From assembly GCA_053919585.1 (NCBI GenBank), contig CM132811.1: a stretch of 64,000 nucleotides of DNA. One strand, written 5' to 3'. This document shows, one piece after another, positions 1 to 64,000 of this stretch. The DNA comes from Euprymna scolopes. Taxonomy: Eukaryota. The position numbers and the translations under genes are program-made. The first letter of the stretch is position 1. Each line of letters opens with the position of its first letter. A model generated the notes under the pieces. That model was given only the letters and a program-made list of their open reading frames with translations, had not been told where the DNA came from and searched no databases.

Positions 1-822
1 TAATTTGCAGTTTCTCTATTTTGCGGACATCTAGCAGAATACACAACAAAACGAAAAATTTGTAATCGCCTAAAAAAACAAATAGAGTAGAACTCCGGAA
101 AAAAAAAATTACTAACAAAAATACAGTACAATATATAATACACATGTATATAATCTAAAAAACATTATAAATAACACCGTAAGGCGGAGCAAATACCGTA
201 ACCGGGATCCGAAAACAATATCGTATTTCACATCATAACCTGAAAAAAAAAAAGTATCCTAGGGCCACCGTATCCCGGGTTTATACTGTACATAACAAAT
301 AAACGTTACCAAAAGTAAAATCAGTTATTCTTCCATATACCTGGATAGGTTTTTGGTGCAAGTTCAGAATTCAACCTAATTTAGGTGATTTTTGGAATAT
401 GACATTTTCGTTCTTAAACAAGTATTTACATCATAAAAATTTTTCTGTATTTTTTAAAAATTAAGTTGGATTCTGGATAAGAACCAATTTTGGGGGGTTT
501 AACTTATTTTAAAGCGTTTAATCAAAATATTATCCCTTGATTAAGATTAAATATATTTCTCATTCCATGGAATTTCCACATGTCCTGCTAGTAAATAAAT
601 AATACTTTACTGCGATTTCACGAGACATTCAATCGTCAAAATACTCAATAAAATCTTTTTGACCTTTATATAACTGAATCTATTTTAAATGTATTAAAAT
701 TGTATACAATCGTAAGAATTTTTTTTAGTGTATATCAGATGACCGGATGTCCTGTGAAACTGCAGCAAAAGACAGATTACTACTCATAATTGGCTTTAAT
801 TTTCACTATTTAAATATCTTTC

Positions 823-961
823 NNNNNNNNNNNNNNNNNNNNNNNNNNNNNNNNNNNNNNNNNNNNNNNNNNNNNNNNNNNNNNNNNNNNNNNNNNNNNN
901 NNNNNNNNNNNNNNNNNNNNNNNNNNNNNNNNNNNNNNNNNNNNNNNNNNNNNNNNNNNNN
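823..961. other. N run (gap or hard mask), 139 bp
   Basis: Run of n. Confidence 0.99.
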
Positions 962-1182
962 ATTCACATATAGAATATATAACTATGAAATTCTTAAATA
1001 TTTACAGGAAAGAATTTTCATTTATTCTCTAATTTGTATATTGTGCTCTCAGGTCAGCTTGTCTGAAGATATCGGCTTCCTGACTTCAAATGCGCTCAAA
1101 GTTAACGGTATTACTTTTTCCTTTCCTTTTCCAAATCATAATGTTCTGCAAAGCAAGAAAAAGGAACAATAATTTTTTTCTA

Positions 1183-1438
1183 TAAAACAACAAAACCAAA
1201 CACCATGAATAAATATTTGAAGATATAAAGAATTTGAAGCATATTTTTTTTTAACAAACTTATCGAATTTGGAATTAAATATCACGAAAAAGGTTGATAT
1301 TCCTTAAAACAATAAAAAGCAAACAAAACACCACGATTAAATATTTGAAGATATTAAGAACTCGAAGCATAATTTTTTAACCAAAATTATCGGATTTGGC
1401 ATTAAATAAATAGGAAAGGGTTGATATGCCGTAAAACA
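1183..1438 (+). repeat. Diverged tandem duplication, two copies, ~128-bp period; each ends in a SINE-tail-like motif
   Basis: aaatatttgaagatat occurs at 1211 and 1339. Both copies continue with atttgg(a/c)attaaata...ggttgatat(t/g)cc.taaaaca. The SINE-tail assignment is a recalled resemblance only. Confidence 0.75.
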
Positions 1439-1750
1439 GTACACCTAATCGGTTATTGGTTAAAGAAAAAAAAACATTATAAGAGTTAGTAATGCCTGGA
1501 GAATATGAATCTTTCTTATTGTCTCTCAGTGAAAATATTATAAAAATACACAATGACAACGTTTATAATTTATATTATAACCAGGAAAGAGCCTTCACTC
1601 CCAAAAGAAAATGATAACAAAATAGCATATAAACAAAAATATAATAATTGAATAGGTAACAATTACCTGCCGGTGTCTTTTATTTTTAAAGATCGATTTA
1701 ACAGACATTCCGGGTGACGTGACAACGAATTTATAATCATCATTCTATAA

Positions 1751-1778
1751 CTACTACTACTACTACTACTACTACTAC
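1751..1778. repeat. (CTA)n microsatellite
   Basis: About 9 perfect CTA units. Confidence 0.97.
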
Positions 1779-2083
1779 GACTAAATATTTCTAATAAAAA
1801 ATTGAAAGAAAAATGTTTCGGTAAAAAAAAAAATGGAAGGTAACGCAATGAGAAGACAATGCTAATGTTTTAAAATGGATGTATAAAAACGGATGTGTAT
1901 GTCGCGATCGAATATATCAAAATTGGGGACTCTGAAGATAATATGAACGGAATAAAAAGCAAAAGGGAAAGTTTGGAAGAGAAGACAAATTTTCATGAAT
2001 GAAATTGAAAGATATTGAAACAATAGGCAAACCATATTTCAAGGAGAACTTGAATGTTTGCATAGTTTCCTGGGGGAAGATGT

Positions 2084-2100
2084 TATATATATATATGTGC

Positions 2101-2168
<68 letters not shown>
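2084..2168. repeat. (TA)n microsatellite
   Basis: Long TA run with one short gtgcg interruption. Confidence 0.97.
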
Positions 2169-2171
<3 letters not shown>

Positions 2172-2388
2172 AAAGGAGATTAGAATAATAGTCTAAAGAG
2201 CTAAGTGTATTTTAATGTAACAGTGAAATTACTAGTTTAATTAAAATACAGGAAATGCTCGTTGTAATTTAGATATATAATAAGCTCGATATTTAAATGT
2301 CCTAGAGCTAATTCAATATTAAGTAAAGTGATTTTCAATTTAAAAATTTTAAAAAAAATTTTTTAATTTAAAAATCAAATTTTAATTA

Positions 2389-2427
2389 AATTAAAAATCA
2401 GTTTCATAAGAAAACTGATTTTTAATT
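2389..2427. repeat. Perfect 16-bp inverted repeat (hairpin) abutting an N run
   Basis: aattaaaaatcagttt (2389-2404), loop cataaga, aaactgatttttaatt (2412-2427). Confidence 0.8.
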
Positions 2428-2659
2428 NNNNNNNNNNNNNNNNNNNNNNNNNNNNNNNNNNNNNNNNNNNNNNNNNNNNNNNNNNNNNNNNNNNNNNNNN
2501 NNNNNNNNNNNNNNNNNNNNNNNNNNNNNNNNNNNNNNNNNNNNNNNNNNNNNNNNNNNNNNNNNNNNNNNNNNNNNNNNNNNNNNNNNNNNNNNNNNNN
2601 NNNNNNNNNNNNNNNNNNNNNNNNNNNNNNNNNNNNNNNNNNNNNNNNNNNNNNNNNNN
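2428..2659. other. N run (gap or hard mask), 232 bp
   Basis: Run of n. Confidence 0.99.
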
Positions 2660-3767
2660 TGAAATGTACTCTGTATGTATATACCAATCGCAATGGATCA
2701 AAACATCTTTCTCATGAATAAAGCTTTTTATAATACCAAAGGTCTTTTATATAAATTATGCAGATTATGAAAAAAGTCCAAACTCAATAAACGCCTTTTT
2801 ATTGGGTTCCAGAGCATACATAATGTAGCATAATAATTCTCCAAATTGCAAACATCAAGTTTTCTAAATTGTTTATTAATTAATTTTCAAAGAGTATCCA
2901 TTACAATATTATTTCGCATTGCGACTTAGTAGTTAATAAAACATGTTAAAAACACGTTGAAAAGGAGTTAAAAACATATTTAATTTTAAAAAAAAGAAGC
3001 ACAAAATAAGTGGATAGTCCTTAATCCGCGGAGTTTTTTATCAAAGGGTAGGATTTAGCAAAATGCGGGATCGGATTTTGCTTGCAAAAGAGTTTAATGA
3101 AACTACAAGTAAGTCATAGATCTTACTTGATAACAAATAGTGAAGCAGAGGGAATAGCGTGAAGAAAAGGGTGTTTTCACGTGAATGGATAGTCTGGTAA
3201 AGGGTAAAATATCCAATAACGGTAAAATCCAAAAATGTTGATTAAATTTCCATTTCCACAAGTAAAATCCACAGAATCGCGTAATTAGAAGATGGTCCAA
3301 AGTAATCCAAAGGGCAAATATCCGAGGACTAATTCACAAATTCACAAGGAAAAAGGGAATGAGTTCAAATAATATTAAAAGAAAGATAACATGTGCGCAG
3401 AAAAAAGAAATGGAAGAATGTAAAACTCGACTGTCAAGGCTGGGCTGATTTAGTTAGATACCTCTTCAGGCGATATTGCTTCTACGAAAATTCAGCTCGT
3501 AATCTTACGGACTGAACTTTTTCCCGATGAGACAACAAACGACAAACTTACTTCACCCGAAAGGAAGCAAGGCTTGAGGCAATAGACTTCCTAGGCCTAC
3601 CCAGAACATTTGTCTCATTTCAACAGCTAAATGGCCACTGAAATGGCAAAGTTTCTGTCAGATTGGTTGTCTGGGTCGAAACCTCCACTGGCGTACTACG
3701 AGAGGCACCATTTTGAGGTTACTCCCGTAATACACATCCCGTTTTTTTTTTCAACTTATTGTTTTTA

Positions 3768-3801
<34 letters not shown>

Positions 3802-3818
3802 TTATCTATCTATCTATC
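3768..3818. repeat. (TATC)n microsatellite
   Basis: About 12 TATC units with one mismatch. Confidence 0.95.
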
Positions 3819-3820
3819 GT

Positions 3821-3932
3821 TTATTATTATAATTACTCACTAGGAGTTTTCACACATGCTATCATAAAAGAATTAGTTTTGAAAACAACCTGTAGTGTGC
3901 CCAGGAGCCTGAGTGACAACAAGTTTTCCCAG
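3821..3932 (-). mobile_element. Probable 3' end of an R4/Dong-type non-LTR element with a (TAA)n-like tail
   Basis: The minus strand reads ctgggaaaacttgttgtcactcaggctcc...tgtgtgaaaactcctagtgagtaattataataataa. It lies directly downstream of the RT/RLE remnant and ends in TAA repeats. Dong elements are known to be associated with TAA repeats. Confidence 0.55.

Positions 3933-3983
<51 letters not shown>
3933..3983. repeat. (ATT)17 microsatellite
   Basis: 17 perfect ATT units. Confidence 0.97.
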
Positions 3984-3984
<1 letters not shown>

Positions 3985-4007
3985 GTCCTACTATTTTTGG
4001 TGCTCTC

Positions 4008-4525
4008 TTGCATATCTCATTTATCTCTCTGGCAAGTTCCGTGTATTTGCTCTGTTTCTCTGTCTCCTTGATATTCTATTTTGTGGTCTGCTGGAACAGC
4101 GAAGTCTACGATCTGGCAGGATTTTTTTTTTTTTTGTTGTTAACTACTGATATCCGGTTTTCTTGCTTGGATGGGGTTATCTCTTTGTATATCCATATCC
4201 CATAGGATTTTGTGACTTCGGTTTTCAAGTACTGCTGCGGGGTTTTGCTTGTAAAATTTGTCTGTGTATTTAAGCTGCAGTTGTCTGCATAATTCCCAGT
4301 GTACTGCCTTTTTCTCTTCGCATGATCAGCAATGCGCACTTACCCATACCAAATTTCATTCCGATATCCTGGCCGAAGATTCTGGTTGTGTTTATTGGGG
4401 TCTCTAGTTCCTTTTAGATTATTGCAAAGAAGTTTCAGGTCGTCCATATACATTAGGTGGTTCATTCTTTCCTCTATATTAGTGGACTTGTATTCTACTT
4501 GGCACTTTCTTAGTATATTGTTCCA
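4008..4525 (-). mobile_element. Degenerate, internally deleted R4/Dong-like non-LTR retrotransposon (RT core fragment plus restriction-like endonuclease fragment)
   Basis: Manual minus-strand translation across frameshifts gives ERMNHLMYMDDLKLL (RT YxDD motif, ~4439-4462), then ELETPINTTRIFGQDIGMKFGMGKCALLIM, then KAVHWELCRQL...VLENRSHKILWDMDIQRDNPIQARKPDI...SCQIVDFAVPADHKI.IKETEKQSKYTELAREI (RLE PD..D and KxxKY motifs). Confidence 0.88.
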
Positions 4526-4734
4526 GTGACTTCTCCTTAATTAGCATATATACCTCCCTTGTCAAATACTATTTTTTTGTCTCACAATCAATTATTACGA
4601 GTTAAAGCTAATTTTCTATTAACGTATGTTTTCCAAATAAATTTCAGTTATTTTTCATTTTTTTTTCTTTTCGCCCTCTCTTCATCCGAGAAATGTACTC
4701 AACGATTTCAAATATAATATTCGTTCAGTTAACA

Positions 4735-5245
4735 ATTCATGTTTTGTATTATTGGGATTTTTGAACTACGTATCTCATCTTGAATGTCATTCTCACAAAC
4801 GTTTCAGCCGATGTAACCTCCGATCTTCTTTCAAGTGTCTCTTGTTGAATTCGAGAATCTTTCTGGTGAACTTGGATCTGCACGGGATTTCGAATGGTAC
4901 CGTTAATTTAATCCTCGGGAGTAGCATGTTCTTGTTCCATCAGTCATGACTGAATAGAAGTCTTAAGTAATTCGCAATCGTAGTCGAAGTATCGCCCGCA
5001 CTGAGGATTGAACCTTCGACTTGCAGAAGAGTGTCACTTAGAACTGAAAGCATGCTACACTTATAGATTAAGTAAATGAGTCCTTTTGAGATTCCGTGTA
5101 AATTCCAGAGGTCGGAAGAGTATTCCCGAGTTCGGCAAAATATACCAGAAGAAGGTCGGAGGTTACATCAACCGAAATGTTGTGAAAATAACACTCAATA
5201 TGAGAAAAGTAGTCTGAAGAATCCGAATAACACAAATGATCAATT
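4735..5245. mobile_element. Fold-back element: two diverged ~200-bp inverted arms with degenerate Penelope-type hammerhead motifs around a ~115-bp spacer
   Basis: The reverse complement of 4735-4932 aligns colinearly with 5048-5245. Shared segments include catgctac, gattaa, agaag(a/g)tcggaggttacatc...gaaa(c/t)gtt and aataa(t/c)acaaa. The spacer carries GGTTCAATCC, a B-box-like motif, on the minus strand at ~5005-5014. Confidence 0.75.
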
Positions 5246-5285
5246 ATTCTTCCGTTTTGCCAACTTATTTTGGATTTTCAATAAC

Positions 5286-5433
5286 NNNNNNNNNNNNNNN
5301 NNNNNNNNNNNNNNNNNNNNNNNNNNNNNNNNNNNNNNNNNNNNNNNNNNNNNNNNNNNNNNNNNNNNNNNNNNNNNNNNNNNNNNNNNNNNNNNNNNNN
5401 NNNNNNNNNNNNNNNNNNNNNNNNNNNNNNNNN
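5286..5433. other. N run (gap or hard mask), 148 bp
   Basis: Run of n. Confidence 0.99.
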
Positions 5434-6020
5434 TTTGACTACTTTTTCTTTTTCTTCTTCTTTTTCTTTTTCTTCTACTTTTTTCTTCTTTTTTCTTCTT
5501 TTTTTCTACTTTTTCATTTCATTCTTCTTTTCTTCTTCTATTTCTTGTTCTTCTTGTTCTCCTTATTCTTGTTCTTCTTCGTCTTCTTCTTCTTCTTCTT
5601 CTTCTTCTTCTTCTAAGTTTCTTGTTATTCTTCTAATTCCACGTCTTCTCGTTTTTTTTCTGTTTTCTCGTTTATTCTGTTGTTGTTGTTTTTTTCTTTG
5701 TCGCCATCTTTTTTTTTCTATCTTTTCCTCTTTTTTAAAATCTTTTTTCTTCCTAATTTTCCATCCTTTCTACATCTTTTCTTTCCATCTTTATTTTACC
5801 CACTCATCATTTTCCATTTTTTTTTTGTATTTATCTCCTTGTCTCAAATAATTCTTTCTTCTTCATCTTCATCTTCGTTTTCTTCATCTTTCTCCTCTTC
5901 GTTTTATTTTATCCTTCTTATATCTCTATTCTTCTTCCTCTTTTTATTTTTCTCCATCTTGATTGTCTATTTTTGTACTTCTTGCTACCTTTTTCTCGTT
6001 AGCATTATTTTTTTGTAGTT
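5434..6020. repeat. Pyrimidine-rich low-complexity tract of degenerate (TTC)n
   Basis: T/C-dominated sequence with a pure (TCT)n run at ~5582-5614. It produces the spurious poly-F/S ORFs. Confidence 0.93.
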
Positions 6021-6545
6021 ATTGTTCTTCGTGTTTTCGGATTTTTTTCGCCTCAATATATAAAAAAGAAAACCAGGAAAAAAAACTTACTTCAACAATC
6101 CGAGGTAGACAATTCAATGGATGCTTTAATCTACCATTCTGATATAATCTTGAAGAATCTTTTAAGAACTCACGAACAATGAACTTGTTCCCTATCTTGT
6201 CTTTTTTTTTTTTTTTTTTTTGCTTTCTTCTACTGGCCTGAAGTCATTCGCATATATTCGTTAGCATGGGAACGATGAACCTGTGACGTGGAAACGAGTT
6301 TCTTCAACAACGGAGCAAGTGCATGAATTTACTGTGGCTCAACTTGTGGAGATATTAGCAAACGTATATACAACCCCCCCCACACACACACACACAAAAC
6401 CACTACCCACTCTATATTTTAATGTTTTTCAATTTCCTATTTGGAAACAAATTTCTGATAATTATTGATTAAGTACCACATTTTTATTAGAATAAAACAC
6501 AAACATTCGACGAAAAGATCTTTACATTCAATATTTATGAAACAA

Positions 6546-7370
6546 CTAGCGAAGAGACCCGACGTTGCCCGGGATTGAATGATGATCAATGAATGTTTCA
6601 CATTCTCATATTTTTATTGTCATTGAAATCGATGAAATAGCACTTTTTTTTTCAATCAAATCGATTGATTCCCTGCTCTTGTTGGGGACCCATTGCAGGG
6701 CACTGGAAGGAAGCTTCACATGTCTCCCCGCAAAGATTAAGTTCACAACACATTGTAGTCTACATTGCACTGTAGAGAATTTACTGTTTATTTTATAAAA
6801 TCATTTTTTTATATAATGACTTGAATTAAAGTTTAAAATGCAAAAGTCAAGTATCATGCTACAACTGTTCTCTAAACAGAAACATTCATATCGAACGCGC
6901 CCCTGTCATATCAAAGGACTTACTATTGATTTTATATGCCAGGCCTTACTGCTTATGCGGTGATAATGGCTTATATTTAAATTTAAAAGGAAAACGTCAA
7001 GTATCATGATGCAATTGTGCTTTAATCACGAACATTCATTTCGAACATGCCCCTGCCATATCAAAGAACATACTGTTGATTTGATATACCGGGCCTTTCT
7101 GCTTGTATGGTAATAAAACTTCTAAAATGCACTTGTGATGTTAGGCTGTGTAAGGTGTTAACTTTGGTCAAACTTGCCTGTTTTATCTTTCATTGGATTA
7201 TTTCGATTATCGATTATCGATATTTATTGAAGACACTCCGTTACAAAACATATTTAAGAATACTGCCAGCCACATAAAATATTTTCGTGTGAAATTTCAA
7301 AAAATCGGCCTAGACGTTTTCGAGTCCATATGGAAAGAATTCCTACACACACACGGTTCTTTTTTATTAT
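6546..7370 (-). mobile_element. Non-autonomous Helitron-like element with internal 150-bp tandem repeats
   Basis: The minus-strand 3' end reads CCCGGGCAACGTCGGG (GC hairpin), a 9-nt spacer, then CTAG followed by T (CTAG at 6546-6549), the canonical Helitron 3' signature. The other end (aaatttcaaaaaatcggcctagacgttttcgagt...acacacac...ttttattat) resembles termini of non-autonomous Helitrons. The 5' TC terminus is not clearly visible, so that boundary is approximate. Confidence 0.72.
6812..7122 (+). repeat. Two diverged 150-bp tandem units inside the Helitron
   Basis: gtcaagtatcatg occurs at 6846 and 6996. aacattcat.tcgaac..gcccctg.catatcaaag is repeated at the same offset. Confidence 0.9.
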
Positions 7371-7410
7371 GTTAATGCTAAAATGTCGTTCTCTTATCAG
7401 ATATACATGA

Positions 7411-7432
7411 CATTATTTTTGCACCAACCTAA
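7411..7432 (+). mobile_element. Solo mariner (Hsmar1/MADE1-type) right terminal inverted repeat followed by TA
   Basis: cattatttttgcaccaacctaa followed by TA is the reverse complement of TTAGGTTGGTGCAAAAATAATG, identical to the left TIR of the MITE at 62038. Confidence 0.8.
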
Positions 7433-7509
7433 TATACAATAGTAGAGCAAATATTAATACAAATAAATACGACAAACCTTAGAATGGCATCTAAAAAATG
7501 CTATCACAT

Positions 7510-7910
7510 TTTGTACAAACACAGGCTCCAGATACAAAAACTACTAAATTAGAATAATAAATAATGTGACATGCTTACAACTACGTCCGAAGATTATTTC
7601 TCAGTTTAAAGCAAATCAAATCTAGAATTCCACATGTTTTCTATAAAAGAAAAAGGATTAGCACTGGTAGTCAGCGGAGTCAATCCGGCAGTGTCAAACA
7701 GCATGTGTTTGCAAAAAGAGGCTCTAGATAGAAAAAAGACGAAATTAGAAAAATAATCCGTGGACATGCTTACAACTACGTCCGAAGATTAATTATTATT
7801 TATCAACTTAAAGTCGATAAATTCTATGATCTTACTTTTTTTTCTATAAAAAGGGTCGGCATTGGTAGTAAGCAAAGTCAATACAAAGTATCAAACAGTC
7901 AACATGCTTT
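7510..7910 (+). repeat. Diverged tandem duplication, two copies, ~195-bp period
   Basis: gacatgcttacaactacgtccgaagatta is identical at 7568 and 7763. aggctc.agata, aaattagaa, ttttctataaaa, gca.tggtagt and tcaaacag are also repeated. Confidence 0.88.
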
Positions 7911-8040
7911 CGCATCTATTCCCGAAAACTACCATTAAGTTATATATAATGCCATACGCACACAGATATGCTAAATGAACGTAGGAAAATGAACACACTC
8001 ATACATTTACTCACTTCTTTTTTTGCAAAGTGAAATTATC

Positions 8041-11000
8041 AGCGTCAAGTAAAAGCGTCAAATAAAAGCGTCAAATAATAGCGTCAAGTAAAAGCGTCAA
8101 ATAAATGCGTCAAGTAAAAGCGTCAAGTAAAAGCGTCAAATAAAAGCGTCCAGTAAAAGGGTCAAATAAAAGCGTCAAATAAAAGCATCAAATAAAAGCG
8201 TCAAATAAAAGCGTCAAGTAAAAGCGTCAAATAAAAGGGTCAAGTAAAAAGGTCGAGTAAAAGCGTCAAATAAAAGCGTCAAATAAAAGCGTCAAGTAAA
8301 AGCGTCAAATAAAAGCGTCAAATAAAAGCGTCAAATAAAAGCGTCAAATAAAAGTGTCAAATGAAAGCGTCAAATAAAAGCGTCAAACAAATGCGTCAAA
8401 TAAAAGCGTCAAGTAAAGGCGTCAAATAAAAGCGTCAAATAAAAGGGTCAAATAAGAGCGTAAAGTAAAAGCGTCAAGTAAAAGCGTCAAATAAATGCGT
8501 CAAGTAAAAGCGTCAAATAAAAGCGTCAAGTAAAAGGGTCAAGTAAAAGCGTCAAATAAAAGCGTCAAATAAAAGCGTCAAGTAAAAGCGTCAAATAAAA
8601 GCGTCAAATAAAAGCGTCAAATAAAAGCGTCAAATAAAAGGGTCAAGTAAAAAGGTCAAGTAAAAGCGTCAAATAAAAGCGTCAAATAAAAGCGTCAAAT
8701 AAAAGCGTTAAATAAAAGCGTCAAATAAAAGCGTCAAATAAAAGGGTCAAGTAAAAGCGTCAAATAAAAGCGTCAAATAAAAGCGTCAAATAAAAGCGTC
8801 AAATAATAACGTCAAATAAAAGCGTCAAATAAATGCGTCAAGTAAAAGCGTCAAGTAAAAGCGTCAAGTAAAAGCGTCAAATAAAAGCGTCAAATAATAA
8901 CGTCAAATAAAAGCGTCAAATAATAACGTCAAATGAAAGCGTCAAATAATAACGTCAAATAAAAGCGTCAAATAAAAGGGTCAAGTAAAAGCGTCAAATA
9001 AAAGCGTCAAATAAAAGCGTCAAATAATAACGTCAAGTAAAAGCGTCAAATAAAAGGGTCAAGTAAAAGCGTCAAGTAAAAGCGTCAAATAAAAGCGTCA
9101 AATAAAAGCGTCAAATAAAAGCGTCAAATAAAAGCGTCAAATAAAAGGGTCAAGTAAAAAGGTCAAGTAAAAGCGGCAAATAAAAGCGTCAAATAAAAGC
9201 GTCAAATAAAAGCGTCAAATAAAAGCGTCAAGTAAAAGGGTCAAGTAAAAGCGTCAAATAAGAGCGTCAAGTAAAAGCGTCAAGTAAAAGCGTCAAATAA
9301 AAGCGTCAAATGAAAGCGTCAAATAAAAGCGTCAAATAAAAGCGTCAAATAAAAGCGTCAAGTAAAGGCGTCAAATAAAAGCGTCAAATAAAAGGGTCAA
9401 ATAAAAGCGTCAAGTAAAAGCGTCAAATAAAAGCGTCAAATAAATGCGTCAAATAAAAGCGTCAAATGAAAGCGTCAAATAAAAGCGTCAAATAAAAGGG
9501 TCAAGTAAAAAGGTCAAGTAAAAGCGTCAAATAAAAGCGTCAAATAAAAGCGTCAAATAAAAGCGTCAAATAAAAGCGTCAAGTAAAAGCGTCAAATAAA
9601 AGCGTCAAATGAAAGCGTCAAATAAAAGCGTCAAATAAAAGCGTCAAATAAAAGCGTCAAGTAAAGGCGTCAAATAAAAGCGTCAAATAAAAGCGTCAAA
9701 TAAAAGCGTCAAATAAAAGCGCCAAATAAAAGCGTCAAGTAAAAGCGACAAATAAACGTGTCAAGTAAAAGCGTCAAGTAAAAGCGTCAAATAAACGCTT
9801 CAAATAAAAGCGTCAATTAAAAGCGTCAAGTAAAAGCGTCAAATAAAAGTGTCAAGTAAAAGCGTCAAGTAAAAGCGTCAAGTAAAAGCGTCAAATAAAA
9901 GCGTCAAATAAAAGCTTCAAATAAAAGCGTCAAATAAAAGCGTCAAATAAAAGCGTCAAATAAAAGCGTCAAATAAAAGGGTCAAATAAAAGCGTCAAAT
10001 AAAAGCGTCAAATAAAAGCGTCAAATAAAAGCGTCAAGTAAAAGCGTCAAGCAAAAGCGTCAAATAAAAGCGTCAAATAAAAGCGTCAAATAAAAGCGTC
10101 AAGTAAAGGCGTCAAATAAAAGCGTCAAATAAAAGCGTCAAGTAAAAGCGTCAAATAAAAGCGTCAAATAAAAGCGTCAAGTAAAAACGTAAAATAAAAG
10201 TGTCAAGTAAAAGTGTCAAGTAAAGGCGTCAAAAAGCGTCAAGTAAAAGCGTCAAATAAAAGCGTAAAATAAAAGCGTCAAGAAAAAGCGTCAAGTAAAA
10301 GCGTCAAATAAAAGCGTCAAATAAAAGCGTCCAATAAAAGTGTCAAGTTAAACCGTCAAGTAAAAGCGTCAAATATAAGCGTCAAGTAAAGGCGTCAAAT
10401 AAAAGCGTCAAATAAAAGCGTCAAATAAAAGCATCAAGTAAAAGGGTCAAGTAAAAGCGTCAAATAAAAGCGTCAAGTAAAGGCGTCAAATAAAAGCGTC
10501 AAATAAAAGCGTCAAGTAAAAGCGTCAAATAAAAGCGTCAAATAAAAGGGTCAAGTAAAAGGGTCATGTAAAAGCTTCAAATAAAAGGGTCAAGTAAAAG
10601 CGTCAAATAAAAGCGTCAAATAAAAGCGTCAAATAAAAGGGTCAAATAAAAGCGTCAAATAAAAGCGTCACATAAAAGCGTCAAATAAAAGCGTCAAATA
10701 AAAGCGTCAAGCAAAAGCGTCAAATAAAAGCGTCAAATAAAAGCGTCAAATAAAAGCGTCAAGTAAAGGCGTCAAATAAAAGCGTCAAATAAAAGCGTCA
10801 AGTAAAAGCGTCAAATAAAAGCGTCAAATAAAAGCGTCAAGTAAAAACGTAAAATAAAAGCGTCAAATAAAAGCGTCAAGTAAATGCGTCAAATAAAAGC
10901 GTAAAATAAAAGCGTCAAGAAAAAGCGTCAAGTAAAAGCGTCAAATAAAAGCGTCAAATAAAAGCGTCAAATAAAAGCGTCAAATGAAAGTGTCAAGTTA

Positions 11001-14000
11001 AACCGTCAAGTAAAAGCGTCAAATATAAGCGTCAAGTAAAGGCGTCAAATAAAAGCGTCAAATAAAAGCGTCAAAAAAAAGCGTCAAGTAAAAGCGTCAA
11101 ATAAAAGCTTCAAATAAAAGCGTCAAATAAAAGCGTCAAATAAAAGCGTCAAATAAAAGCGTCAAATAAAAGCGTCAAATAAAAGCGTCAAGTAAAAGCG
11201 TCAAGCAAAAGCGTCAAATAAAAGAGTCAAATAAAAGCGTCAAATAAAAGCGTCAAGTAAAAGCGTCAAATAAAAGCGTCAAATAAAAGCGTCAAGTAAA
11301 AACGTAAAATAAAAGCGTCAAGTAAAAGTGTCAAGTAAAGGCGTCAAATAAAAGCGTCAAGTAAAAGCGTCAAATAAAAGCGTAAAATAAAAGCGTCAAG
11401 AAAAAGCGTCAAGTAAAAGCGTCAAATAAAAGCGTCAAATAAAAGCGTCAAATAAAAGTGTCAAGTTAAACCGTCAAGTAAAAGCGTCAAATATAAGCGT
11501 CAAGTAAAGGCGTCAAATAAAAGCGTCAAATAAAAGCGTCAAAAAAAAGCGTCAAGTAAAAGCGTCAAATAAAAGCTTCAAATAAAAGCGTCAAATAAAA
11601 GCGTCAAGTAAAAGGGTCGAGTAAAAGCGTCAAATAAAAGCGTCAAATAAAAGGGTCAAGTAAAAGGGTCAAGTAAAAGCGTCAAATAAAATGGTCAAGT
11701 AAAAGGGTCAAATAAAAGCGTCAAATAAAAGCGTCAAATAAAAGGGTCAAGAAAACGCGTCAAATAAAAGCGTCAAGTAAAAGCGTCAAATAAAAGCGTC
11801 AAATAAAAGCGTCAAATAAAAGGGTCAAGTAAAAAGGTCCAGTAAAAGCGTCAAATAAAAGGGTCAAGTAAAAATGTCAAGTAAAATCGTCAAATAAAAG
11901 CGTCAAGTAAAAGCGTCAAATAAAAGCGTCAAGTAAAAGCGCCAAATAAAAGCGTCAAGTAAAAGCGTCAAATAAAAGGGTCAAGTAAAAACGTCAAGTA
12001 AAAGCGTCAAATAAAAGCGTCAAATACAAGCGTCAAATAAAAGCGTCAAGTAATAGGGCCAAATAAAAGCGTCAAATAAAAGCGTCAAGTAAAAGCGTCA
12101 AGAAAAAGCGTCAAATAAAAGCGTCAAATAAAAGCGTCAAGTAAAAGCGTCAAATAAAAGCGTCAAGTAAAAGCGTCAAATAAAAGCGTCAAGTAAAACG
12201 GTCGAGTAAAAGCGTCAAATAAAAGCGTCAAATAAAAGCGTCAAGTAAAAGGGTCAAGTAAAAGCGTCAAATAAAAGGGTCAAGTAAAATGGTAAAATAA
12301 AAACGTCAAATAAAAGCGTCAAATAAAAGCGTCAAGTAAAAGCGTCAAATAAAAGCGTCAAGTAAAAGCGTCAAGTAAAAGCGTCAAATAAAAGCGTCAA
12401 ATAAAAGCGTCAAGTAAAAAGGTCAAGTAAAAGCGTCAAGTAAAAGCGTCAAATAAAAGCGTCAAATAAAAGCGTCAAATAAAAGCGTCAAGTAAAAGCG
12501 TCAAATAAAAGGGTCAAGTAAAAAGGTCGAGTAAAAGCGTCAAATAAAAGCGTCAAATAAAAGCGTCAAGTAAAAGCGTCAAATAAAAGCGTCAAATAAA
12601 AGCGTCAAATAAAAGCGTCAAATAAAAGTGTCAAATGAAAGCGTCAAATAAAAGCGTCAAATAAAAGGGTCAAATAAAAGCGTCAAATAAAAGCGTCAAA
12701 TAAAAGCGTCAAATAAAAGCGTCAAGTAAAAGCGTCAAGCAAAAGTGTCAAATAAAAGCGTCAAATAAAAGCGTCAAATAAAAGGGTCAAATAAAAGCGT
12801 CAAATAAAAGCGTCACATAAAAGCGTCAAATAAAAGCGTCAAGTAAAAGCGTCAAGCAAAAGCGTCAAATAAAAGCGTCAAATAAAAGCGTCAAATAAAA
12901 GCGTCAAGTAAAGGCGTCAAATAAAAGCGTCAAATAAAAGCGTCAAGTAAAAGCGTCAAATAAAAGCGTCAAATAAAAGCGTCAAGTAAAAACGTAAAAT
13001 AAAAGCGTCAAATAAAAGCGTCAAGTAAATGCGTCAAATAAAAGCGTAAAATAAAAGCGTCAAGAAAAAGCGTCAAGTAAAAGCGTCAAATAAAAGCGTC
13101 AAATAAAAGCGTCAAATAAAAGCGTCAAATGAAAGTGTCAAGTTAAACCGTCAAGTAAAAGCGTCAAATAAAAGCGTCAAGTAAAGGCGTCAAATAAAAG
13201 CGTCAAATAAAAGCGTAAAAAAAAGCGTCAAGTAAAAGCGTCAAATAAAAGCTTCAAATAAAAGCGTCAAATAAAAGCGTCAAATAAAAGCGTCAAATAA
13301 AAGCGTCAAATAAAAGCGTCAAATAAAAGCGTCAAGTAAAAGCGTCAAGCAAAAGCGTCAAATAAAAGCGTCAAATAAAAGCGTCAAATAAAAGCGTCAA
13401 GTAAAGGCGTCAAATAAAAGCGTCAAATAAAAGCGTCAAGTAAAAGCGTCAAATAAAAGCGTCAAATAAAAGCGTCAAGTAAAAACGTAAAATAAAAGCG
13501 TCAAGTAAAAGTGTCAAGTAAAGGCGTCAAATAAAAGCGTCAAGTAAAAGCGTCAAATAAAAGCGTAAAATAAAAGCGTCAAGAAAAAGCGTCAAGTAAA
13601 AGCGTCAAATAAAAGCGTCAAATAAAAGCGTCAAATAAAAGTGTCAAGTTAAACCGTCAAGTAAAAGCGTCAAATATAAGCGTCAAGTAAAGGCGTCAAA
13701 TAAAAGCGTCAAATAAAAGCGTCAAAAAAAAGCGTCAAGTAAAAGCGTCAAATAAAAGCTTCAAATAAAAGCGTCAAATAAAAGCGTCAAGTAAAAGGGT
13801 CGAGTAAAAGCGTCAAATAAAAGCGTCAAATAAAAGGGTCAAGTAAAAGGGTCAAGTAAAAGCGTCAAATAAAATGGTCAAGTAAAAGGGTCAAATAAAA
13901 GCGTCAAATAAAAGCGTCAAATAAAAGGGTCAAGAAAACGCGTCAAATAAAAGCGTCAAGTAAAAGCGTCAAATAAAAGCGTCAAATAAAAGCGTCAAAT

Positions 14001-17000
14001 AAAAGGGTCAAGTAAAAAGGTCCAGTAAAAGCGTCAAATAAAAGGGTCAAGTAAAAAGGTCAAGTAAAAGCGTCAAATAAAAGCGTCAAGTAAAAGCGTC
14101 AAATAAAAGCGTCAAGTAAAAGCGCCAAATAAAAGCGTCAAGTAAAAGCGTCAAATAAAAGGGTCAAGTAAAAACGTCAAGTAAAAGCGTCAAATAAAAG
14201 CGTCAAATAAAAGCGTCAAATAAAAGCGTCAAGTAATAGGGCCAAATAAAAGCGTCAAATAAAAGCGTCAAGTAAAAGCGTCAAGAAAAAGCGTCAAATA
14301 AAAGCGTCAAATAAAAGCGTCAAGTAAAAGCGTCAAATAAAAGCGTCAAGTAAAAGCGTCAAATAAAAGCGTCAAGTAAAACGGTCGAGTAAAAGCGTCA
14401 AATAGAAGCGTCAAATAAAAGCGTCAAGTAAAAGGGTCAAGTAAAAGGGCCAAATAAAAGGGTCAAGTAAAATGGTAAAATAAAAATGTCAAATAAAAGC
14501 GTCAAATAAAAGCGTCAAGTAAAAGCGTCAAATAAAAGCGTCAAGTAAAAGCGTCAAGTAAAAGCGTCAAATAAAAGCGTCAAATAAAAGCGTCAAGCAA
14601 AAGGGTCAAGTAAAAGCGTCAAGTAAAAGCGTCAAATAAAAGCGTCAAATAAAAGCGTCAAGAAAAAGCGTCAAATAAAAGCGTCGAATAAAAGCGTCAA
14701 ATAAAAGCGTCAAATAAAAGCGTCAAGTAAAAGCGTCAAATAAAAGCGTCAAGTAAAAGCGTCAAGTAAAACCGTCAATTAAAAGCGTCAAATAAAAGCG
14801 TCAAGTAAAAGGGTCAAGTAAAAGCGTCAAGTAAAAGCGTCAAATGAAAGCGTCAAATAAAAGCGTCAAGAAAAAGCGTCAACTAAAAGGGTCAAGTAAA
14901 ACCGTCAAATAAAAGCGTCAAGTAAAAGCGTCAAATAAAAGCGTCAAGTAAAAGCGTCAAATAAAAGCGTCAAGTAAAAGCGTCAAATAAAAGCGTCAAG
15001 TAAAGGCGTCAAATAAAAGCGTCAAATAAAAGCGTCAAATAAAAGCGTCAAAACAAAGCGTCAAGTAAAAGCGTCAAATAAAAGCGTGAAGTAAAAGCGT
15101 CAAATAAAAGCGTCCAATAAAAGCGTCAAGTAAAGGCGTCAAATAAAAGCGTCAAATAAAAGCGTCAAGAAAAAGCGTCAAGTAAAAGCGTCAAATAAAA
15201 GCTTCAAATAAAAGCGTCAAATAAAAGCGTCAAGTAAAAGGGTCGAGTAAAAGCGTCAAATAAAAGCGACAAATAAAAGGGTCAAGTAAAAGGGTCAAGT
15301 AAAAGCGTCAAATAAAAGGGTCAAGTAAAAGGGTCAAAATAAGCGTCAAGTAAAAGCGTCAATAAAAGCGTGAAATAAAAGCGTCAAATAAAAGCGTCAA
15401 GTAAAAGGGGCAAGTAAAAGCGTCAAGTAAAAGCGTCACATAAAAGCGTCAAGTAAAAGCGTCAAATAAAAGGGTCAAATAAGAGCGTCAAGTAAAAGCG
15501 TCAAATAAAAGCGTCAAGAAAAAGTGTCAAATAAAAGCGTCAAGTAAAAGCGTCAAATAAAAGCGTCAAGTAAAAGCGTCAAATAAAAGCGTCAAGTAAA
15601 AGCGTCAAATAAAAGCGTCAAGTAAAAGCGTCAAGTAAAGGCGTCAAATAAAAGCGTCAAGTAAAACGGTCGAGTAAAAGCGTCAAATAAAAGCGTCAAA
15701 TAAAAGCGTCAAGTAAAAGGGTCAAGTAAAAGCGTCAAATAAAAGGGTCAAGAAAAAGGGTCAAATAAAAGCGTCAAATAAAAGCGTCAAATAAAAGCGT
15801 CAAGTAAAAGCGTCAAATAAAAGCGTCAAGTAAAAGCGTCAAATAAAAGCGTCAAATAAAAGCGTCAAATAAAAGCGTCAAGTAAAAGGGCCAAATAAAA
15901 GCGTCAAATAAAAGCGTCAAGTAAAAGCGTCAAATAAAAGCGTCAAATAAAAGCGTCAAATAAAAGCGTCAAGTAAAAGCGTCAAATAAAAGCGTCAAGT
16001 AAAAGCGTCAAATAAAAGCGTCAAGTAAAACGGTCGAGTAAAAGCGTCAAATAAAAGCGTCAAATAAAAGCGTCAAGTAAAACGGTCAAGTAAAAGCGTC
16101 AAATAAAAGGGTCAAGTAAAAGGGTAAAATAAAAGCGTCAAATAAAAGCGTCAAGTAAAAGCGTCAAATAAAAGCGTCAAGTAAAAGCGTCAAATAAAAG
16201 CGTCAAATAAAAGCGTCAAAACAAAGCGTCAAGTAAAAGCGTCAAATAAAAGCGTCAAGTAAAAGCGTCAAATAAAAGCGTCAAATAAAAGCCTCAAGTA
16301 AAGGCGTCAAATAAAAGCGTCAAATAAAAGCGTCAAGAAAAAGCGTCAAGTAAAAGCCTCAAATAAAAGCTTCAAATAAAAGCGTCAAATAAATGCGTCA
16401 AGTAAAAGGGTCGAGTAAAAGCGTCAAATAAAAGCGACAAATAAAAGGGTCAAGTAAAAGCGTCAAGTAAAAGCGTCAAATAAAAGCGTCAAGTAAAAGC
16501 GTCAAGTAAAGGCGTCAAATAAAAGCGTCAAATAAAAGCGTCAAATAAAAGCGTCAAAACAAAGCGTCAAGTAAAAGCGTCAAATAAAAGCGTCAAGTAA
16601 AAGCGTCAAATAAAAGCGTCAAATAAAAGCGTCAAGTAAAGGCGTCAAATAAAAGCGTCAAATAAAAGCGTCAAGAAAAAGCGTCAAGTAAAAGCGTCAA
16701 ATAAAAGCTTCAAATAAAAGCGTCAAATAAAAGCGTCAAGTAAAAGGGTCGAGTAAAAGCGTCAAATAAAAGCGACAAATAAAAGGGTCAAGTAAAAGGG
16801 TCAAGTAAAAGCGTCAAATAAAAGGGTCAAGTAAAAGGGTCAAATAAAAGCGTCAAGTAAAAGCGTCAAGTAAAAGCGTGAAATAAAAGCGTCAAATAAA
16901 AGCGTCAAGTAAAAGGGGCAAGTAAAAGCGTCAAGTAAAAGCGTCAAATAAAAGCGTCAAGTAAAAGCGTCAAATAAAAGGGTCAAATAAGAGCGTCAAG

Positions 17001-20000
17001 TAAAAGCGTCAAATATAAGCGTCAAGAAAAAGTGTCAAATAAAAGCGTCAAGTAAAAGCGTAAAATAAAAGCGTCAAGTAAAAGCGTCAAATAAAAGCGT
17101 CAAGTAAAAGCGTCAAATAAAGCGTCAAGTAAAAGCGTCAAATAAAAGCGTCAAGTAAAAGCGTCAAGTAAAAGCGTCAAATAAAAGCGTCAAGTAAAAA
17201 CGTAAAATAAAAGCGTCAAGTAAAAGTGTCAAGTAAAGGCGTCAAATAAAAGCGTCAAGTAAAAGCGTCAAATAAAAGCGTCAAATAAAAGCGTCAAATA
17301 AAGCGTCAAGTAAAGGCGTCAAATAAAAGCGTCAAGTAAAACGGTCGAGTAAAAGCGTCAAATAAAAGCGTCAAATAAAAGCGTCAAGTAAAAGGGTCAA
17401 TTAAAAGCGTCAAATAAAAGGGTCAAGTAAAAGATTAAAATAAAAGCGTCAAATAAAAGCGTCAAATAAAAGCGTCAAGTAAAAGCGTCAAATAAAAGCG
17501 TCAAGTAAAAGCGTCAAATAAAAGCGTCAAATAAAAGCGTCAAATAAAAGCGTCAAGTAAAAGGGCCAAATAAAAGCGTCAAATAAAAGCGTCAAGTAAA
17601 AGCGTCAAGAAAAAGCGTCAAATAAAAGCGTCAAATAAAAGCGTCAAGTAAAAGCGTCAAATAAAAGCGTCAAGTAAAAGCGTCAAATAAAAGCGTCAAG
17701 TAAAACGGTCGAGTAAAAGCGTCAAATAAAAGCGTCAAATAAAAGCGTCAAGTAAAAGGGTCAAGTAAAAGCGTCAAATAAAAGGGTCAAGTAAAAGGGT
17801 AAAATAAAAGCGTCAAATAAAAGCGTCAAATAAAAGCGTCAAGTAAAAGCGTCAAATAAAAGCGTCAAGTAAAAGCGTCAAATAAAAGCGTCAAATAAAA
17901 GCGTCAAATAAAAGCGTCAAAACAAAGCGTCAAGTAAAAGCGTCAAATAAAAGCGTCAAGTAAAAGCGTCAAATAAAAGCGTCAAATAAAAGCGTCAAGT
18001 AAAGGCGTCAAATAAAAGCGTCAAATAAAAGCGTCAAGAAAAAGCGTCAAGTAAAAGCGTCAAATAAAAGCTTCAAATAAAAGCGTCAAATAAAAGCGTC
18101 AAGTAAAAGGGTCGAGTAAAAGCGTCAAATAAAAGCGACAAATAAAAGGGTCAAGTAAAAGGGTCAAGTAAAAGCGTCAAATAAAAGGGTCAAGTAAAAG
18201 GGTCAAATAAAAGCGTCAAGTAAAAGCGTCAAGTAAAAGCGTGAAATAAAAGCGTCAAATAAAAGCGTCAAGTAAAAGGGGCAAGTAAAAGCGTCAAGTA
18301 AAAGCGTCAAGTAAAAGCGTCAAGTAAAAGCGTCAAGTAAAAGCGTCAAGTAAAGGCGTCAAATAAAAGCGTCAAATAAAAGCGTCAAACAAAAGCGTCA
18401 AATAAAAGCGTCAAGTAAAAGCGTCAAGTAAAAGCGTCAAAAAAAAGCGTCAAGTAAAAGCGTCAAATAAAAGCTTCAAATAAAAGCGTCAAATAAAAGC
18501 GTCAAGTAAAAGGGTCGAGTAAAAGCGTCAAATAAAAGCGTCAAATAAAAGGGTCAAGTAAAAGGGTCAAGTAAAAGCGTCAAATAAAATGGTCAAGTAA
18601 AAGGGTCAAATAAAAGCGTCAAATAAAAGCGTCAAATAAAAGGGTCAAGAAAACGCGTCAAATAAAAGCGTCAAGTAAAAGCGTCAAATAAAAGCGTCAA
18701 ATAAAAGCGTCAAATAAAAGGGTCAAGTAAAAAGGTCCAGTAAAAGCGTCAAATAAAAGGGTCAAGTAAAAAGGTCAAGTAAAAGCGTCAAATAAAAGCG
18801 TCAAGTAAAAGCGTCAAATAAAAGCGTCAAGTAAAAGCGCCAAATAAAAGCGTCAAGTAAAAGCGTCAAATAAAAGGGTCAAGTAAAAACGTCAAGTAAA
18901 AGCGTCAAATAAAAGCGTCAAATAAAAGCGTCAAGTAATAGGGCCAAATAAAAGCGTCAAATAAAAGCGTCAAGTAAAAGCGTCAAGAAAAAGCGTCAAA
19001 TAAAAGCGTCAAATAAAAGCGTCAAGTAAAAGCGTCAAATAAAAGCGTCAAGTAAAAGCGTCAAATAAAAGCGTCAAGTAAAACGGTCGAGTAAAAGCGT
19101 CAAATAAAAGCGTCAAATAAAAGCGTCAAGTAAAAGGGTCAAGTAAAAGCGTCAAATAAAAGGGTCAAGTAAAATGGTAAAATAAAAACGTCAAATAAAA
19201 GCGTCAAATAAAAGCGTCAAGTAAAAGCGTCAAATAAAAGCGTCAAGTAAAAGCGTCAAGTAAAAGCGTCAAATAAAAGCGTCAAATAAAAGCGTCAAGT
19301 AAAAAGGTCAAGTAAAAGCGTCAAGTAAAAGCGTCAAATAAAAGCGTCAAATAAAAGCGTCCAGAAAAAGCGTCAAATAAAAGCGTCGAATAAAAGCGTC
19401 AAATAAAAGCGTCAAGTAAAAGCGTCAAATAAAAGCGTCAAGTAAAAGCGTCAAGTAAAAGCGTCAAATAAAAGCGTCAAATAAAAGCGTCAAGTAAAAG
19501 GGTCAAGTAAAAGCGTCAAGTAAAAGCGTCAAATGAAAGCGTCAAATAAAAGCGTCAAGAAAAAGCGTCAACTAAAAGGGTCAAGTAAAACCGTCAAATA
19601 AAAGCGTCAAGTAAAAGCGTCAAATAAAAGCGTCAAGTAAAAGCGTCAAATAAAAGCGTCAAGTAAAAGCGTCAAATAAAAGCGTCAAGTAAAAGCGTCA
19701 AGTAAAGGCGTCAAATAAAAGCGTCAAATAAAAGCGTCAAATAAAAGCGTCAAAACAAAGCGTCAAGTAAAAGCGTCAAATAAAAGCGTGAAGTAAAAGC
19801 GTCAAATAAAAGCGTCAAATAAAAGCGTCAAGTAAAGGCGTCAAATAAAAGCGTCAAATAAAAGCGTCAAGAAAAAGCGTCAAGTAAAAGCGTCAAATAA
19901 AAGCTTCAAATAAAAGCGTCAAATAAAAGCTTCAAGTAAAAGGGTCGAGTAAAAGCGTCAAATAAAAGCGACAAATAAAAGGGTCAAGTAAAAGGGTCAA

Positions 20001-23000
20001 GTAAAAGCGTCAAATAAAAGGGTCAAGTAAAAGGGTCAAATAAAAGCGTCAAGTAAAAGCGTCAAGTAAAAGCGTGAAATAAAAGCGTCAAATAAAAGCG
20101 TCAAGTAAAAGGGGCAAGTAAAAGCGTCAAGTAAAAGCGTCACATAAAAGCGTCAAGTAAAAGCGTCAAATAAAAGGGTCAAATAAGAGCGTCAAGTAAA
20201 AGCGTCAAATAAAAGCGTCAAGAAAAAGTGTCAAATAAAAGCGTCAAGTAAAAGCGTCAAATAAAAGCGTCAAGTAAAAGCGTCAAATAAAAGCGTCAAG
20301 TAAAAGCGTCAAATAAAAGCGTCAAGTAAAAGCGTCAAGTAAAGGCGTCAAATAAAAGCGTCAAGTAAAACGGTCGAGTAAAAGCGTCAAATAAAAGCGT
20401 CAAATAAAAGCGTCAAGTAAAAGGGTCAAGTAAAAGCGTCAAATAAAAGGGTCAAGTAAAAGGGTCAAATAAAAGCGTCAAATAAAAGCGTCAAATAAAA
20501 GCGTCAAGTAAAAGCGTCAAATAAAAGCGTCAAGTAAAAGCGTCAAATAAAAGCGTCAAATAAAAGCGTCAAATAAAAGCGTCAAGTAAAAGGGCCAAAT
20601 AAAAGCGTCAAATAAAAGCGTCAAGTAAAAGCGTCAAGAAAAAGCGTCAAATAAAAGCGTCAAATAAAAGCGTCAAGTAAAAGCGTCAAATAAAAGCGTC
20701 AAGTAAAAGCGTCAAATAAAAGCGTCAAGTAAAACGGTCGAGTAAAAGCGTCAAATAAAAGCGTCAAATAAAAGCGTCAAGTAAAAGCGTCAAATAAAAG
20801 CGTCAAGTAAAAGCGTCAAAAAAAAGCGTCAAGTAAAAGCGTCAAATAAAAGCTTCAAATAAAAGCGTCAAATAAAAGCGTCAAGTAAAAGGGTCGAGTA
20901 AAAGCGTCAAATAAAAGCGTCAAATAAAAGGGTCAAGTAAAAGGGTCAAGTAAAAGCGTCAAATAAAATGGTCAAGTAAAAGGGTCAAATAAAAGCGTCA
21001 AATAAAAGCGTCAAATAAAAGGGTCAAGAAAACGCGTCAAATAAAAGCGTCAAGTAAAAGCGTCAAATAAAAGCGTCAAATAAAAGCGTCAAATAAAAGG
21101 GTCAAGTAAAAAGGTCCAGTAAAAGCGTCAAATAAAAGGGTCAAGTAAAAAGGTCAAGTAAAAGCGTCAAATAAAAGCGTCAAGTAAAAGCGTCAAATAA
21201 AAGCGTCAAGTAAAAGCGCCAAATAAAAGCGTCAAGTAAAAGCGTCAAATAAAAGGGTCAAGTAAAAACGTCAAGTAAAAGCGTCAAATAAAAGCGTCAA
21301 ATAAAAGCGTCAAATAAAAGCGTCAAGTAATAGGGCCAAATAAAAGCGTCAAATAAAAGCGTCAAGTAAAAGCGTCAAGAAAAAGCGTCAAATAAAAGCG
21401 TCAAATAAAAGCGTCAAGTAAAAGCGTCAAATAAAAGCGTCAAGTAAAAGCGTCAAATAAAAGCGTCAAGTAAAACGGTCGAGTAAAAGCGTCAAATAAA
21501 AGCGTCAAATAAAAGCGTCAAGTAAAAGGGTCAAGTAAAAGCGTCAAATAAAAGGGTCAAGTAAAATGGTAAAATAAAAACGTCAAATAAAAGCGTCAAA
21601 TAAAAGCGTCAAGTAAAAGCGTCAAATAAAAGCGTCAAGTAAAAGCGTCAAGTAAAAGCGTCAAATAAAAGCGTCAAATAAAAGCGTCAAGTAAAAAGGT
21701 CAAGTAAAAGCGTCAAGTAAAAGCGTCAAATAAAAGCGTCAAATAAAAGCGTCCAGAAAAAGCGTCAAATAAAAGCGTCGAATAAAAGCGTCAAATAAAA
21801 GCATCAAATAAAAGCGTCAAGTAAAAGCGTCAAATAAAAGCGTCAAGTAAAAGCGTCAAGTAAAAGCGTCAAATAAAAGCGTCAAATAAAAGCGTCAAGT
21901 AAAAGGGTCAAGTAAAAGCGTCAAGTAAAAGCGTCAAATGAAAGCGTCAAATAAAAGCGTCAAGAAAAAGCGTCAACTAAAAGGGTCAAGTAAAACCGTC
22001 AAATAAAAGCGTCAAGTAAAAGCGTCAAATAAAAGCGTCAAGTAAAAGCGTCAAATAAAAGCGTCAAGTAAAAGCGTCAAATAAAAGCGTCAAGTAAAAG
22101 CGTCAAGTAAAGGCGTCAAATAAAAGCGTCAAATAAAAGCGTCAAATAAAAGCGTCAAAACAAAGCGTCAAGTAAAAGCGTCAAATAAAAGCGTGAAGTA
22201 AAAGCGTCAAATAAAAGCGTCAAATAAAAGCGTCAAGTAAAGGCGTCAAATAAAAGCGTCAAATAAAAGCGTCAAGAAAAAGCGTCAAGTAAAAGCGTCA
22301 AATAAAAGCTTCAAATAAAAGCGTCAAATAAAAGCTTCAAGTAAAAGGGTCGAGTAAAAGCGTCAAATAAAAGCGACAAATAAAAGGGTCAAGTAAAAGG
22401 GTCAAGTAAAAGCGTCAAATAAAAGGGTCAAGTAAAAGGGTCAAATAAAAGCGTCAAGTAAAAGCGTCAAGTAAAAGCGTGAAATAAAAGCGTCAAATAA
22501 AAGCGTCAAGTAAAAGGGGCAAGTAAAAGCGTCAAGTAAAAGCGTCACATAAAAGCGTCAAGTAAAAGCGTCAAATAAAAGGGTCAAATAAGAGCGTCAA
22601 GTAAAAGCGTCAAATAAAAGCGTCAAGAAAAAGTGTCAAATAAAAGCGTCAAGTAAAAGCGTCAAATAAAAGCGTCAAGTAAAAGCGTCAAATAAAAGCG
22701 TCAAGTAAAAGCGTCAAATAAAAGCGTCAAGTAAAAGCGTCAAGTAAAGGCGTCAAATAAAAGCGTCAAGTAAAACGGTCGAGTAAAAGCGTCAAATAAA
22801 AGCGTCAAATAAAAGCGTCAAGTAAAAGGGTCAAGTAAAAGCGTCAAATAAAAGGGTCAAGTAAAAGGGTCAAATAAAAGCGTCAAATAAAAGCGTCAAA
22901 TAAAAGCGTCAAGTAAAAGCGTCAAATAAAAGCGTCAAGTAAAAGCGTCAAATAAAAGCGTCAAATAAAAGCGTCAAATAAAAGCGTCAAATAAAAGCGT

Positions 23001-26000
23001 CAAGTAAAAGGGCCAAATAAAAGCGTCAAATAAAAGCGTCAAGTAAAAGCGTCAAGAAAAAGCGTCAAATAAAAGCGTCAAATAAAAGCGTCAAGTAAAA
23101 GCGTCAAATAAAAGCGTCAAGTAAAAGCGTCAAATAAAAGCGTCAAGTAAAACGGTCGAGTAAAAGCGTCAAATAAAAGCGTCAAATAAAAGCGTCAAGT
23201 AAAACGGTCAAGTAAAAGCGTCAAATAAAAGGGTCAAGTAAAAGGGTAAAATAAAAGCGTCAAATAAAAGCGTCAAATAAAAGCGTCAAGTAAAAGCGTC
23301 AAATAAAAGCGTCAAGTAAAAGCGTCAAATAAAAGCGTCAAATAAAAGCGTAAAATAAAAGCGTCAAAACAAAGCGTCAAGTAAAAGCGTCAAATAAAAG
23401 CGTCAAGTAAAAGCGTCAAATAAAAGCGTCAAATAAAAGCCTCAAGTAAAGGCGTCAAATAAAAGCGTCAAATAAAAGCGTCAAGAAAAAGCGTCAAGTA
23501 AAAGCCTCAAATAAAAGCTTCAAATAAAAGCGTCAAATAAATGCGTCAAGTAAAAGGGTCGAGTAAAAGCGTCAAATAAAAGCGACAAATAAAACGGTCA
23601 AGTAAAAGCGTCAAGTAAAAGCGTCAAATAAAAGCGTCAAGTAAAAGCGTCAAGTAAAGGCGTCAAATAAAAGCGTCAAATAAAAGCGTCAAATAAAAGC
23701 GTCAAAACAAAGCGTCAAGTAAAAGCGTCAAATAAAAGCGTCAAGTAAAAGCGTCAAATAAAAGCGTCAAATAAAAGCGTCAAGTAAAGGCGTCAAATAA
23801 AAGCGTCAAAAAAAAGCGTCAAGAAAAAGCGTCAAGTAAAAGCGTCAAATAAAAGCTTCAAATAAAAGCGTCAAATAAAAGCGTCAAGTAAAAGGGTCGA
23901 GTAAAAGCGTCAAATAAAAGCGACAAATAAAAGGGTCAAGTAAAAGGGTCAAGTAAAAGCGTCAAATAAAAGGGTCAAGTAAAAGGGTCAAATAAAAGCG
24001 TCAAGTAAAAGCGTCAAGTAAAAGCGTGAAATAAAAGCGTCAAATAAAAGCGTCAAGTAAAAGGGGGAAGTAAAAGCGTCAAGTAAAAGCGTCAAATAAA
24101 AGCGTCAAGTAAAAGCGTCAAATAAAAGGGTCAAATAAGAGCGTCAAGTAAAAGCGTCAAATAAAAGCGTCAAGAAAAAGTGTCAAATAAAAGCGTCAAG
24201 TAAAAGCGTAAAATAAAAGCGTCAAGTAAAAGCGTCAAAAAAAAAGCGTCAAGTAAAAGCGTCAAATAAAGCGTCAAGTAAAAGCGTCAAATAAAAGCGT
24301 CAAGTAAAGGCGTCAAATAAAAGCGTCAAGTAAAACGGTCGAGTAAAAGCGTCAAATAAAAGCGTCAAATAAAAGCGTCAAGTAAAAGGGTCAAGTAAAA
24401 GCGTCAAATAAAAGGGTCAAGTAAAAGATTAAAATAAAAGCGTCAAATAAAAGCGTCAAATTAAAGCGTCAAGTAAAAGCGTCAAATAAAAGCGTCAAGT
24501 AAAAGCGTCAAATAAAAGCGTCAAATAAAAGCGTCAAATAAAAGCGTCAAGTAAAAGGGCCAAATAAAAGATTAAAATAAAAGCGTCAAGTAAAAGCGTC
24601 AAGAAAAAGCGTCAAATAAAAGCGTCAAATAAAAGCGTCAAGTAAAAGCGTCAAAAAAAAGCGTCAAGTAAAAGCGTCAAATAAAAGCTTCAAATAAAAG
24701 CGTCAAATAAAAGCGTTAAGTAAAAGGGTCGAGTAAAAGCGTCAAATAAAAGCGTCAAATAAAAGGGTCAAGTAAAAGGGTCAAGTAAAAGCGTCAAATA
24801 AAATGGTCAAGTAAAAGGGTCAAATAAAAGCGTCAAATAAAAGCGTCAAATAAAAGGGTCAAGAAAACGCGTCAAATAAAAGCGTCAAGTAAAAGCGTCA
24901 AATAAAAGCGTCAAATAAAAGCGTCAAATAAAAGGGTCAAGTAAAAAGGTCCAGTAAAAGCGTCAAATAAAAGGGTCAAGTAAAAAGGTCAAGTAAAAGC
25001 GTCAAATAAAAGCGTCAAGTAAAAGCGTCAAATAAAAGCGTCAAGTAAAAGCGCCAAATAAAAGCGTCAAGTAAAAGCGTCTAATAAAAGGGTCAAGTAA
25101 AAACGTCAAGTAAAAGCGTAAAAAAAAAAGCGTCAAATAAAAGCGTCAAATAAAAGCGTCAAGTAATAGGGCCAAATAAAAGCGTCAAATAAAAGCGTCA
25201 AGTAAAAGCGTCAAGAAAAAGCGTCAAATAAAAGCGTCAAATAAAAGCGTCAAGTAAAAGCGTCAAATAAAAGCGTCAAGTAAAAGCGTCAAATAAAAGC
25301 GTCAAGTAAAACGGTCGAGTAAAAGCGTCAAATAAAAGCGTCAAATAAAAGCGTCAAGTAAAAGGGTAAAGTAAAAGCGTCAAATAAAAGGGTCAAGTAA
25401 AATGGTAAAATAAAAACGTCAGATAAAAGCGTCAAATAAAAGCGTCAAGTAAAAGCGTCAAATAAAAGCGTCAAGTAAAAGCGTCAAGTAAAAGCGTCAA
25501 ATAAAAGCGTCAAATAAAAGCGTCAAGTAAAAGGGTCAAGTAAAAGCGTCAAGTAAAAGCGTCAAATAAAAGCGTCAAATAAAAGCGTCAAGAAAAAGCG
25601 TCAAATAAAAGCGTCGAATAAAAGCGTCAAATAAAAGCGTCAAATAAAAGCGTCAAGTAAAAGCGTCAAGTAAAAGCGTCAAGTAAAAGCGTCAAGTAAA
25701 AGCGTCAAATAAAAGCGTCAAATAAAAGCGTCAAGTAAAAGGGTCAAGTAAAAGCGTCAAGTAAAAGCGTCAAATGAAAGCGTCAAATAAAAGCGTCAAG
25801 AAAAAGCGTCAACTAAAAGGGTCAAGTAAAACCGTCAAATAAAAGCGTCAAGTAAAAGCGTCAAATAAAAGCGTCAAGTAAAAGCGTCAAATAAAAGCGT
25901 CAAGTAAAAGCGTCAAATAAAAGCGTCAAGTAAAAGCGTCAAGTAAAGGCGTCAAATAAAAGCGTCAAATAAAAGCGTCAAATAAAAGCGTCAAAACAAA

Positions 26001-29000
26001 GCGTCAAGTAAAAGCGTCAAATAAAAGCGTGAAGTAAAAGCGTCAAATAAAAGCGTCAAATAAAAGCGTCAAGTAAAGGCGTCAAATAAAAGCGTCAAAT
26101 AAAAGCGTCAAGAAAAAGCGTCAAGTAAAAGCGTCAAATAAAAGCTTCAAATAAAAGCGTCAAATAAAAGCGTCAAGTAAAAGGGTCGAGTAAAAGCGTC
26201 AAATAAAAGCGACAAATAAAAGGGTCAAGTAAAAGGGTCAAGTAAAAGCGTCAAATAAAAGGGTCAAGTAAAAGGGTCAAATAAAAGCGTCAAGTAAAAG
26301 CGTCAAGTAAAAGCGTGAAATAAAAGCGTCAAATAAAAGCGTCAAGTAAAAGGGGCAAGTAAAAGCGTCAAGTAAAAGCGTCACATAAAAGCGTCAAGTA
26401 AAAGCGTCAAATAAAAGGGTCAAATAAGAGCGTCAAGTAAAAGCGTCAAATAAAAGCGTCAAGAAAAAGTGTCAAATAAAAGCGTCAAGTAAAAGCGTCA
26501 AATAAAAGCGTCAAGTAAAAGCGTCAAATAAAAGCGTCAAGTAAAAGCGTCAAATAAAAGCGTCAAGTAAAAGCGTCAAGTAAAGGCGTCAAATAAAAGC
26601 GTCAAGTAAAACGGTCGAGTAAAAGCGTCAAATAAAAGCGTCAAATAAAAGCGTCAAGTAAAAGGGTCAAGTAAAAGCGTCAAATAAAAGGGTCAAGTAA
26701 AAGGGTCAAATAAAAGCGTCAAATAAAAGCGTCAAATAAAAGCGTCAAGTAAAAGCGTCAAATAAAAGCGTCAAGTAAAAGCGTCAAATAAAAGCGTCAA
26801 ATAAAAGCGTCAAATAAAAGCGTCAAGTAAAAGGGCCAAATAAAAGCGTCAAATAAAAGCGTCAAGTAAAAGCGTCAAGAAAAAGCGTCAAATAAAAGCG
26901 TCAAATAAAAGCGTCAAGTAAAAGCGTCAAATAAAAGCGTCAAGTAAAAGCGTCAAATAAAAGCGTCAAGTAAAACGGTCGAGTAAAAGCGTCAAATAAA
27001 AGCGTCAAATAAAAGCGTCAAGTAAAACGGTCAAGTAAAAGCGTCAAATAAAAGGGTCAAGTAAAAGGGTAAAATAAAAGCGTCAAATAAAAGCGTCAAA
27101 TAAAAGCGTCAAGTAAAAGCGTCAAATAAAAGCGTCAAGTAAAAGCGTCAAATAAAAGCGTCAAATAAAAGCGTCAAATAAAAGCGTCAAAACAAAGCGT
27201 CAAGTAAAAGCGTCAAATAAAAGCGTCAAGTAATAGCGTCAAATAAAAGCGTCAAATAAAAGCCTCAAGTAAAGGCGTCAAATAAAAGCGTCAAATAAAA
27301 GCGTCAAGAAAAAGCGTCAAGTAAAAGCGTCAAATAAAAGCTTCAAGTAAAAGCGTCAAATAAATGCGTCAAGTAAAAGGGTCGAGTAAAAGCGTCAAAT
27401 AAAAGCGACAAATAAAAGGGTCAAGTAAAAGCGTCAAGTAAAAGCGTCAAATAAAAGCGTCAAGTAAAAGCGTCAAGTAAAGGCGTCAAATAAAAGCGTC
27501 AAATAAAAGCGTCAAATAAAAGCGTCAAAACAAAGCGTCAAGTAAAAGCGTCAAATAAAAGCGTCAAGTAAAAGCGTCAAATAAAAGCGTCAAATAAAAG
27601 CGTCAAGTAAAGGCGTCAAATAAAAGCGTCAAAAAAAAGCGTCAAGAAAAAGCGTCAAGTAAAAGCGTCAAATAAAAGCTTCAAATAAAAGCGTCAAATA
27701 AAAGCGTCAAGTAAAAGGGTCGAGTAAAAGCGTCAAATAAAAGCGACAAATAAAAGGGTCAAGTAAAAGGGTCAAGTAAAAGCGTCAAATAAAAGGGTCA
27801 AGTAAAAGGGTCAAATAAAAGCGTCAAGTAAAAGCGTCAAGTAAAAGCGTGAAATAAAAGTGTCAAATAAAAGCGTCAAGTAAAAGGGGCAGTAAAAGCG
27901 TCAAGTAAAAGCGTCAAATAAAAGCGTCAAGTAAAACCGTCAAATAAAAGGGTCAAATAAGAGCGTCAAGTAAAAGCGTCAAATAAAAGCGTCAAGAAAA
28001 AGTGTCAAATAAAAGCGTCAAGTAAAAGCGTAAAATAAAAGCGTCAAGTAAAAGCGTCAAATAAAAGCGTCAAGTAAAAGCGTCAAATAAAGCGTCAAGT
28101 AAAAGCGTCAAATAAAAGCGTCAAGTAAAACGGTCGAGTAAAGGCGTCAAATAAAAGCGTCAAATAAAAGCGTCAAGTAAAAGCGTCAAGTAAAAGCGTC
28201 AAATAAAAGCGTCAAGTAAAAACGTAAAATAAAAGCGTCAAGTAAAAGTGTCAAGTAAAGGCGTCAAATAAAAGCGTCAAGTAAAAGCGTCAAATAAAAG
28301 CGTCAAATAAAAGCGTCAAATAAAGCGTCAAGTAAAGGCGTCAAATAAAAGCGTCAAGTAAAACGGTCGAGTAAAAGCGTCAAATAAAAGCGTCAAATAA
28401 AAGCGTCAAGTAAAAGGGTCAAGTAAAAGCGTCAAATAAAAGGGTCAAGTAAAAGATTAAAATAAAAGCGTCAAATAAAAGCGTCAAATAAAAGCGTCAA
28501 GTAAAAGCGTCAAATAAAAGCGTCAAGTAAAAGCGTCAAATAAAAGCGTCAAATAAAAGCGTCAAGTAAAAGCGTCAAATAAAAGCGTCAAGTAAAACGG
28601 TCGAGTAAAAGCGTCAAATAAAAGCGTCAAATAAAAGCGTCAAGTAAAAGGGTCAAGTAAAAGCGTCAAATAAAAAGGTCAAGTAAAATGGTAAAATAAA
28701 AACGTCAAATAAAAGCGTCAAATAAAAGCGTCAAGTAAAAGCGTCAAATAAAAGCGTCAAGTAAAAGCGTCAAGTAAAAGCGTCAAATAAAAGCGTCAAA
28801 TAAAAGCGTCAAGTAAAAGGGTCAAGTAAAAGCGTCAAGTAAAAGCGTCAAATAAAAGCGTCAAATAAAAGCGTCAAGAAAAAGCGTCAAATAAAAGCGT
28901 CGAATAAAAGCGTCAAATAAAAGCGTCAAATAAAAGCGTCAAGTAAAAGCGTCAAATAAAAGCGTCAATAAAAGCGTCAAATAAAAGCGTCAAATAAAAG

Positions 29001-32000
29001 CGTCAAGTAAAAGGGTCAAGTAAAAGCGTCAAGTAAAAGCGTCAAATGAAAGCGTCAAATAAAAGCGTCAAGAAAAAGCGTCAACTAAAAGGGTCAAGTA
29101 AAACCGTCAAATAAAAGCGTCAAGTAAAAGCGTCAAATAAAAGCGTCAAGTAAAAGCGTCAAATAAAAGCGTCAAGTAAAAGCGTCAAATAAAAGCGTCA
29201 AGTAAAAGCGTCAAGTAAAGGCGTCAAATAAAAGCGTCAAATAAAAGCGTCAAATAAAAGCGTCAAAACAAAGCGTCAAGTAAAAGCGTCAAATAAAAGC
29301 GTGAAGTAAAAGCGTCAAATAAAAGCGTCAAATAAAAGCGTCAAGTAAAGGCGTCAAATAAAAGCGTCAAATAAAAGCGTCAAGAAAAAGCGTCAAGTAA
29401 AAGCGTGAAATAAAAGCGTCAAATAAAAGCGTCAAGTAAAAGGGGCAAGTAAAAGCGTCAAGTAAAAGCGTCACATAAAAGCGTCAAGTAAAAGCGTCAA
29501 ATAAAAGGGTCAAATAAGAGCGTCAAGTAAAAGCGTCAAATAAAAGCGTCAAGAAAAAGTGTCAAATACAAGCGTCAAGTAAAAGCGTCAAATAAAAGCG
29601 TCAAGTAAAAGCGTCAAATAAAAGCGTCAAGTAAAAGCGTCAAATAAAAGCGTCAAGTAAAAGCGTCAAGTAAAGGCGTCAAATAAAAGCGTCAAGTAAA
29701 ACGGTCGAGTAAAAGCGTCAAATAAAAGCGTCAAACAAAAGCGTCAAGTAAAAGGGTCAAGTAAAAGCGTCAAATAAAAGGGTCAAGTAAAAGGGTCAAA
29801 TAAAAGCGTCAAATAAAAGCGTCAAATAAAAGCGTCAAGTAAAAGCGTCAAATAAAAGTGTCAAGTAAAAGCGTCAAATAAAAGCGTCAAATAAAAGCGT
29901 CAAATAAAAGCGTCAAGTAAAAGGGCCAAATAAAAGCGTCAAATAAAAGCGTCAAGTAAAAGCGTCAAGAAAAAGCGTCAAATAAAAGCGTCAAATAAAA
30001 GCGTCAAGTAAAAGCGTCAAATAAAAGCGTCAAGTAAAAGCGTCAAATAAAAGCGTCAAGTAAAACGGTCGAGTAAAAGCGTCAAATAAAAGCGTCAAAT
30101 AAAAGCGTCAAGTAAAACGGTCAAGTAAAAGCGTCAAATAAAAGGGTCAAGTAAAAGGGTAAAATAAAAGCGTCAAATAAAAGCGTCAAGTAAAAGCGTC
30201 AAGTAAAAGCGTCAAATAAAAGCGTCAAGTAAAAACGTAAAATAAAAGCGTCAAGTAAATGTGTCAAGTAAAGGCGTCAAATAAAAGCGTCAAGTAAAAG
30301 CGTCAAATAAAAGCGTCAAATAAAAGCGTCAAATAAAGCGTCAAGTAAAGGCGTCAAATAAAAGCGTCAAGTAAAACGGTCGAGTAAAAGCGTCAAATAA
30401 AAGCGTCAAATAAAAGCGTCAAGTAAAAGGGTCAAGTAAAAGCGTCAAATAAAAGGGTCAAGTAAAAGATTAAAATAAAAGCGTCAAATAAAAGCGTCAA
30501 ATAAAAGCGTCAAGTAAAAGCGTCAAATAAAAGCGTCAAATAAAAGCGTCAAATAAAAGCGTCAAATAAAAGCGTCAAGTAAAAGCGTCAAATAAAAGCG
30601 TCAAGTAAAACGGTCGAGTAAAAGCGTCAAATAAAAGCGTCAAATAAAAGCGTCAAGTAAAAGGGTCAAGTAAAAGCGTCAAATAAAAGGGTCAAGTAAA
30701 ATGGTAAAATAAAAACGTCAAATAAAAGCGTCAAATAAAAGCGTCAAGTAAAAGCGTCAAATAAAAGCGTCAAGTAAAAGCGTCAAGTAAAAGCGTCAAA
30801 TAAAAGCGTCAAATAAAAGCGTCAAGTAAAAGGGTCAAGTAAAAGCGTCAAGTAAAAGCGTCAAATAAAAGCGTCAAATAAAAGCGTCAAGAAAAAGCGT
30901 CAAATAAAAGCGTCGAATAAAAGCGTCAAATAAAAGCGTCAAATAAAAGCGTCAAGTAAAAGCGTCAAGTAAAAGCGTCAAGTAAAAGCGTCAAGTAAAA
31001 GCGTCAAATAAAAGCGTCAAATAAAAGCGTCAAGTAAAAGGGTCAAGTAAAAGCGTCAAGTAAAAGCGTCAAATGAAAGCGTCAAATAAAAGCGTCAAGA
31101 AAAAGCGTCAACTAAAAGGGTCAAGTAAAACCGTCAAATAAAAGCGTCAAGTAAAAGCGTCAAATAAAAGCGTCAAGTAAAAGCGTCAAATAAAAGCGTC
31201 AAGTAAAAGCGTCAAATAAAAGCGTCAAGTAAAAGCGTCAAGTAAAGGCGTCAAATAAAAGCGTCAAATAAAAGCGTCAAATAAAAGCGTCAAAACAAAG
31301 CGTCAAGTAAAAGCGTCAAATAAAAGCGTGAAGTAAAAGCGTCAAATAAAAGCGTCAAATAAAAGCGTCAAGTAAAGGCGTCAAATAAAAGCGTCAAATA
31401 AAAGCGTCAAGAAAAAGCGTCAAGTAAAAGCGTCAAATAAAAGCTTCAAATAAAAGCGTCAAATAAAAGCGTCAAGTAAAAGTGTCGAGTAAAAGCGTCA
31501 AATAAAAGCGACAAATAAAAGGGTCAAGTAAAAGGGTCAAGTAAAAGCGTCAAATAAAAGGGTCAAGTAAAAGGGTCAAATAAAAGCGTCAAGTAAAAGC
31601 GTCAAGTAAAAGCGTGAAATAAAAGCGTCAAATAAAAGCGTCAAGTAAAAGGGGCAAGTAAAAGCGTCAAGTAAAAGCGTCACATAAAAGCGTCAAGTAA
31701 AAGCGTCAAATAAAAGGGTCAAATAAGAGCGTCAAGTAAAAGCGTCAAATAAAAGCGTCAAGAAAAAGTGTCAAATAAAAGCGTCAAGTAAAGGCGTCAA
31801 ATAAAAGCGTCAAGTAAAAGCGTCAAATAAAAGCGTCAAGTAAAAGCGTCAAATAAAAGCGTCAAGTAAAAGCGTCAAGTAAAGGCGTCAAATAAAAGCG
31901 TCAAGTAAAACGGTCGAGTAAAAGCGTCAAATAAAAGCGTCAAATAAAAGCGTCAAGTAAAAGGGTCAAGTAAAAGCGTCAAATAAAAGGGTCAAGTAAA

Positions 32001-35000
32001 AGGGTCAAATAAAAGCGTCAAATAAAAGCGTCAAATAAAAGCGTCAAGTAAAAGCGTCAAATAAAAGCGTCAAGTAAAAGCGTCAAATAAAAGCGTCAAA
32101 TAAAAGCGTCAAATAAAAGCGTCAAGTAAAAGGGCCAAATAAAAGCGTCAAATAAAAGCGTCAAGTAAAAGCGTCAAGAAAAAGCGTCAAATAAAAGCGT
32201 CAAATAAAAGCGTCAAGTAAAAGCGTCAAATAAAAGCGTCAAGTAAAAGCGTCAAATAAAAGCGTCAAGTAAAACGGTCGAGTAAAAGCGTCAAATAAAA
32301 GCGTCAAATAAAAGCGTCAAGTAAAACGGTCAAGTAAAAGCGTCAAATAAAAGGGTCAAGTAAAAGGGTAAAATAAAAGCGTCAAATAAAAGCGTCAAAT
32401 AAAAGCGTCAAATAAAAGCGTCAAGTAAAAGCGTCAAATAAAAGCGTCAAATAAAAGCGTCAAATAAAAGCGTCAAAACAAAGCGTCAAGTAAAAGGGTC
32501 AAATAAAAGCGTCAAGTAAAAGCGTCAAATAAAAGCGTCAAATAAAAGCCTCAAGTAAAGGCGTCAAATAAAAGCGTCAAATAAAAGCGTCAAGAAAAAG
32601 CGTCAAGTAAAAGCGTCAAATAAAAGCTTCAAATAAAAGCGTCAAATAAATGCGTCAAGTAAAAGGGTCGAGTAAAAGCGTCAAATAAAAGCGACAAATA
32701 AAAGGGTCAAGTAAAAGCGTCAAGTAAAAGCGTCAAATAAAAGCGTCAAGTAAAAGCGTCAAGTAAAGGCGTCAAATAAAAGCGTCAAATAAAAGCGTCA
32801 AATAAAAGCGTCAAAACAAAGCGTCAAGTAAAAGCGTCAAATAAAAGCGTCAAGTAAAAGCGTCAAATAAAAGCGTCAAATAAAAGCGTCAAGTAAAGGC
32901 GTCAAATAAAAGCGTCAAAAAAAAGCGTCAAGAAAAAGCGTCAAGTAAAAGCGTCAAATAAAAGCTTCAAATAAAAGCGTCAAATAAAAGCGTCAAGTAA
33001 AAGGGTCGAGTAAAAGCGTCAAATAAAAGCGTCAAGTAAAACGGTCAAGTAAAAGCGTCAAATAAAAGCGTCAAGTAAAAGCGTCAAATAAAAGGGTCAA
33101 ATAAGAGCGTCAAGTAAAAGCGTCAAATAAAAGCGTCAAGAAAAAGTGTCAAATAAAAGCGTCAAGTAAAAGCGTAAAATAAAAGCGTCAAGTAAAAGCG
33201 TCAAATAAAAGCGTCAAGTAAAAGCGTCAAATAAAGCGTCAAGTAAAAGCGTCAAATAAAAGCGTCAAGTAAAACGGTCGAGTAAAGGCGTCAAATAAAA
33301 GCGTCAAATAAAAGCGTCAAGTAAAAGCGTCAAGTAAAAGCGTCAAATAAAAGCGTCAAGTAAAAACGTAAAATAAAAGCGTCAAGTAAAAGTGTCAAGT
33401 AAAGGCGTCAAATAAAAGCGTCAAGTAAAAGCGTCAAATAAAAGCGTCAAATAAAAGCGTCAAATAAAGCGTCAAGTAAAGGCGTCAAATAAAAGCGTCA
33501 AGTAAAACGGTCGAGTAAAAGCGTCAAATAAAAGCGTCAAATAAAAGCGTCAAGTAAAAGGGTCAAGTAAAAGCGTCAAATAAAAGGGTCAAGTAAAAGA
33601 TTAAAATAAAAGCGTCAAATAAAAGCGTCAAATAAAAGCGTCAAGTAAAAGCGTCAAATAAAAGCGTCAAGTAAAAGCGTCAAATAAAAGCGTCAAATAA
33701 AAGCGTCAAGTAAAAGCGTCAAATAAAAGCGTCAAGTAAAACGGTCGAGTAAAAGCGTCAAATAAAAGCGTCAAATAAAAGCGTCAAGTAAAAGGGTCAA
33801 GTAAAAGCGTCAAATAAAAGGGTCACGTAAAATGGTAAAATAAAAACGTCAAATAAAAGCGTCAAATAAAAGCGTCAAGTAAAAGCGTCAAATAAAAGCG
33901 TCAAGTAAAAGCGTCAAGTAAAAGCGTCAAATAAAAGCGTCAAATAAAAGCGTCAAGTAAAAGGGTCAAGTAAAAGCGTCAAGTAAAAGCGTCAAATAAA
34001 AGCGTCAAGTAAAAGTGTCGAGTAAAAGCGTCAAATAAAAGCGACAAATAAAAGGGTCAAGTAAAAGGGTCAAGTAAAAGCGTCAAATAAAAGGGTCAAG
34101 TAAAAGGGTCAAATAAAAGCGTCAAGTAAAAGCGTCAAGTAAAAGCGTGAAATAAAAGCGTCAAATAAAAGCGTCAAGTAAAAGGGGCAAGTAAAAGCGT
34201 CAAGTAAAAGCGTCACATAAAAGCGTCAAGTAAAAGCGTCAAATAAAAGGGTCAAATAAGAGCGTCAAGTAAAAGCGTCAAATAAAAGCGTCAAGAAAAA
34301 GTGTCAAATAAAAGCGTCAAGTAAAGGCGTCAAATAAAAGCGTCAAGTAAAAGCGTCAAATAAAAGCGTCAAGTAAAAGCGTCAAATAAAAGCGTCAAGT
34401 AAAAGCGTCAAGTAAAGGCGTCAAATAAAAGCGTCAAGTAAAACGGTCGAGTAAAAGCGTCAAATAAAAGCGTCAAATAAAAGCGTCAAGTAAAAGGGTC
34501 AAGTAAAAGCGTCAAATAAAAGGGTCAAGTAAAAGGGTCAAATAAAAGCGTCAAATAAAAGCGTCAAATAAAAGCGTCAAGTAAAAGCGTCAAATAAAAG
34601 CGTCAAGTAAAAGCGTCAAATAAAAGCGTCAAATAAAAGCGTCAAATAAAAGCGTCAAGTAAAAGGGCCAAATAAAAGCGTCAAATAAAAGCGTCAAGTA
34701 AAAGCGTCAAGAAAAAGCGTCAAATAAAAGCGTCAAATAAAAGCGTCAAGTAAAAGCGTCAAATAAAAGCGTCAAGTAAAAGCGTCAAATAAAAGCGTCA
34801 AGTAAAACGGTCGAGTAAAAGCGTCAAATAAAAGCGTCAAATAAAAGCGTCAAGTAAAACGGTCAAGTAAAAGCGTCAAATAAAAGGGTCAAGTAAAAGG
34901 GTAAAATAAAAGCGTCAAATAAAAGCGTCAAATAAAAGCGTCAAATAAAAGCGTCAAGTAAAAGCGTCAAATAAAAGCGTCAAATAAAAGCGTCAAATAA

Positions 35001-38000
35001 AAGCGTCAAAACAAAGCGTCAAGTAAAAGCGTCAAATAAAAGCGTCAAGTAAAAGCGTCAAATAAAAGCGTCAAATAAAAGCCTCAAGTAAAGGCGTCAA
35101 ATAAAAGCGTCAAATAAAAGCGTCAAGAAAAAGCGTCAAGTAAAAGCGTCAAATAAAAGCTTCAAATAAAAGCGTCAAATAAATGCGTCAAGTAAAAGGG
35201 TCGAGTAAAAGCGTCAAATAAAAGCGACAAATAAAAGGGTCAAGTAAAAGCGTCAAGTAAAAGCGTCAAATAAAAGCGTCAAGTAAAAGCGTCAAGTAAA
35301 GGCGTCAAATAAAAGCGTCAAATAAAAGCGTCAAATAAAAGCGTCAAAACAAAGCGTCAAGTAAAAGCGTCAAATAAAAGCGTCAAGTAAAAGCGTCAAA
35401 TAAAAGCGTCAAATAAAAGCGTCAAGTAAAGGCGTCAAATAAAAGCGTCAAAAAAAAGCGTCAAGAAAAAGCGTCAAGTAAAAGCGTCAAATAAAAGCTT
35501 CAAATAAAAGCGTCAAATAAAAGCGTCAAGTAAAAGGGTCGAGTAAAAGCGTCAAATAAAAGCGTCAAGTAAAACGGTCAAGTAAAAGCGTCAAATAAAA
35601 GCGTCAAGTAAAAGCGTCAAATAAAAGGGTCAAATAAGAGCGTCAAGTAAAAGCGTCAAATAAAAGCGTCAAGAAAAAGTGTCAAATAAAAGCGTCAAGT
35701 AAAAGCGTAAAATAAAAGCGTCAAGTAAAAGCGTCAAATAAAAGCGTCAAGTAAAAGCGTCAAATAAAGCGTCAAGTAAAAGCGTCAAATAAAAGCGTCA
35801 AGTAAAACGGTCGAGTAAAGGCGTCAAATAAAAGCGTCAAATAAAAGCGTCAAGTAAAAGCGTCAAGTAAAAGCGTCAAATAAAAGCGTCAAGTAAAAAC
35901 GTAAAATAAAAGCGTCAAGTAAAAGTGTCAAGTAAAGGCGTCAAATAAAAGCGTCAAGTAAAAGCGTCAAATAAAAGCGTCAAATAAAAGCGTCAAATAA
36001 AGCGTCAAGTGAAGGCGTCAAATAAAAGCGTCAAGTAAAACGGTCGAGTAAAAGCGTCAAATAAAAGCGTCAAATAAAAGCGTCAAGTAAAAGGGTCAAG
36101 TAAAAGCGTCAAATAAAAGGGTCAAGTAAAAGATTAAAATAAAAGCGTCAAATAAAAGCGTCAAATAAAAGCGTCAAGTAAAAGCGTCAAATAAAAGCGT
36201 CAAGTAAAAGCGTCAAATAAAAGCGTCAAATAAAAGCGTCAAGTAAAAGCGTCAAATAAAAGCGTCAAGTAAAACGGTCGAGTAAAAGCGTCAAATAAAA
36301 GCGTCAAATAAAAGCGTCAAGTAAAAGGGTCAAGTAAAAGCGTCAAATAAAAGGGTCACGTAAAATGGTAAAATAAAAACGTCAAATAAAAGCGTCAAAT
36401 AAAAGCGTCAAGTAAAAGCGTCAAATAAAAGCGTCAAGTAAAAGCGTCAAGTAAAAGCGTCAAATAAAAGCGTCAAATAAAAGCGTCAAGTAAAAGGGTC
36501 AAGTAAAAGCGTCAAGTAAAAGCGTCAAATAAAAGCGTCAAATAAAAGCGTCAAGAAAAAGCGTCAAATAAAAGCGTCGAATAAAAGCGTCAAATAAAAG
36601 CGTCAAATAAAAGCGTCAAGTAAAAGCGTCAAATAAAAGCGTCAAGTAAAAGCGTCAAGTAAAAGCGTCAAATAAAAGCGTCAAATAAAAGCGTCAAGTA
36701 AAAGGGTCAAGTAAAAGCGTCAAGTAAAAGCGTCAAATGAAAGCGTCAAATAAAAGCGTCAAGAAAAAGCGTCAACTAAAAGGGTCAAGTAAAACCGTCA
36801 AATAAAAGCGTCAAGTAAAAGCGTCAAATAAAAGCGTCAAGTAAAAGCGTCAAATAAAAGCGTCAAGTAAAAGCGTCAAATAAAAGCGTCAAGTAAAAGC
36901 GTCAAGTAAAGGCGTCAAATAAAAGCGTCAAATAAAAGCGTCAAATAAAAGCGTCAAAACAAAGCGTCAAGTAAAAGCGTCAAATAAAAGCGTGAAGTAA
37001 AAGCGTCAAATAAAAGCGTCAAATAAAAGCGTCAAGTAAAGGCGTCAAATAAAAGCGTCAAATAAAAGCGTCAAGAAAAAGCGTCAAGTAAAAGCGTCAA
37101 ATAAAAGCTTCAAATAAAAGCGTCAAATAAAAGCGTCAAGTAAAAGGGTCGAGTAAAAGCGTCAAATAAAAGCGACAAATAAAAGGGTCAAGTAAAAGGG
37201 TCAAGTAAAAGCGTCAAATAAAAGGGTCAAGTAAAAGGGTCAAATAAAAGCGTCAAGTAAAAGCGTCAAGTAAAAGCGTGAAATAAAAGCGTCAAATAAA
37301 AGCGTCAAGTAAAAGGGGCAAGTAAAAGCGTCAAGTAAAAGCGTCACATAAAAGCGTCAAGTAAAAGCGTCAAATAAAAACGTCAAATAAGAGCGTCAAG
37401 TAAAAGCGTCAAATAAAAGCGTCAAGAAAAAGTGTCAAATAAAAGCGTCAAGTAAAAGCGTCAAATAAAAGCGTCAAGTAAAAGCGTCAAATAAAAGCGT
37501 CAAGTAAAAGCGTCAAATAAAAGCGTCAAGTAAAAGCGTCAAGTAAAGGCGTCAAATAAAAGCGTCAAGTAAAACGGTCGAGTAAAAGCGTCAAATAAAA
37601 GCGTCAAACAAAAGCGTCAAGTAAAAGGGTCAAGTAAAAGCGTCAAATAAAAGGGTCAAGTAAAAGGGTCAAATAAAAGCGTCAAATAAAAGCGTCAAAT
37701 AAAAGCGTCAAGTAAAAGCGTCAAATAAAAGCGTCAAGTAAAAGCGTCAAATAAAAGCGTCAAATAAAAGCGTCAAATAAAAGCGTCAAGTAAAAGGGCC
37801 AAATAAAAGCGTCAAATAAAAGCGTCAAGTAAAAGCGTCAAGAAAAAGCGTCAAATAAAAGCGTCAAATAAAAGCGTCAAGTAAAAGCGTCAAATAAAAG
37901 CGTCAAGTAAAAGCGTCAAATAAAAGCGTCAAGTAAAACGGTCGAGTAAAAGCGTCAAATAAAAGCGTCAAATAAAAGCGTCAAGTAAAACGGTCAAGTA

Positions 38001-41000
38001 AAAGCGTCAAATAAAAGGGTCAAGTAAAAGGGTAAAATAAAAGCGTCAAATAAAAGCGTCAAGTAAAAGCGTCAAGTAAAAGCGTCAAATAAAAGCGTCA
38101 AGTAAAAACGTAAAATAAAAGCGTCAAGTAAAAGTGTCAAGTAAAGGCGTCAAATAAAAGCGTCAAGTAAAAGCGTCAAATAAAAGCGTCAAATAAAAGC
38201 GTCAAATAAAGCGTCAAGTAAAGGCGTCAAATAAAAGCGTCAAGTAAAACGGTCGAGTAAAAGCGTCAAATAAAAGCGTCAAATAAAAGCGTCAAGTAAA
38301 AGGGTCAAGTAAAAGCGTCAAATAAAAGGGTCAAGTAAAAGATTAAAATAAAAGCGTCAAATAAAAGCGTCAAATAAAAGCGTCAAGTAAAAGCGTCAAA
38401 TAAAAGCGTCAAGTAAAAGCGTCAAATAAAAGCGTCAAATAAAAGCGTCAAGTAAAAGCGTCAAATAAAAGCGTCAAGTAAAACGGTCGAGTAAAAGCGT
38501 CAAATAAAAGCGTCAAATAAAAGCGTCAAGTAAAAGGGTCAAGTAAAAGCGTCAAATAAAAGGGTCAAGTAAAATGGTAAAATAAAAACGTCAAATAAAA
38601 GCGTCAAATAAAAGCGTCAAGTAAAAGCGTCAAATAAAAGCGTCAAGTAAAAGCGTCAAGTAAAAGCGTCAAATAAAAGCGTCAAATAAAAGCGTCAAGT
38701 AAAAGGGTCAAGTAAAAGCGTCAAGTAAAAGCGTCAAATAAAAACGTCAAATAAAAGCGTCAAGAAAAAGCGTCAAATAAAAGCGTCGAATAAAAGCGTC
38801 AAATAAAAGCGTCAAATAAAAGCGTCAAGTAAAAGCGTCAAATAAAAGCGTCAAGTAAAAGCGTCAAGTAAAAGCGTCAAACAAAAGCGTCAAATAAAAG
38901 CGTCAAGTAAAAGGGTCAAGTAAAAGCGTCAAGTAAAAGCGTCAAATGAAAGCGTCAAATAAAAGCGTCAAGAAAAAGCGTCAACTAAAAGGGTCAAGTA
39001 AAACCGTCAAATAAAAGCGTCAAGTAAAAGCGTCAAATAAAAGCGTCAAGTAAAAGCGTCAAATAAAAGCGTCAAGTAAAAGCGTCAAATAAAAGCGTCA
39101 AGTAAAAGCGTCAAGTAAAGGCGTCAAATAAAAGCGTCAAATAAAAGCGTCAAATAAAAGCGTCAAAACAAAGCGTCAAGTAAAAGCGTCAAATAAAAGC
39201 GTCAAGTAAAAGCGTGAAATAAAAGCGTCAAATAAAAGCGTCAAGTAAAAGGGGCAAGTAAAAAGGTCAAGTAAAAGCGTCACATAAAAGCGTCAAGTAA
39301 AAGCGTCAAATAAAAGGGTCAAATAAGAGCGTCAAGTAAAAGCGTCAAATAAAAGCGTCAAGAAAAAGTGTCAAATAAAAGCGTCAAGTAAAAGCGTCAA
39401 ATAAAAGCGTCAAGTAAAAGCGTCAAATAAAAGCGTCAAGTAAAAGCGTCAAATAAAAGCGTCAAGTAAAAGCGTCAAGTAAAGGCGTCAAATAAAAGCG
39501 TCAAGTAAAACGGTCGAGTAAAAGCGTCAAATAAAAGCGTCAAATAAAAGCGTCAAGTAAAAGGGTCAAGTAAAAGCGTCAAATAAAAGGGTCAAGTAAA
39601 AGGGTCAAATAAAAGCGTCAAATAAAAGCGTCAAATAAAAGCGTCAAGTAAAAGCGTCAAATAAAAGCGTCAAGTAAAAGCGTCAAATAAAAGCGTCAAA
39701 TAAAAGCGTCAAATAAAGGCGTCAAGTAAAAGGGCCAAATAAAAGCGTCAAATAAAAGCGTCAAGTAAAAGCGTCAAGAAAAAGCGTCAAATAAAAGCGT
39801 CAAATAAAAGCGTCAAGTAAAAGCGTCAAATAAAAGCGTCAAGTAAAAGCGTCAAATAAAAGCGTCAAGTAAAACGGTCGAGTAAAAGCGTCAAATAAAA
39901 GCGTCAAATAAAAGCGTCAAGTAAAACGGTCAAGTAAAAGCGTCAAATAAAAGGGTCAAGTAAAAGGGTAAAATAAAAGCGTCAAATAAAAGCGTCAAAT
40001 AAAAGCGTCAAGTAAAAGCGTCAAATAAAAGCGTCAAGTAAAAGCGTCAAATAAAAGCGTCAAATAAAAGCGTCAAATAAAAGCGTCAAAACAAAGCGTC
40101 AAGTAAAAGCGTCAAATAAAAGCGTCAAGTAAAAGCGTCAAATAAAAGCGTCAAATAAAAGCCCTAAGTAAAGGCGTCAAATAAAAGCGTCAAATAAAAG
40201 CGTCAAGAAAAAGCGTCAAGTAAAAGCGTCAAATAAAAGCTTCAAATAAAAGCGTCAAATAAATGCGTCAAGTAAAAGGGTCGAGTAAAAGCGTCAAATA
40301 AAAGCGACAAATAAAAGGGTCAAGTAAAAGCGTCAAATAAAAGCGTCAAATAAAAGCGTCAAGTAAAAGCGTCAAGTAAAGGCGTCAAATAAAAGCGTCA
40401 AATAAAAGCGTCAAATAAAAGCGTCAAAACAAAGCGTCAAGTAAAAGCGTCAAATAAAAGCGTCAAGTAAAAGCGTCAAATAAATGCGTCAAATAAAAGC
40501 GTCAAGTAAAGGCGTCAAATAAAAGCGTCAAAAAAAAGCGTCAAGAAAAAGCGTCAAGTAAAAGCGTCAAATAAAAGCTTCAAATAAAAGCGTCAAATAA
40601 AAGCGTCAAGTAAAAGGGTCGAGTAAAAGCGTCAAATAAAAGCGACAAATAAAAGGGTCAAGTAAAAGGGTCAAGTAAAAGCGTCAAATAAAAGGGTCAA
40701 GTAAAAGGGTCAAATAAAAGCGTCAAGTAAAAGCGTCAAGTAAAAGCGTGAAATAAAAGCGTCAAATAAAAGCGTCAAGTAAAAGGGGCAAGTAAAAGCG
40801 TCAAGTAAAAGCGTCAAATAAAAGCGTCAAGTAAAAGCGTCAAATAAAAGGGTCAAATAAGAGCGTCAAGTAAAAGCGTCAAATAAAAGCGTCAAGAAAA
40901 AGTGTCAAATAAAAGCGTCAAGTAAAAGCGTAAAATAAAAGCGTCAAGTAAAAGCGTCAAATAAAAGCGTCAAGTAAAAGCGTCAAATAAAGCGTCAAGT

Positions 41001-44000
41001 AAAAGCGTCAAATAAAAGCGTCAAGTAAAGGCGTCAAATAAAAGCGTCAAGTAAAACGGTCGAGTAAAAGCGTCAAATAAAAGCGTCAAATAAAAGCGTC
41101 AAGTAAAAGGGTCAAGTAAAAGCGTCAAATAAAAGCGTCGAGTAAAAGATTAAAATAAAAGCGTCAAATAAAAGCGTCAAATAAAAGCGTCAAGTAAAAG
41201 CGTCAAATAAAAGCGTCAAGTAAAAGCGTCAAATAAAAGCGTCAAATAAAAGCGTCAAATAAAAGCGTCAAGTAAAAGGGCCAAATAAAAGCGTCAAATA
41301 AAAGCGTCAAGTAAAAGCGTCAAGAAAAAGCGTCAAATAAAAGCGTCAAATAAAAGCGTCAAGTAAAAGCGTCAAATAAAAGCGTCAAGTAAAACGGTCG
41401 AGTAAAAGCGTCAAATAAAAGCGTCAAATAAAAGCGTCAAGTAAAAGGGTCAAGTAAAAGCGTCAAATAAAAGGGTCAAGTAAAAGGGTAAAATAAAAGC
41501 GTCAAATAAAAGCGTCAAATAAAAGCGTCAAGTAAAAGCGTCAAATAAAAGCGTCAAGTAAAAGCGTCAAATAAAAGCGTCAAATAAAAGCGTCAAATAA
41601 AAGAGTCAAAACAAAGCGTCAAGTAAAAGCGTCAAATAAAAGCGTCAAGTAAAAGCGTCAAATAAAAGCGTCAAATAAAAGCGTCAAGTAAAGGCGTCAA
41701 ATAAAAGCGTCAAATAAAAGCGTCAAGAAAAAGCGTCAAGTAAAAGCGTCAAATAAAAGCTTCAAATAAAAGCGTCAAATAAAAGCGTCAAGTAAAAGGG
41801 TCGAGTAAAAGCGTCAAATAAAAGCCACAAATAAAAGGGTCAAGTAAAAGGGTCAAGTAAAAGCGTCAAATAAAAGGGTCAAGTAAAAGGGTCAAATAAA
41901 AGCGTCAAATAAGAGCGTCAAGTAAAAGCGTCAAATAAAAGCGTCAAGAAAAAGTGTCAAATAAAAGCGTCAAGTAAAAGCGTAAAATAAAAGCGTCAAG
42001 TAAAAGCGTCAAATAAAAGCGTCAAGTAAAAGCGTCAAATAAAGCGTCAAGTAAAAGCGTCAAATAAAAGCGTCAAGTAAAGGCGTCAAATAAAAGCGTC
42101 AAGTAAAACGGTCGAGTAAAAGCGTCAAATAAAAGCGTCAAATAAAAGCGTCAAGTAAAAGGGTCAAGTAAAAGCGTCAAATAAAAGCGTCGAGTAAAAG
42201 ATTAAAATAAAAGCGTCAAATAAAAGCGTCAAATAAAAGCGTCAAGTAAAAGCGTCAAATAAAAGCGTCAAGTAAAAGCGTCAAATAAAAGCGTCAAATA
42301 AAAGCGTCAAATAAAAGCGTCAAGTAAAAGGGCCAAATAAAAGCGTCAAATAAAAGCGTCAAGTAAAAGCGTCAAAAAAACGCGTCAAATAAAAGCGTCA
42401 AATAAAAGCGTCAAGTAAAAGCGTCAAATAAAAGCGTCAAGTAAAACGGTCGAGTAAAAGCGTCAAATAAAAGCGTCAAATAAAAGCGTCAAGTAAAAGG
42501 GTCAAGTAAAAGCGTCAAATAAAAGGGTCAAGTAAAAGGGTAAAATAAAAGCGTCAAATAAAAGCGTCAAATAAAAGCGTCAAGTAAAAGCGTCAAATAA
42601 AAGCGTCAAGTAAAAGCGTCAAATAAAAGCGTCAAATAAAAGCGTCAAATAAAAGAGTCAAAACAAAGCGTCAAGTAAAAGCGTCAAATAAAAGCGTCAA
42701 GTAAAAGCGTCAAATAAAAGCGTCAAATAAAAGCGTCAAGTAAAGGCGTCAAATAAAAGCGTCAAATAAAAGCGTCAAGAAAAAGCGTCAAGTAAAAGCG
42801 TCAAATAAAAGCTTCAAATAAAAGCGTCAAATAAAAGCGTCAAGTAAAAGGGTCGAGTAAAAGCGTCAAATAAAAGCCACAAATAAAAGGGTCAAGTAAA
42901 AGGGTCAAGTAAAAGCGTCAAATAAAAGGGTCAAGTAAAAGGGTCAAATAAAAGCGTCAAGTAAAAGCGTCAAGTAAAAGCGTGAAATAAAAGCGTCAAA
43001 TAAAAGCGTCAAGTAAAAGGGGCAAGTAAAAGCGTCAAGTAAAAGCGTCAAGTAAAAGCGTCAAGTAAAAGCGTCAAGTAAAGGCGTCAAATAAAAGCGT
43101 CAAATAAAAGCGTCAAACAAAAGCGTCAAATAAAAGCGTCAAGTAAAAGCGTCAAGTAAAAGCGTCAAATAAAAGCGTCAAGTAAAAGCGTCAAGTAAAA
43201 GCGTCAAATAAAAGCGTCAAATAAAAGCGTCAAGTAAAAGGGTCAAGAAAAAGCGTCAAGTAAAAGCGTCAAATGAAAGCGTCAAACAAAAGCGTCAAGA
43301 AAAAGCGTCAACTAAAAGGGTCAAGTAAAACCGTCAAATAAAAGCGTCAAGTAAAAGCGTCAAATAAAAGCGTCAAGTAAAAGCGTCAAATAAAAGCGTC
43401 AAGTAAAAGCGTCAAATAAAAGCGTCAAGTAAAAGCGTCAAGTAAAGGCGTCAAATAAAAGCGTCAAATAAAAGCGTCAAATAAAAGCGTCAAAACAAAG
43501 CGTCAAGTAAAAGCGTCAAATAAAAGCGTCAAGTAAAAGCGTCAAATAAAAGCGTCAAATAAAAGCGTCAAGTAAAGGCGTCAAATAAAAGCGTCAAATA
43601 AAAGCGTCAAGAAAAAGCGTCAAGTAAAAGCGTCAAATAAAAGCTTCAAATAAAAGCGTCAAATAAAAGCGTCAAGTAAAAGGGTCGAGTAAAAGCATCA
43701 AATAAAAGCGACAAATAAAAGGGTCAAGTAAAAGGGTCAAGTAAAAGCGTCAAATAAAAGGGTCAAGTAAAAGGGTCAAATAAAAGCGTCAAGTAAAAGC
43801 GTCAAGTAAAAGCGTGAAATAAAAGCGTAAAATAAAAGCGTCAAGTAAAAGGGGCAAGTAAAAGCGTCAAATAAAAGGGTCAAGTAAAAGATTAAAATAA
43901 AAGCGTCAAATAAAAGCGTCAAATAAAAGCGTCAAGTAAAAGCGTCAAATAAAAGCGTCAAATAAAAGCGTCAAATAAAAGCGTCAAATAAAAGCGTCAA

Positions 44001-47000
44001 GTAAAAGCGTCAAATAAAAGCGTCAAGTAAAACGGTCGAGTAAAAGCGTCAAATAAAAGCGTCAAATAAAAGCGTCAAGTAAAAGGGTCAAGTAAAAGCG
44101 TCAAATAAAAGGGTCAAGTAAAATGGTAAAATAAAAACGTCAAATAAAAGCGTCAAATAAAAGCGTCAAGTAAAAGCGTCAAATAAAAGCGTCAAGTAAA
44201 AGCGTCAAGTAAAAGCGTCAAATAAAAGCGTCAAATAAAAGCGTCAAGTAAAAGGGTCAAGTAAAAGCGTCAAGTAAAAGCGTCAAATAAAAGCGTCAAA
44301 TAAAAGCGTCAAGAAAAAGCGTCAAATAAAAGCGTCGAATAAAAGCGTCAAATAAAAGCGTCAAATAAAAGCGTCAAGTAAAAGCGTCAAGTAAAAGCGT
44401 CAAGTAAAAGCGTCAAGTAAAAGCGTCAAATAAAAGCGTCAAATAAAAGCGTCAAGTAAAAGGGTCAAGTAAAAGCGTCAAGTAAAAGCGTCAAATGAAA
44501 GCGTCAAATAAAAGCGTCAAGAAAAAGCGTCAACTAAAAGGGTCAAGTAAAACCGTCAAATAAAAGCGTCAAGTAAAAGCGTCAAATAAAAGCGTCAAGT
44601 AAAAGCGTCAAATAAAAGCGTCAAGTAAAAGCGTCAAATAAAAGCGTCAAGTAAAAGCGTCAAGTAAAGGCGTCAAATAAAAGCGTCAAATAAAAGCGTC
44701 AAATAAAAGCGTCAAAACAAAGCGTCAAGTAAAAGCGTCAAATAAAAGCGTCAAGTAAAAGCGTCAAATAAAAGCGTGAAGTAAAAGCGTCAAATAAAAG
44801 CGTCAAATAAAAGCGTCAAGTAAAGGCGTCAAATAAAAGCGTCAAATAAAAGCGTCAAGAAAAAGCGTCAAGTAAAAGCGTCAAATAAAAGCTTCAAATA
44901 AAAGCGTCAAATAAAAGCGTCAAGTAAAAGTGTCGAGTAAAAGCGTCAAATAAAAGCGACAAATAAAAGGGTCAAGTAAAAGGGTCAAGTAAAAGCGTCA
45001 AATAAAAGGGTCAAGTAAAAGGGTCAAATAAAAGCGTCAAGTAAAAGCGTCAAGTAAAAGCGTGAAATAAAAGCGTCAAATAAAAGCGTCAAGTAAAAGG
45101 GGCAAGTAAAAGCGTCAAGTAAAAGCGTCACATAAAAGCGTCAAGTAAAAGCGTCAAATAAAAGGGTCAAATAAGAGCGTCAAGTAAAAGCGTCAAATAA
45201 AAGCGTCAAGAAAAAGTGTCAAATAAAAGCGTCAAGTAAAGGCGTCAAATAAAAGCGTCAAATAAAAGCGTCAAATAAAAGCGTCAAGTAAAAGCGTCAA
45301 ATAAAAGCGTCAAGTAAAAGCGTCAAGTAAAGGCGTCAAATAAAAGCGTCAAGTAAAACGGTCGAGTAAAAGCGTCAAATAAAAGCGTCAAATAAAAGCG
45401 TCAAGTAAAAGGGTCAAGTAAAAGCGTCAAATAAAAGGGTCAAGTAAAAGGGTCAAATAAAAGCGTCAAATAAAAGCGTCAAATAAAAGCGTCAAGTAAA
45501 AGCGTCAAATAAAAGCGTCAAGTAAAAGCGTCAAATAAAAGCGTCAAATAAAAGCGTCAAATAAAAGCGTCAAGTAAAAGGGCCAAATAAAAGCGTCAAA
45601 TAAAAGCGTCAAGTAAAAGCGTCAAGAAAAAGCGTCAAATAAAAGCGTCAAATAAAAGCGTCAAGTAAAAGCGTCAAATAAAAGCGTCAAGTAAAAGCGT
45701 CAAATAAAAGCGTCAAGTAAAACGGTCGAGTAAAAGCGTCAAATAAAAGCGTCAAATAAAAGCGTCAAGTAAAACGGTCAAGTAAAAGCGTCAAATAAAA
45801 GGGTCAAGTAAAAGGGTAAAATAAAAGCGTCAAATAAAAGCGTCAAATAAAAGCGTCAAGTAAAAGCGTCAAATAAAAGCGTCAAGTAAAAGCGTCAAAT
45901 AAAAGCGTCAAATAAAAGCGTCAAATAAAAGCGTCAAAACAAAGCGTCAAGTAAAAGCGTCAAATAAAAGCGTCAAGTAAAAGCGTCAAATAAAAGCGTC
46001 AAATAAAAGCCTCAAGTAAAGGCGTCAAATAAAAGCGTCAAATAAAAGCGTCAAGAAAAAGCGTCAAGTAAAAGCGTCAAATAAAAGCTTCAAATAAAAG
46101 CGTCAAATAAATGCGTCAAGTAAAAGGGTCGAGTAAAAGCGTCAAATAAAAGCGACAAATAAAAGGGTCAAGTAAAAGCGTCAAGTAAAAGCGTCAAATA
46201 AAAGCGTCAAGTAAAAGCGTCAAGTAAAGGCGTCAAATAAAAGCGTCAAATAAAAGCGTCAAATAAAAGCGTCAAAACAAAGCGTCAAGTAAAAGCGTCA
46301 AATAAAAGCGTCAAGTAAAAGCGTCAAATAAAAGCGTCAAATAAAAGCGTCAAGTAAAGGCGTCAAATAAAAGCGTCAAAAAAAAGCGTCAAGAAAAAGC
46401 GTCAAGTAAAAGCGTCAAATAAAAGCTTCAAATAAAAGCGTCAAATAAAAGCGTCAAGTAAAAGGGTCGAGTAAAAGCGTCAAATAAAAGCGTCAAGTAA
46501 AACGGTCAAGTAAAAGCGTCAAATAAAAGCGTCAAGTAAAAGCGTCAAATAAAAGGGTCAAATAAGAGCGTCAAGTAAAAGCGTCAAATAAAAGCGTCAA
46601 GAAAAAGTGTCAAATAAAAGCGTCAAGTAAAAGCGTAAAATAAAAGCGTCAAGTAAAAGCGTCAAATAAAAGCGTCAAGTAAAAGCGTCAAATAAAGCGT
46701 CAAGTAAAAGCGTCAAATAAAAGCGTCAAGTAAAACGGTCGAGTAAAGGCGTCAAATAAAAGCGTCAAATAAAAGCGTCAAGTAAAAGCGTCAAGTAAAA
46801 GCGTCAAATAAAAGCGTCAAGTAAAAACGTAAAATAAAAGCGTCAAGTAAAAGTGTCAAGTAAAGGCGTCAAATAAAAGCGTCAAGTAAAAGCGTCAAAT
46901 AAAAGCGTCAAATAAAAGCGTCAAATAAAGCGTCAAGTAAAGGCGTCAAATAAAAGCGTCAAGTAAAACGGTCGAGTAAAAGCGTCAAATAAAAGCGTCA

Positions 47001-50000
47001 AATAAAAGCGTCAAGTAAAAGGGTCAAGTAAAAGCGTCAAATAAAAGGGTCAAGTAAAAGATTAAAATAAAAGCGTCAAATAAAAGCGTCAAATAAAAGC
47101 GTCAAGTAAAAGCGTCAAATAAAAGCGTCAAGTAAAAGCGTCAAATAAAAGCGTCAAATAAAAGCGTCAAGTAAAAGCGTCAAATAAAAGCGTCAAGTAA
47201 AACGGTCGAGTAAAAGCGTCAAATAAAAGCGTCAAATAAAAGCGTCAAGTAAAAGGGTCAAGTAAAAGCGTCAAATAAAAGGGTCACGTAAAATGGTAAA
47301 ATAAAAACGTCAAATAAAAGCGTCAAATAAAAGCGTCAAGTAAAAGCGTCAAATAAAAGCGTCAAGTAAAAGCGTCAAGTAAAAGCGTCAAATAAAAGCG
47401 TCAAATAAAAGCGTCAAGTAAAAGGGTCAAGTAAAAGCGTCAAGTAAAAGCGTCAAATAAAAGCGTCAAATAAAAGCGTCAAGAAAAAGCGTCAAATAAA
47501 AGCGTCGAATAAAAGCGTCAAATAAAAGCGTCAAATAAAAGCGTCAAGTAAAAGCGTCAAATAAAAGCGTCAAGTAAAAGCGTCAAGTAAAAGCGTCAAA
47601 TAAAAGCGTCAAATAAAAGCGTCAAGTAAAAGGGTCAAGTAAAAGCGTCAAGTAAAAGCGTCAAATGAAAGCGTCAAATAAAAGCGTCAAGAAAAAGCGT
47701 CAACTAAAAGGGTCAAGTAAAACCGTCAAATAAAAGCGTCAAGTAAAAGCGTCAAATAAAAGCGTCAAGTAAAAGCGTCAAATAAAAGCGTCAAGTAAAA
47801 GCGTCAAATAAAAGCGTCAAGTAAAAGCGTCAAGTAAAGGCGTCAAATAAAAGCGTCAAATAAAAGCGTCAAATAAAAGCGTCAAAACAAAGCGTCAAGT
47901 AAAAGCGTCAAATAAAAGCGTGAAGTAAAAGCGTCAAATAAAAGCGTCAAATAAAAGCGTCAAGTAAAGGCGTCAAATAAAAGCGTCAAATAAAAGCGTC
48001 AAGAAAAAGCGTCAAGTAAAAGCGTCAAATAAAAGCTTCAAATAAAAGCGTCAAATAAAAGCGTCAAGTAAAAGGGTCGAGTAAAAGCGTCAAATAAAAG
48101 CGACAAATAAAAGGGTCAAGTAAAAGGGTCAAGTAAAAGCGTCAAATAAAAGGGTCAAGTAAAAGGGTCAAATAAAAGCGTCAAGTAAAAGCGTCAAGTA
48201 AAAGCGTGAAATAAAAGCGTCAAATAAAAGCGTCAAGTAAAAGGGGCAAGTAAAAGCGTCAAGTAAAAGCGTCACATAAAAGCGTCAAGTAAAAGCGTCA
48301 AATAAAAGGGTCAAATAAGAGCGTCAAGTAAAAGCGTCAAATAAAAGCGTCAAGAAAAAGTGTCAAATAAAAGCGTCAAGTAAAAGCGTCAAATAAAAGC
48401 GTCAAGTAAAAGCGTCAAATAAAAGCGTCAAGTAAAAGCGTCAAATAAAAGCGTCAAGTAAAAGCGTCAAGTAAAGGCGTCAAATAAAAGCGTCAAGTAA
48501 AACGGTCGAGTAAAAGCGTCAAATAAAAGCGTCAAACAAAAGCGTCAAGTAAAAGGGTCAAGTAAAAGCGTCAAATAAAAGGGTCAAGTAAAAGGGTCAA
48601 ATAAAAGCGTCAAATAAAAGCGTCAAATAAAAGCGTCAAGTAAAAGCGTCAAATAAAAGCGTCAAGTAAAAGCGTCAAATAAAAGCGTCAAATAAAAGCG
48701 TCAAATAAAAGCGTCAAGTAAAAGGGCCAAATAAAAGCGTCAAATAAAAGCGTCAAGTAAAAGCGTCAAGAAAAAGCGTCAAATAAAAGCGTCAAATAAA
48801 AGCGTCAAGTAAAAGCGTCAAATAAAAGCGTCAAGTAAAAGCGTCAAATAAAAGCGTCAAGTAAAACGGTCGAGTAAAAGCGTCAAATAAAAGCGTCAAA
48901 TAAAAGCGTCAAGTAAAACGGTCAAGTAAAAGCGTCAAATAAAAGGGTCAAGTAAAAGGGTAAAATAAAAGCGTCAAATAAAAGCGTCAAGTAAAAGCGT
49001 CAAGTAAAAGCGTCAAATAAAAGCGTCAAGTAAAAACGTAAAATAAAAGCGTCAAGTAAAAGTGTCAAGTAAAGGCGTCAAATAAAAGCGTCAAGTAAAA
49101 GCGTCAAATAAAAGCGTCAAATAAAAGCGTCAAATAAAGCGTCAAGTAAAGGCGTCAAATAAAAGCGTCAAGTAAAACGGTCGAGTAAAAGCGTCAAATA
49201 AAAGCGTCAAATAAAAGCGTCAAGTAAAAGGGTCAAGTAAAAGCGTCAAATAAAAGGGTCAAGTAAAAGATTAAAATAAAAGCGTCAAATAAAAGCGTCA
49301 AATAAAAGCGTCAAGTAAAAGCGTCAAATAAAAGCGTCAAGTAAAAGCGTCAAATAAAAGCGTCAAATAAAAGCGTCAAGTAAAAGCGTCAAATAAAAGC
49401 GTCAAGTAAAACGGTCGAGTAAAAGCGTCAAATAAAAGCGTCAAATAAAAGCGTCAAGTAAAAGGGTCAAGTAAAAGCGTCAAATAAAAGGGTCAAGTAA
49501 AATGGTAAAATAAAAACGTCAAATAAAAGCGTCAAATAAAAGCGTCAAGTAAAAGCGTCAAATAAAAGCGTCAAGTAAAAGCGTCAAGTAAAAGCGTCAA
49601 ATAAAAGCGTCAAATAAAAGCGTCAAGTAAAAGGGTCAAGTAAAAGCGTCAAGTAAAAGCGTCAAATAAAAACGTCAAATAAAAGCGTCAAGAAAAAGCG
49701 TCAAATAAAAGCGTCGAATAAAAGCGTCAAATAAAAGCGTCAAATAAAAGCGTCAAGTAAAAGCGTCAAATAAAAGCGTCAAGTAAAAGCGTCAAGTAAA
49801 AGCGTCAAATAAAAGCGTCATATAAAAGCGTCAAGTAAAAGGGTCAAGTAAAAGCGTCAAGTAAAAGCGTCAAATGAAAGCGTCAAATAAAAGCGTCAAG
49901 AAAAAGCGTCAACTAAAAGGGTCAAGTAAAACCGTCAAATAAAAGCGTCAAGTAAAAGCGTCAAATAAAAGCGTCAAGTAAAAGCGTCAAATAAAAGCGT

Positions 50001-53000
50001 CAAGTAAAAGCGTCAAATAAAAGCGTCAAGTAAAAGCGTCAAGTAAAGGCGTCAAATAAAAGCGTCAAATAAAAGCGTCAAATAAAAGCGTCAAAACAAA
50101 GCGTCAAGTAAAAGCGTCAAATAAAAGCGTCAAGTAAAAGCGTGAAATAAAAGCGTCAAATAAAAGCGTCAAGTAAAAGGGGCAAGTAAAAAGGTCAAGT
50201 AAAAGCGTCACATAAAAGCGTCAAGTAAAAGCGTCAAATAAAAGGGTCAAATAAGAGCGTCAAGTAAAAGCGTCAAATAAAAGCGTCAAGAAAAAGTGTC
50301 AAATAAAAGCGTCAAGTAAAAGCGTCAAATAAAAGCGTCAAGTAAAAGCGTCAAATAAAAGCGTCAAGTAAAAGCGTCAAATAAAAGCGTCAAGTAAAAG
50401 CGTCAAGTAAAGGCGTCAAATAAAAGCGTCAAGTAAAACGGTCGAGTAAAAGCGTCAAATAAAAGCGTCAAATAAAAGCGTCAAGTAAAAGGGTCAAGTA
50501 AAAGCGTCAAATAAAAGGGTCAAGTAAAAGGGTCAAATAAAAGCGTCAAATAAAAGCGTCAAATAAAAGCGTCAAGTAAAAGCGTCAAATAAAAGCGTCA
50601 AGTAAAAGCGTCAAATAAAAGCGTCAAATAAAAGCGTCAAATAAAAGCGTCAAGTAAAAGGGCCAAATAAAAGCGTCAAATAAAAGCGTCAAGTAAAAGC
50701 GTCAAGAAAAAGCGTCAAATAAAAGCGTCAAATAAAAGCGTCAAGTAAAAGCGTCAAATAAAAGCGTCAAGTAAAAGCGTCAAATAAAAGCGTCAAGTAA
50801 AACGGTCGAGTAAAAGCGTCAAATAAAAGCGTCAAATAAAAGCGTCAAGTAAAACGGTCAAGTAAAAGCGTCAAATAAAAGGGTCAAGTAAAAGGGTAAA
50901 ATAAAAGCGTCAAATAAAAGCGTCAAATAAAAGCGTCAAGTAAAAGCGTCAAATAAAAGCGTCAAGTAAAAGCGTCAAATAAAAGCGTCAAATAAAAGCG
51001 TCAAATAAAAGCGTCAAAACAAAGCGTCAAGTAAAAGCGTCAAATAAAAGCGTCAAGTAAAAGCGTCAAATAAAAGCGTCAAATAAAAGCCCTAAGTAAA
51101 GGCGTCAAATAAAAGCGTCAAATAAAAGCGTCAAGAAAAAGCGTCAAGTAAAAGCGTCAAATAAAAGCTTCAAATAAAAGCGTCAAATAAATGCGTCAAG
51201 TAAAAGGGTCGAGTAAAAGCGTCAAATAAAAGCGACAAATAAAAGGGTCAAGTAAAAGCGTCAAGTAAAAGCGTCAAATAAAAGCGTCAAGTAAAAGCGT
51301 CAAGTAAAGGCGTCAAATAAAAGCGTCAAATAAAAGCGTCAAATAAAAGCGTCAAAACAAAGCGTCAAGTAAAAGCGTCAAATAAAAGCGTCAAGTAAAA
51401 GCGTCAAATAAATGCGTCAAATAAAAGCGTCAAGTAAAGGCGTCAAATAAAAGCGTCAAAAAAAAGCGTCAAGAAAAAGCGTCAAGTAAAAGCGTCAAAT
51501 AAAAGCTTCAAATAAAAGCGTCAAATAAAAGCGTCAAGTAAAAGGGTCGAGTAAAAGCGTCAAATAAAAGCGACAAATAAAAGGGTCAAGTAAAAGGGTC
51601 AAGTAAAAGCGTCAAATAAAAGGGTCAAGTAAAAGGGTCAAATAAAAGCGTCAAGTAAAAGCGTCAAGTAAAAGCGTGAAATAAAAGCGTCAAATAAAAG
51701 CGTCAAGTAAAAGGGGCAAGTAAAAGCGTCAAGTAAAAGCGTCAAATAAAAGCGTCAAGTAAAAGCGTCAAATAAAAGGGTCAAATAAGAGCGTCAAGTA
51801 AAAGCGTCAAATAAAAGCGTCAAGAAAAAGTGTCAAATAAAAGCGTCAAGTAAAAGCGTAAAATAAAAGCGTCAAGTAAAAGCGTCAAATAAAAGCGTCA
51901 AGTAAAAGCGTCAAATAAAGCGTCAAGTAAAAGCGTCAAATAAAAGCGTCAAGTAAAGGCGTCAAATAAAAGCGTCAAGTAAAACGGTCGAGTAAAAGCG
52001 TCAAATAAAAGCGTCAAATAAAAGCGTCAAGTAAAAGGGTCAAGTAAAAGCGTCAAATAAAAGGGTCAAGTAAAAGATTAAAATAAAAGCGTCAAATAAA
52101 AGCGTCAAATAAAAGCGTCAAGTAAAAGCGTCAAATAAAAGCGTCAAGTAAAAGCGTCAAATAAAAGCGTCAAATAAAAGCGTCAAATAAAAGCGTCAAG
52201 TAAAAGGGCCAAATAAAAGCGTCAAATAAAAGCGTCAAGTAAAAGCGTCAAGAAAAAGCGTCAAATAAAAGCGTCAAATAAAAGCGTCAAGTAAAAGCGT
52301 CAAATAAAAGCGTCAAGTAAAAGCGTCAAATAAAAGCGTCAAGTAAAACGGTCGAGTAAAAGCGTCAAATAAAAGCGTCAAATAAAAGCGTCAAGTAAAA
52401 GGGTCAAGTAAAAGCGTCAAATAAAAGGGTCAAGTAAAAGGGTAAAATAAAAGCGTCAAATAAAAGCGTCAAATAAAAGCGTCAAGTAAAAGCGTCAAAT
52501 AAAAGCGTCAAGTAAAAGCGTCAAATAAAAGCGTCAAATAAAAGCGTCAAATAAAAGAGTCCAAACAAAGCGTCAAGTAAAAGCGTCAAATAAAAGCGTC
52601 AAGTAAAAGCGTCAAATAAAAGCGTCAAATAAAAGCGTCAAGTAAAGGCGTCAAATAAAAGCGTCAAATAAAAGCGTCAAGAAAAAGCGTCAAGTAAAAG
52701 CGTCAAATAAAAGCTTCAAATAAAAGCGTCAAATAAAAGCGTCAAGTAAAAGGGTCGAGTAAAAGCGTCAAATAAAAGCCACAAATAAAAGGGTCAAGTA
52801 AAAGGGTCAAGTAAAAGCGTCAAATAAAAGGGTCAAGTAAAAGGGTCAAATAAAAGCGTCAAGTAAAAGCGTCAAGTAAAAGCGTGAAATAAAAGCGTCA
52901 AATAAAAGCGTCAAGTAAAAGGGGCAAGTAAAAGCGTCAAGTAAAAGCGTCAAGTAAAAGCGTCAAGTAAAGGCGTCAAATAAAAGCGTCAAATAAAAGC

Positions 53001-56000
53001 GTCAAACAAAAGCGTCAAATAAAAGCGTCAAGTAAAAGCGTCAAGTAAAAGCGTCAAATAAAAGCGTCAAGTAAAAGCGTCAAGTAAAAGCGTCAAATAA
53101 AAGCGTCAAATAAAAGCGTCAAGTAAAAGGGTCAAGAAAAAGCGTCAAGTAAAAGCGTCAAATGAAAGCGTCAAATAAAAGCGTCAAGAAAAAGCGTCAA
53201 CTAAAAGGGTCAAGTAAAACCGTCAAATAAAAGCGTCAAGTAAAAGCGTCAAATAAAAGCGTCAAGTAAAAGCGTCAAATAAAAGCGTCAAGTAAAAGCG
53301 TCAAATAAAAGCGTCAAGTAAAAGCGTCAAGTAAAGGCGTCAAATAAAAGCGTCAAATAAAAGCGTCAAATAAAAGCGTCAAAACAAAGCGTCAAGTAAA
53401 AGCGTCAAATAAAAGCGTCAAGTAAAAGCGTCAAATAAAAGCGTCAAATAAAAGCGTCAAGTAAAGGCGTCAAACAAAAGCGTCAAATAAAAGCGTCAAG
53501 AAAAAGCGTCAAGTAAAAGCGTCAAATAAAAGCTTCAAATAAAAGCGTCAAATAAAAGCGTCAAGTAAAAGGGTCGAGTAAAAGCGTCAAATAAAAGCGA
53601 CAAATAAAAGGGTCAAGTAAAAGGGTCAAGTAAAAGCGTCAAATAAAAGGGTCAAGTAAAAGGGTCAAATAAAAGCGTCAAGTAAAAGCGTCAAGTAAAA
53701 GCGTGAAATAAAAGCGTAAAATAAAAGCGTCAAGTAAAAGGGGCAAGTAAAAGCGTCAAGTAAAAGCGACACATAAAAGCGTCAAGTAAAAGCGTCAAAT
53801 AAAAGGGTCAAATAAGAGCGTCAAGTAAAAGCGTCAAATAAAAGCGTCAAATAAAAGCGTCAAATAAAAGCGTCAAGTAAAAGGGCCAAATAAAAGCGTC
53901 AAGTAAAAGCGTCAAGAAAAAGCGTCAAGTAAAAGCGTCAAATAAAAGCGTCAAGAAAAAGTGTCAAATAAAAGCGTCAAGTAAAAGCGTAAAATAAAAG
54001 CGTCAAGTAAAAGCGTCAAATAAAAGCGTCAAGTAAAAGCGTCAAATAAAGCGTCAAGTAAAAGCGTCAAATAAAAGCGTCAAGTAAAGGCGTCAAATAA
54101 AAGCGTCAAGTAAAACGGTCGAGTAAAAGCGTCAAATAAAAGCGTCAAATAAAAGCGTCAAGTAAAAGGGTCAAGTAAAAGCGTCAAATAAAAGGGTCAA
54201 GTAAAAGATTAAAATAAAAGCGTCAAATAAAAGCGTCAAATAAAAGCGTCAAGTAAAAGCGTCAAATAAAAGCGTCAAGTAAAAGCGTCAAATAAAAGCG
54301 TCAAATAAAAGCGTCAAATAAAAGCGTCAAGTAAAAGGGCCAAATAAAAGCGTCAAATAAAAGCGTCAAGTAAAAGCGTCAAGAAAAAGCGTCAAATAAA
54401 AGCGTCAAATAAAAGCGTCAAGTAAAAGCGTCAAATAAAAGCGTCAAGTAAAAGCGTCAAATAAAAGCGTCAAGTAAAACGGTCGAGTAAAAGCGTCAAA
54501 TAAAAGCGTCAAATAAAAGCGTCAAGTAAAAGGGTCAAGTAAAAGCGTCAAATAAAAGGGTCAAGTAAAAGGGTAAAATAAAAGCGTCAAATAAAAGCGT
54601 CAAATAAAAGCGTCAAGTAAAAGCGTCAAATAAAAGCGTCAAGTAAAAGCGTCAAATAAAAGCGTCAAATAAAAGCGTCAAATAAAAGAGTCAAAACAAA
54701 GCGTCAAGTAAAAGCGTCAAATAAAAGCGTCAAGTAAAAGCGTCAAATAAAAGCGTCAAATAAAAGCGTCAAGTAAAGGCGTCAAATAAAAGCGTCAAAT
54801 AAAAGCGTCAAGAAAAAGCGTCAAGTAAAAGCGTCAAATAAAAGCTTCAAATAAAAGCGTCAAATAAAAGCGTCAAGTTAAAGGGTCGAGTAAAAGCGTC
54901 AAATAAAAGCCACAAATAAAAGGGTCAAGTAAAAGGGTCAAGTAAAAGCGTCAAATAAAAGGGTCAAGTAAAAGGGTCAAATAAAAGCGTCAAGTAAAAG
55001 CGTCAAGTAAAAGCGTGAAATAAAAGCGTCAAATAAAAGCGTCAAGTAAAAGGGGCAAGTAAAAGCGTCAAGTAAAAGCGTCAAGTAAAAGCGTCAAGTA
55101 AAAGCGTCAAGTAAAGGCGTCAAATAAAAGCGTCAAATAAAAGCGTCAAACAAAAGCGTCAAATAAAAGCGTCAAGTAAAAGCGTCAAGTAAAAGCGTCA
55201 AATAAAAGCGTCAAGTAAAAGCGTCAAGTAAAAGCGTCAAATAAAAGCGTCAAATAAAAGCGTCAAGTAAAAGGGTCAAGAAAAAGCGTCAAGTAAAAGC
55301 GTCAAATGAAAGCGTCAAATAAAAGCGTCAAGAAAAAGCGTCAACTAAAAGGGTCAAGTAAAACCGTCAAATAAAAGCGTCAAGTAAAAGCGTCAAATAA
55401 AAGCGTCAAGTAAAAGCGTCAAATAAAAGCGTCAAGTAAAAGCGTCAAATAAAAGCGTCAAGTAAAAGCGTCAAGTAAAGGCGTCAAATAAAAGCGTCAA
55501 ATAAAAGCGTCAAATAAAAGCGTCAAAACAAAGCGTCAAGTAAAAGCGTCAAATAAAAGCGTCAAGTAAAAGCGTCAAATAAAAGCGTCAAATAAAAGCG
55601 TCAAGTAAAGGCGTCAAATAAAAGCGTCAAATAAAAGCGTCAAGAAAAAGCGTCAAGTAAAAGCGTCAAATAAAAGCTTCAAATAAAAGCGTCAAATAAA
55701 AGCGTCAAGTAAAAGGGTCGAGTAAAAGCGTCAAATAAAAGCGACAAATAAAAGGGTCAAGTAAAAGGGTCAAGTAAAAGCGTCAAATAAAAGGGTCAAG
55801 TAAAAGGGTCAAATAAAAGCGTCAAGTAAAAGCGTCAAGTAAAAGCGTGAAATAAAAGCGTAAAATAAAAGCGTCAAGTAAAAGGGGCAAGTAAAAGCGT
55901 CAAGTAAAAGCGACACATAAAAGCGTCAAGTAAAAGCGTCAAATAAAAGGGTCAAATAAGAGCGTCAAGTAAAAGCGTCAAATAAAAGCGTCAAATAAAA

Positions 56001-59000
56001 GCGTCAAATAAAAGCGTCAAGTAAAAGGGCCAAATAAAAGCGTCAAGTAAAAGCGTCAAGAAAAAGCGTCAAATAAAAGCGTCAAATAAAAGCGTCAAGT
56101 AAAAGCGTCAAATAAAAGCGTCAAGTAAAAGCGTCAAATAAAAGCGTCAAGTAAAACGGTCGAGTAAAAGCGTCAAATAAAAGCGTCAAATAAAAGCGTC
56201 AAGTAAAACGGTCAAGTAGAAGCGTCAAATAAAAGGGTCAAGTAAAAGGGTAAAATAAAAGCGTCAAATAAAAGCGTCAAATAAAAGCGTCAAGTAAAAG
56301 CGTCAAATAAAAGCGTCAAATAAAAGCGTCAAATAAAAGCGTCAAATAAAAGCGTCAAATAAAAGCGTCAAAACAAAGCGTCAAGTAAAAGGGTCAAGTA
56401 AAAGCGTCAAGTAAAAGCGTCAAATAAAAGCGTCAAATAAAAGCGTCAAGAAAAAGTGTCAAATAAAAGCGTCGAATAAAAGCGTCAAATAAAAGCGTCA
56501 AATAAAAGCGTCAAGTAAAAGCGTCAAATAAAAGCGTCAAGTAAAAGCGTCAAGTAAAAGCGTCAAATAAAAGCGTCAAATAAAAGCGTCAAGTAAAAGG
56601 GTCAAGAAAAAGCGTCAAGTAAAAGCGTCAAATGAAAGCGTCAAATAAAAGCGTCAAGAAAAAGCGTCAACTAAAAGGGTCAAGTAAAACCGTCAAATAA
56701 AAGCGTCAAGTAAAAGCGTCAAATAAAAGCGTCAAGTAAAAGCGTCAAATAAAAGCGTCAAGTAAAAGCGTCAAATAAAAGCGTCAAGTAAAAGCGTCAA
56801 GTAAAGGCGTCAAATAAAAGCGTCAAATAAAAGCGTCAAATAAAAGCGTCAAAACAAAGCGTCAAGTAAAAGCGTCAAATAAAAGCGTCAAGTAAAAGCG
56901 TCAAATAAAAGCGTCAAATAAAAGCGTCAAGTAAAGGCGTCAAATAAAAGCGTCAAATAAAAGCGTCAAGAAAAAGCGTCAAGTAAATGCGTCAAATAAA
57001 AGCTTCAAATAAAAGCGTCCAATAAAAGCGTCAAGTAAAAGGATCGAGTAAAAGCGTCAAATAAAAGCGACAAATAAAAGGGTCAAGTAAAAGGGTCAAG
57101 TAAAAGCGTCAAATAAAAGGGTCAAGTAAAAGGGTAAAATAAAAGCGTCAAGTAAAAGCGTCAAGTAAAAGCGTCAAGTAAAAGCGTGAAATAAAAGCGT
57201 CAAATAAAAGCGTCAAGTAAAAGGGGCAAGTAAAAGCGTCAAGTAAAAGCGTCACATAAAAGCGTCAAGTAAAAGCGTCAAATAAAAGGGTCAAATAAGA
57301 GCGTCAAGTAAAAGCGTCAAATAAAAGCGTCAAATAAAAGCGTCAAATAAAAGCGTCAAGTAAAAGGGCCAAATAAAAGCGTCAAATAAAAGCGTCAAGT
57401 AAAAGCGTCAAGAAAAAGCGTCAAATAAAAGCGTCAAATAAAAGCGTCAAGTAAAAGCGTCAAATAAAAGCGTCAAGTAAAAGCGTCAAATAAAAGCGTC
57501 AAGTAAAACGGTCGAGTAAAAGCGTCAAATAAAAGCGTCAAATAAAAGCGTCAAGTAAAACGGTCAAGTAAAAGCGTCATATAAAAGGGTCAAGTAAAAT
57601 GGTAAAATAAAAGCGTCAAATAAAAGCGTCAAATAAAAGCGTCAAGTAAAAGCGTCAAATAAAAGCGTCAAGTAAAAGCGTCAAATAAAAGCGTCAAATA
57701 AAAGCGTCAAATAAAAGCGTCAAATAAAAGCGTCAAAACAAAGCGTCAAGTAAAAGCGTCAAATAAAAGCGTCAAGTAAAAGCGTCAAATAAAAGCGTCA
57801 AATAAAAGCCTCAAGTAAAGGCGTCAAATAAAAGCGTCAAATAAAAGCGTCAAGAAAAGGCGTCAAGTAAAAGCGTCAAATAAAAGCTTCAAATAAAAGC
57901 GTCAAATAAATGCGTCAAGTAAAAGGGTCGAGTAAAAGCGTCAAATAAAAGCGACAAATAAAAGGGTCAAGTAAAAGCGTCAAGTAAAAGCGTCAAATAA
58001 AAGCGTCAAGTAAAAGCGTCAAGTAAAGGCGTCAAATAAAAGCGTCAAATAAAAGCGTCAAATAAAAGCGTCAAAACAAAGCGTCAAATAAAAGCGTCAA
58101 ATAAAAGCGTCAAGTAAAAGCGTCAAATAAAAGCGTCAAATAAAAGCGTCAAGTAAAGGCGTCAAATAAAAGCGTCAAAACAAAGCGTCAAGAAAAAGCG
58201 TCAAGTAAAAGCGTCAAATAAAAGCTTCAAATAAAAGCGTCAAATAAAAGCGTCAAGTAAAAGGGTCGAGTAAAAGCGTCAAATAAAAGCGACAAATAAA
58301 AGGGTCAAGTAAAAGGGTCAAGTAAAAGCGTCAAATAAAAGGGTCAAGTAAAAGGGTCAAATAAAAGCGTCAAGTAAAAGCGTCAAGTAAAAGCGTGAAA
58401 TAAAAGCGTCAAGAAAAAGTGTCAAATAAAAGTGTCAAATAAAAGCGTCAAGAAAAAGTGTCAAATAAAAGTGTCAAATAAAAGCGTCAAGTAAAAGCGT
58501 CAAATAAAAGCGTCAAATAAAAGCGTCAAATAAAAGCGTCAAGTAAAAGCGTCAAATAAAGCGTCAAGTAAAAGCGTCAAGTAAAGGCGTCAAATAAAAG
58601 CGTCAAGTAAAACGGTCGAGTAAAAGCGTCAAATAAAAGCGTCAAATAAAAGCGTCAAGTAAAAGGGTCAAGTAAAAGCGTCAAATAAAAGGGTCAAGTA
58701 AAAGGGTAAAATAAAAGCGTCAAATAAAAGCGTCAAATAAAAGCGTCAAGTAAAAGCGTCAAATAAAAGCGTCAAGTAAAAGCGTCAAATAAAAGCGTCA
58801 AATAAAAGCGTCAAATAAAAGCGTCAAGTAAAAGGGCCAAATAAAAGCGTCAAATAAAAGCGTCAAGTAAAAGCGTCAAGAAAAAGCGTCAAATAAAAGC
58901 GTCAAATAAAAGCGTCAAGTAAAAGCGTCAAATAAAAGCGTCAAGTAAAAGCGTCAAATAAAAGCGTCAAGTAAAACGGTCGAGTAAAAGCGTCAAATAA

Positions 59001-60940
59001 AAGCGTCAAATAAAAGCGTCAAGTAAAAGGGTCAAGTAAAAGCGTCAAATAAAAGGGTCAAGTAAAAGGGTAAAATAAAAGCGTCAAATAAAAGCGTCAA
59101 ATAAAAGCGTCAAGTAAAAGCGTCAAATAAAAGCGTCAAGTAAAAGCGTCAAATAAAAGCGTCAAATAAAAGCGTTAAATAAAAGCGTCAAAACAAAGCG
59201 TCAAGTAAAAGCGTCAAATAAAAGCGTCAAGTAAAAGCGTCAAATAAAAGCGTCAAATAAAAGCGTCAAGTAAAGGCGTCAAATGAAAGCGTCAAATAAA
59301 AGCGTCAAGAAAAAGCGTCAAGTAAAAGCGTCAAATAAAAGCTTCAAATAAAAGCGTCAAATAAAAGCGTCAAGTAAAAGGGTCGAGTAAAAGCGTCAAA
59401 TAAAAGCGACAAATAAAAGGGTCAAGTAAAAGGGTCAAGTAAAAGCGTCAAATAAAAGGGTCAAGTAAAAGGGTCAAATAAAAGCGTCAAGTAAAAGCGT
59501 CAAGTAAAAGCGTGAAATAAAAGCGTGAAATAAAAGCGTCAAGTAAAAGGGGCAAGTAAAAGCGTCAAGTAAAAGCGTCAAGTAAAAGCGTCAAGTAAAG
59601 GCGTCAAATAAAAGCGTCAAATAAAAGCGTCAAACAAAAGCGTCAAATAAAAGCGTCAATAAAAGCGTCAAGTAAAAGCGTCAAGTAAAAGTGTCAAGTA
59701 AAAGCGTCAAGTAAAGGCGTCAAATAAAAGCGTCAAATAAAAGGGTCAAATAAAAGCGTCAAATAAAAGCGTCAAGTAAAAGCGTCAAATAAAAGCGTCA
59801 AATAAAAGCGTCAAGTAAAGGCGTCAAATAAAAGCGTCAAATAAAAGCGTCAAGAAAAAGCGTCAAGTAAAAGCGTCAAATAAAAGCTTCAAATAAAAGC
59901 GTCAAATAAAAGCGTCAAGTAAAAGGGTCGAGTAAAAGCGTAAAATAAAAGCGTCAAATAAAAGGGTCAAGTAAAAGGGTCAAGTAAAAGCGTCAAATAA
60001 AAGGGTCAAGTAAAAGGGTCAAATAAAAACGTCAAATAAAAGCGTCAAATAAAAGCGTCAAGAAAAAGCGTCAAATAAAAGCGTCAAATAAAAGCGTCAA
60101 ATAAAAGGGTCAAGTAAAAAGGTCAAGTAAAAGCGTCAAATAAAGGGGTCAAGTAAAAAGGTCAAGTAAAAGCGTCAAATAAAAGCGTCAAGAAAAAGCG
60201 TCAAATAAAAGCGTCAAATAAAAGCGTCAAATAAAAGGGTCAAGTAAAAAGGTCAAGTAAAAGCGTCAAATAAAAGGGTCAAGTAAAAAGGTCAAGTAAA
60301 AGCGTCAAATAAAAGCGTCAAGTAAAAGCGTCAAATAAAAGCGTCAAGTAAAAGCGTCAAATAAAAGCGTCAAGTAAATATGTCAAATAAAAGCGTCAAA
60401 TAAAAGCGTCAAATAAAAGCGTATAATAAAAGCGTCAAATAAAAGGGTCAAGTAAAAAGGTCAAGTAAAAGCGTCAAATAAAAGCGTCAAGTAAAAGCGT
60501 CATATAAAAGCGTCAAGAAAAAGCGTCAAATAAATGGGTCAAGTAAAAGCGTCAAATAAAAGCGTCAAATAAAAGCGTCAAATAAAAGCGTCAAGAAAAA
60601 GCGTCAAATAAAAGGGTCAAGTAAAAGCGTCAAATAAAAGCGTCAAATAAAAGCGTCAAATAAAAGCGTCAAGTAAAAGCGTCAAATAAAAGCGTCAAGT
60701 AAAAGCGTCAAGTAAAAACGTCAAGTAAAAGCGTCAAATAAAAGCGTCAAATAAAAGCGTCAAATAAAAGCGTCAAGTAAAAGCGTCAAATAAAAGCGTC
60801 AAGTAAAAGCGTCAAGAAAAAGCGTCAAATAAAAGCGTCAAGTAAAAGCGTCAAATAAAAGCGTCAAGTAAAAGCGTCAAATAAAAGCGTCAAATAAAAG
60901 CGTCAAGTAAAATGGTCAAGTAAAAGCGTCAAGAAAAAGG
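8041..60940 (+). repeat. Satellite DNA array, 13-bp monomer TAAAAGCGTCAA(A/G), ~52.9 kb, ~4,070 head-to-tail copies with higher-order structure
   Basis: Continuous 13-bp periodicity from agcgtcaagt at 8041 to aagaaaaagg at ~60940, in a single orientation, with no insertions or N gaps seen. One position is A/G dimorphic. Rare variants recur in conserved order (GGGTC, GCTTC, GGTCGA, GCGAC, GGGGC, GGGCC, AACT). Confidence 0.99.
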
Positions 60941-61336
60941 GGACACCATAACTTATGTGATTGGCTACAAACAACGTAAGACTTCTTTTTTCTATAAAAA
61001 CAAGACAGCATTTATATTATAAAACGAATGCTTTTGTTCCTTAATTAATTACGTTTATTTACAAATAAACAAACGTGCCTAAGATATTCCGGTTTTGTCA
61101 CACTGAATCTTTCTTTTTCTCCACAAGTCTCTATGCCTGCCATACTCATTTCTCTCCCGGGAATCCCAAAGACACCTTATCAAATTAAGCTTTTGTTTAC
61201 GTCGTCCGATATCAGCTTTGTCGTAAAAGTCCGTGACCTGATTCCTAATCACAGCTTTCTTAGACTATTATTTTGTCGATCGTTCTTTTCAACCTGTGAG
61301 GGACAAGGAATGTTTCCGCTTTACCGTTTCTTTCTA

Positions 61337-61751
61337 AAATGCCCAGTCGGTATTCCCCGGTAAGAGCGCCTCAGGAGATTAGCAATAAACTAACCTTGCA
61401 GACAACACGGGTTCAAAACGTGCATCCTGTCTAATAACACTGGAAAAAAGGAAAATAAAAACCTCAGCTTTCGAAACGCCCATAAAATACAAATGAATAC
61501 TTTACTCTTTGCAAATAACTTTTCTTATACATACAAATATTTTTATCTTCAGCCCCCCCCCCCCGCCAAATCAACAGAGATAAGACAATTCCTGTAATGA
61601 CCTGGACCCTGTTCATTGCGGTGTCATGCTGGTTCTTTGTATTTCTAGGAGGTGCTCTCTCCCAGGCTTGGTCTTCTCTTTCTTTGAGGAGGGATTAGTT
61701 TATTGCTAATCGCCTGAGGCGCTCTTACCGGAGAATACCGACTGGGCAGCC
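61337..61751. mobile_element. MITE, 415 bp, ~57-bp terminal inverted repeats, probable TA target-site duplication
   Basis: tgcccagtcggtattccccggtaagagcgcctcaggagattagcaataaactaa (61340-61393) is inverted at 61695-61748 with 2 mismatches. TA lies at 61335-61336 and 61752-61753. The outermost 3 bp are mismatched. Confidence 0.85.
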
Positions 61752-62037
61752 TAGACATTTTTTAAATTTTTTGCAGCTCAGAGTGCTCCTCCTTGTTGAC
61801 GCTGACTTCTCAATCACACTTTCAGAACCTGGTTTGATAGTTCTTGCGATGGGTGAGAACTAAATCCCCTTACGGACATAAGATCACGAACTGATATCCA
61901 GTCAAGTCCTGTTTTCAAGAGACGATGTCCACTCATTCCAATAGCAACCAATCAAAATCCAAGGAACAGACTTGTCCATTTAAACATCCTAGCATGTTTA
62001 TATGCCAACTCTATGCGTTCTGATTTCTATCCATTTA

Positions 62038-62112
62038 TTAGGTTGGTGCAAAAATAATGTTTTTGACGTTCAACTATATATTTTTTTTAAAATTATTTTT
62101 GCATCAACCTAA
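62038..62112. mobile_element. MADE1-like mariner MITE, 75 bp, TA target-site duplication
   Basis: TA|ttaggttggtgcaaaaataat...attatttttgcatcaacctaa|TA. The TIR matches the Hsmar1/MADE1 terminus TTAGGTTGGTGCAAAA. Confidence 0.9.
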
Positions 62113-62896
62113 TAATTCTAACTCAATCGGTCAGACACTGTGCACAAGTTAGTAAATTCAAAAGATTTATTTCTCCTTCATTCTCTTCTCCTTTCTCGGT
62201 TCTCCTCCCCTTTTTTTCTTTTCTTTTCTCCTTTTGCTTTTTCTCCTCCCTCTCTTATTCTTTAAAATTGTTTCTTTCTTTCTTGTCTTGTTTTTTTTGT
62301 TTTTGTTTTGTTTTTTTTTGTGCTAAATTTACTTTTTTCCCCGAACATTTTGACCTTACTCATAAAACGTGGAAGACTTCGATTTTGTGGATTACAATTT
62401 ATTCTGTCCGTCGTAATTGCTGGACAACAACTCAAATCCATACCAAAATTAGAACGTGAACATTATCACTCTATACCAACATCCGGTCAAGGATCTTGGC
62501 AGTCTAGAAAAAAGTATACATATGGGTATCAAAATTCGAACATGACATTAGAATTCTTTATCAAAATGTGAGATGCGCCTCCGAAATGTTTTTTTATGGA
62601 AATTGCTCCTGACAAAATATGAAGCCACTTGATGTAAGAAACTAACATGAGCGAAGGATGATTAGTGCAAAGACAGGAGATGCCCATTATCCTTAATCTT
62701 GAAATACAATTGCTATAGGTAGGAAGAACACGACCAACAAAAGAGTTTAACAAGCTTGCAGTTTTTGGAAAGAAGCTGTACTACAATTGTTATATCAATC
62801 GATGCCACCGAAAGGCAAAGGAGTATCTGCGTGTATAATTGTGACGCAAGGATTGCGTAATCACCAACCACACCTCTCCTGAATCGGCAGTTTGAT

Positions 62897-63066
62897 TCCA
62901 GTGGCAAGAAGTCCAGGACGACTGAGAACAATGCCGGGATAAGCGGAGAGCACATACAGCACCTGGAAGTCCCAAATGGTCACCCATTTAGTACTGACCA
63001 GGTTCAACGTTGCTTAACTTCAGTGATCCACGGGAACTGGTGTGTCAACGTGATTATGGCGTATAG
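62897..63066 (-). pseudogene. 5S rRNA-derived sequence (62951-63066) plus a 54-bp non-5S 3' extension; SINE3-like copy 1
   Basis: The minus strand reads tacgccataatcacgttgacacaccagttcccgtggatcactgaagttaagcaacgttgaacctggtcagtactaaatgggtgaccatttgggacttccaggtgctgtatg. This is colinear with invertebrate 5S rRNA (box A GAAGTTAAGC, box C region ATGGGTGACC) but has small deletions and no oligo-T terminator. Confidence 0.85.
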
Positions 63067-63134
63067 TAGTAGATAATAAACACAGCGTATAGACGATAAT
63101 AAATATATAGTTCAAATATCTGCAGCGTTTTTAG

Positions 63135-63285
63135 TCCAGTGGCAAGAAGTTCAGGACGACTGGAAACAATGCCGAGATAAGCGGAGAGCACATACAGCAC
63201 CTGTACATTAGTACTGACTAGGTTCAGCGTTGCGTAACTTCGGTGATCCGGCGGGAACCGGTGTGTCAACGTGATTATGCTGTAT
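63135..63285 (-). pseudogene. Second 5S-derived SINE3-like copy with a deletion through box C
   Basis: Direct repeat of 62897-63066 at a 238-bp offset, with the same extension. The gaagtcccaaatggtcacc segment is missing. Confidence 0.82.
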
Positions 63286-63418
63286 TCAAATATAGTGTCT
63301 ATATAACTCGACCAAACAATCACACACGCTACATGTTGTGTGTGGATAAATATGTCTGTTGATGGGTATGCATAATGCCTAAATAACAATGCAGTTCACA
63401 ATCGTCTATATAAACGTG

Positions 63419-63560
63419 NNNNNNNNNNNNNNNNNNNNNNNNNNNNNNNNNNNNNNNNNNNNNNNNNNNNNNNNNNNNNNNNNNNNNNNNNNNNNNNNNN
63501 NNNNNNNNNNNNNNNNNNNNNNNNNNNNNNNNNNNNNNNNNNNNNNNNNNNNNNNNNNNN
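63419..63560. other. N run (gap or hard mask), 142 bp
   Basis: Run of n. Confidence 0.99.
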
Positions 63561-64000
63561 GATGAGTATGCGTGTGTCGTTGTTTAGACATTCAATAAAC
63601 AGTTCGCCAAACGCAGACAATAACGTACAAGGGACAGTTCTTTAACGGGACGAATCAAATCTTTTCTGGGAGCACATACCTTCTTCTTCTTTTTTTTTCT
63701 TTTTTTCTAGTTCCCTTTTCTTCAATTTTGTAAATGCTGCAAGGAAAGTTTCTTCAAAGCTATGGGTAAGAAGAACAATAGCCAACAAGAAAAGAGTTAT
63801 TGGAATTAAGCTACTGGAATAGACAGATGTACTACAATAAGGTATCAATACACCGAATTGGTGGAGACCACTAGACTACCGAGTCAAACGAGCTGAAACA
63901 AAGGAGGCGGAGAATAGATCGGACATTTCTGAAATACGGGTGCCACATTACATAAAAATATAAATATATAAATAAAAAATAAAATATATTTTGTAGATAA

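What the first reader, a model, noticed from the sequence alone, without database searches (positions are those of the whole stretch)
8041..60940. Fully spanned 53-kb satellite of a 13-bp monomer with unique flanks on both sides
Seen: about 4,070 same-orientation monomers, sharp boundaries and no visible TE insertion, although both flanks are dense in TE debris. Indels are rare and tend to recur at homologous positions. I do not recognise the monomer as a described satellite. Inference: the array is young or actively homogenised, and is a candidate centromeric, pericentromeric or heterochromatin-nucleating locus.
Basis: partly seen in the sequence, partly recalled or inferred. Interest (0 to 1): 0.7.

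Follow-up and report, generated by a model that had tools for sequence, protein, structure and literature searches.

The report
Single-locus 53-kb array of 13-bp repeats
This is a real, uninterrupted 53-kb run of about 4,070 copies of a 13-base unit found at only one place in a 5.9-Gb animal (probably mollusc) genome; it reads as an overgrown local minisatellite that recently grew by copying kilobase blocks of itself, and nothing marks it as a centromere.

Summary
Window 8041-60940 is one head-to-tail array of about 4,070 units of TAAAAGCGTCAAR. All units face the same way, no insertion is longer than 1 base, the boundaries are sharp, and unique DNA abuts both ends.

The array is private. Every match to a two-unit pattern (1,769) and to a 31-mer with up to 3 mismatches (3,351) in the 5.9-Gb assembly lies inside this window. 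It sits 88% of the way along a 115.7-Mb chromosome-scale piece.

There is no regular higher-order repeat. Instead, 86% of the array consists of blocks of 300 bases or more that recur at about 99.8% identity at irregular distances. The largest is about 6.5 kb, copied 10,928 bases away. The recurrent indels are one single-base loss carried along by these block copies. The first 2 kb and last 0.9 kb have no near-identical partners, which is the classic pattern of old edges around a young core.

"Young or homogenised" is supported. The centromere or heterochromatin idea has no support and some evidence against it, but it remains untested by experiment.

The surrounding 200 kb holds many unrelated private arrays. 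Earlier follow-ups in this scan reported the same kind of single-locus 25-86-kb arrays elsewhere in this genome. This one is an ordinary new member of a known kind. Read laying failed, so expression and length polymorphism are untested.

The parts
8041..60940 (+). Whole tandem array. It has about 4,070 units of TAAAAGCGTCAAR (A at the last place in 55% of units, G in 45%), 34.5% G+C, one CpG per consensus unit, 112 distinct unit variants, and no open frame above 51 aa.
8041..10040 (+). Left edge zone. It has no near-identical partner block anywhere in the array, the most private unit variants (11 per 154 units), and more A-type units (69%). This is the older, un-homogenised edge.
16041..56040 (+). 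Young core. In each 2-kb bin, 81-100% of bases lie in blocks of 300 bases or more that recur at 99% identity or better, usually 4-12 times over. The lags are irregular, clustering near 2.1-2.5, 5.1-5.8 and 10.9 kb, with no fixed higher-order period.
34933..41395 (+). First copy of the largest internal duplication (about 6.5 kb).
   Evidence: lag 10,928; sub-blocks of 2,447, 1,500 and 2,242 bases with 1, 0 and 2 mismatches
45861..52323 (+). Second copy of the largest internal duplication.
60041..60940 (+). Right edge zone. It has no near-identical partner block. Units that start with A instead of T are enriched here (5 of the 68 units in this bin are AAAAAGCGTCAAA), and the terminal partial unit AAAAAGG also starts that way.
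7816..8040 (.). Left abutting DNA with no other match in the genome.
   Evidence: matches elsewhere cover only 7456-7815
60941..61010 (.). Right abutting DNA with no other match in the genome.
   Evidence: matches elsewhere start at 61011

Best explanation
This is a private, non-coding, hyper-expanded minisatellite. A 13-bp unit arose once in unique intergenic DNA and grew in place to about 53 kb.

Shown:
- It is one array at one locus, in one orientation, with no foreign insertion.
- The core is a mosaic of blocks of 0.3-6.5 kb, copied at irregular distances and still about 99.8% identical.
- The edges carry private variants and have no partner blocks.
- The recurrent single-base deletion is a passenger of the block copies.

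Inferred:
- The seed was a slippage duplication.
- Growth and homogenisation came from out-of-register exchange between sister chromatids or homologues, or from misaligned break repair. These act less often at array ends.
- The last rounds are recent.
- The array most likely has no function of its own. It may be packed as heterochromatin as a consequence of being repetitive, not as its purpose.
For: Single locus. Genome-wide counts equal the in-window counts exactly: 1,769 against 1,769 and 3,351 against 3,351. An 18-mer with 1 mismatch finds only 7 isolated sites elsewhere, against 3 for the reversed control pattern.

Structure.

Block mosaic. There are 158 block pairs of 500 bases or more, with 304 mismatches in 124,888 bases. 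Coverage is 86%, falling to 0% in the first 2 kb and the last 0.9 kb. No single period dominates.

No coding capacity or strand structure. The longest open frame is 51 aa. Both strands fold worse than shuffled sequence.

Context. At least 17 unrelated arrays of 300 bases or more, with units mostly of 22-51 bp and lengths up to 14.6 kb, lie within +-100 kb, along with LINE fragments. Earlier follow-ups report similar private 25-86-kb arrays in this genome.
Against: - Nothing tests function directly.
- The exact length and block order rest on a single assembly, and near-identical kilobase blocks are what assemblers find hard.
- No empty or proto-repeat site was found to show the seed step.
- 53 kb is beyond the usual minisatellite range.
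- Several RNA-labelled runs hold 5-20% of the words of the junction stretch, so transcription is not excluded.
Confidence: 0.8

Rival explanations
1. It is a chromosome-specific centromere or pericentromere core. On this reading the array recruits CENP-A, or nucleates flanking heterochromatin, on this one chromosome.
For: The array is long, homogeneous and free of transposons, with a young core and older edges, a pattern also seen at centromeres. The neighbourhood is rich in tandem repeats and LINE fragments, and no host gene was seen among the long open frames. I found no paper on cephalopod or mollusc centromere sequences, so there is nothing to contradict it.
Against: The unit is absent from every other chromosome-scale piece. 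The array is only 53 kb on a 115.7-Mb piece and lies at 88% of its length. There is no regular higher-order repeat. Many private arrays of similar or greater size are reported in this genome, more than a one-per-chromosome role needs. The 13-bp unit bears no relation to nucleosome length.
Confidence: 0.07
2. It is an assembly artefact. On this reading a much shorter 13-bp repeat was inflated or scrambled by the assembler.
For: The core consists of near-identical kilobase blocks, which are difficult to order. No reads could be laid.
Against: The array is spanned without N between two unique flanks. It has coherent, distinct left and right edge zones and ordered marker variants. Other runs hold words of the junction stretch, though which part they hold is unknown. 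Even if the length were wrong, a large private array would remain.
Confidence: 0.06
3. It is a functional array of binding sites or a transcribed repeat. About 3,200 CGTCA (cAMP response element, CRE, half-site) motifs would act as a factor sink or enhancer-like block, or the array would be a source of long or small RNA.
For: CGTCA occurs 3,196 times and GGGTCA 351 times. The array keeps 3,547 CpG, with CpG observed/expected of 2.3 against 0.77-0.87 in the flanks. RNA-labelled runs hold 5-20% of the junction words.
Against: A 5-base motif in a 13-base unit is expected by chance. There is no full palindromic CRE (0 copies of TGACGTCA). The locus is private and young, so no conservation supports a role. 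The labels of most of those RNA runs are marked as guesses and the matching part is unknown. An earlier follow-up on another motif-bearing array in this genome also found no sign of function.
Confidence: 0.05

Closest known systems
Minisatellites / VNTR loci (10-100-bp units at a single locus with unique flanks)
   Same: The unit is 13 bp. There is one locus with unique flanking DNA, interspersed unit variants, and growth by out-of-register exchange.
   Different: At 53 kb and about 4,070 units it is well beyond the usual 0.1-30 kb. It is A+T-rich (34.5% G+C), unlike the G+C-rich human hypervariable type. Length polymorphism is not tested.
Short-unit classical satellites (own knowledge: Drosophila 5-12-bp satellites such as the dodeca satellite and Prodsat; the kangaroo rat 10-bp HS-beta)
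   Same: It is a very short unit in a long, uninterrupted, one-orientation array with strong strand asymmetry. It is homogenised and non-coding.
   Different: Those satellites make up percents of a genome, sit on several chromosomes, and span hundreds of kilobases to megabases. This one is 0.0009% of the genome at a single site.
Other private 25-86-kb arrays noted by this scan in the same genome (units of 29, 38, 43, 51, 73-93 bp)
   Same: All are single-locus, have ordinary DNA on both sides, show recent block copying, and were each judged not to be marked as a centromere.
   Different: This one has the shortest unit of the set seen in the notes. The unit sequences are unrelated. No source sequence (gene, transposon or older repeat) is visible at its edges.
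Centromeric satellites with higher-order repeats (e.g. primate alpha satellite)
   Same: A young homogenised core is flanked by more diverged edge units.
   Different: There is no fixed higher-order period and the unit is not of nucleosome scale. It is not shared between chromosomes and is tens of kilobases long, not megabases.

Membership tests
Satellite DNA (classical sense) | Head-to-tail tandem units in one orientation forming a long non-coding array | tested here: met
   (0 reverse matches)
Satellite DNA (classical sense) | High genomic abundance, usually at several loci or chromosomes | tested here: not met
   All genome-wide matches lie in this window. The array is 52.9 kb of 5.9 Gb.
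Satellite DNA (classical sense) | Constitutive heterochromatin (H3K9me3, late replication, C-band) | not testable with these tools
   No chromatin data are available.
Minisatellite / VNTR | Unit of about 10-100 bp | tested here: met
   The unit is 13 bp.
Minisatellite / VNTR | Single locus with unique flanks | tested here: met
Minisatellite / VNTR | Array length usually below about 30 kb | tested here: not met
   The array is 52.9 kb, so it is a hyper-expanded case.
Minisatellite / VNTR | Length polymorphism between individuals | not testable with these tools
The listed runs are kept only as contigs.
Centromeric satellite | Bound by CENP-A / site of the kinetochore | not testable with these tools
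   No ChIP, CUT&RUN or cytology is available.
Centromeric satellite | The same or a related unit at the centromeres of other chromosomes (usual, not universal) | tested here: not met
Centromeric satellite | Regular higher-order repeat organisation (usual in homogenised centromere cores) | tested here: not met
   No dominant lag was found, only an irregular block mosaic.
Telomeric / subtelomeric repeat | Position at a chromosome end | tested here: not met
   The array lies 13.6 Mb from the nearer end of a 115,744,181-bp piece.
Catalogued satellite families | Unit matches a published or database consensus | tested here: inconclusive
   No repeat paper prints the unit; all 46 hits are primers or oligos. 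Repbase and Dfam are not on hand.

The most novel reading that the evidence does not exclude
This array and its many private 25-90-kb siblings could be products of a lineage-specific process. Either the genome's replication or repair machinery turns short local repeats into tens-of-kilobase arrays unusually often, or one such private array per chromosome serves as a chromosome-specific centromere in a group whose centromeres have never been sequenced.
Probability: 0.06. Interest if true: 0.6.

Novelty: new member of a known kind. Interest (0 to 1): 0.2.

Why it matters
Taken alone it matters little. It is a clean, fully spanned example of how a short local repeat grows into a satellite-sized array by copying blocks of itself, with old edges and a young core.

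It has two practical uses. It could serve as a single-locus cytogenetic marker, since a monomer oligo should paint one chromosome pair. It is also a likely hypervariable locus for population work.

The broader point is genome-level. This large mollusc genome seems to hold many such private arrays. A census of them would show whether that is unusual and whether any class of them coincides with centromeres.

Tried and rejected
1. Regular higher-order repeat: none. Unit-level autocorrelation shows only one clear peak, at 841 units, caused by a single duplication. TRF's periods of 39 and 52 reflect only a weak tendency of A-type and G-type units to alternate.

2. Source of the unit. No degenerate units lie beyond the boundaries. 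No related sequence occurs elsewhere in the genome. There is no paralogous empty site, because the abutting DNA is unique. The neighbouring arrays have unrelated units.

3. Hairpin or other strand structure as a driver: rejected, since both strands fold worse than shuffles.

4. Coding or peptide-repeat reading: rejected, since the longest frame is 51 aa.

5. Rfam found nothing in the array, only 5S-like hits in the right flank.

Expression, junction support and copy number in other individuals therefore remain untested. The runs are coded and kept as contigs, and I cannot say which part of the stretch they hold.

I therefore cannot say whether the neighbourhood is richer in arrays than the rest of the genome.

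8. The taxon was not verified. 'Mollusc / probably cephalopod' comes from earlier notes and from 'mollusc metagenome' labels among weak holders.
Full report
**What is there**

Window 8041-60940 is one tandem array. Tandem Repeats Finder gives a single array at 8041-60939, with a score of 79,971 and 0% indels, reported at periods of 39 and 52, both multiples of 13. Self-identity is 88.6% at a lag of 13 bases, against 20-38% at lags 1-12.

A wrap-around alignment to TAAAAGCGTCAAA parses 4,072 units, including a partial unit at each end. It needs only 2 single-base insertions and 28 deleted columns, so nothing foreign longer than one base interrupts 52.9 kb.

There are 112 distinct unit variants. 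TAAAAGCGTCAAA (39%) and TAAAAGCGTCAAG (27.5%) dominate, followed by TAAAAGGGTCAAG (6.6%). The A-type and G-type units tend to alternate: P(G after A) is 0.55 and P(G after G) is 0.32. They form no fixed dimer.

All matches are on one strand. The array is 34.5% G+C and strongly strand-asymmetric, with an AT skew of about 0.54. It has no open frame above 51 aa. It shows no tendency to fold as a single strand: both strands fold worse than shuffles.

The N runs of the window all lie in the flanks and were left alone.

**Boundaries and flanks**

The boundaries are sharp. Within about 10 bases of each end, the match to the unit falls to the background level of the flanks (sequence).

- The 225 bases abutting on the left (7816-8040) have no other match in the genome.
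- The 70 bases abutting on the right (60941-61010) have no other match in the genome.
- Further out on the left lies an ~810-bp dispersed repeat at 6545-7355, about 82% identical to its copies, with at least 19,000 first-look candidates.
- On the right lies a MITE-like pair of 61-nt inverted arms at 61333-61393 and 61695-61755. The arm occurs at 91-96% identity in many places, among about 1,000 first-look candidates.
- Also on the right is a ~245-bp SINE-like repeat at 62820-63068, with at least 17,000 candidates. It overlaps a 5S rRNA match.

**One locus only**

The window is C29:102,114,001-102,178,000 of a 5.9-Gb assembly of 925 pieces. C29 is 115,744,181 bases long. The array therefore lies at 88% of its length, 13.6 Mb from the nearer end.

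- A two-unit pattern has 1,769 matches in the whole genome, and the window alone has exactly 1,769.
- A 31-mer with up to 3 mismatches has 3,351 matches in the genome and 3,351 in the window.
- An 18-mer with one mismatch finds just 7 isolated sites on other pieces, against 3 for the reversed control pattern. That is chance level.
- A three-unit pattern is absent from the metagenome and prokaryote genome collections.
- No paper in the held library prints the unit as a repeat. All hits are primers or oligos.

The tool warns that its repeat counts are lower bounds, and unassembled DNA cannot be seen. Even so, the exact equality of the counts makes a second assembled locus very unlikely.

**Internal history**

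There is no regular higher-order repeat. The only clear unit-level autocorrelation peak is at 841 units. Instead the core is a mosaic.

- 158 block pairs of 500 bases or more recur, with 304 mismatches in 124,888 compared bases, or 99.76% identity. These blocks were selected for likeness, so the figure is biased upward.
- The lags are irregular, clustering near 2.1-2.5, 5.1-5.8 and 10.9 kb.
- The largest event copies about 6.5 kb, from 34933-41395 to 45861-52323.
- Blocks of 300 bases or more with a near-identical partner cover 86% of the array.
- Coverage is 81-100% in each 2-kb bin from 16 to 56 kb, 61-75% between 10 and 16 kb, and zero in the first 2 kb and the last 0.9 kb.
- The edge bins also carry the most private variants.

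Some 19-20 of the 28 deleted columns are the same loss of one A (unit T-AAAGCGTCAAG). Its repeated spacings of 233 and 10,928 bases are those of the block copies.

**Mechanism (inference from established models of tandem-repeat evolution)**

A young, repeatedly re-duplicated core, older edges and irregular block sizes are what out-of-register exchange or misaligned break repair within an array produces. A rolling-circle origin would more likely leave one fixed period.

The absence of any transposon in 53 kb, next to flanks full of families with tens of thousands of copies, fits recent growth or continual turnover.

The CpG in each unit is largely intact. At the C, 58 of 4,072 units have T. At the G, 5 have A. 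This also fits youth or a lack of germline methylation, but the counts are not independent, because variants are copied in blocks.

**Function**

Nothing points to one. The centromere idea has the following against it:

- The locus is private.
- It is small, at 0.05% of the piece.
- It has no fixed higher-order repeat.
- Private arrays of similar or larger size are common in this genome.

On that last point, earlier follow-ups in this scan report single-locus arrays of 24.5, 25.6, 53, 60, 64 and 86 kb with other units, each judged unmarked as a centromere. Those are AI notes that I did not re-test.

My own look at +-100 kb found at least 17 unrelated arrays of 300 bases or more. Most have units of 22-51 bp, and the longest spans 14.6 kb. 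Tandem repeats make up 34% of the left 100 kb and 17% of the right 100 kb. LINE reverse-transcriptase and endonuclease fragments are present, and no host gene appeared among the long open frames. Short exons would be missed by that check, so an intronic location is not excluded. I could not fetch control regions.

I found no literature on mollusc or cephalopod centromere sequences to compare with. A chromosome-specific centromere therefore stays possible at low odds.

The unit contains a CRE half-site (CGTCA, 3,196 copies) but no full site. That is what chance allows for a 5-mer.

**What could not be done**

The run search lists one DNA run of the same coded organism holding 42% of the sampled words of the junction stretch. 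It also lists several runs labelled as possible RNA, holding 5-20%, and runs of four other coded organisms holding 9-14%. Without laying them I cannot say whether they hold the flank, its dispersed repeats or the array.

Assembly correctness, expression and length polymorphism are therefore open. The taxon (mollusc, probably cephalopod) is taken from earlier notes and run labels and is not verified here.

**Verdict**

The 'young/homogenised' inference is supported and refined: growth was by block duplication, with old edges. The centromere or heterochromatin inference is unsupported.

The array is best filed as a hyper-expanded private minisatellite: a new, uncatalogued unit of a known kind, and one of many such arrays in this genome. 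Interest is low for the locus itself. The genome-wide abundance of such arrays is the more interesting question.

Noticed in passing
window 62820-63068 and 63189-63287: An ~245-bp SINE-like dispersed repeat, with copies about 90% identical and at least 17,000 first-look candidates genome-wide. It overlaps an Rfam 5S_rRNA match at 62951-63066 (-, 64.9 bits). A second, weaker 5S match lies at 63189-63287 (-, 39.6 bits). It is probably a 5S-derived SINE family.
   Followed up: partly
window 61333-61755: A MITE-like element with 61-nt inverted arms (92% complementary) 301 nt apart. The arm sequence recurs at 91-96% identity in many places across the genome (about 1,000 first-look candidates).
   Followed up: partly
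window 6545-7355: An ~810-bp dispersed repeat, about 82% identical to its copies, with at least 19,000 first-look candidates. It is an old, very abundant family next to the array.
   Followed up: partly
C29:102,014,001-102,278,000 (loci L017-L036): Many unrelated private tandem arrays lie within +-100 kb. Examples: 32-bp x458 (14.6 kb, L019-L020), 43-bp x146 at 97% (6.3 kb, L020-L021), 51-bp (7.0 kb, L025-L026), 22-bp x84 (L027), 25-bp x168 (4.2 kb, L018:5166-9366) and 26-bp x69 (L030). Tandem repeats make up 34% and 17% of the two 100-kb flanks. No control region could be fetched.
   Followed up: partly
L028:7714-9999 (-), L036:2824-3882 (-), L029:4884-5621 (+): LINE fragments, with Pfam RVT_1 and endonuclease-reverse transcriptase domains, lie 18-20 kb, 25-26 kb and 93-94 kb to the right of the array.
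   Followed up: no
window 2084-2167; L017, L018: Perfect or near-perfect (TA)n tracts of 25-42 units recur every few kilobases in the flanks, with at least seven in about 30 kb.
   Followed up: no

What the first reader, a model, noticed from the sequence alone, without database searches (positions are those of the whole stretch)
14880..59600. Nested higher-order repeats: 13 bp to 26-33-mers to a ~92-mer (~1.2 kb)
Seen: rare variants recur in fixed order. GGTCGA-type monomers start at 26183, 26612, 26976 and 27379, spacings of 33, 28 and 31 monomers that sum to 92. The GCTTC variant recurs at 1196 bp (26144-27340, 44891-46087), 1183 bp (31443-32626) and 1209 bp (22308-23517). It also recurs at exactly 338 bp, or 26 monomers (16369-16707, 23517-23855, 27340-27678, 32626-32964, 57886-58224). 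Inference: an ancestral ~30-monomer unit was triplicated, diverged and then amplified. This is alpha-satellite-like HOR logic built on a minisatellite-sized monomer. 338 bp is close to two nucleosome repeat lengths, which is speculative.
Basis: partly seen in the sequence, partly recalled or inferred. Interest (0 to 1): 0.72.

Follow-up and report, generated by a model that had tools for sequence, protein, structure and literature searches.

The report
Mosaic higher-order 13-bp satellite array
A 53-kb run of a 13-base repeat in a large mollusc (cephalopod) genome is built from kilobase-sized blocks of repeats copied, shortened and recombined many times; this is a clean but ordinary product of unequal exchange in tandem DNA, with no sign of a function.

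Summary
Window 8037-60933 is one non-coding array of about 4,071 copies of TAAAAGCGTCAA[A/G], in a single orientation. Rare monomer variants recur in a fixed order.

Unit copies are 98.7-99.6% identical, against about 89% between monomers. 91.6% of monomers lie in blocks of 40 or more monomers that recur; monomer shuffles give none.

- The 92-mer (33+28+31 monomers, 1196 bp) is real but never tandemly repeated. It is one of at least five unit types (26, about 64, about 92, about 111 and 124 monomers, plus hybrids up to 290).
- Autocorrelation shows no peak at 91-93 monomers and only weak peaks at 26-33. The strongest peak is at 841 monomers, from a roughly 7.4-kb duplication about 99.8% identical.
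- The 26-mer is a head-plus-tail deletion derivative that always follows the 92-mer. It is not a base period.
- Two of the three sub-blocks are clear paralogues; the third is weaker.

The best reading is nested, in-register unequal exchange, duplication and deletion (Smith 1976), as in human HSat2/3, which has kilobase units on 5-bp monomers. The nucleosome idea has no support. Earlier notes of this scan record several similar variant-coded satellites elsewhere in this genome. Read-level validation was not possible.

The parts
8037..60933 (+). Whole tandem array of the 13-bp monomer TAAAAGCGTCAA[A/G]. About 4,071 monomers in a single orientation, with very few indels.
   Evidence: TRF, 13-bp periodicity profile, wraparound alignment, constant AT and GC skew.
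8037..11608 (+). Older, poorly homogenised left edge. It holds many private variants.
   Evidence: 8-11 private variants per 154 monomers in the two bins covering 8037-12036, against 0-2 in most core bins. Symbol map. 8037-10568 is not covered by any recurring block.
9948..13791 (+). Short tandem units of 36-51 monomers (9948, 10608, 11141, the tail of the unit starting at 11609, and 13285). They already end in the E.F (AAGCTT) tail.
   Evidence: Symbol map split at the F landmark.
11609..59919 (+). Homogenised core. About 42 units each start with the GGGTCGAG ('I') head and end with the '...B.,E.F.,' tail. Unit lengths run from 26 to 290 monomers.
26178..27373 (+). Example of unit type alpha1 (92 monomers, 1196 bp). 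Its sub-blocks are I33 (26178-26606), D28 (26607-26970) and D31 (26971-27373). Other near-full copies start at 15235, 22342, 31477, 34010 and 44925. Embedded or truncated copies end at 40272, 51200 and 57919.
   Evidence: The six copies are 99.5% identical. D28 and D31 heads differ at 2 of 208 bp.
27374..27711 (+). Example of unit type beta (26 monomers, 338 bp), made of head monomers 1-4 fused to the last 22 tail monomers. There are nine copies (16403, 23551, 27374, 32660, 35193, 40273, 46121, 51201, 57920), each immediately after an alpha1-type unit.
   Evidence: 99.6% identity, no gaps.
24721..26177 (+). Example of unit type gamma (110-112 monomers). Copies are at 13792, 18507, 20886 and 24721, with a partial copy at 11609.
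   Evidence: 98.7% identity.
35531..37140 (+). Example of unit type epsilon (124 monomers, carrying inherited 12-bp monomers). A second copy is at 46459. Parts of it occur inside the hybrid units at 27712 and 32998.
42845..43676 (+). Example of unit type delta (63-64 monomers). Copies are at 42845, 52747 and 54878.
34000..41394 (+). Copy A of a recent duplication of about 7.4 kb spanning several units.
   Evidence: Lag 841 monomers is the strongest autocorrelation peak. 509-monomer block. At offsets 10915 and 10928 there are about 13-15 substitutions and one 13-bp indel.
44915..52322 (+). Copy B of the same duplication, about 99.8% identical to copy A.
31334..36607 (+). Tandem duplication with a 2,533-bp offset: 31334-34074 against 33867-36607. 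There are 21 mismatches in 2741 bp.
59920..60933 (+). Right edge. It has no head/tail units, only a short local 'G..AT.AT' pattern and private variants.

Best explanation
This is a single-locus, non-coding satellite (long minisatellite-type) array. Its variant 'code' records how it grew.

A 13-bp monomer with a loose A/G alternation at its last base first formed units of about 36-51 monomers, which survive at the left edge. Sub-blocks headed by a TCGA-bearing monomer then duplicated and diverged. Units of 64-124 monomers bounded by a GGGTCGAG head and an AAGCTT tail arose from these.

Those units and multi-unit blocks were then repeatedly duplicated, shortened and recombined. All events kept the 13-bp register. 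The likely processes are unequal sister-chromatid or homologue exchange, or replication-coupled template switching. The most recent events are a 2.5-kb tandem duplication and a 7.4-kb duplication 10.9 kb away.

The landmarks are passive markers carried along with the blocks. No function is needed to explain the pattern.

Shown: the anatomy, the identities and the hierarchy. Inferred: the molecular mechanism and the order of events.
For: - Unit copies are 98.7-99.6% identical, against about 89% between monomers.
- There are several unit types that share head and tail. Hybrids have junctions that fall between whole monomers, for example 'B.,E|K.,N,X' and 'H.,|K.,N'.
- Nine beta units equal head(4) plus tail(22).
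- Inherited 12-bp monomers recur at fixed offsets of 233 and 10,928 bp.
- Recurring blocks sit at many irregular lags: 64, 81, 119, 149-170, 195, 241, 267, 295, 391 and 841 monomers.
- Private variants are concentrated at the array edges and the core is homogenised.
- 91.6% of monomers lie in recurring blocks.
- There is no ORF over 48 aa and no Rfam match in the 5.7 kb of the array that was scanned. A stop codon (TAA on the + strand, TGA on the - strand) occurs in every monomer.
- This matches the established unequal-crossover model of tandem arrays (Smith 1976, cited in PMC4022460) and the kilobase units on 5-bp monomers in HSat2/3.
Against: - No read-level confirmation of the assembly was possible.
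- The mechanism is inferred from the pattern alone. Gene conversion and break-induced replication would leave similar traces.
- Genome-wide copy number and chromosomal position are unknown, so a role such as heterochromatin or centromere cannot be excluded.
- The weak excess at lags 26-33 could also reflect some constraint on landmark spacing.
Confidence: 0.85

Rival explanations
1. A regular alpha-satellite-like HOR array. A 92-monomer (about 1.2 kb) unit made by triplication of a ~30-mer was amplified in tandem, possibly with a centromeric role or a role in phasing nucleosomes.
For: - The 92-mer unit and its 33/28/31 sub-blocks exist and are 99.5% conserved.
- The D28 and D31 heads are nearly identical.
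- There is a weak autocorrelation excess at lags 26-33.
Against: - There is no autocorrelation peak at 91-93 monomers (0.02-0.03 against a shuffle mean of 0.021).
- No window anywhere shows stringent periodicity at 26-33 or 91-92 monomers.
- Alpha1 units are never adjacent to each other and are interspersed with four other unit types.
- Landmark spacing ranges from 18 to 67 monomers.
- There are no data on chromatin or centromere position.
Confidence: 0.05
2. Assembly artefact. The mosaic, and especially the 7.4-kb near-identical duplicate, was created by mis-joining or duplicating long reads in a hard-to-assemble satellite.
For: - Satellite arrays are error-prone in assemblies.
- The duplicate is about 99.8% identical.
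- No reads could be laid.
Against: - The duplicate copies differ by about 13-15 substitutions plus a one-monomer indel. They are not identical.
- The same unit types recur in different neighbourhoods, each with its own private variants.
- The hierarchy is coherent from the edges to the core.
Confidence: 0.07
3. The array is the internal tandem-repeat cargo of a mobile element, or grew out of one, as other satellites in this genome are reported to have done. Its structure would then reflect element-borne amplification.
For: - Scan notes report many TE-born satellites in this genome. These notes are leads only.
- A 20-bp T-rich motif ending in CTATAAAAA lies on both sides of the array, at 7834-7852 and 60981-61000 (E = 0.014).
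- A monomer-like 13-mer lies in a 150-bp repeat about 1 kb upstream.
Against: - Neither flank feature exceeds chance. The best flank match to the monomer scores 19 of 26, against 18 of 26 in the other flank.
- There are no Pfam domains in flank ORFs.
- 53 kb is far larger than known element-borne arrays.
- The flanks show no extended homology to each other.
Confidence: 0.03

Closest known systems
Human satellites 2 and 3 (e.g. DYZ1/HSat3A6 with a 3.6-kb unit, HSat2A2 with a 1.77-kb unit, pTRS-47 with a 1366-bp unit), described in PMC4022460
   Same: Kilobase-scale repeat units are superimposed on a very short diverged monomer (5 bp there, 13 bp here). The units are defined by ordered variant monomers and restriction-site landmarks.
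   Different: HSat2/3 arrays are megabase-sized, pericentromeric and largely regular in period. This is a single 53-kb array whose units have several lengths and are never iterated as one fixed multimer. The monomer sequence is unrelated.
Alpha-satellite higher-order repeats (primate centromeres)
   Same: Copies of a multimeric unit are much more alike (over 99%) than the monomers within it (about 89%). The edges are more divergent than the homogenised core. Hybrid and deleted unit variants arise by unequal exchange.
   Different: The monomer there is 171 bp, not 13 bp. Canonical HORs repeat with one fixed period over hundreds of kilobases. Here autocorrelation shows no unit-length peak, and there is no evidence of centromere function.
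Minisatellite variant-repeat (MVR) codes of hypervariable minisatellites (own knowledge, not tested here)
   Same: The monomer is in the 10-60-bp size range, and interspersed variant repeats form an internal map that records duplication and conversion history.
   Different: This array is much longer (about 4,000 repeats) and shows several nested duplication levels up to 10.9 kb. No population data are available.
Smith (1976) unequal-crossover model of repeated DNA (reference 29 in PMC4022460)
   Same: It predicts spontaneous emergence of higher-order periodicities, homogenised cores and divergent edges without selection, which is exactly the pattern seen.
   Different: It is a model, not a sequence family. 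The actual mechanism here was not observed.
Other variant-coded satellites noted by this scan in the same genome (e.g. s1-295650, s1-244913, s1-280755)
   Same: Long local arrays of short monomers (29-51 bp) with ordered cassettes of variant monomers copied as large blocks.
   Different: They have different monomers and loci. This one has the shortest monomer among the scan notes I retrieved, and the deepest nesting I could document. Those notes are unchecked by me.

Membership tests
Satellite/minisatellite tandem array | Head-to-tail copies of one monomer in one orientation, non-coding | tested here: met
   TRF 8041-60939 with 89-90% matches. 4,071 monomers in register. Constant skew. No ORF over 48 aa.
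Higher-order repeat (HOR) organisation, broad sense | Multimeric units whose copies are far more similar to each other than their constituent monomers are | tested here: met
   Unit identity is 98.7-99.6%, against 88.8-89.6% between monomers. Shuffles give zero matching windows.
Regular alpha-satellite-type HOR array | One multimer iterated in tandem with a fixed period, giving an autocorrelation peak at the unit length | tested here: not met
   No peak at 91-93 monomers. No stringent 26-33 or 91-92 periodicity anywhere. Alpha1 units are never adjacent.
Regular alpha-satellite-type HOR array | Centromeric location or CENP-A association | not testable with these tools
   No chromosome coordinates or chromatin data are available.
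   D28 against D31: 2 mismatches in 208 bp, which is clear. I33 against the D blocks: 10-11 mismatches with 1-3 shared variants, against a median of 14. I-context against D-context: 6.0 of 16 matches against 3.3 +/- 0.14, but the copies are not independent.
TE-born satellite (as reported elsewhere in this genome) | Monomer traceable to flanking element sequence, with the array starting in register inside it | tested here: not met
   The best flank match to the monomer is no better than chance (19 of 26 against 18 of 26). No Pfam domain in the flank ORFs.

The most novel reading that the evidence does not exclude
The landmark monomers (the TCGA-bearing I/D heads and the AAGCTT tail) and their preferred spacing of 18-34 monomers are maintained by selection, for example as phased binding sites for a heterochromatin or centromere protein. 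On this reading the satellite is a chromosome-specific functional array in a group (cephalopods) for which I found no described centromeric satellite in two literature searches.
Probability: 0.04. Interest if true: 0.6.

Novelty: new member of a known kind. Interest (0 to 1): 0.25.

Why it matters
It is a clear worked example of a tandem array of a very short monomer acquiring several nested levels of order: 13 bp, then sub-blocks of about 30 monomers, then units of 26-124 monomers, then super-units of about 300 monomers, then a 10.9-kb-offset duplication. The older stages are still visible at the array edge. That makes it useful for teaching, for benchmarking HOR-detection software on irregular (mosaic) HORs, and as a marker-rich locus for studying array turnover between individuals. 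It does not open a new biological question. The pattern is what the unequal-exchange model predicts, and similar arrays seem common in this genome.

Tried and rejected
- Base-level autocorrelation. It was useless beyond about 1 kb because rare 12-bp monomers shift the phase. I replaced it with a monomer-space analysis.
- Greedy monomer parsing. It went out of phase around 13250-15313. I replaced it with a wraparound dynamic-programming alignment.
- Laying reads. 
- Metagenome scan for three consecutive monomers: 0 hits.
- Paper search for the monomer as a string: only chance primer matches.
- Paper searches for cephalopod or squid satellites: nothing specific.
- Scan-notes look-up by sequence: blank.
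- Origin of the monomer in the flanks: no match above chance.
- Pfam on flank ORFs: nothing.
- Rfam on the array: nothing.
- A gap-free pairwise difference matrix of alpha1-beta compounds. It was distorted by one-monomer indels, so I did not use it for dating.
- CpG-decay signature. The CpG in each monomer is largely intact (C>T 1.4%, G>A 0.1%), so this gives no evidence about methylation-driven decay.
Full report
WHAT IS THERE

The window is AT-rich eukaryotic DNA. Earlier notes of this scan describe the genome as a 5.9-Gb mollusc, probably a squid or other cephalopod. I did not verify that.

From 8037 to 60933 the window is a single tandem array of a 13-bp monomer, TAAAAGCGTCAA[A/G]. TRF reports 8041-60939 with 89-90% matches and essentially no indels. 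The 13-bp self-identity is 0.85-0.92 in every full 1-kb bin between 8001 and 60000 and drops to about 0.3 outside the array. AT skew (+0.54) and GC skew (+0.17) are constant, so the array has one orientation and no inversions.

A wraparound alignment to the consensus gives about 4,071 monomers of 121 types:
- Two types, ending in A or G, make up 67% of the array.
- The next most common is the GCG>GGG variant (270 copies).
- Some 40 further variants occur 5-120 times each.
- The only length variant of note is a 12-bp monomer (19 copies), which is itself inherited at fixed offsets.

The array is non-coding. Every monomer carries TAA on the + strand and TGA on the - strand. The longest ORF in 52.9 kb is 48 aa. 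Rfam finds nothing in the 5.7 kb of the array that I scanned.

CHECK OF THE OBSERVATION

The four TCGA-bearing monomers at 26183, 26612, 26976 and 27379 are spaced 33, 28 and 31 monomers apart. GCTTC is present at all 15 cited positions. Successive GCTTC sites are 338 bp apart nine times, 1196 bp apart twice and 1183 bp apart twice.

I wrote the array as one symbol per monomer and broke the line at the GGGTCGAG monomer, or after the AAGCTT monomer. This makes the order visible directly. From 11609 to 59919 the array consists of about 42 units. Each begins 'I.JAA.AC,K...' (or the variant head 'I..AA.kC') and ends '...B.,E.F.,'.

Units of one type are nearly identical:
- alpha1 (92 monomers, six near-full copies): 99.5%
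- beta (26 monomers, nine copies): 99.6%
- gamma (110-112 monomers, five copies): 98.7%
- for comparison, adjacent monomers are 88.8% identical and random monomer pairs 89.6%

With a stringent local test, hundreds of monomers lie in 24-monomer windows with at least 70% of variant monomers matched at particular lags. Five monomer shuffles gave no such window at any lag. 91.6% of all monomers lie in blocks of 40 or more monomers that recur elsewhere in the array.

The result is mixed. The shuffled control gives 0.021 +/- 0.004 with a maximum of 0.037.
- Lags 26, 28, 31 and 33 give 0.04-0.055, a weak but real excess.
- Lags 91-93 give 0.02-0.03, which is no peak.
- The global maximum is at lag 841 monomers (0.184).
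- No stringent periodicity exists anywhere at 26-33 or 91-92 monomers.

The reason is structural. The 92-mer (alpha1) is real, but it is one of at least five unit types and is never adjacent to another alpha1. The unit types are:
- alpha1, 90-93 monomers
- alpha2, 81-105 monomers, with the same head and a different middle
- beta, 26 monomers
- gamma, 110-112 monomers
- delta, 63-64 monomers
- epsilon, 124 monomers
- hybrids of 169, 241 and 290 monomers, whose internal junctions join whole monomers of different units (for example '...B.,E|K.,N,X...')

The 338-bp recurrence is not a base period. It is the beta unit, which equals the first four head monomers fused to the last 22 monomers of the gamma/delta-type tail. 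Beta always directly follows a unit of the alpha1 type (nine times). Where that alpha1 is full length, the pair forms a 118-monomer compound. This accounts for the small peaks at lags 118-119. The copy at 16403 keeps the ',E' state of the parental tail, while seven of the others share a derived 'EE' and the copy at 57920 reads 'HE'. Beta is therefore best read as a deletion derivative, not an ancestral unit.

WHAT IS RIGHT ABOUT THE NESTING

Sub-blocks headed by a TCGA monomer (I = GGGTCGAG, D = CGGTCGAG) cluster at 18, 26, 28, 31 and 33-34 monomers. Longer classes occur at 45 and 66-67 monomers.

Within one alpha1 unit, the heads of the two D-blocks (lag 28) differ at 2 of 208 bp. The median for the best 16-monomer window at other lags is 14 mismatches. 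That is a clear internal duplication.

The I-block aligns with the D-blocks only over the motif [I/D].[J/.][A/,][A/V].A[C/R], with 10-11 mismatches. Its homology is plausible but weaker. Contexts after I and after D match at 6.0 of 16 positions, against 3.3 +/- 0.14 for random anchors. This figure is inflated because the copies are not independent.

D-blocks come in four paralogous flavours. They are distinguished by the eighth monomer (GGGTCAAA, GGGTAAAA, ATGGTAAAA or GATTAAAA), and these differ from one another by one or two bases.

- The left edge (8037-13791) is rich in private variants: 8-11 per 154 monomers in the first 4 kb, against 0-2 in most of the core. It contains five tandem units of only 36-51 monomers that already end in the E.F tail. 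Pieces of these units (',c,UB,', 'B..e,') reappear inside core units. The edge therefore looks like a preserved earlier stage.
- Between 13792 and 27711 the order gamma, alpha1, (beta), alpha2 recurs four times at spacings of 168-363 monomers (peaks at lags 295 and 362-365).
- 31334-34074 is tandemly duplicated at an offset of 2,533 bp, with 21 mismatches in 2741 bp.
- About 34000-41394 is duplicated at about 44915-52322, with roughly 13-15 substitutions and one 13-bp indel, or about 99.8% identity.

MECHANISM

All junctions respect the 13-bp register. Units share heads and tails, deleted and hybrid units abound, the core is homogenised and the edges are divergent. This is the signature expected from repeated unequal exchange (or replication-coupled slippage or template switching) in a tandem array. 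It is the Smith 1976 model, cited as reference 29 in PMC4022460.

The landmarks are most simply passive markers copied with their blocks. The anatomy is shown. The mechanism and the order of events are inferred.

The CpG in each monomer is largely intact. A loose A/G alternation at the last base gives a weak 26-bp dimer tendency, with P(A|G) = 0.68 against a base frequency of 0.55. Nothing supports nucleosome phasing, since landmark spacing is variable.

CONTEXT

The flanks have no Pfam-recognisable ORFs and no convincing seed for the monomer. They share only a 20-bp T-rich motif (E = 0.014). I found no evidence that the array was born from a transposable element, unlike several satellites reported elsewhere in this genome by the scan.

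A metagenome scan for the monomer trimer found nothing. The monomer does not appear as a described satellite in the paper library.

Sequencing-run look-up found the stretch 6200-9200 partly in DNA runs of the same organism (share 0.36). Small shares (0.07-0.12) appeared in four other coded organisms. I worked beside those places afterwards and sent none of their letters to any search tool. The assembly of the array is therefore not validated by reads. Arguments against an artefact are that duplicate copies differ by private substitutions and that unit types recur in different neighbourhoods.

COMPARISON WITH WHAT IS KNOWN

Kilobase-scale units superimposed on very short monomers have been known since the 1980s for human HSat2/3: the 3.6-kb DYZ1 unit made of pentamers, the 1.77-kb HSat2 unit and the 1366-bp pTRS-47 (PMC4022460).

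The contrast between unit-level and monomer-level identity, and between homogenised core and divergent edges, is the defining behaviour of alpha-satellite HORs.

Internal variant maps of minisatellites are a further analogue (from my own knowledge).

This array meets the broad definition of HOR organisation. It fails the narrower one of a single multimer iterated with a fixed period. It is best called a mosaic or irregular HOR array.

The scan's own notes list several other variant-coded satellites in the same genome. One follow-up (s1-295650) reached the same 'passive marker copied with large blocks' reading on another array. Those notes are leads, not evidence.

VERDICT

This is a new member of a known kind. 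Interest is low to moderate: a tidy, deeply nested example, but what the standard model predicts.

Noticed in passing
window 62951-63066 (-) and 63189-63287 (-): Two 5S rRNA-like copies about 230 bp apart. They score 64.9 and 39.6 bits against a gathering score of 38, and both match the full model length. The surrounding 75-, 42- and 34-nt direct repeats are 90-92% identical. This may be a fragment of a 5S rDNA array, or pseudogenes, or a 5S-derived element.
   Followed up: partly
window 61333-61393 / 61695-61755: Inverted repeat with 61-nt arms, 92% complementary, 301 nt apart. It looks like a MITE or fold-back element, about 400 bp to the right of the array.
   Followed up: no
window 62035-62115 and 7410-7434: A short perfect-ish palindrome with 27-nt arms. 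Rfam scores it as mir-548-like, well below the gathering score (41.5 against 90 bits), which is typical of a mariner-derived MITE terminal repeat. A 25-nt identical copy lies in the left flank, exactly where the read laying filter tripped (7407-7442).
   Followed up: no
The inverted repeat is real (4731-4830 against 5149-5248, about 80%). Rfam at E <= 0.1 over 1-8100 reported no hammerhead family.
   Followed up: partly
window 6813-7104: A 150-bp tandem repeat (1.9 copies, 80% identity) whose unit contains a 13-mer one deletion away from the satellite monomer. It scores 19 of 26 against the monomer dimer, no better than the best chance match in the other flank (18 of 26). It is probably coincidence, but it is a possible seed.
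   Followed up: partly
window 7834-7852 and 60981-61000: A T-rich 20-bp motif ending in CTATAAAAA lies on both sides of the array, 185 bp to its left and 47 bp to its right (95% identity, E = 0.014). The left copy is followed by a sequence resembling the GGGTCG-type monomer. It is not significant on its own.
   Followed up: partly
window 2083-2168: An 86-bp perfect palindromic low-complexity stretch that gives sub-threshold mir-297-like Rfam hits on both strands. It is probably a dinucleotide-rich simple repeat.
   Followed up: no
(runs for window 6200-9200): Four other coded organisms (B-E) hold 7-12% of the sampled 31-mers of the flank-plus-array stretch. If those words come from the satellite, the monomer is shared between species.
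   Followed up: no
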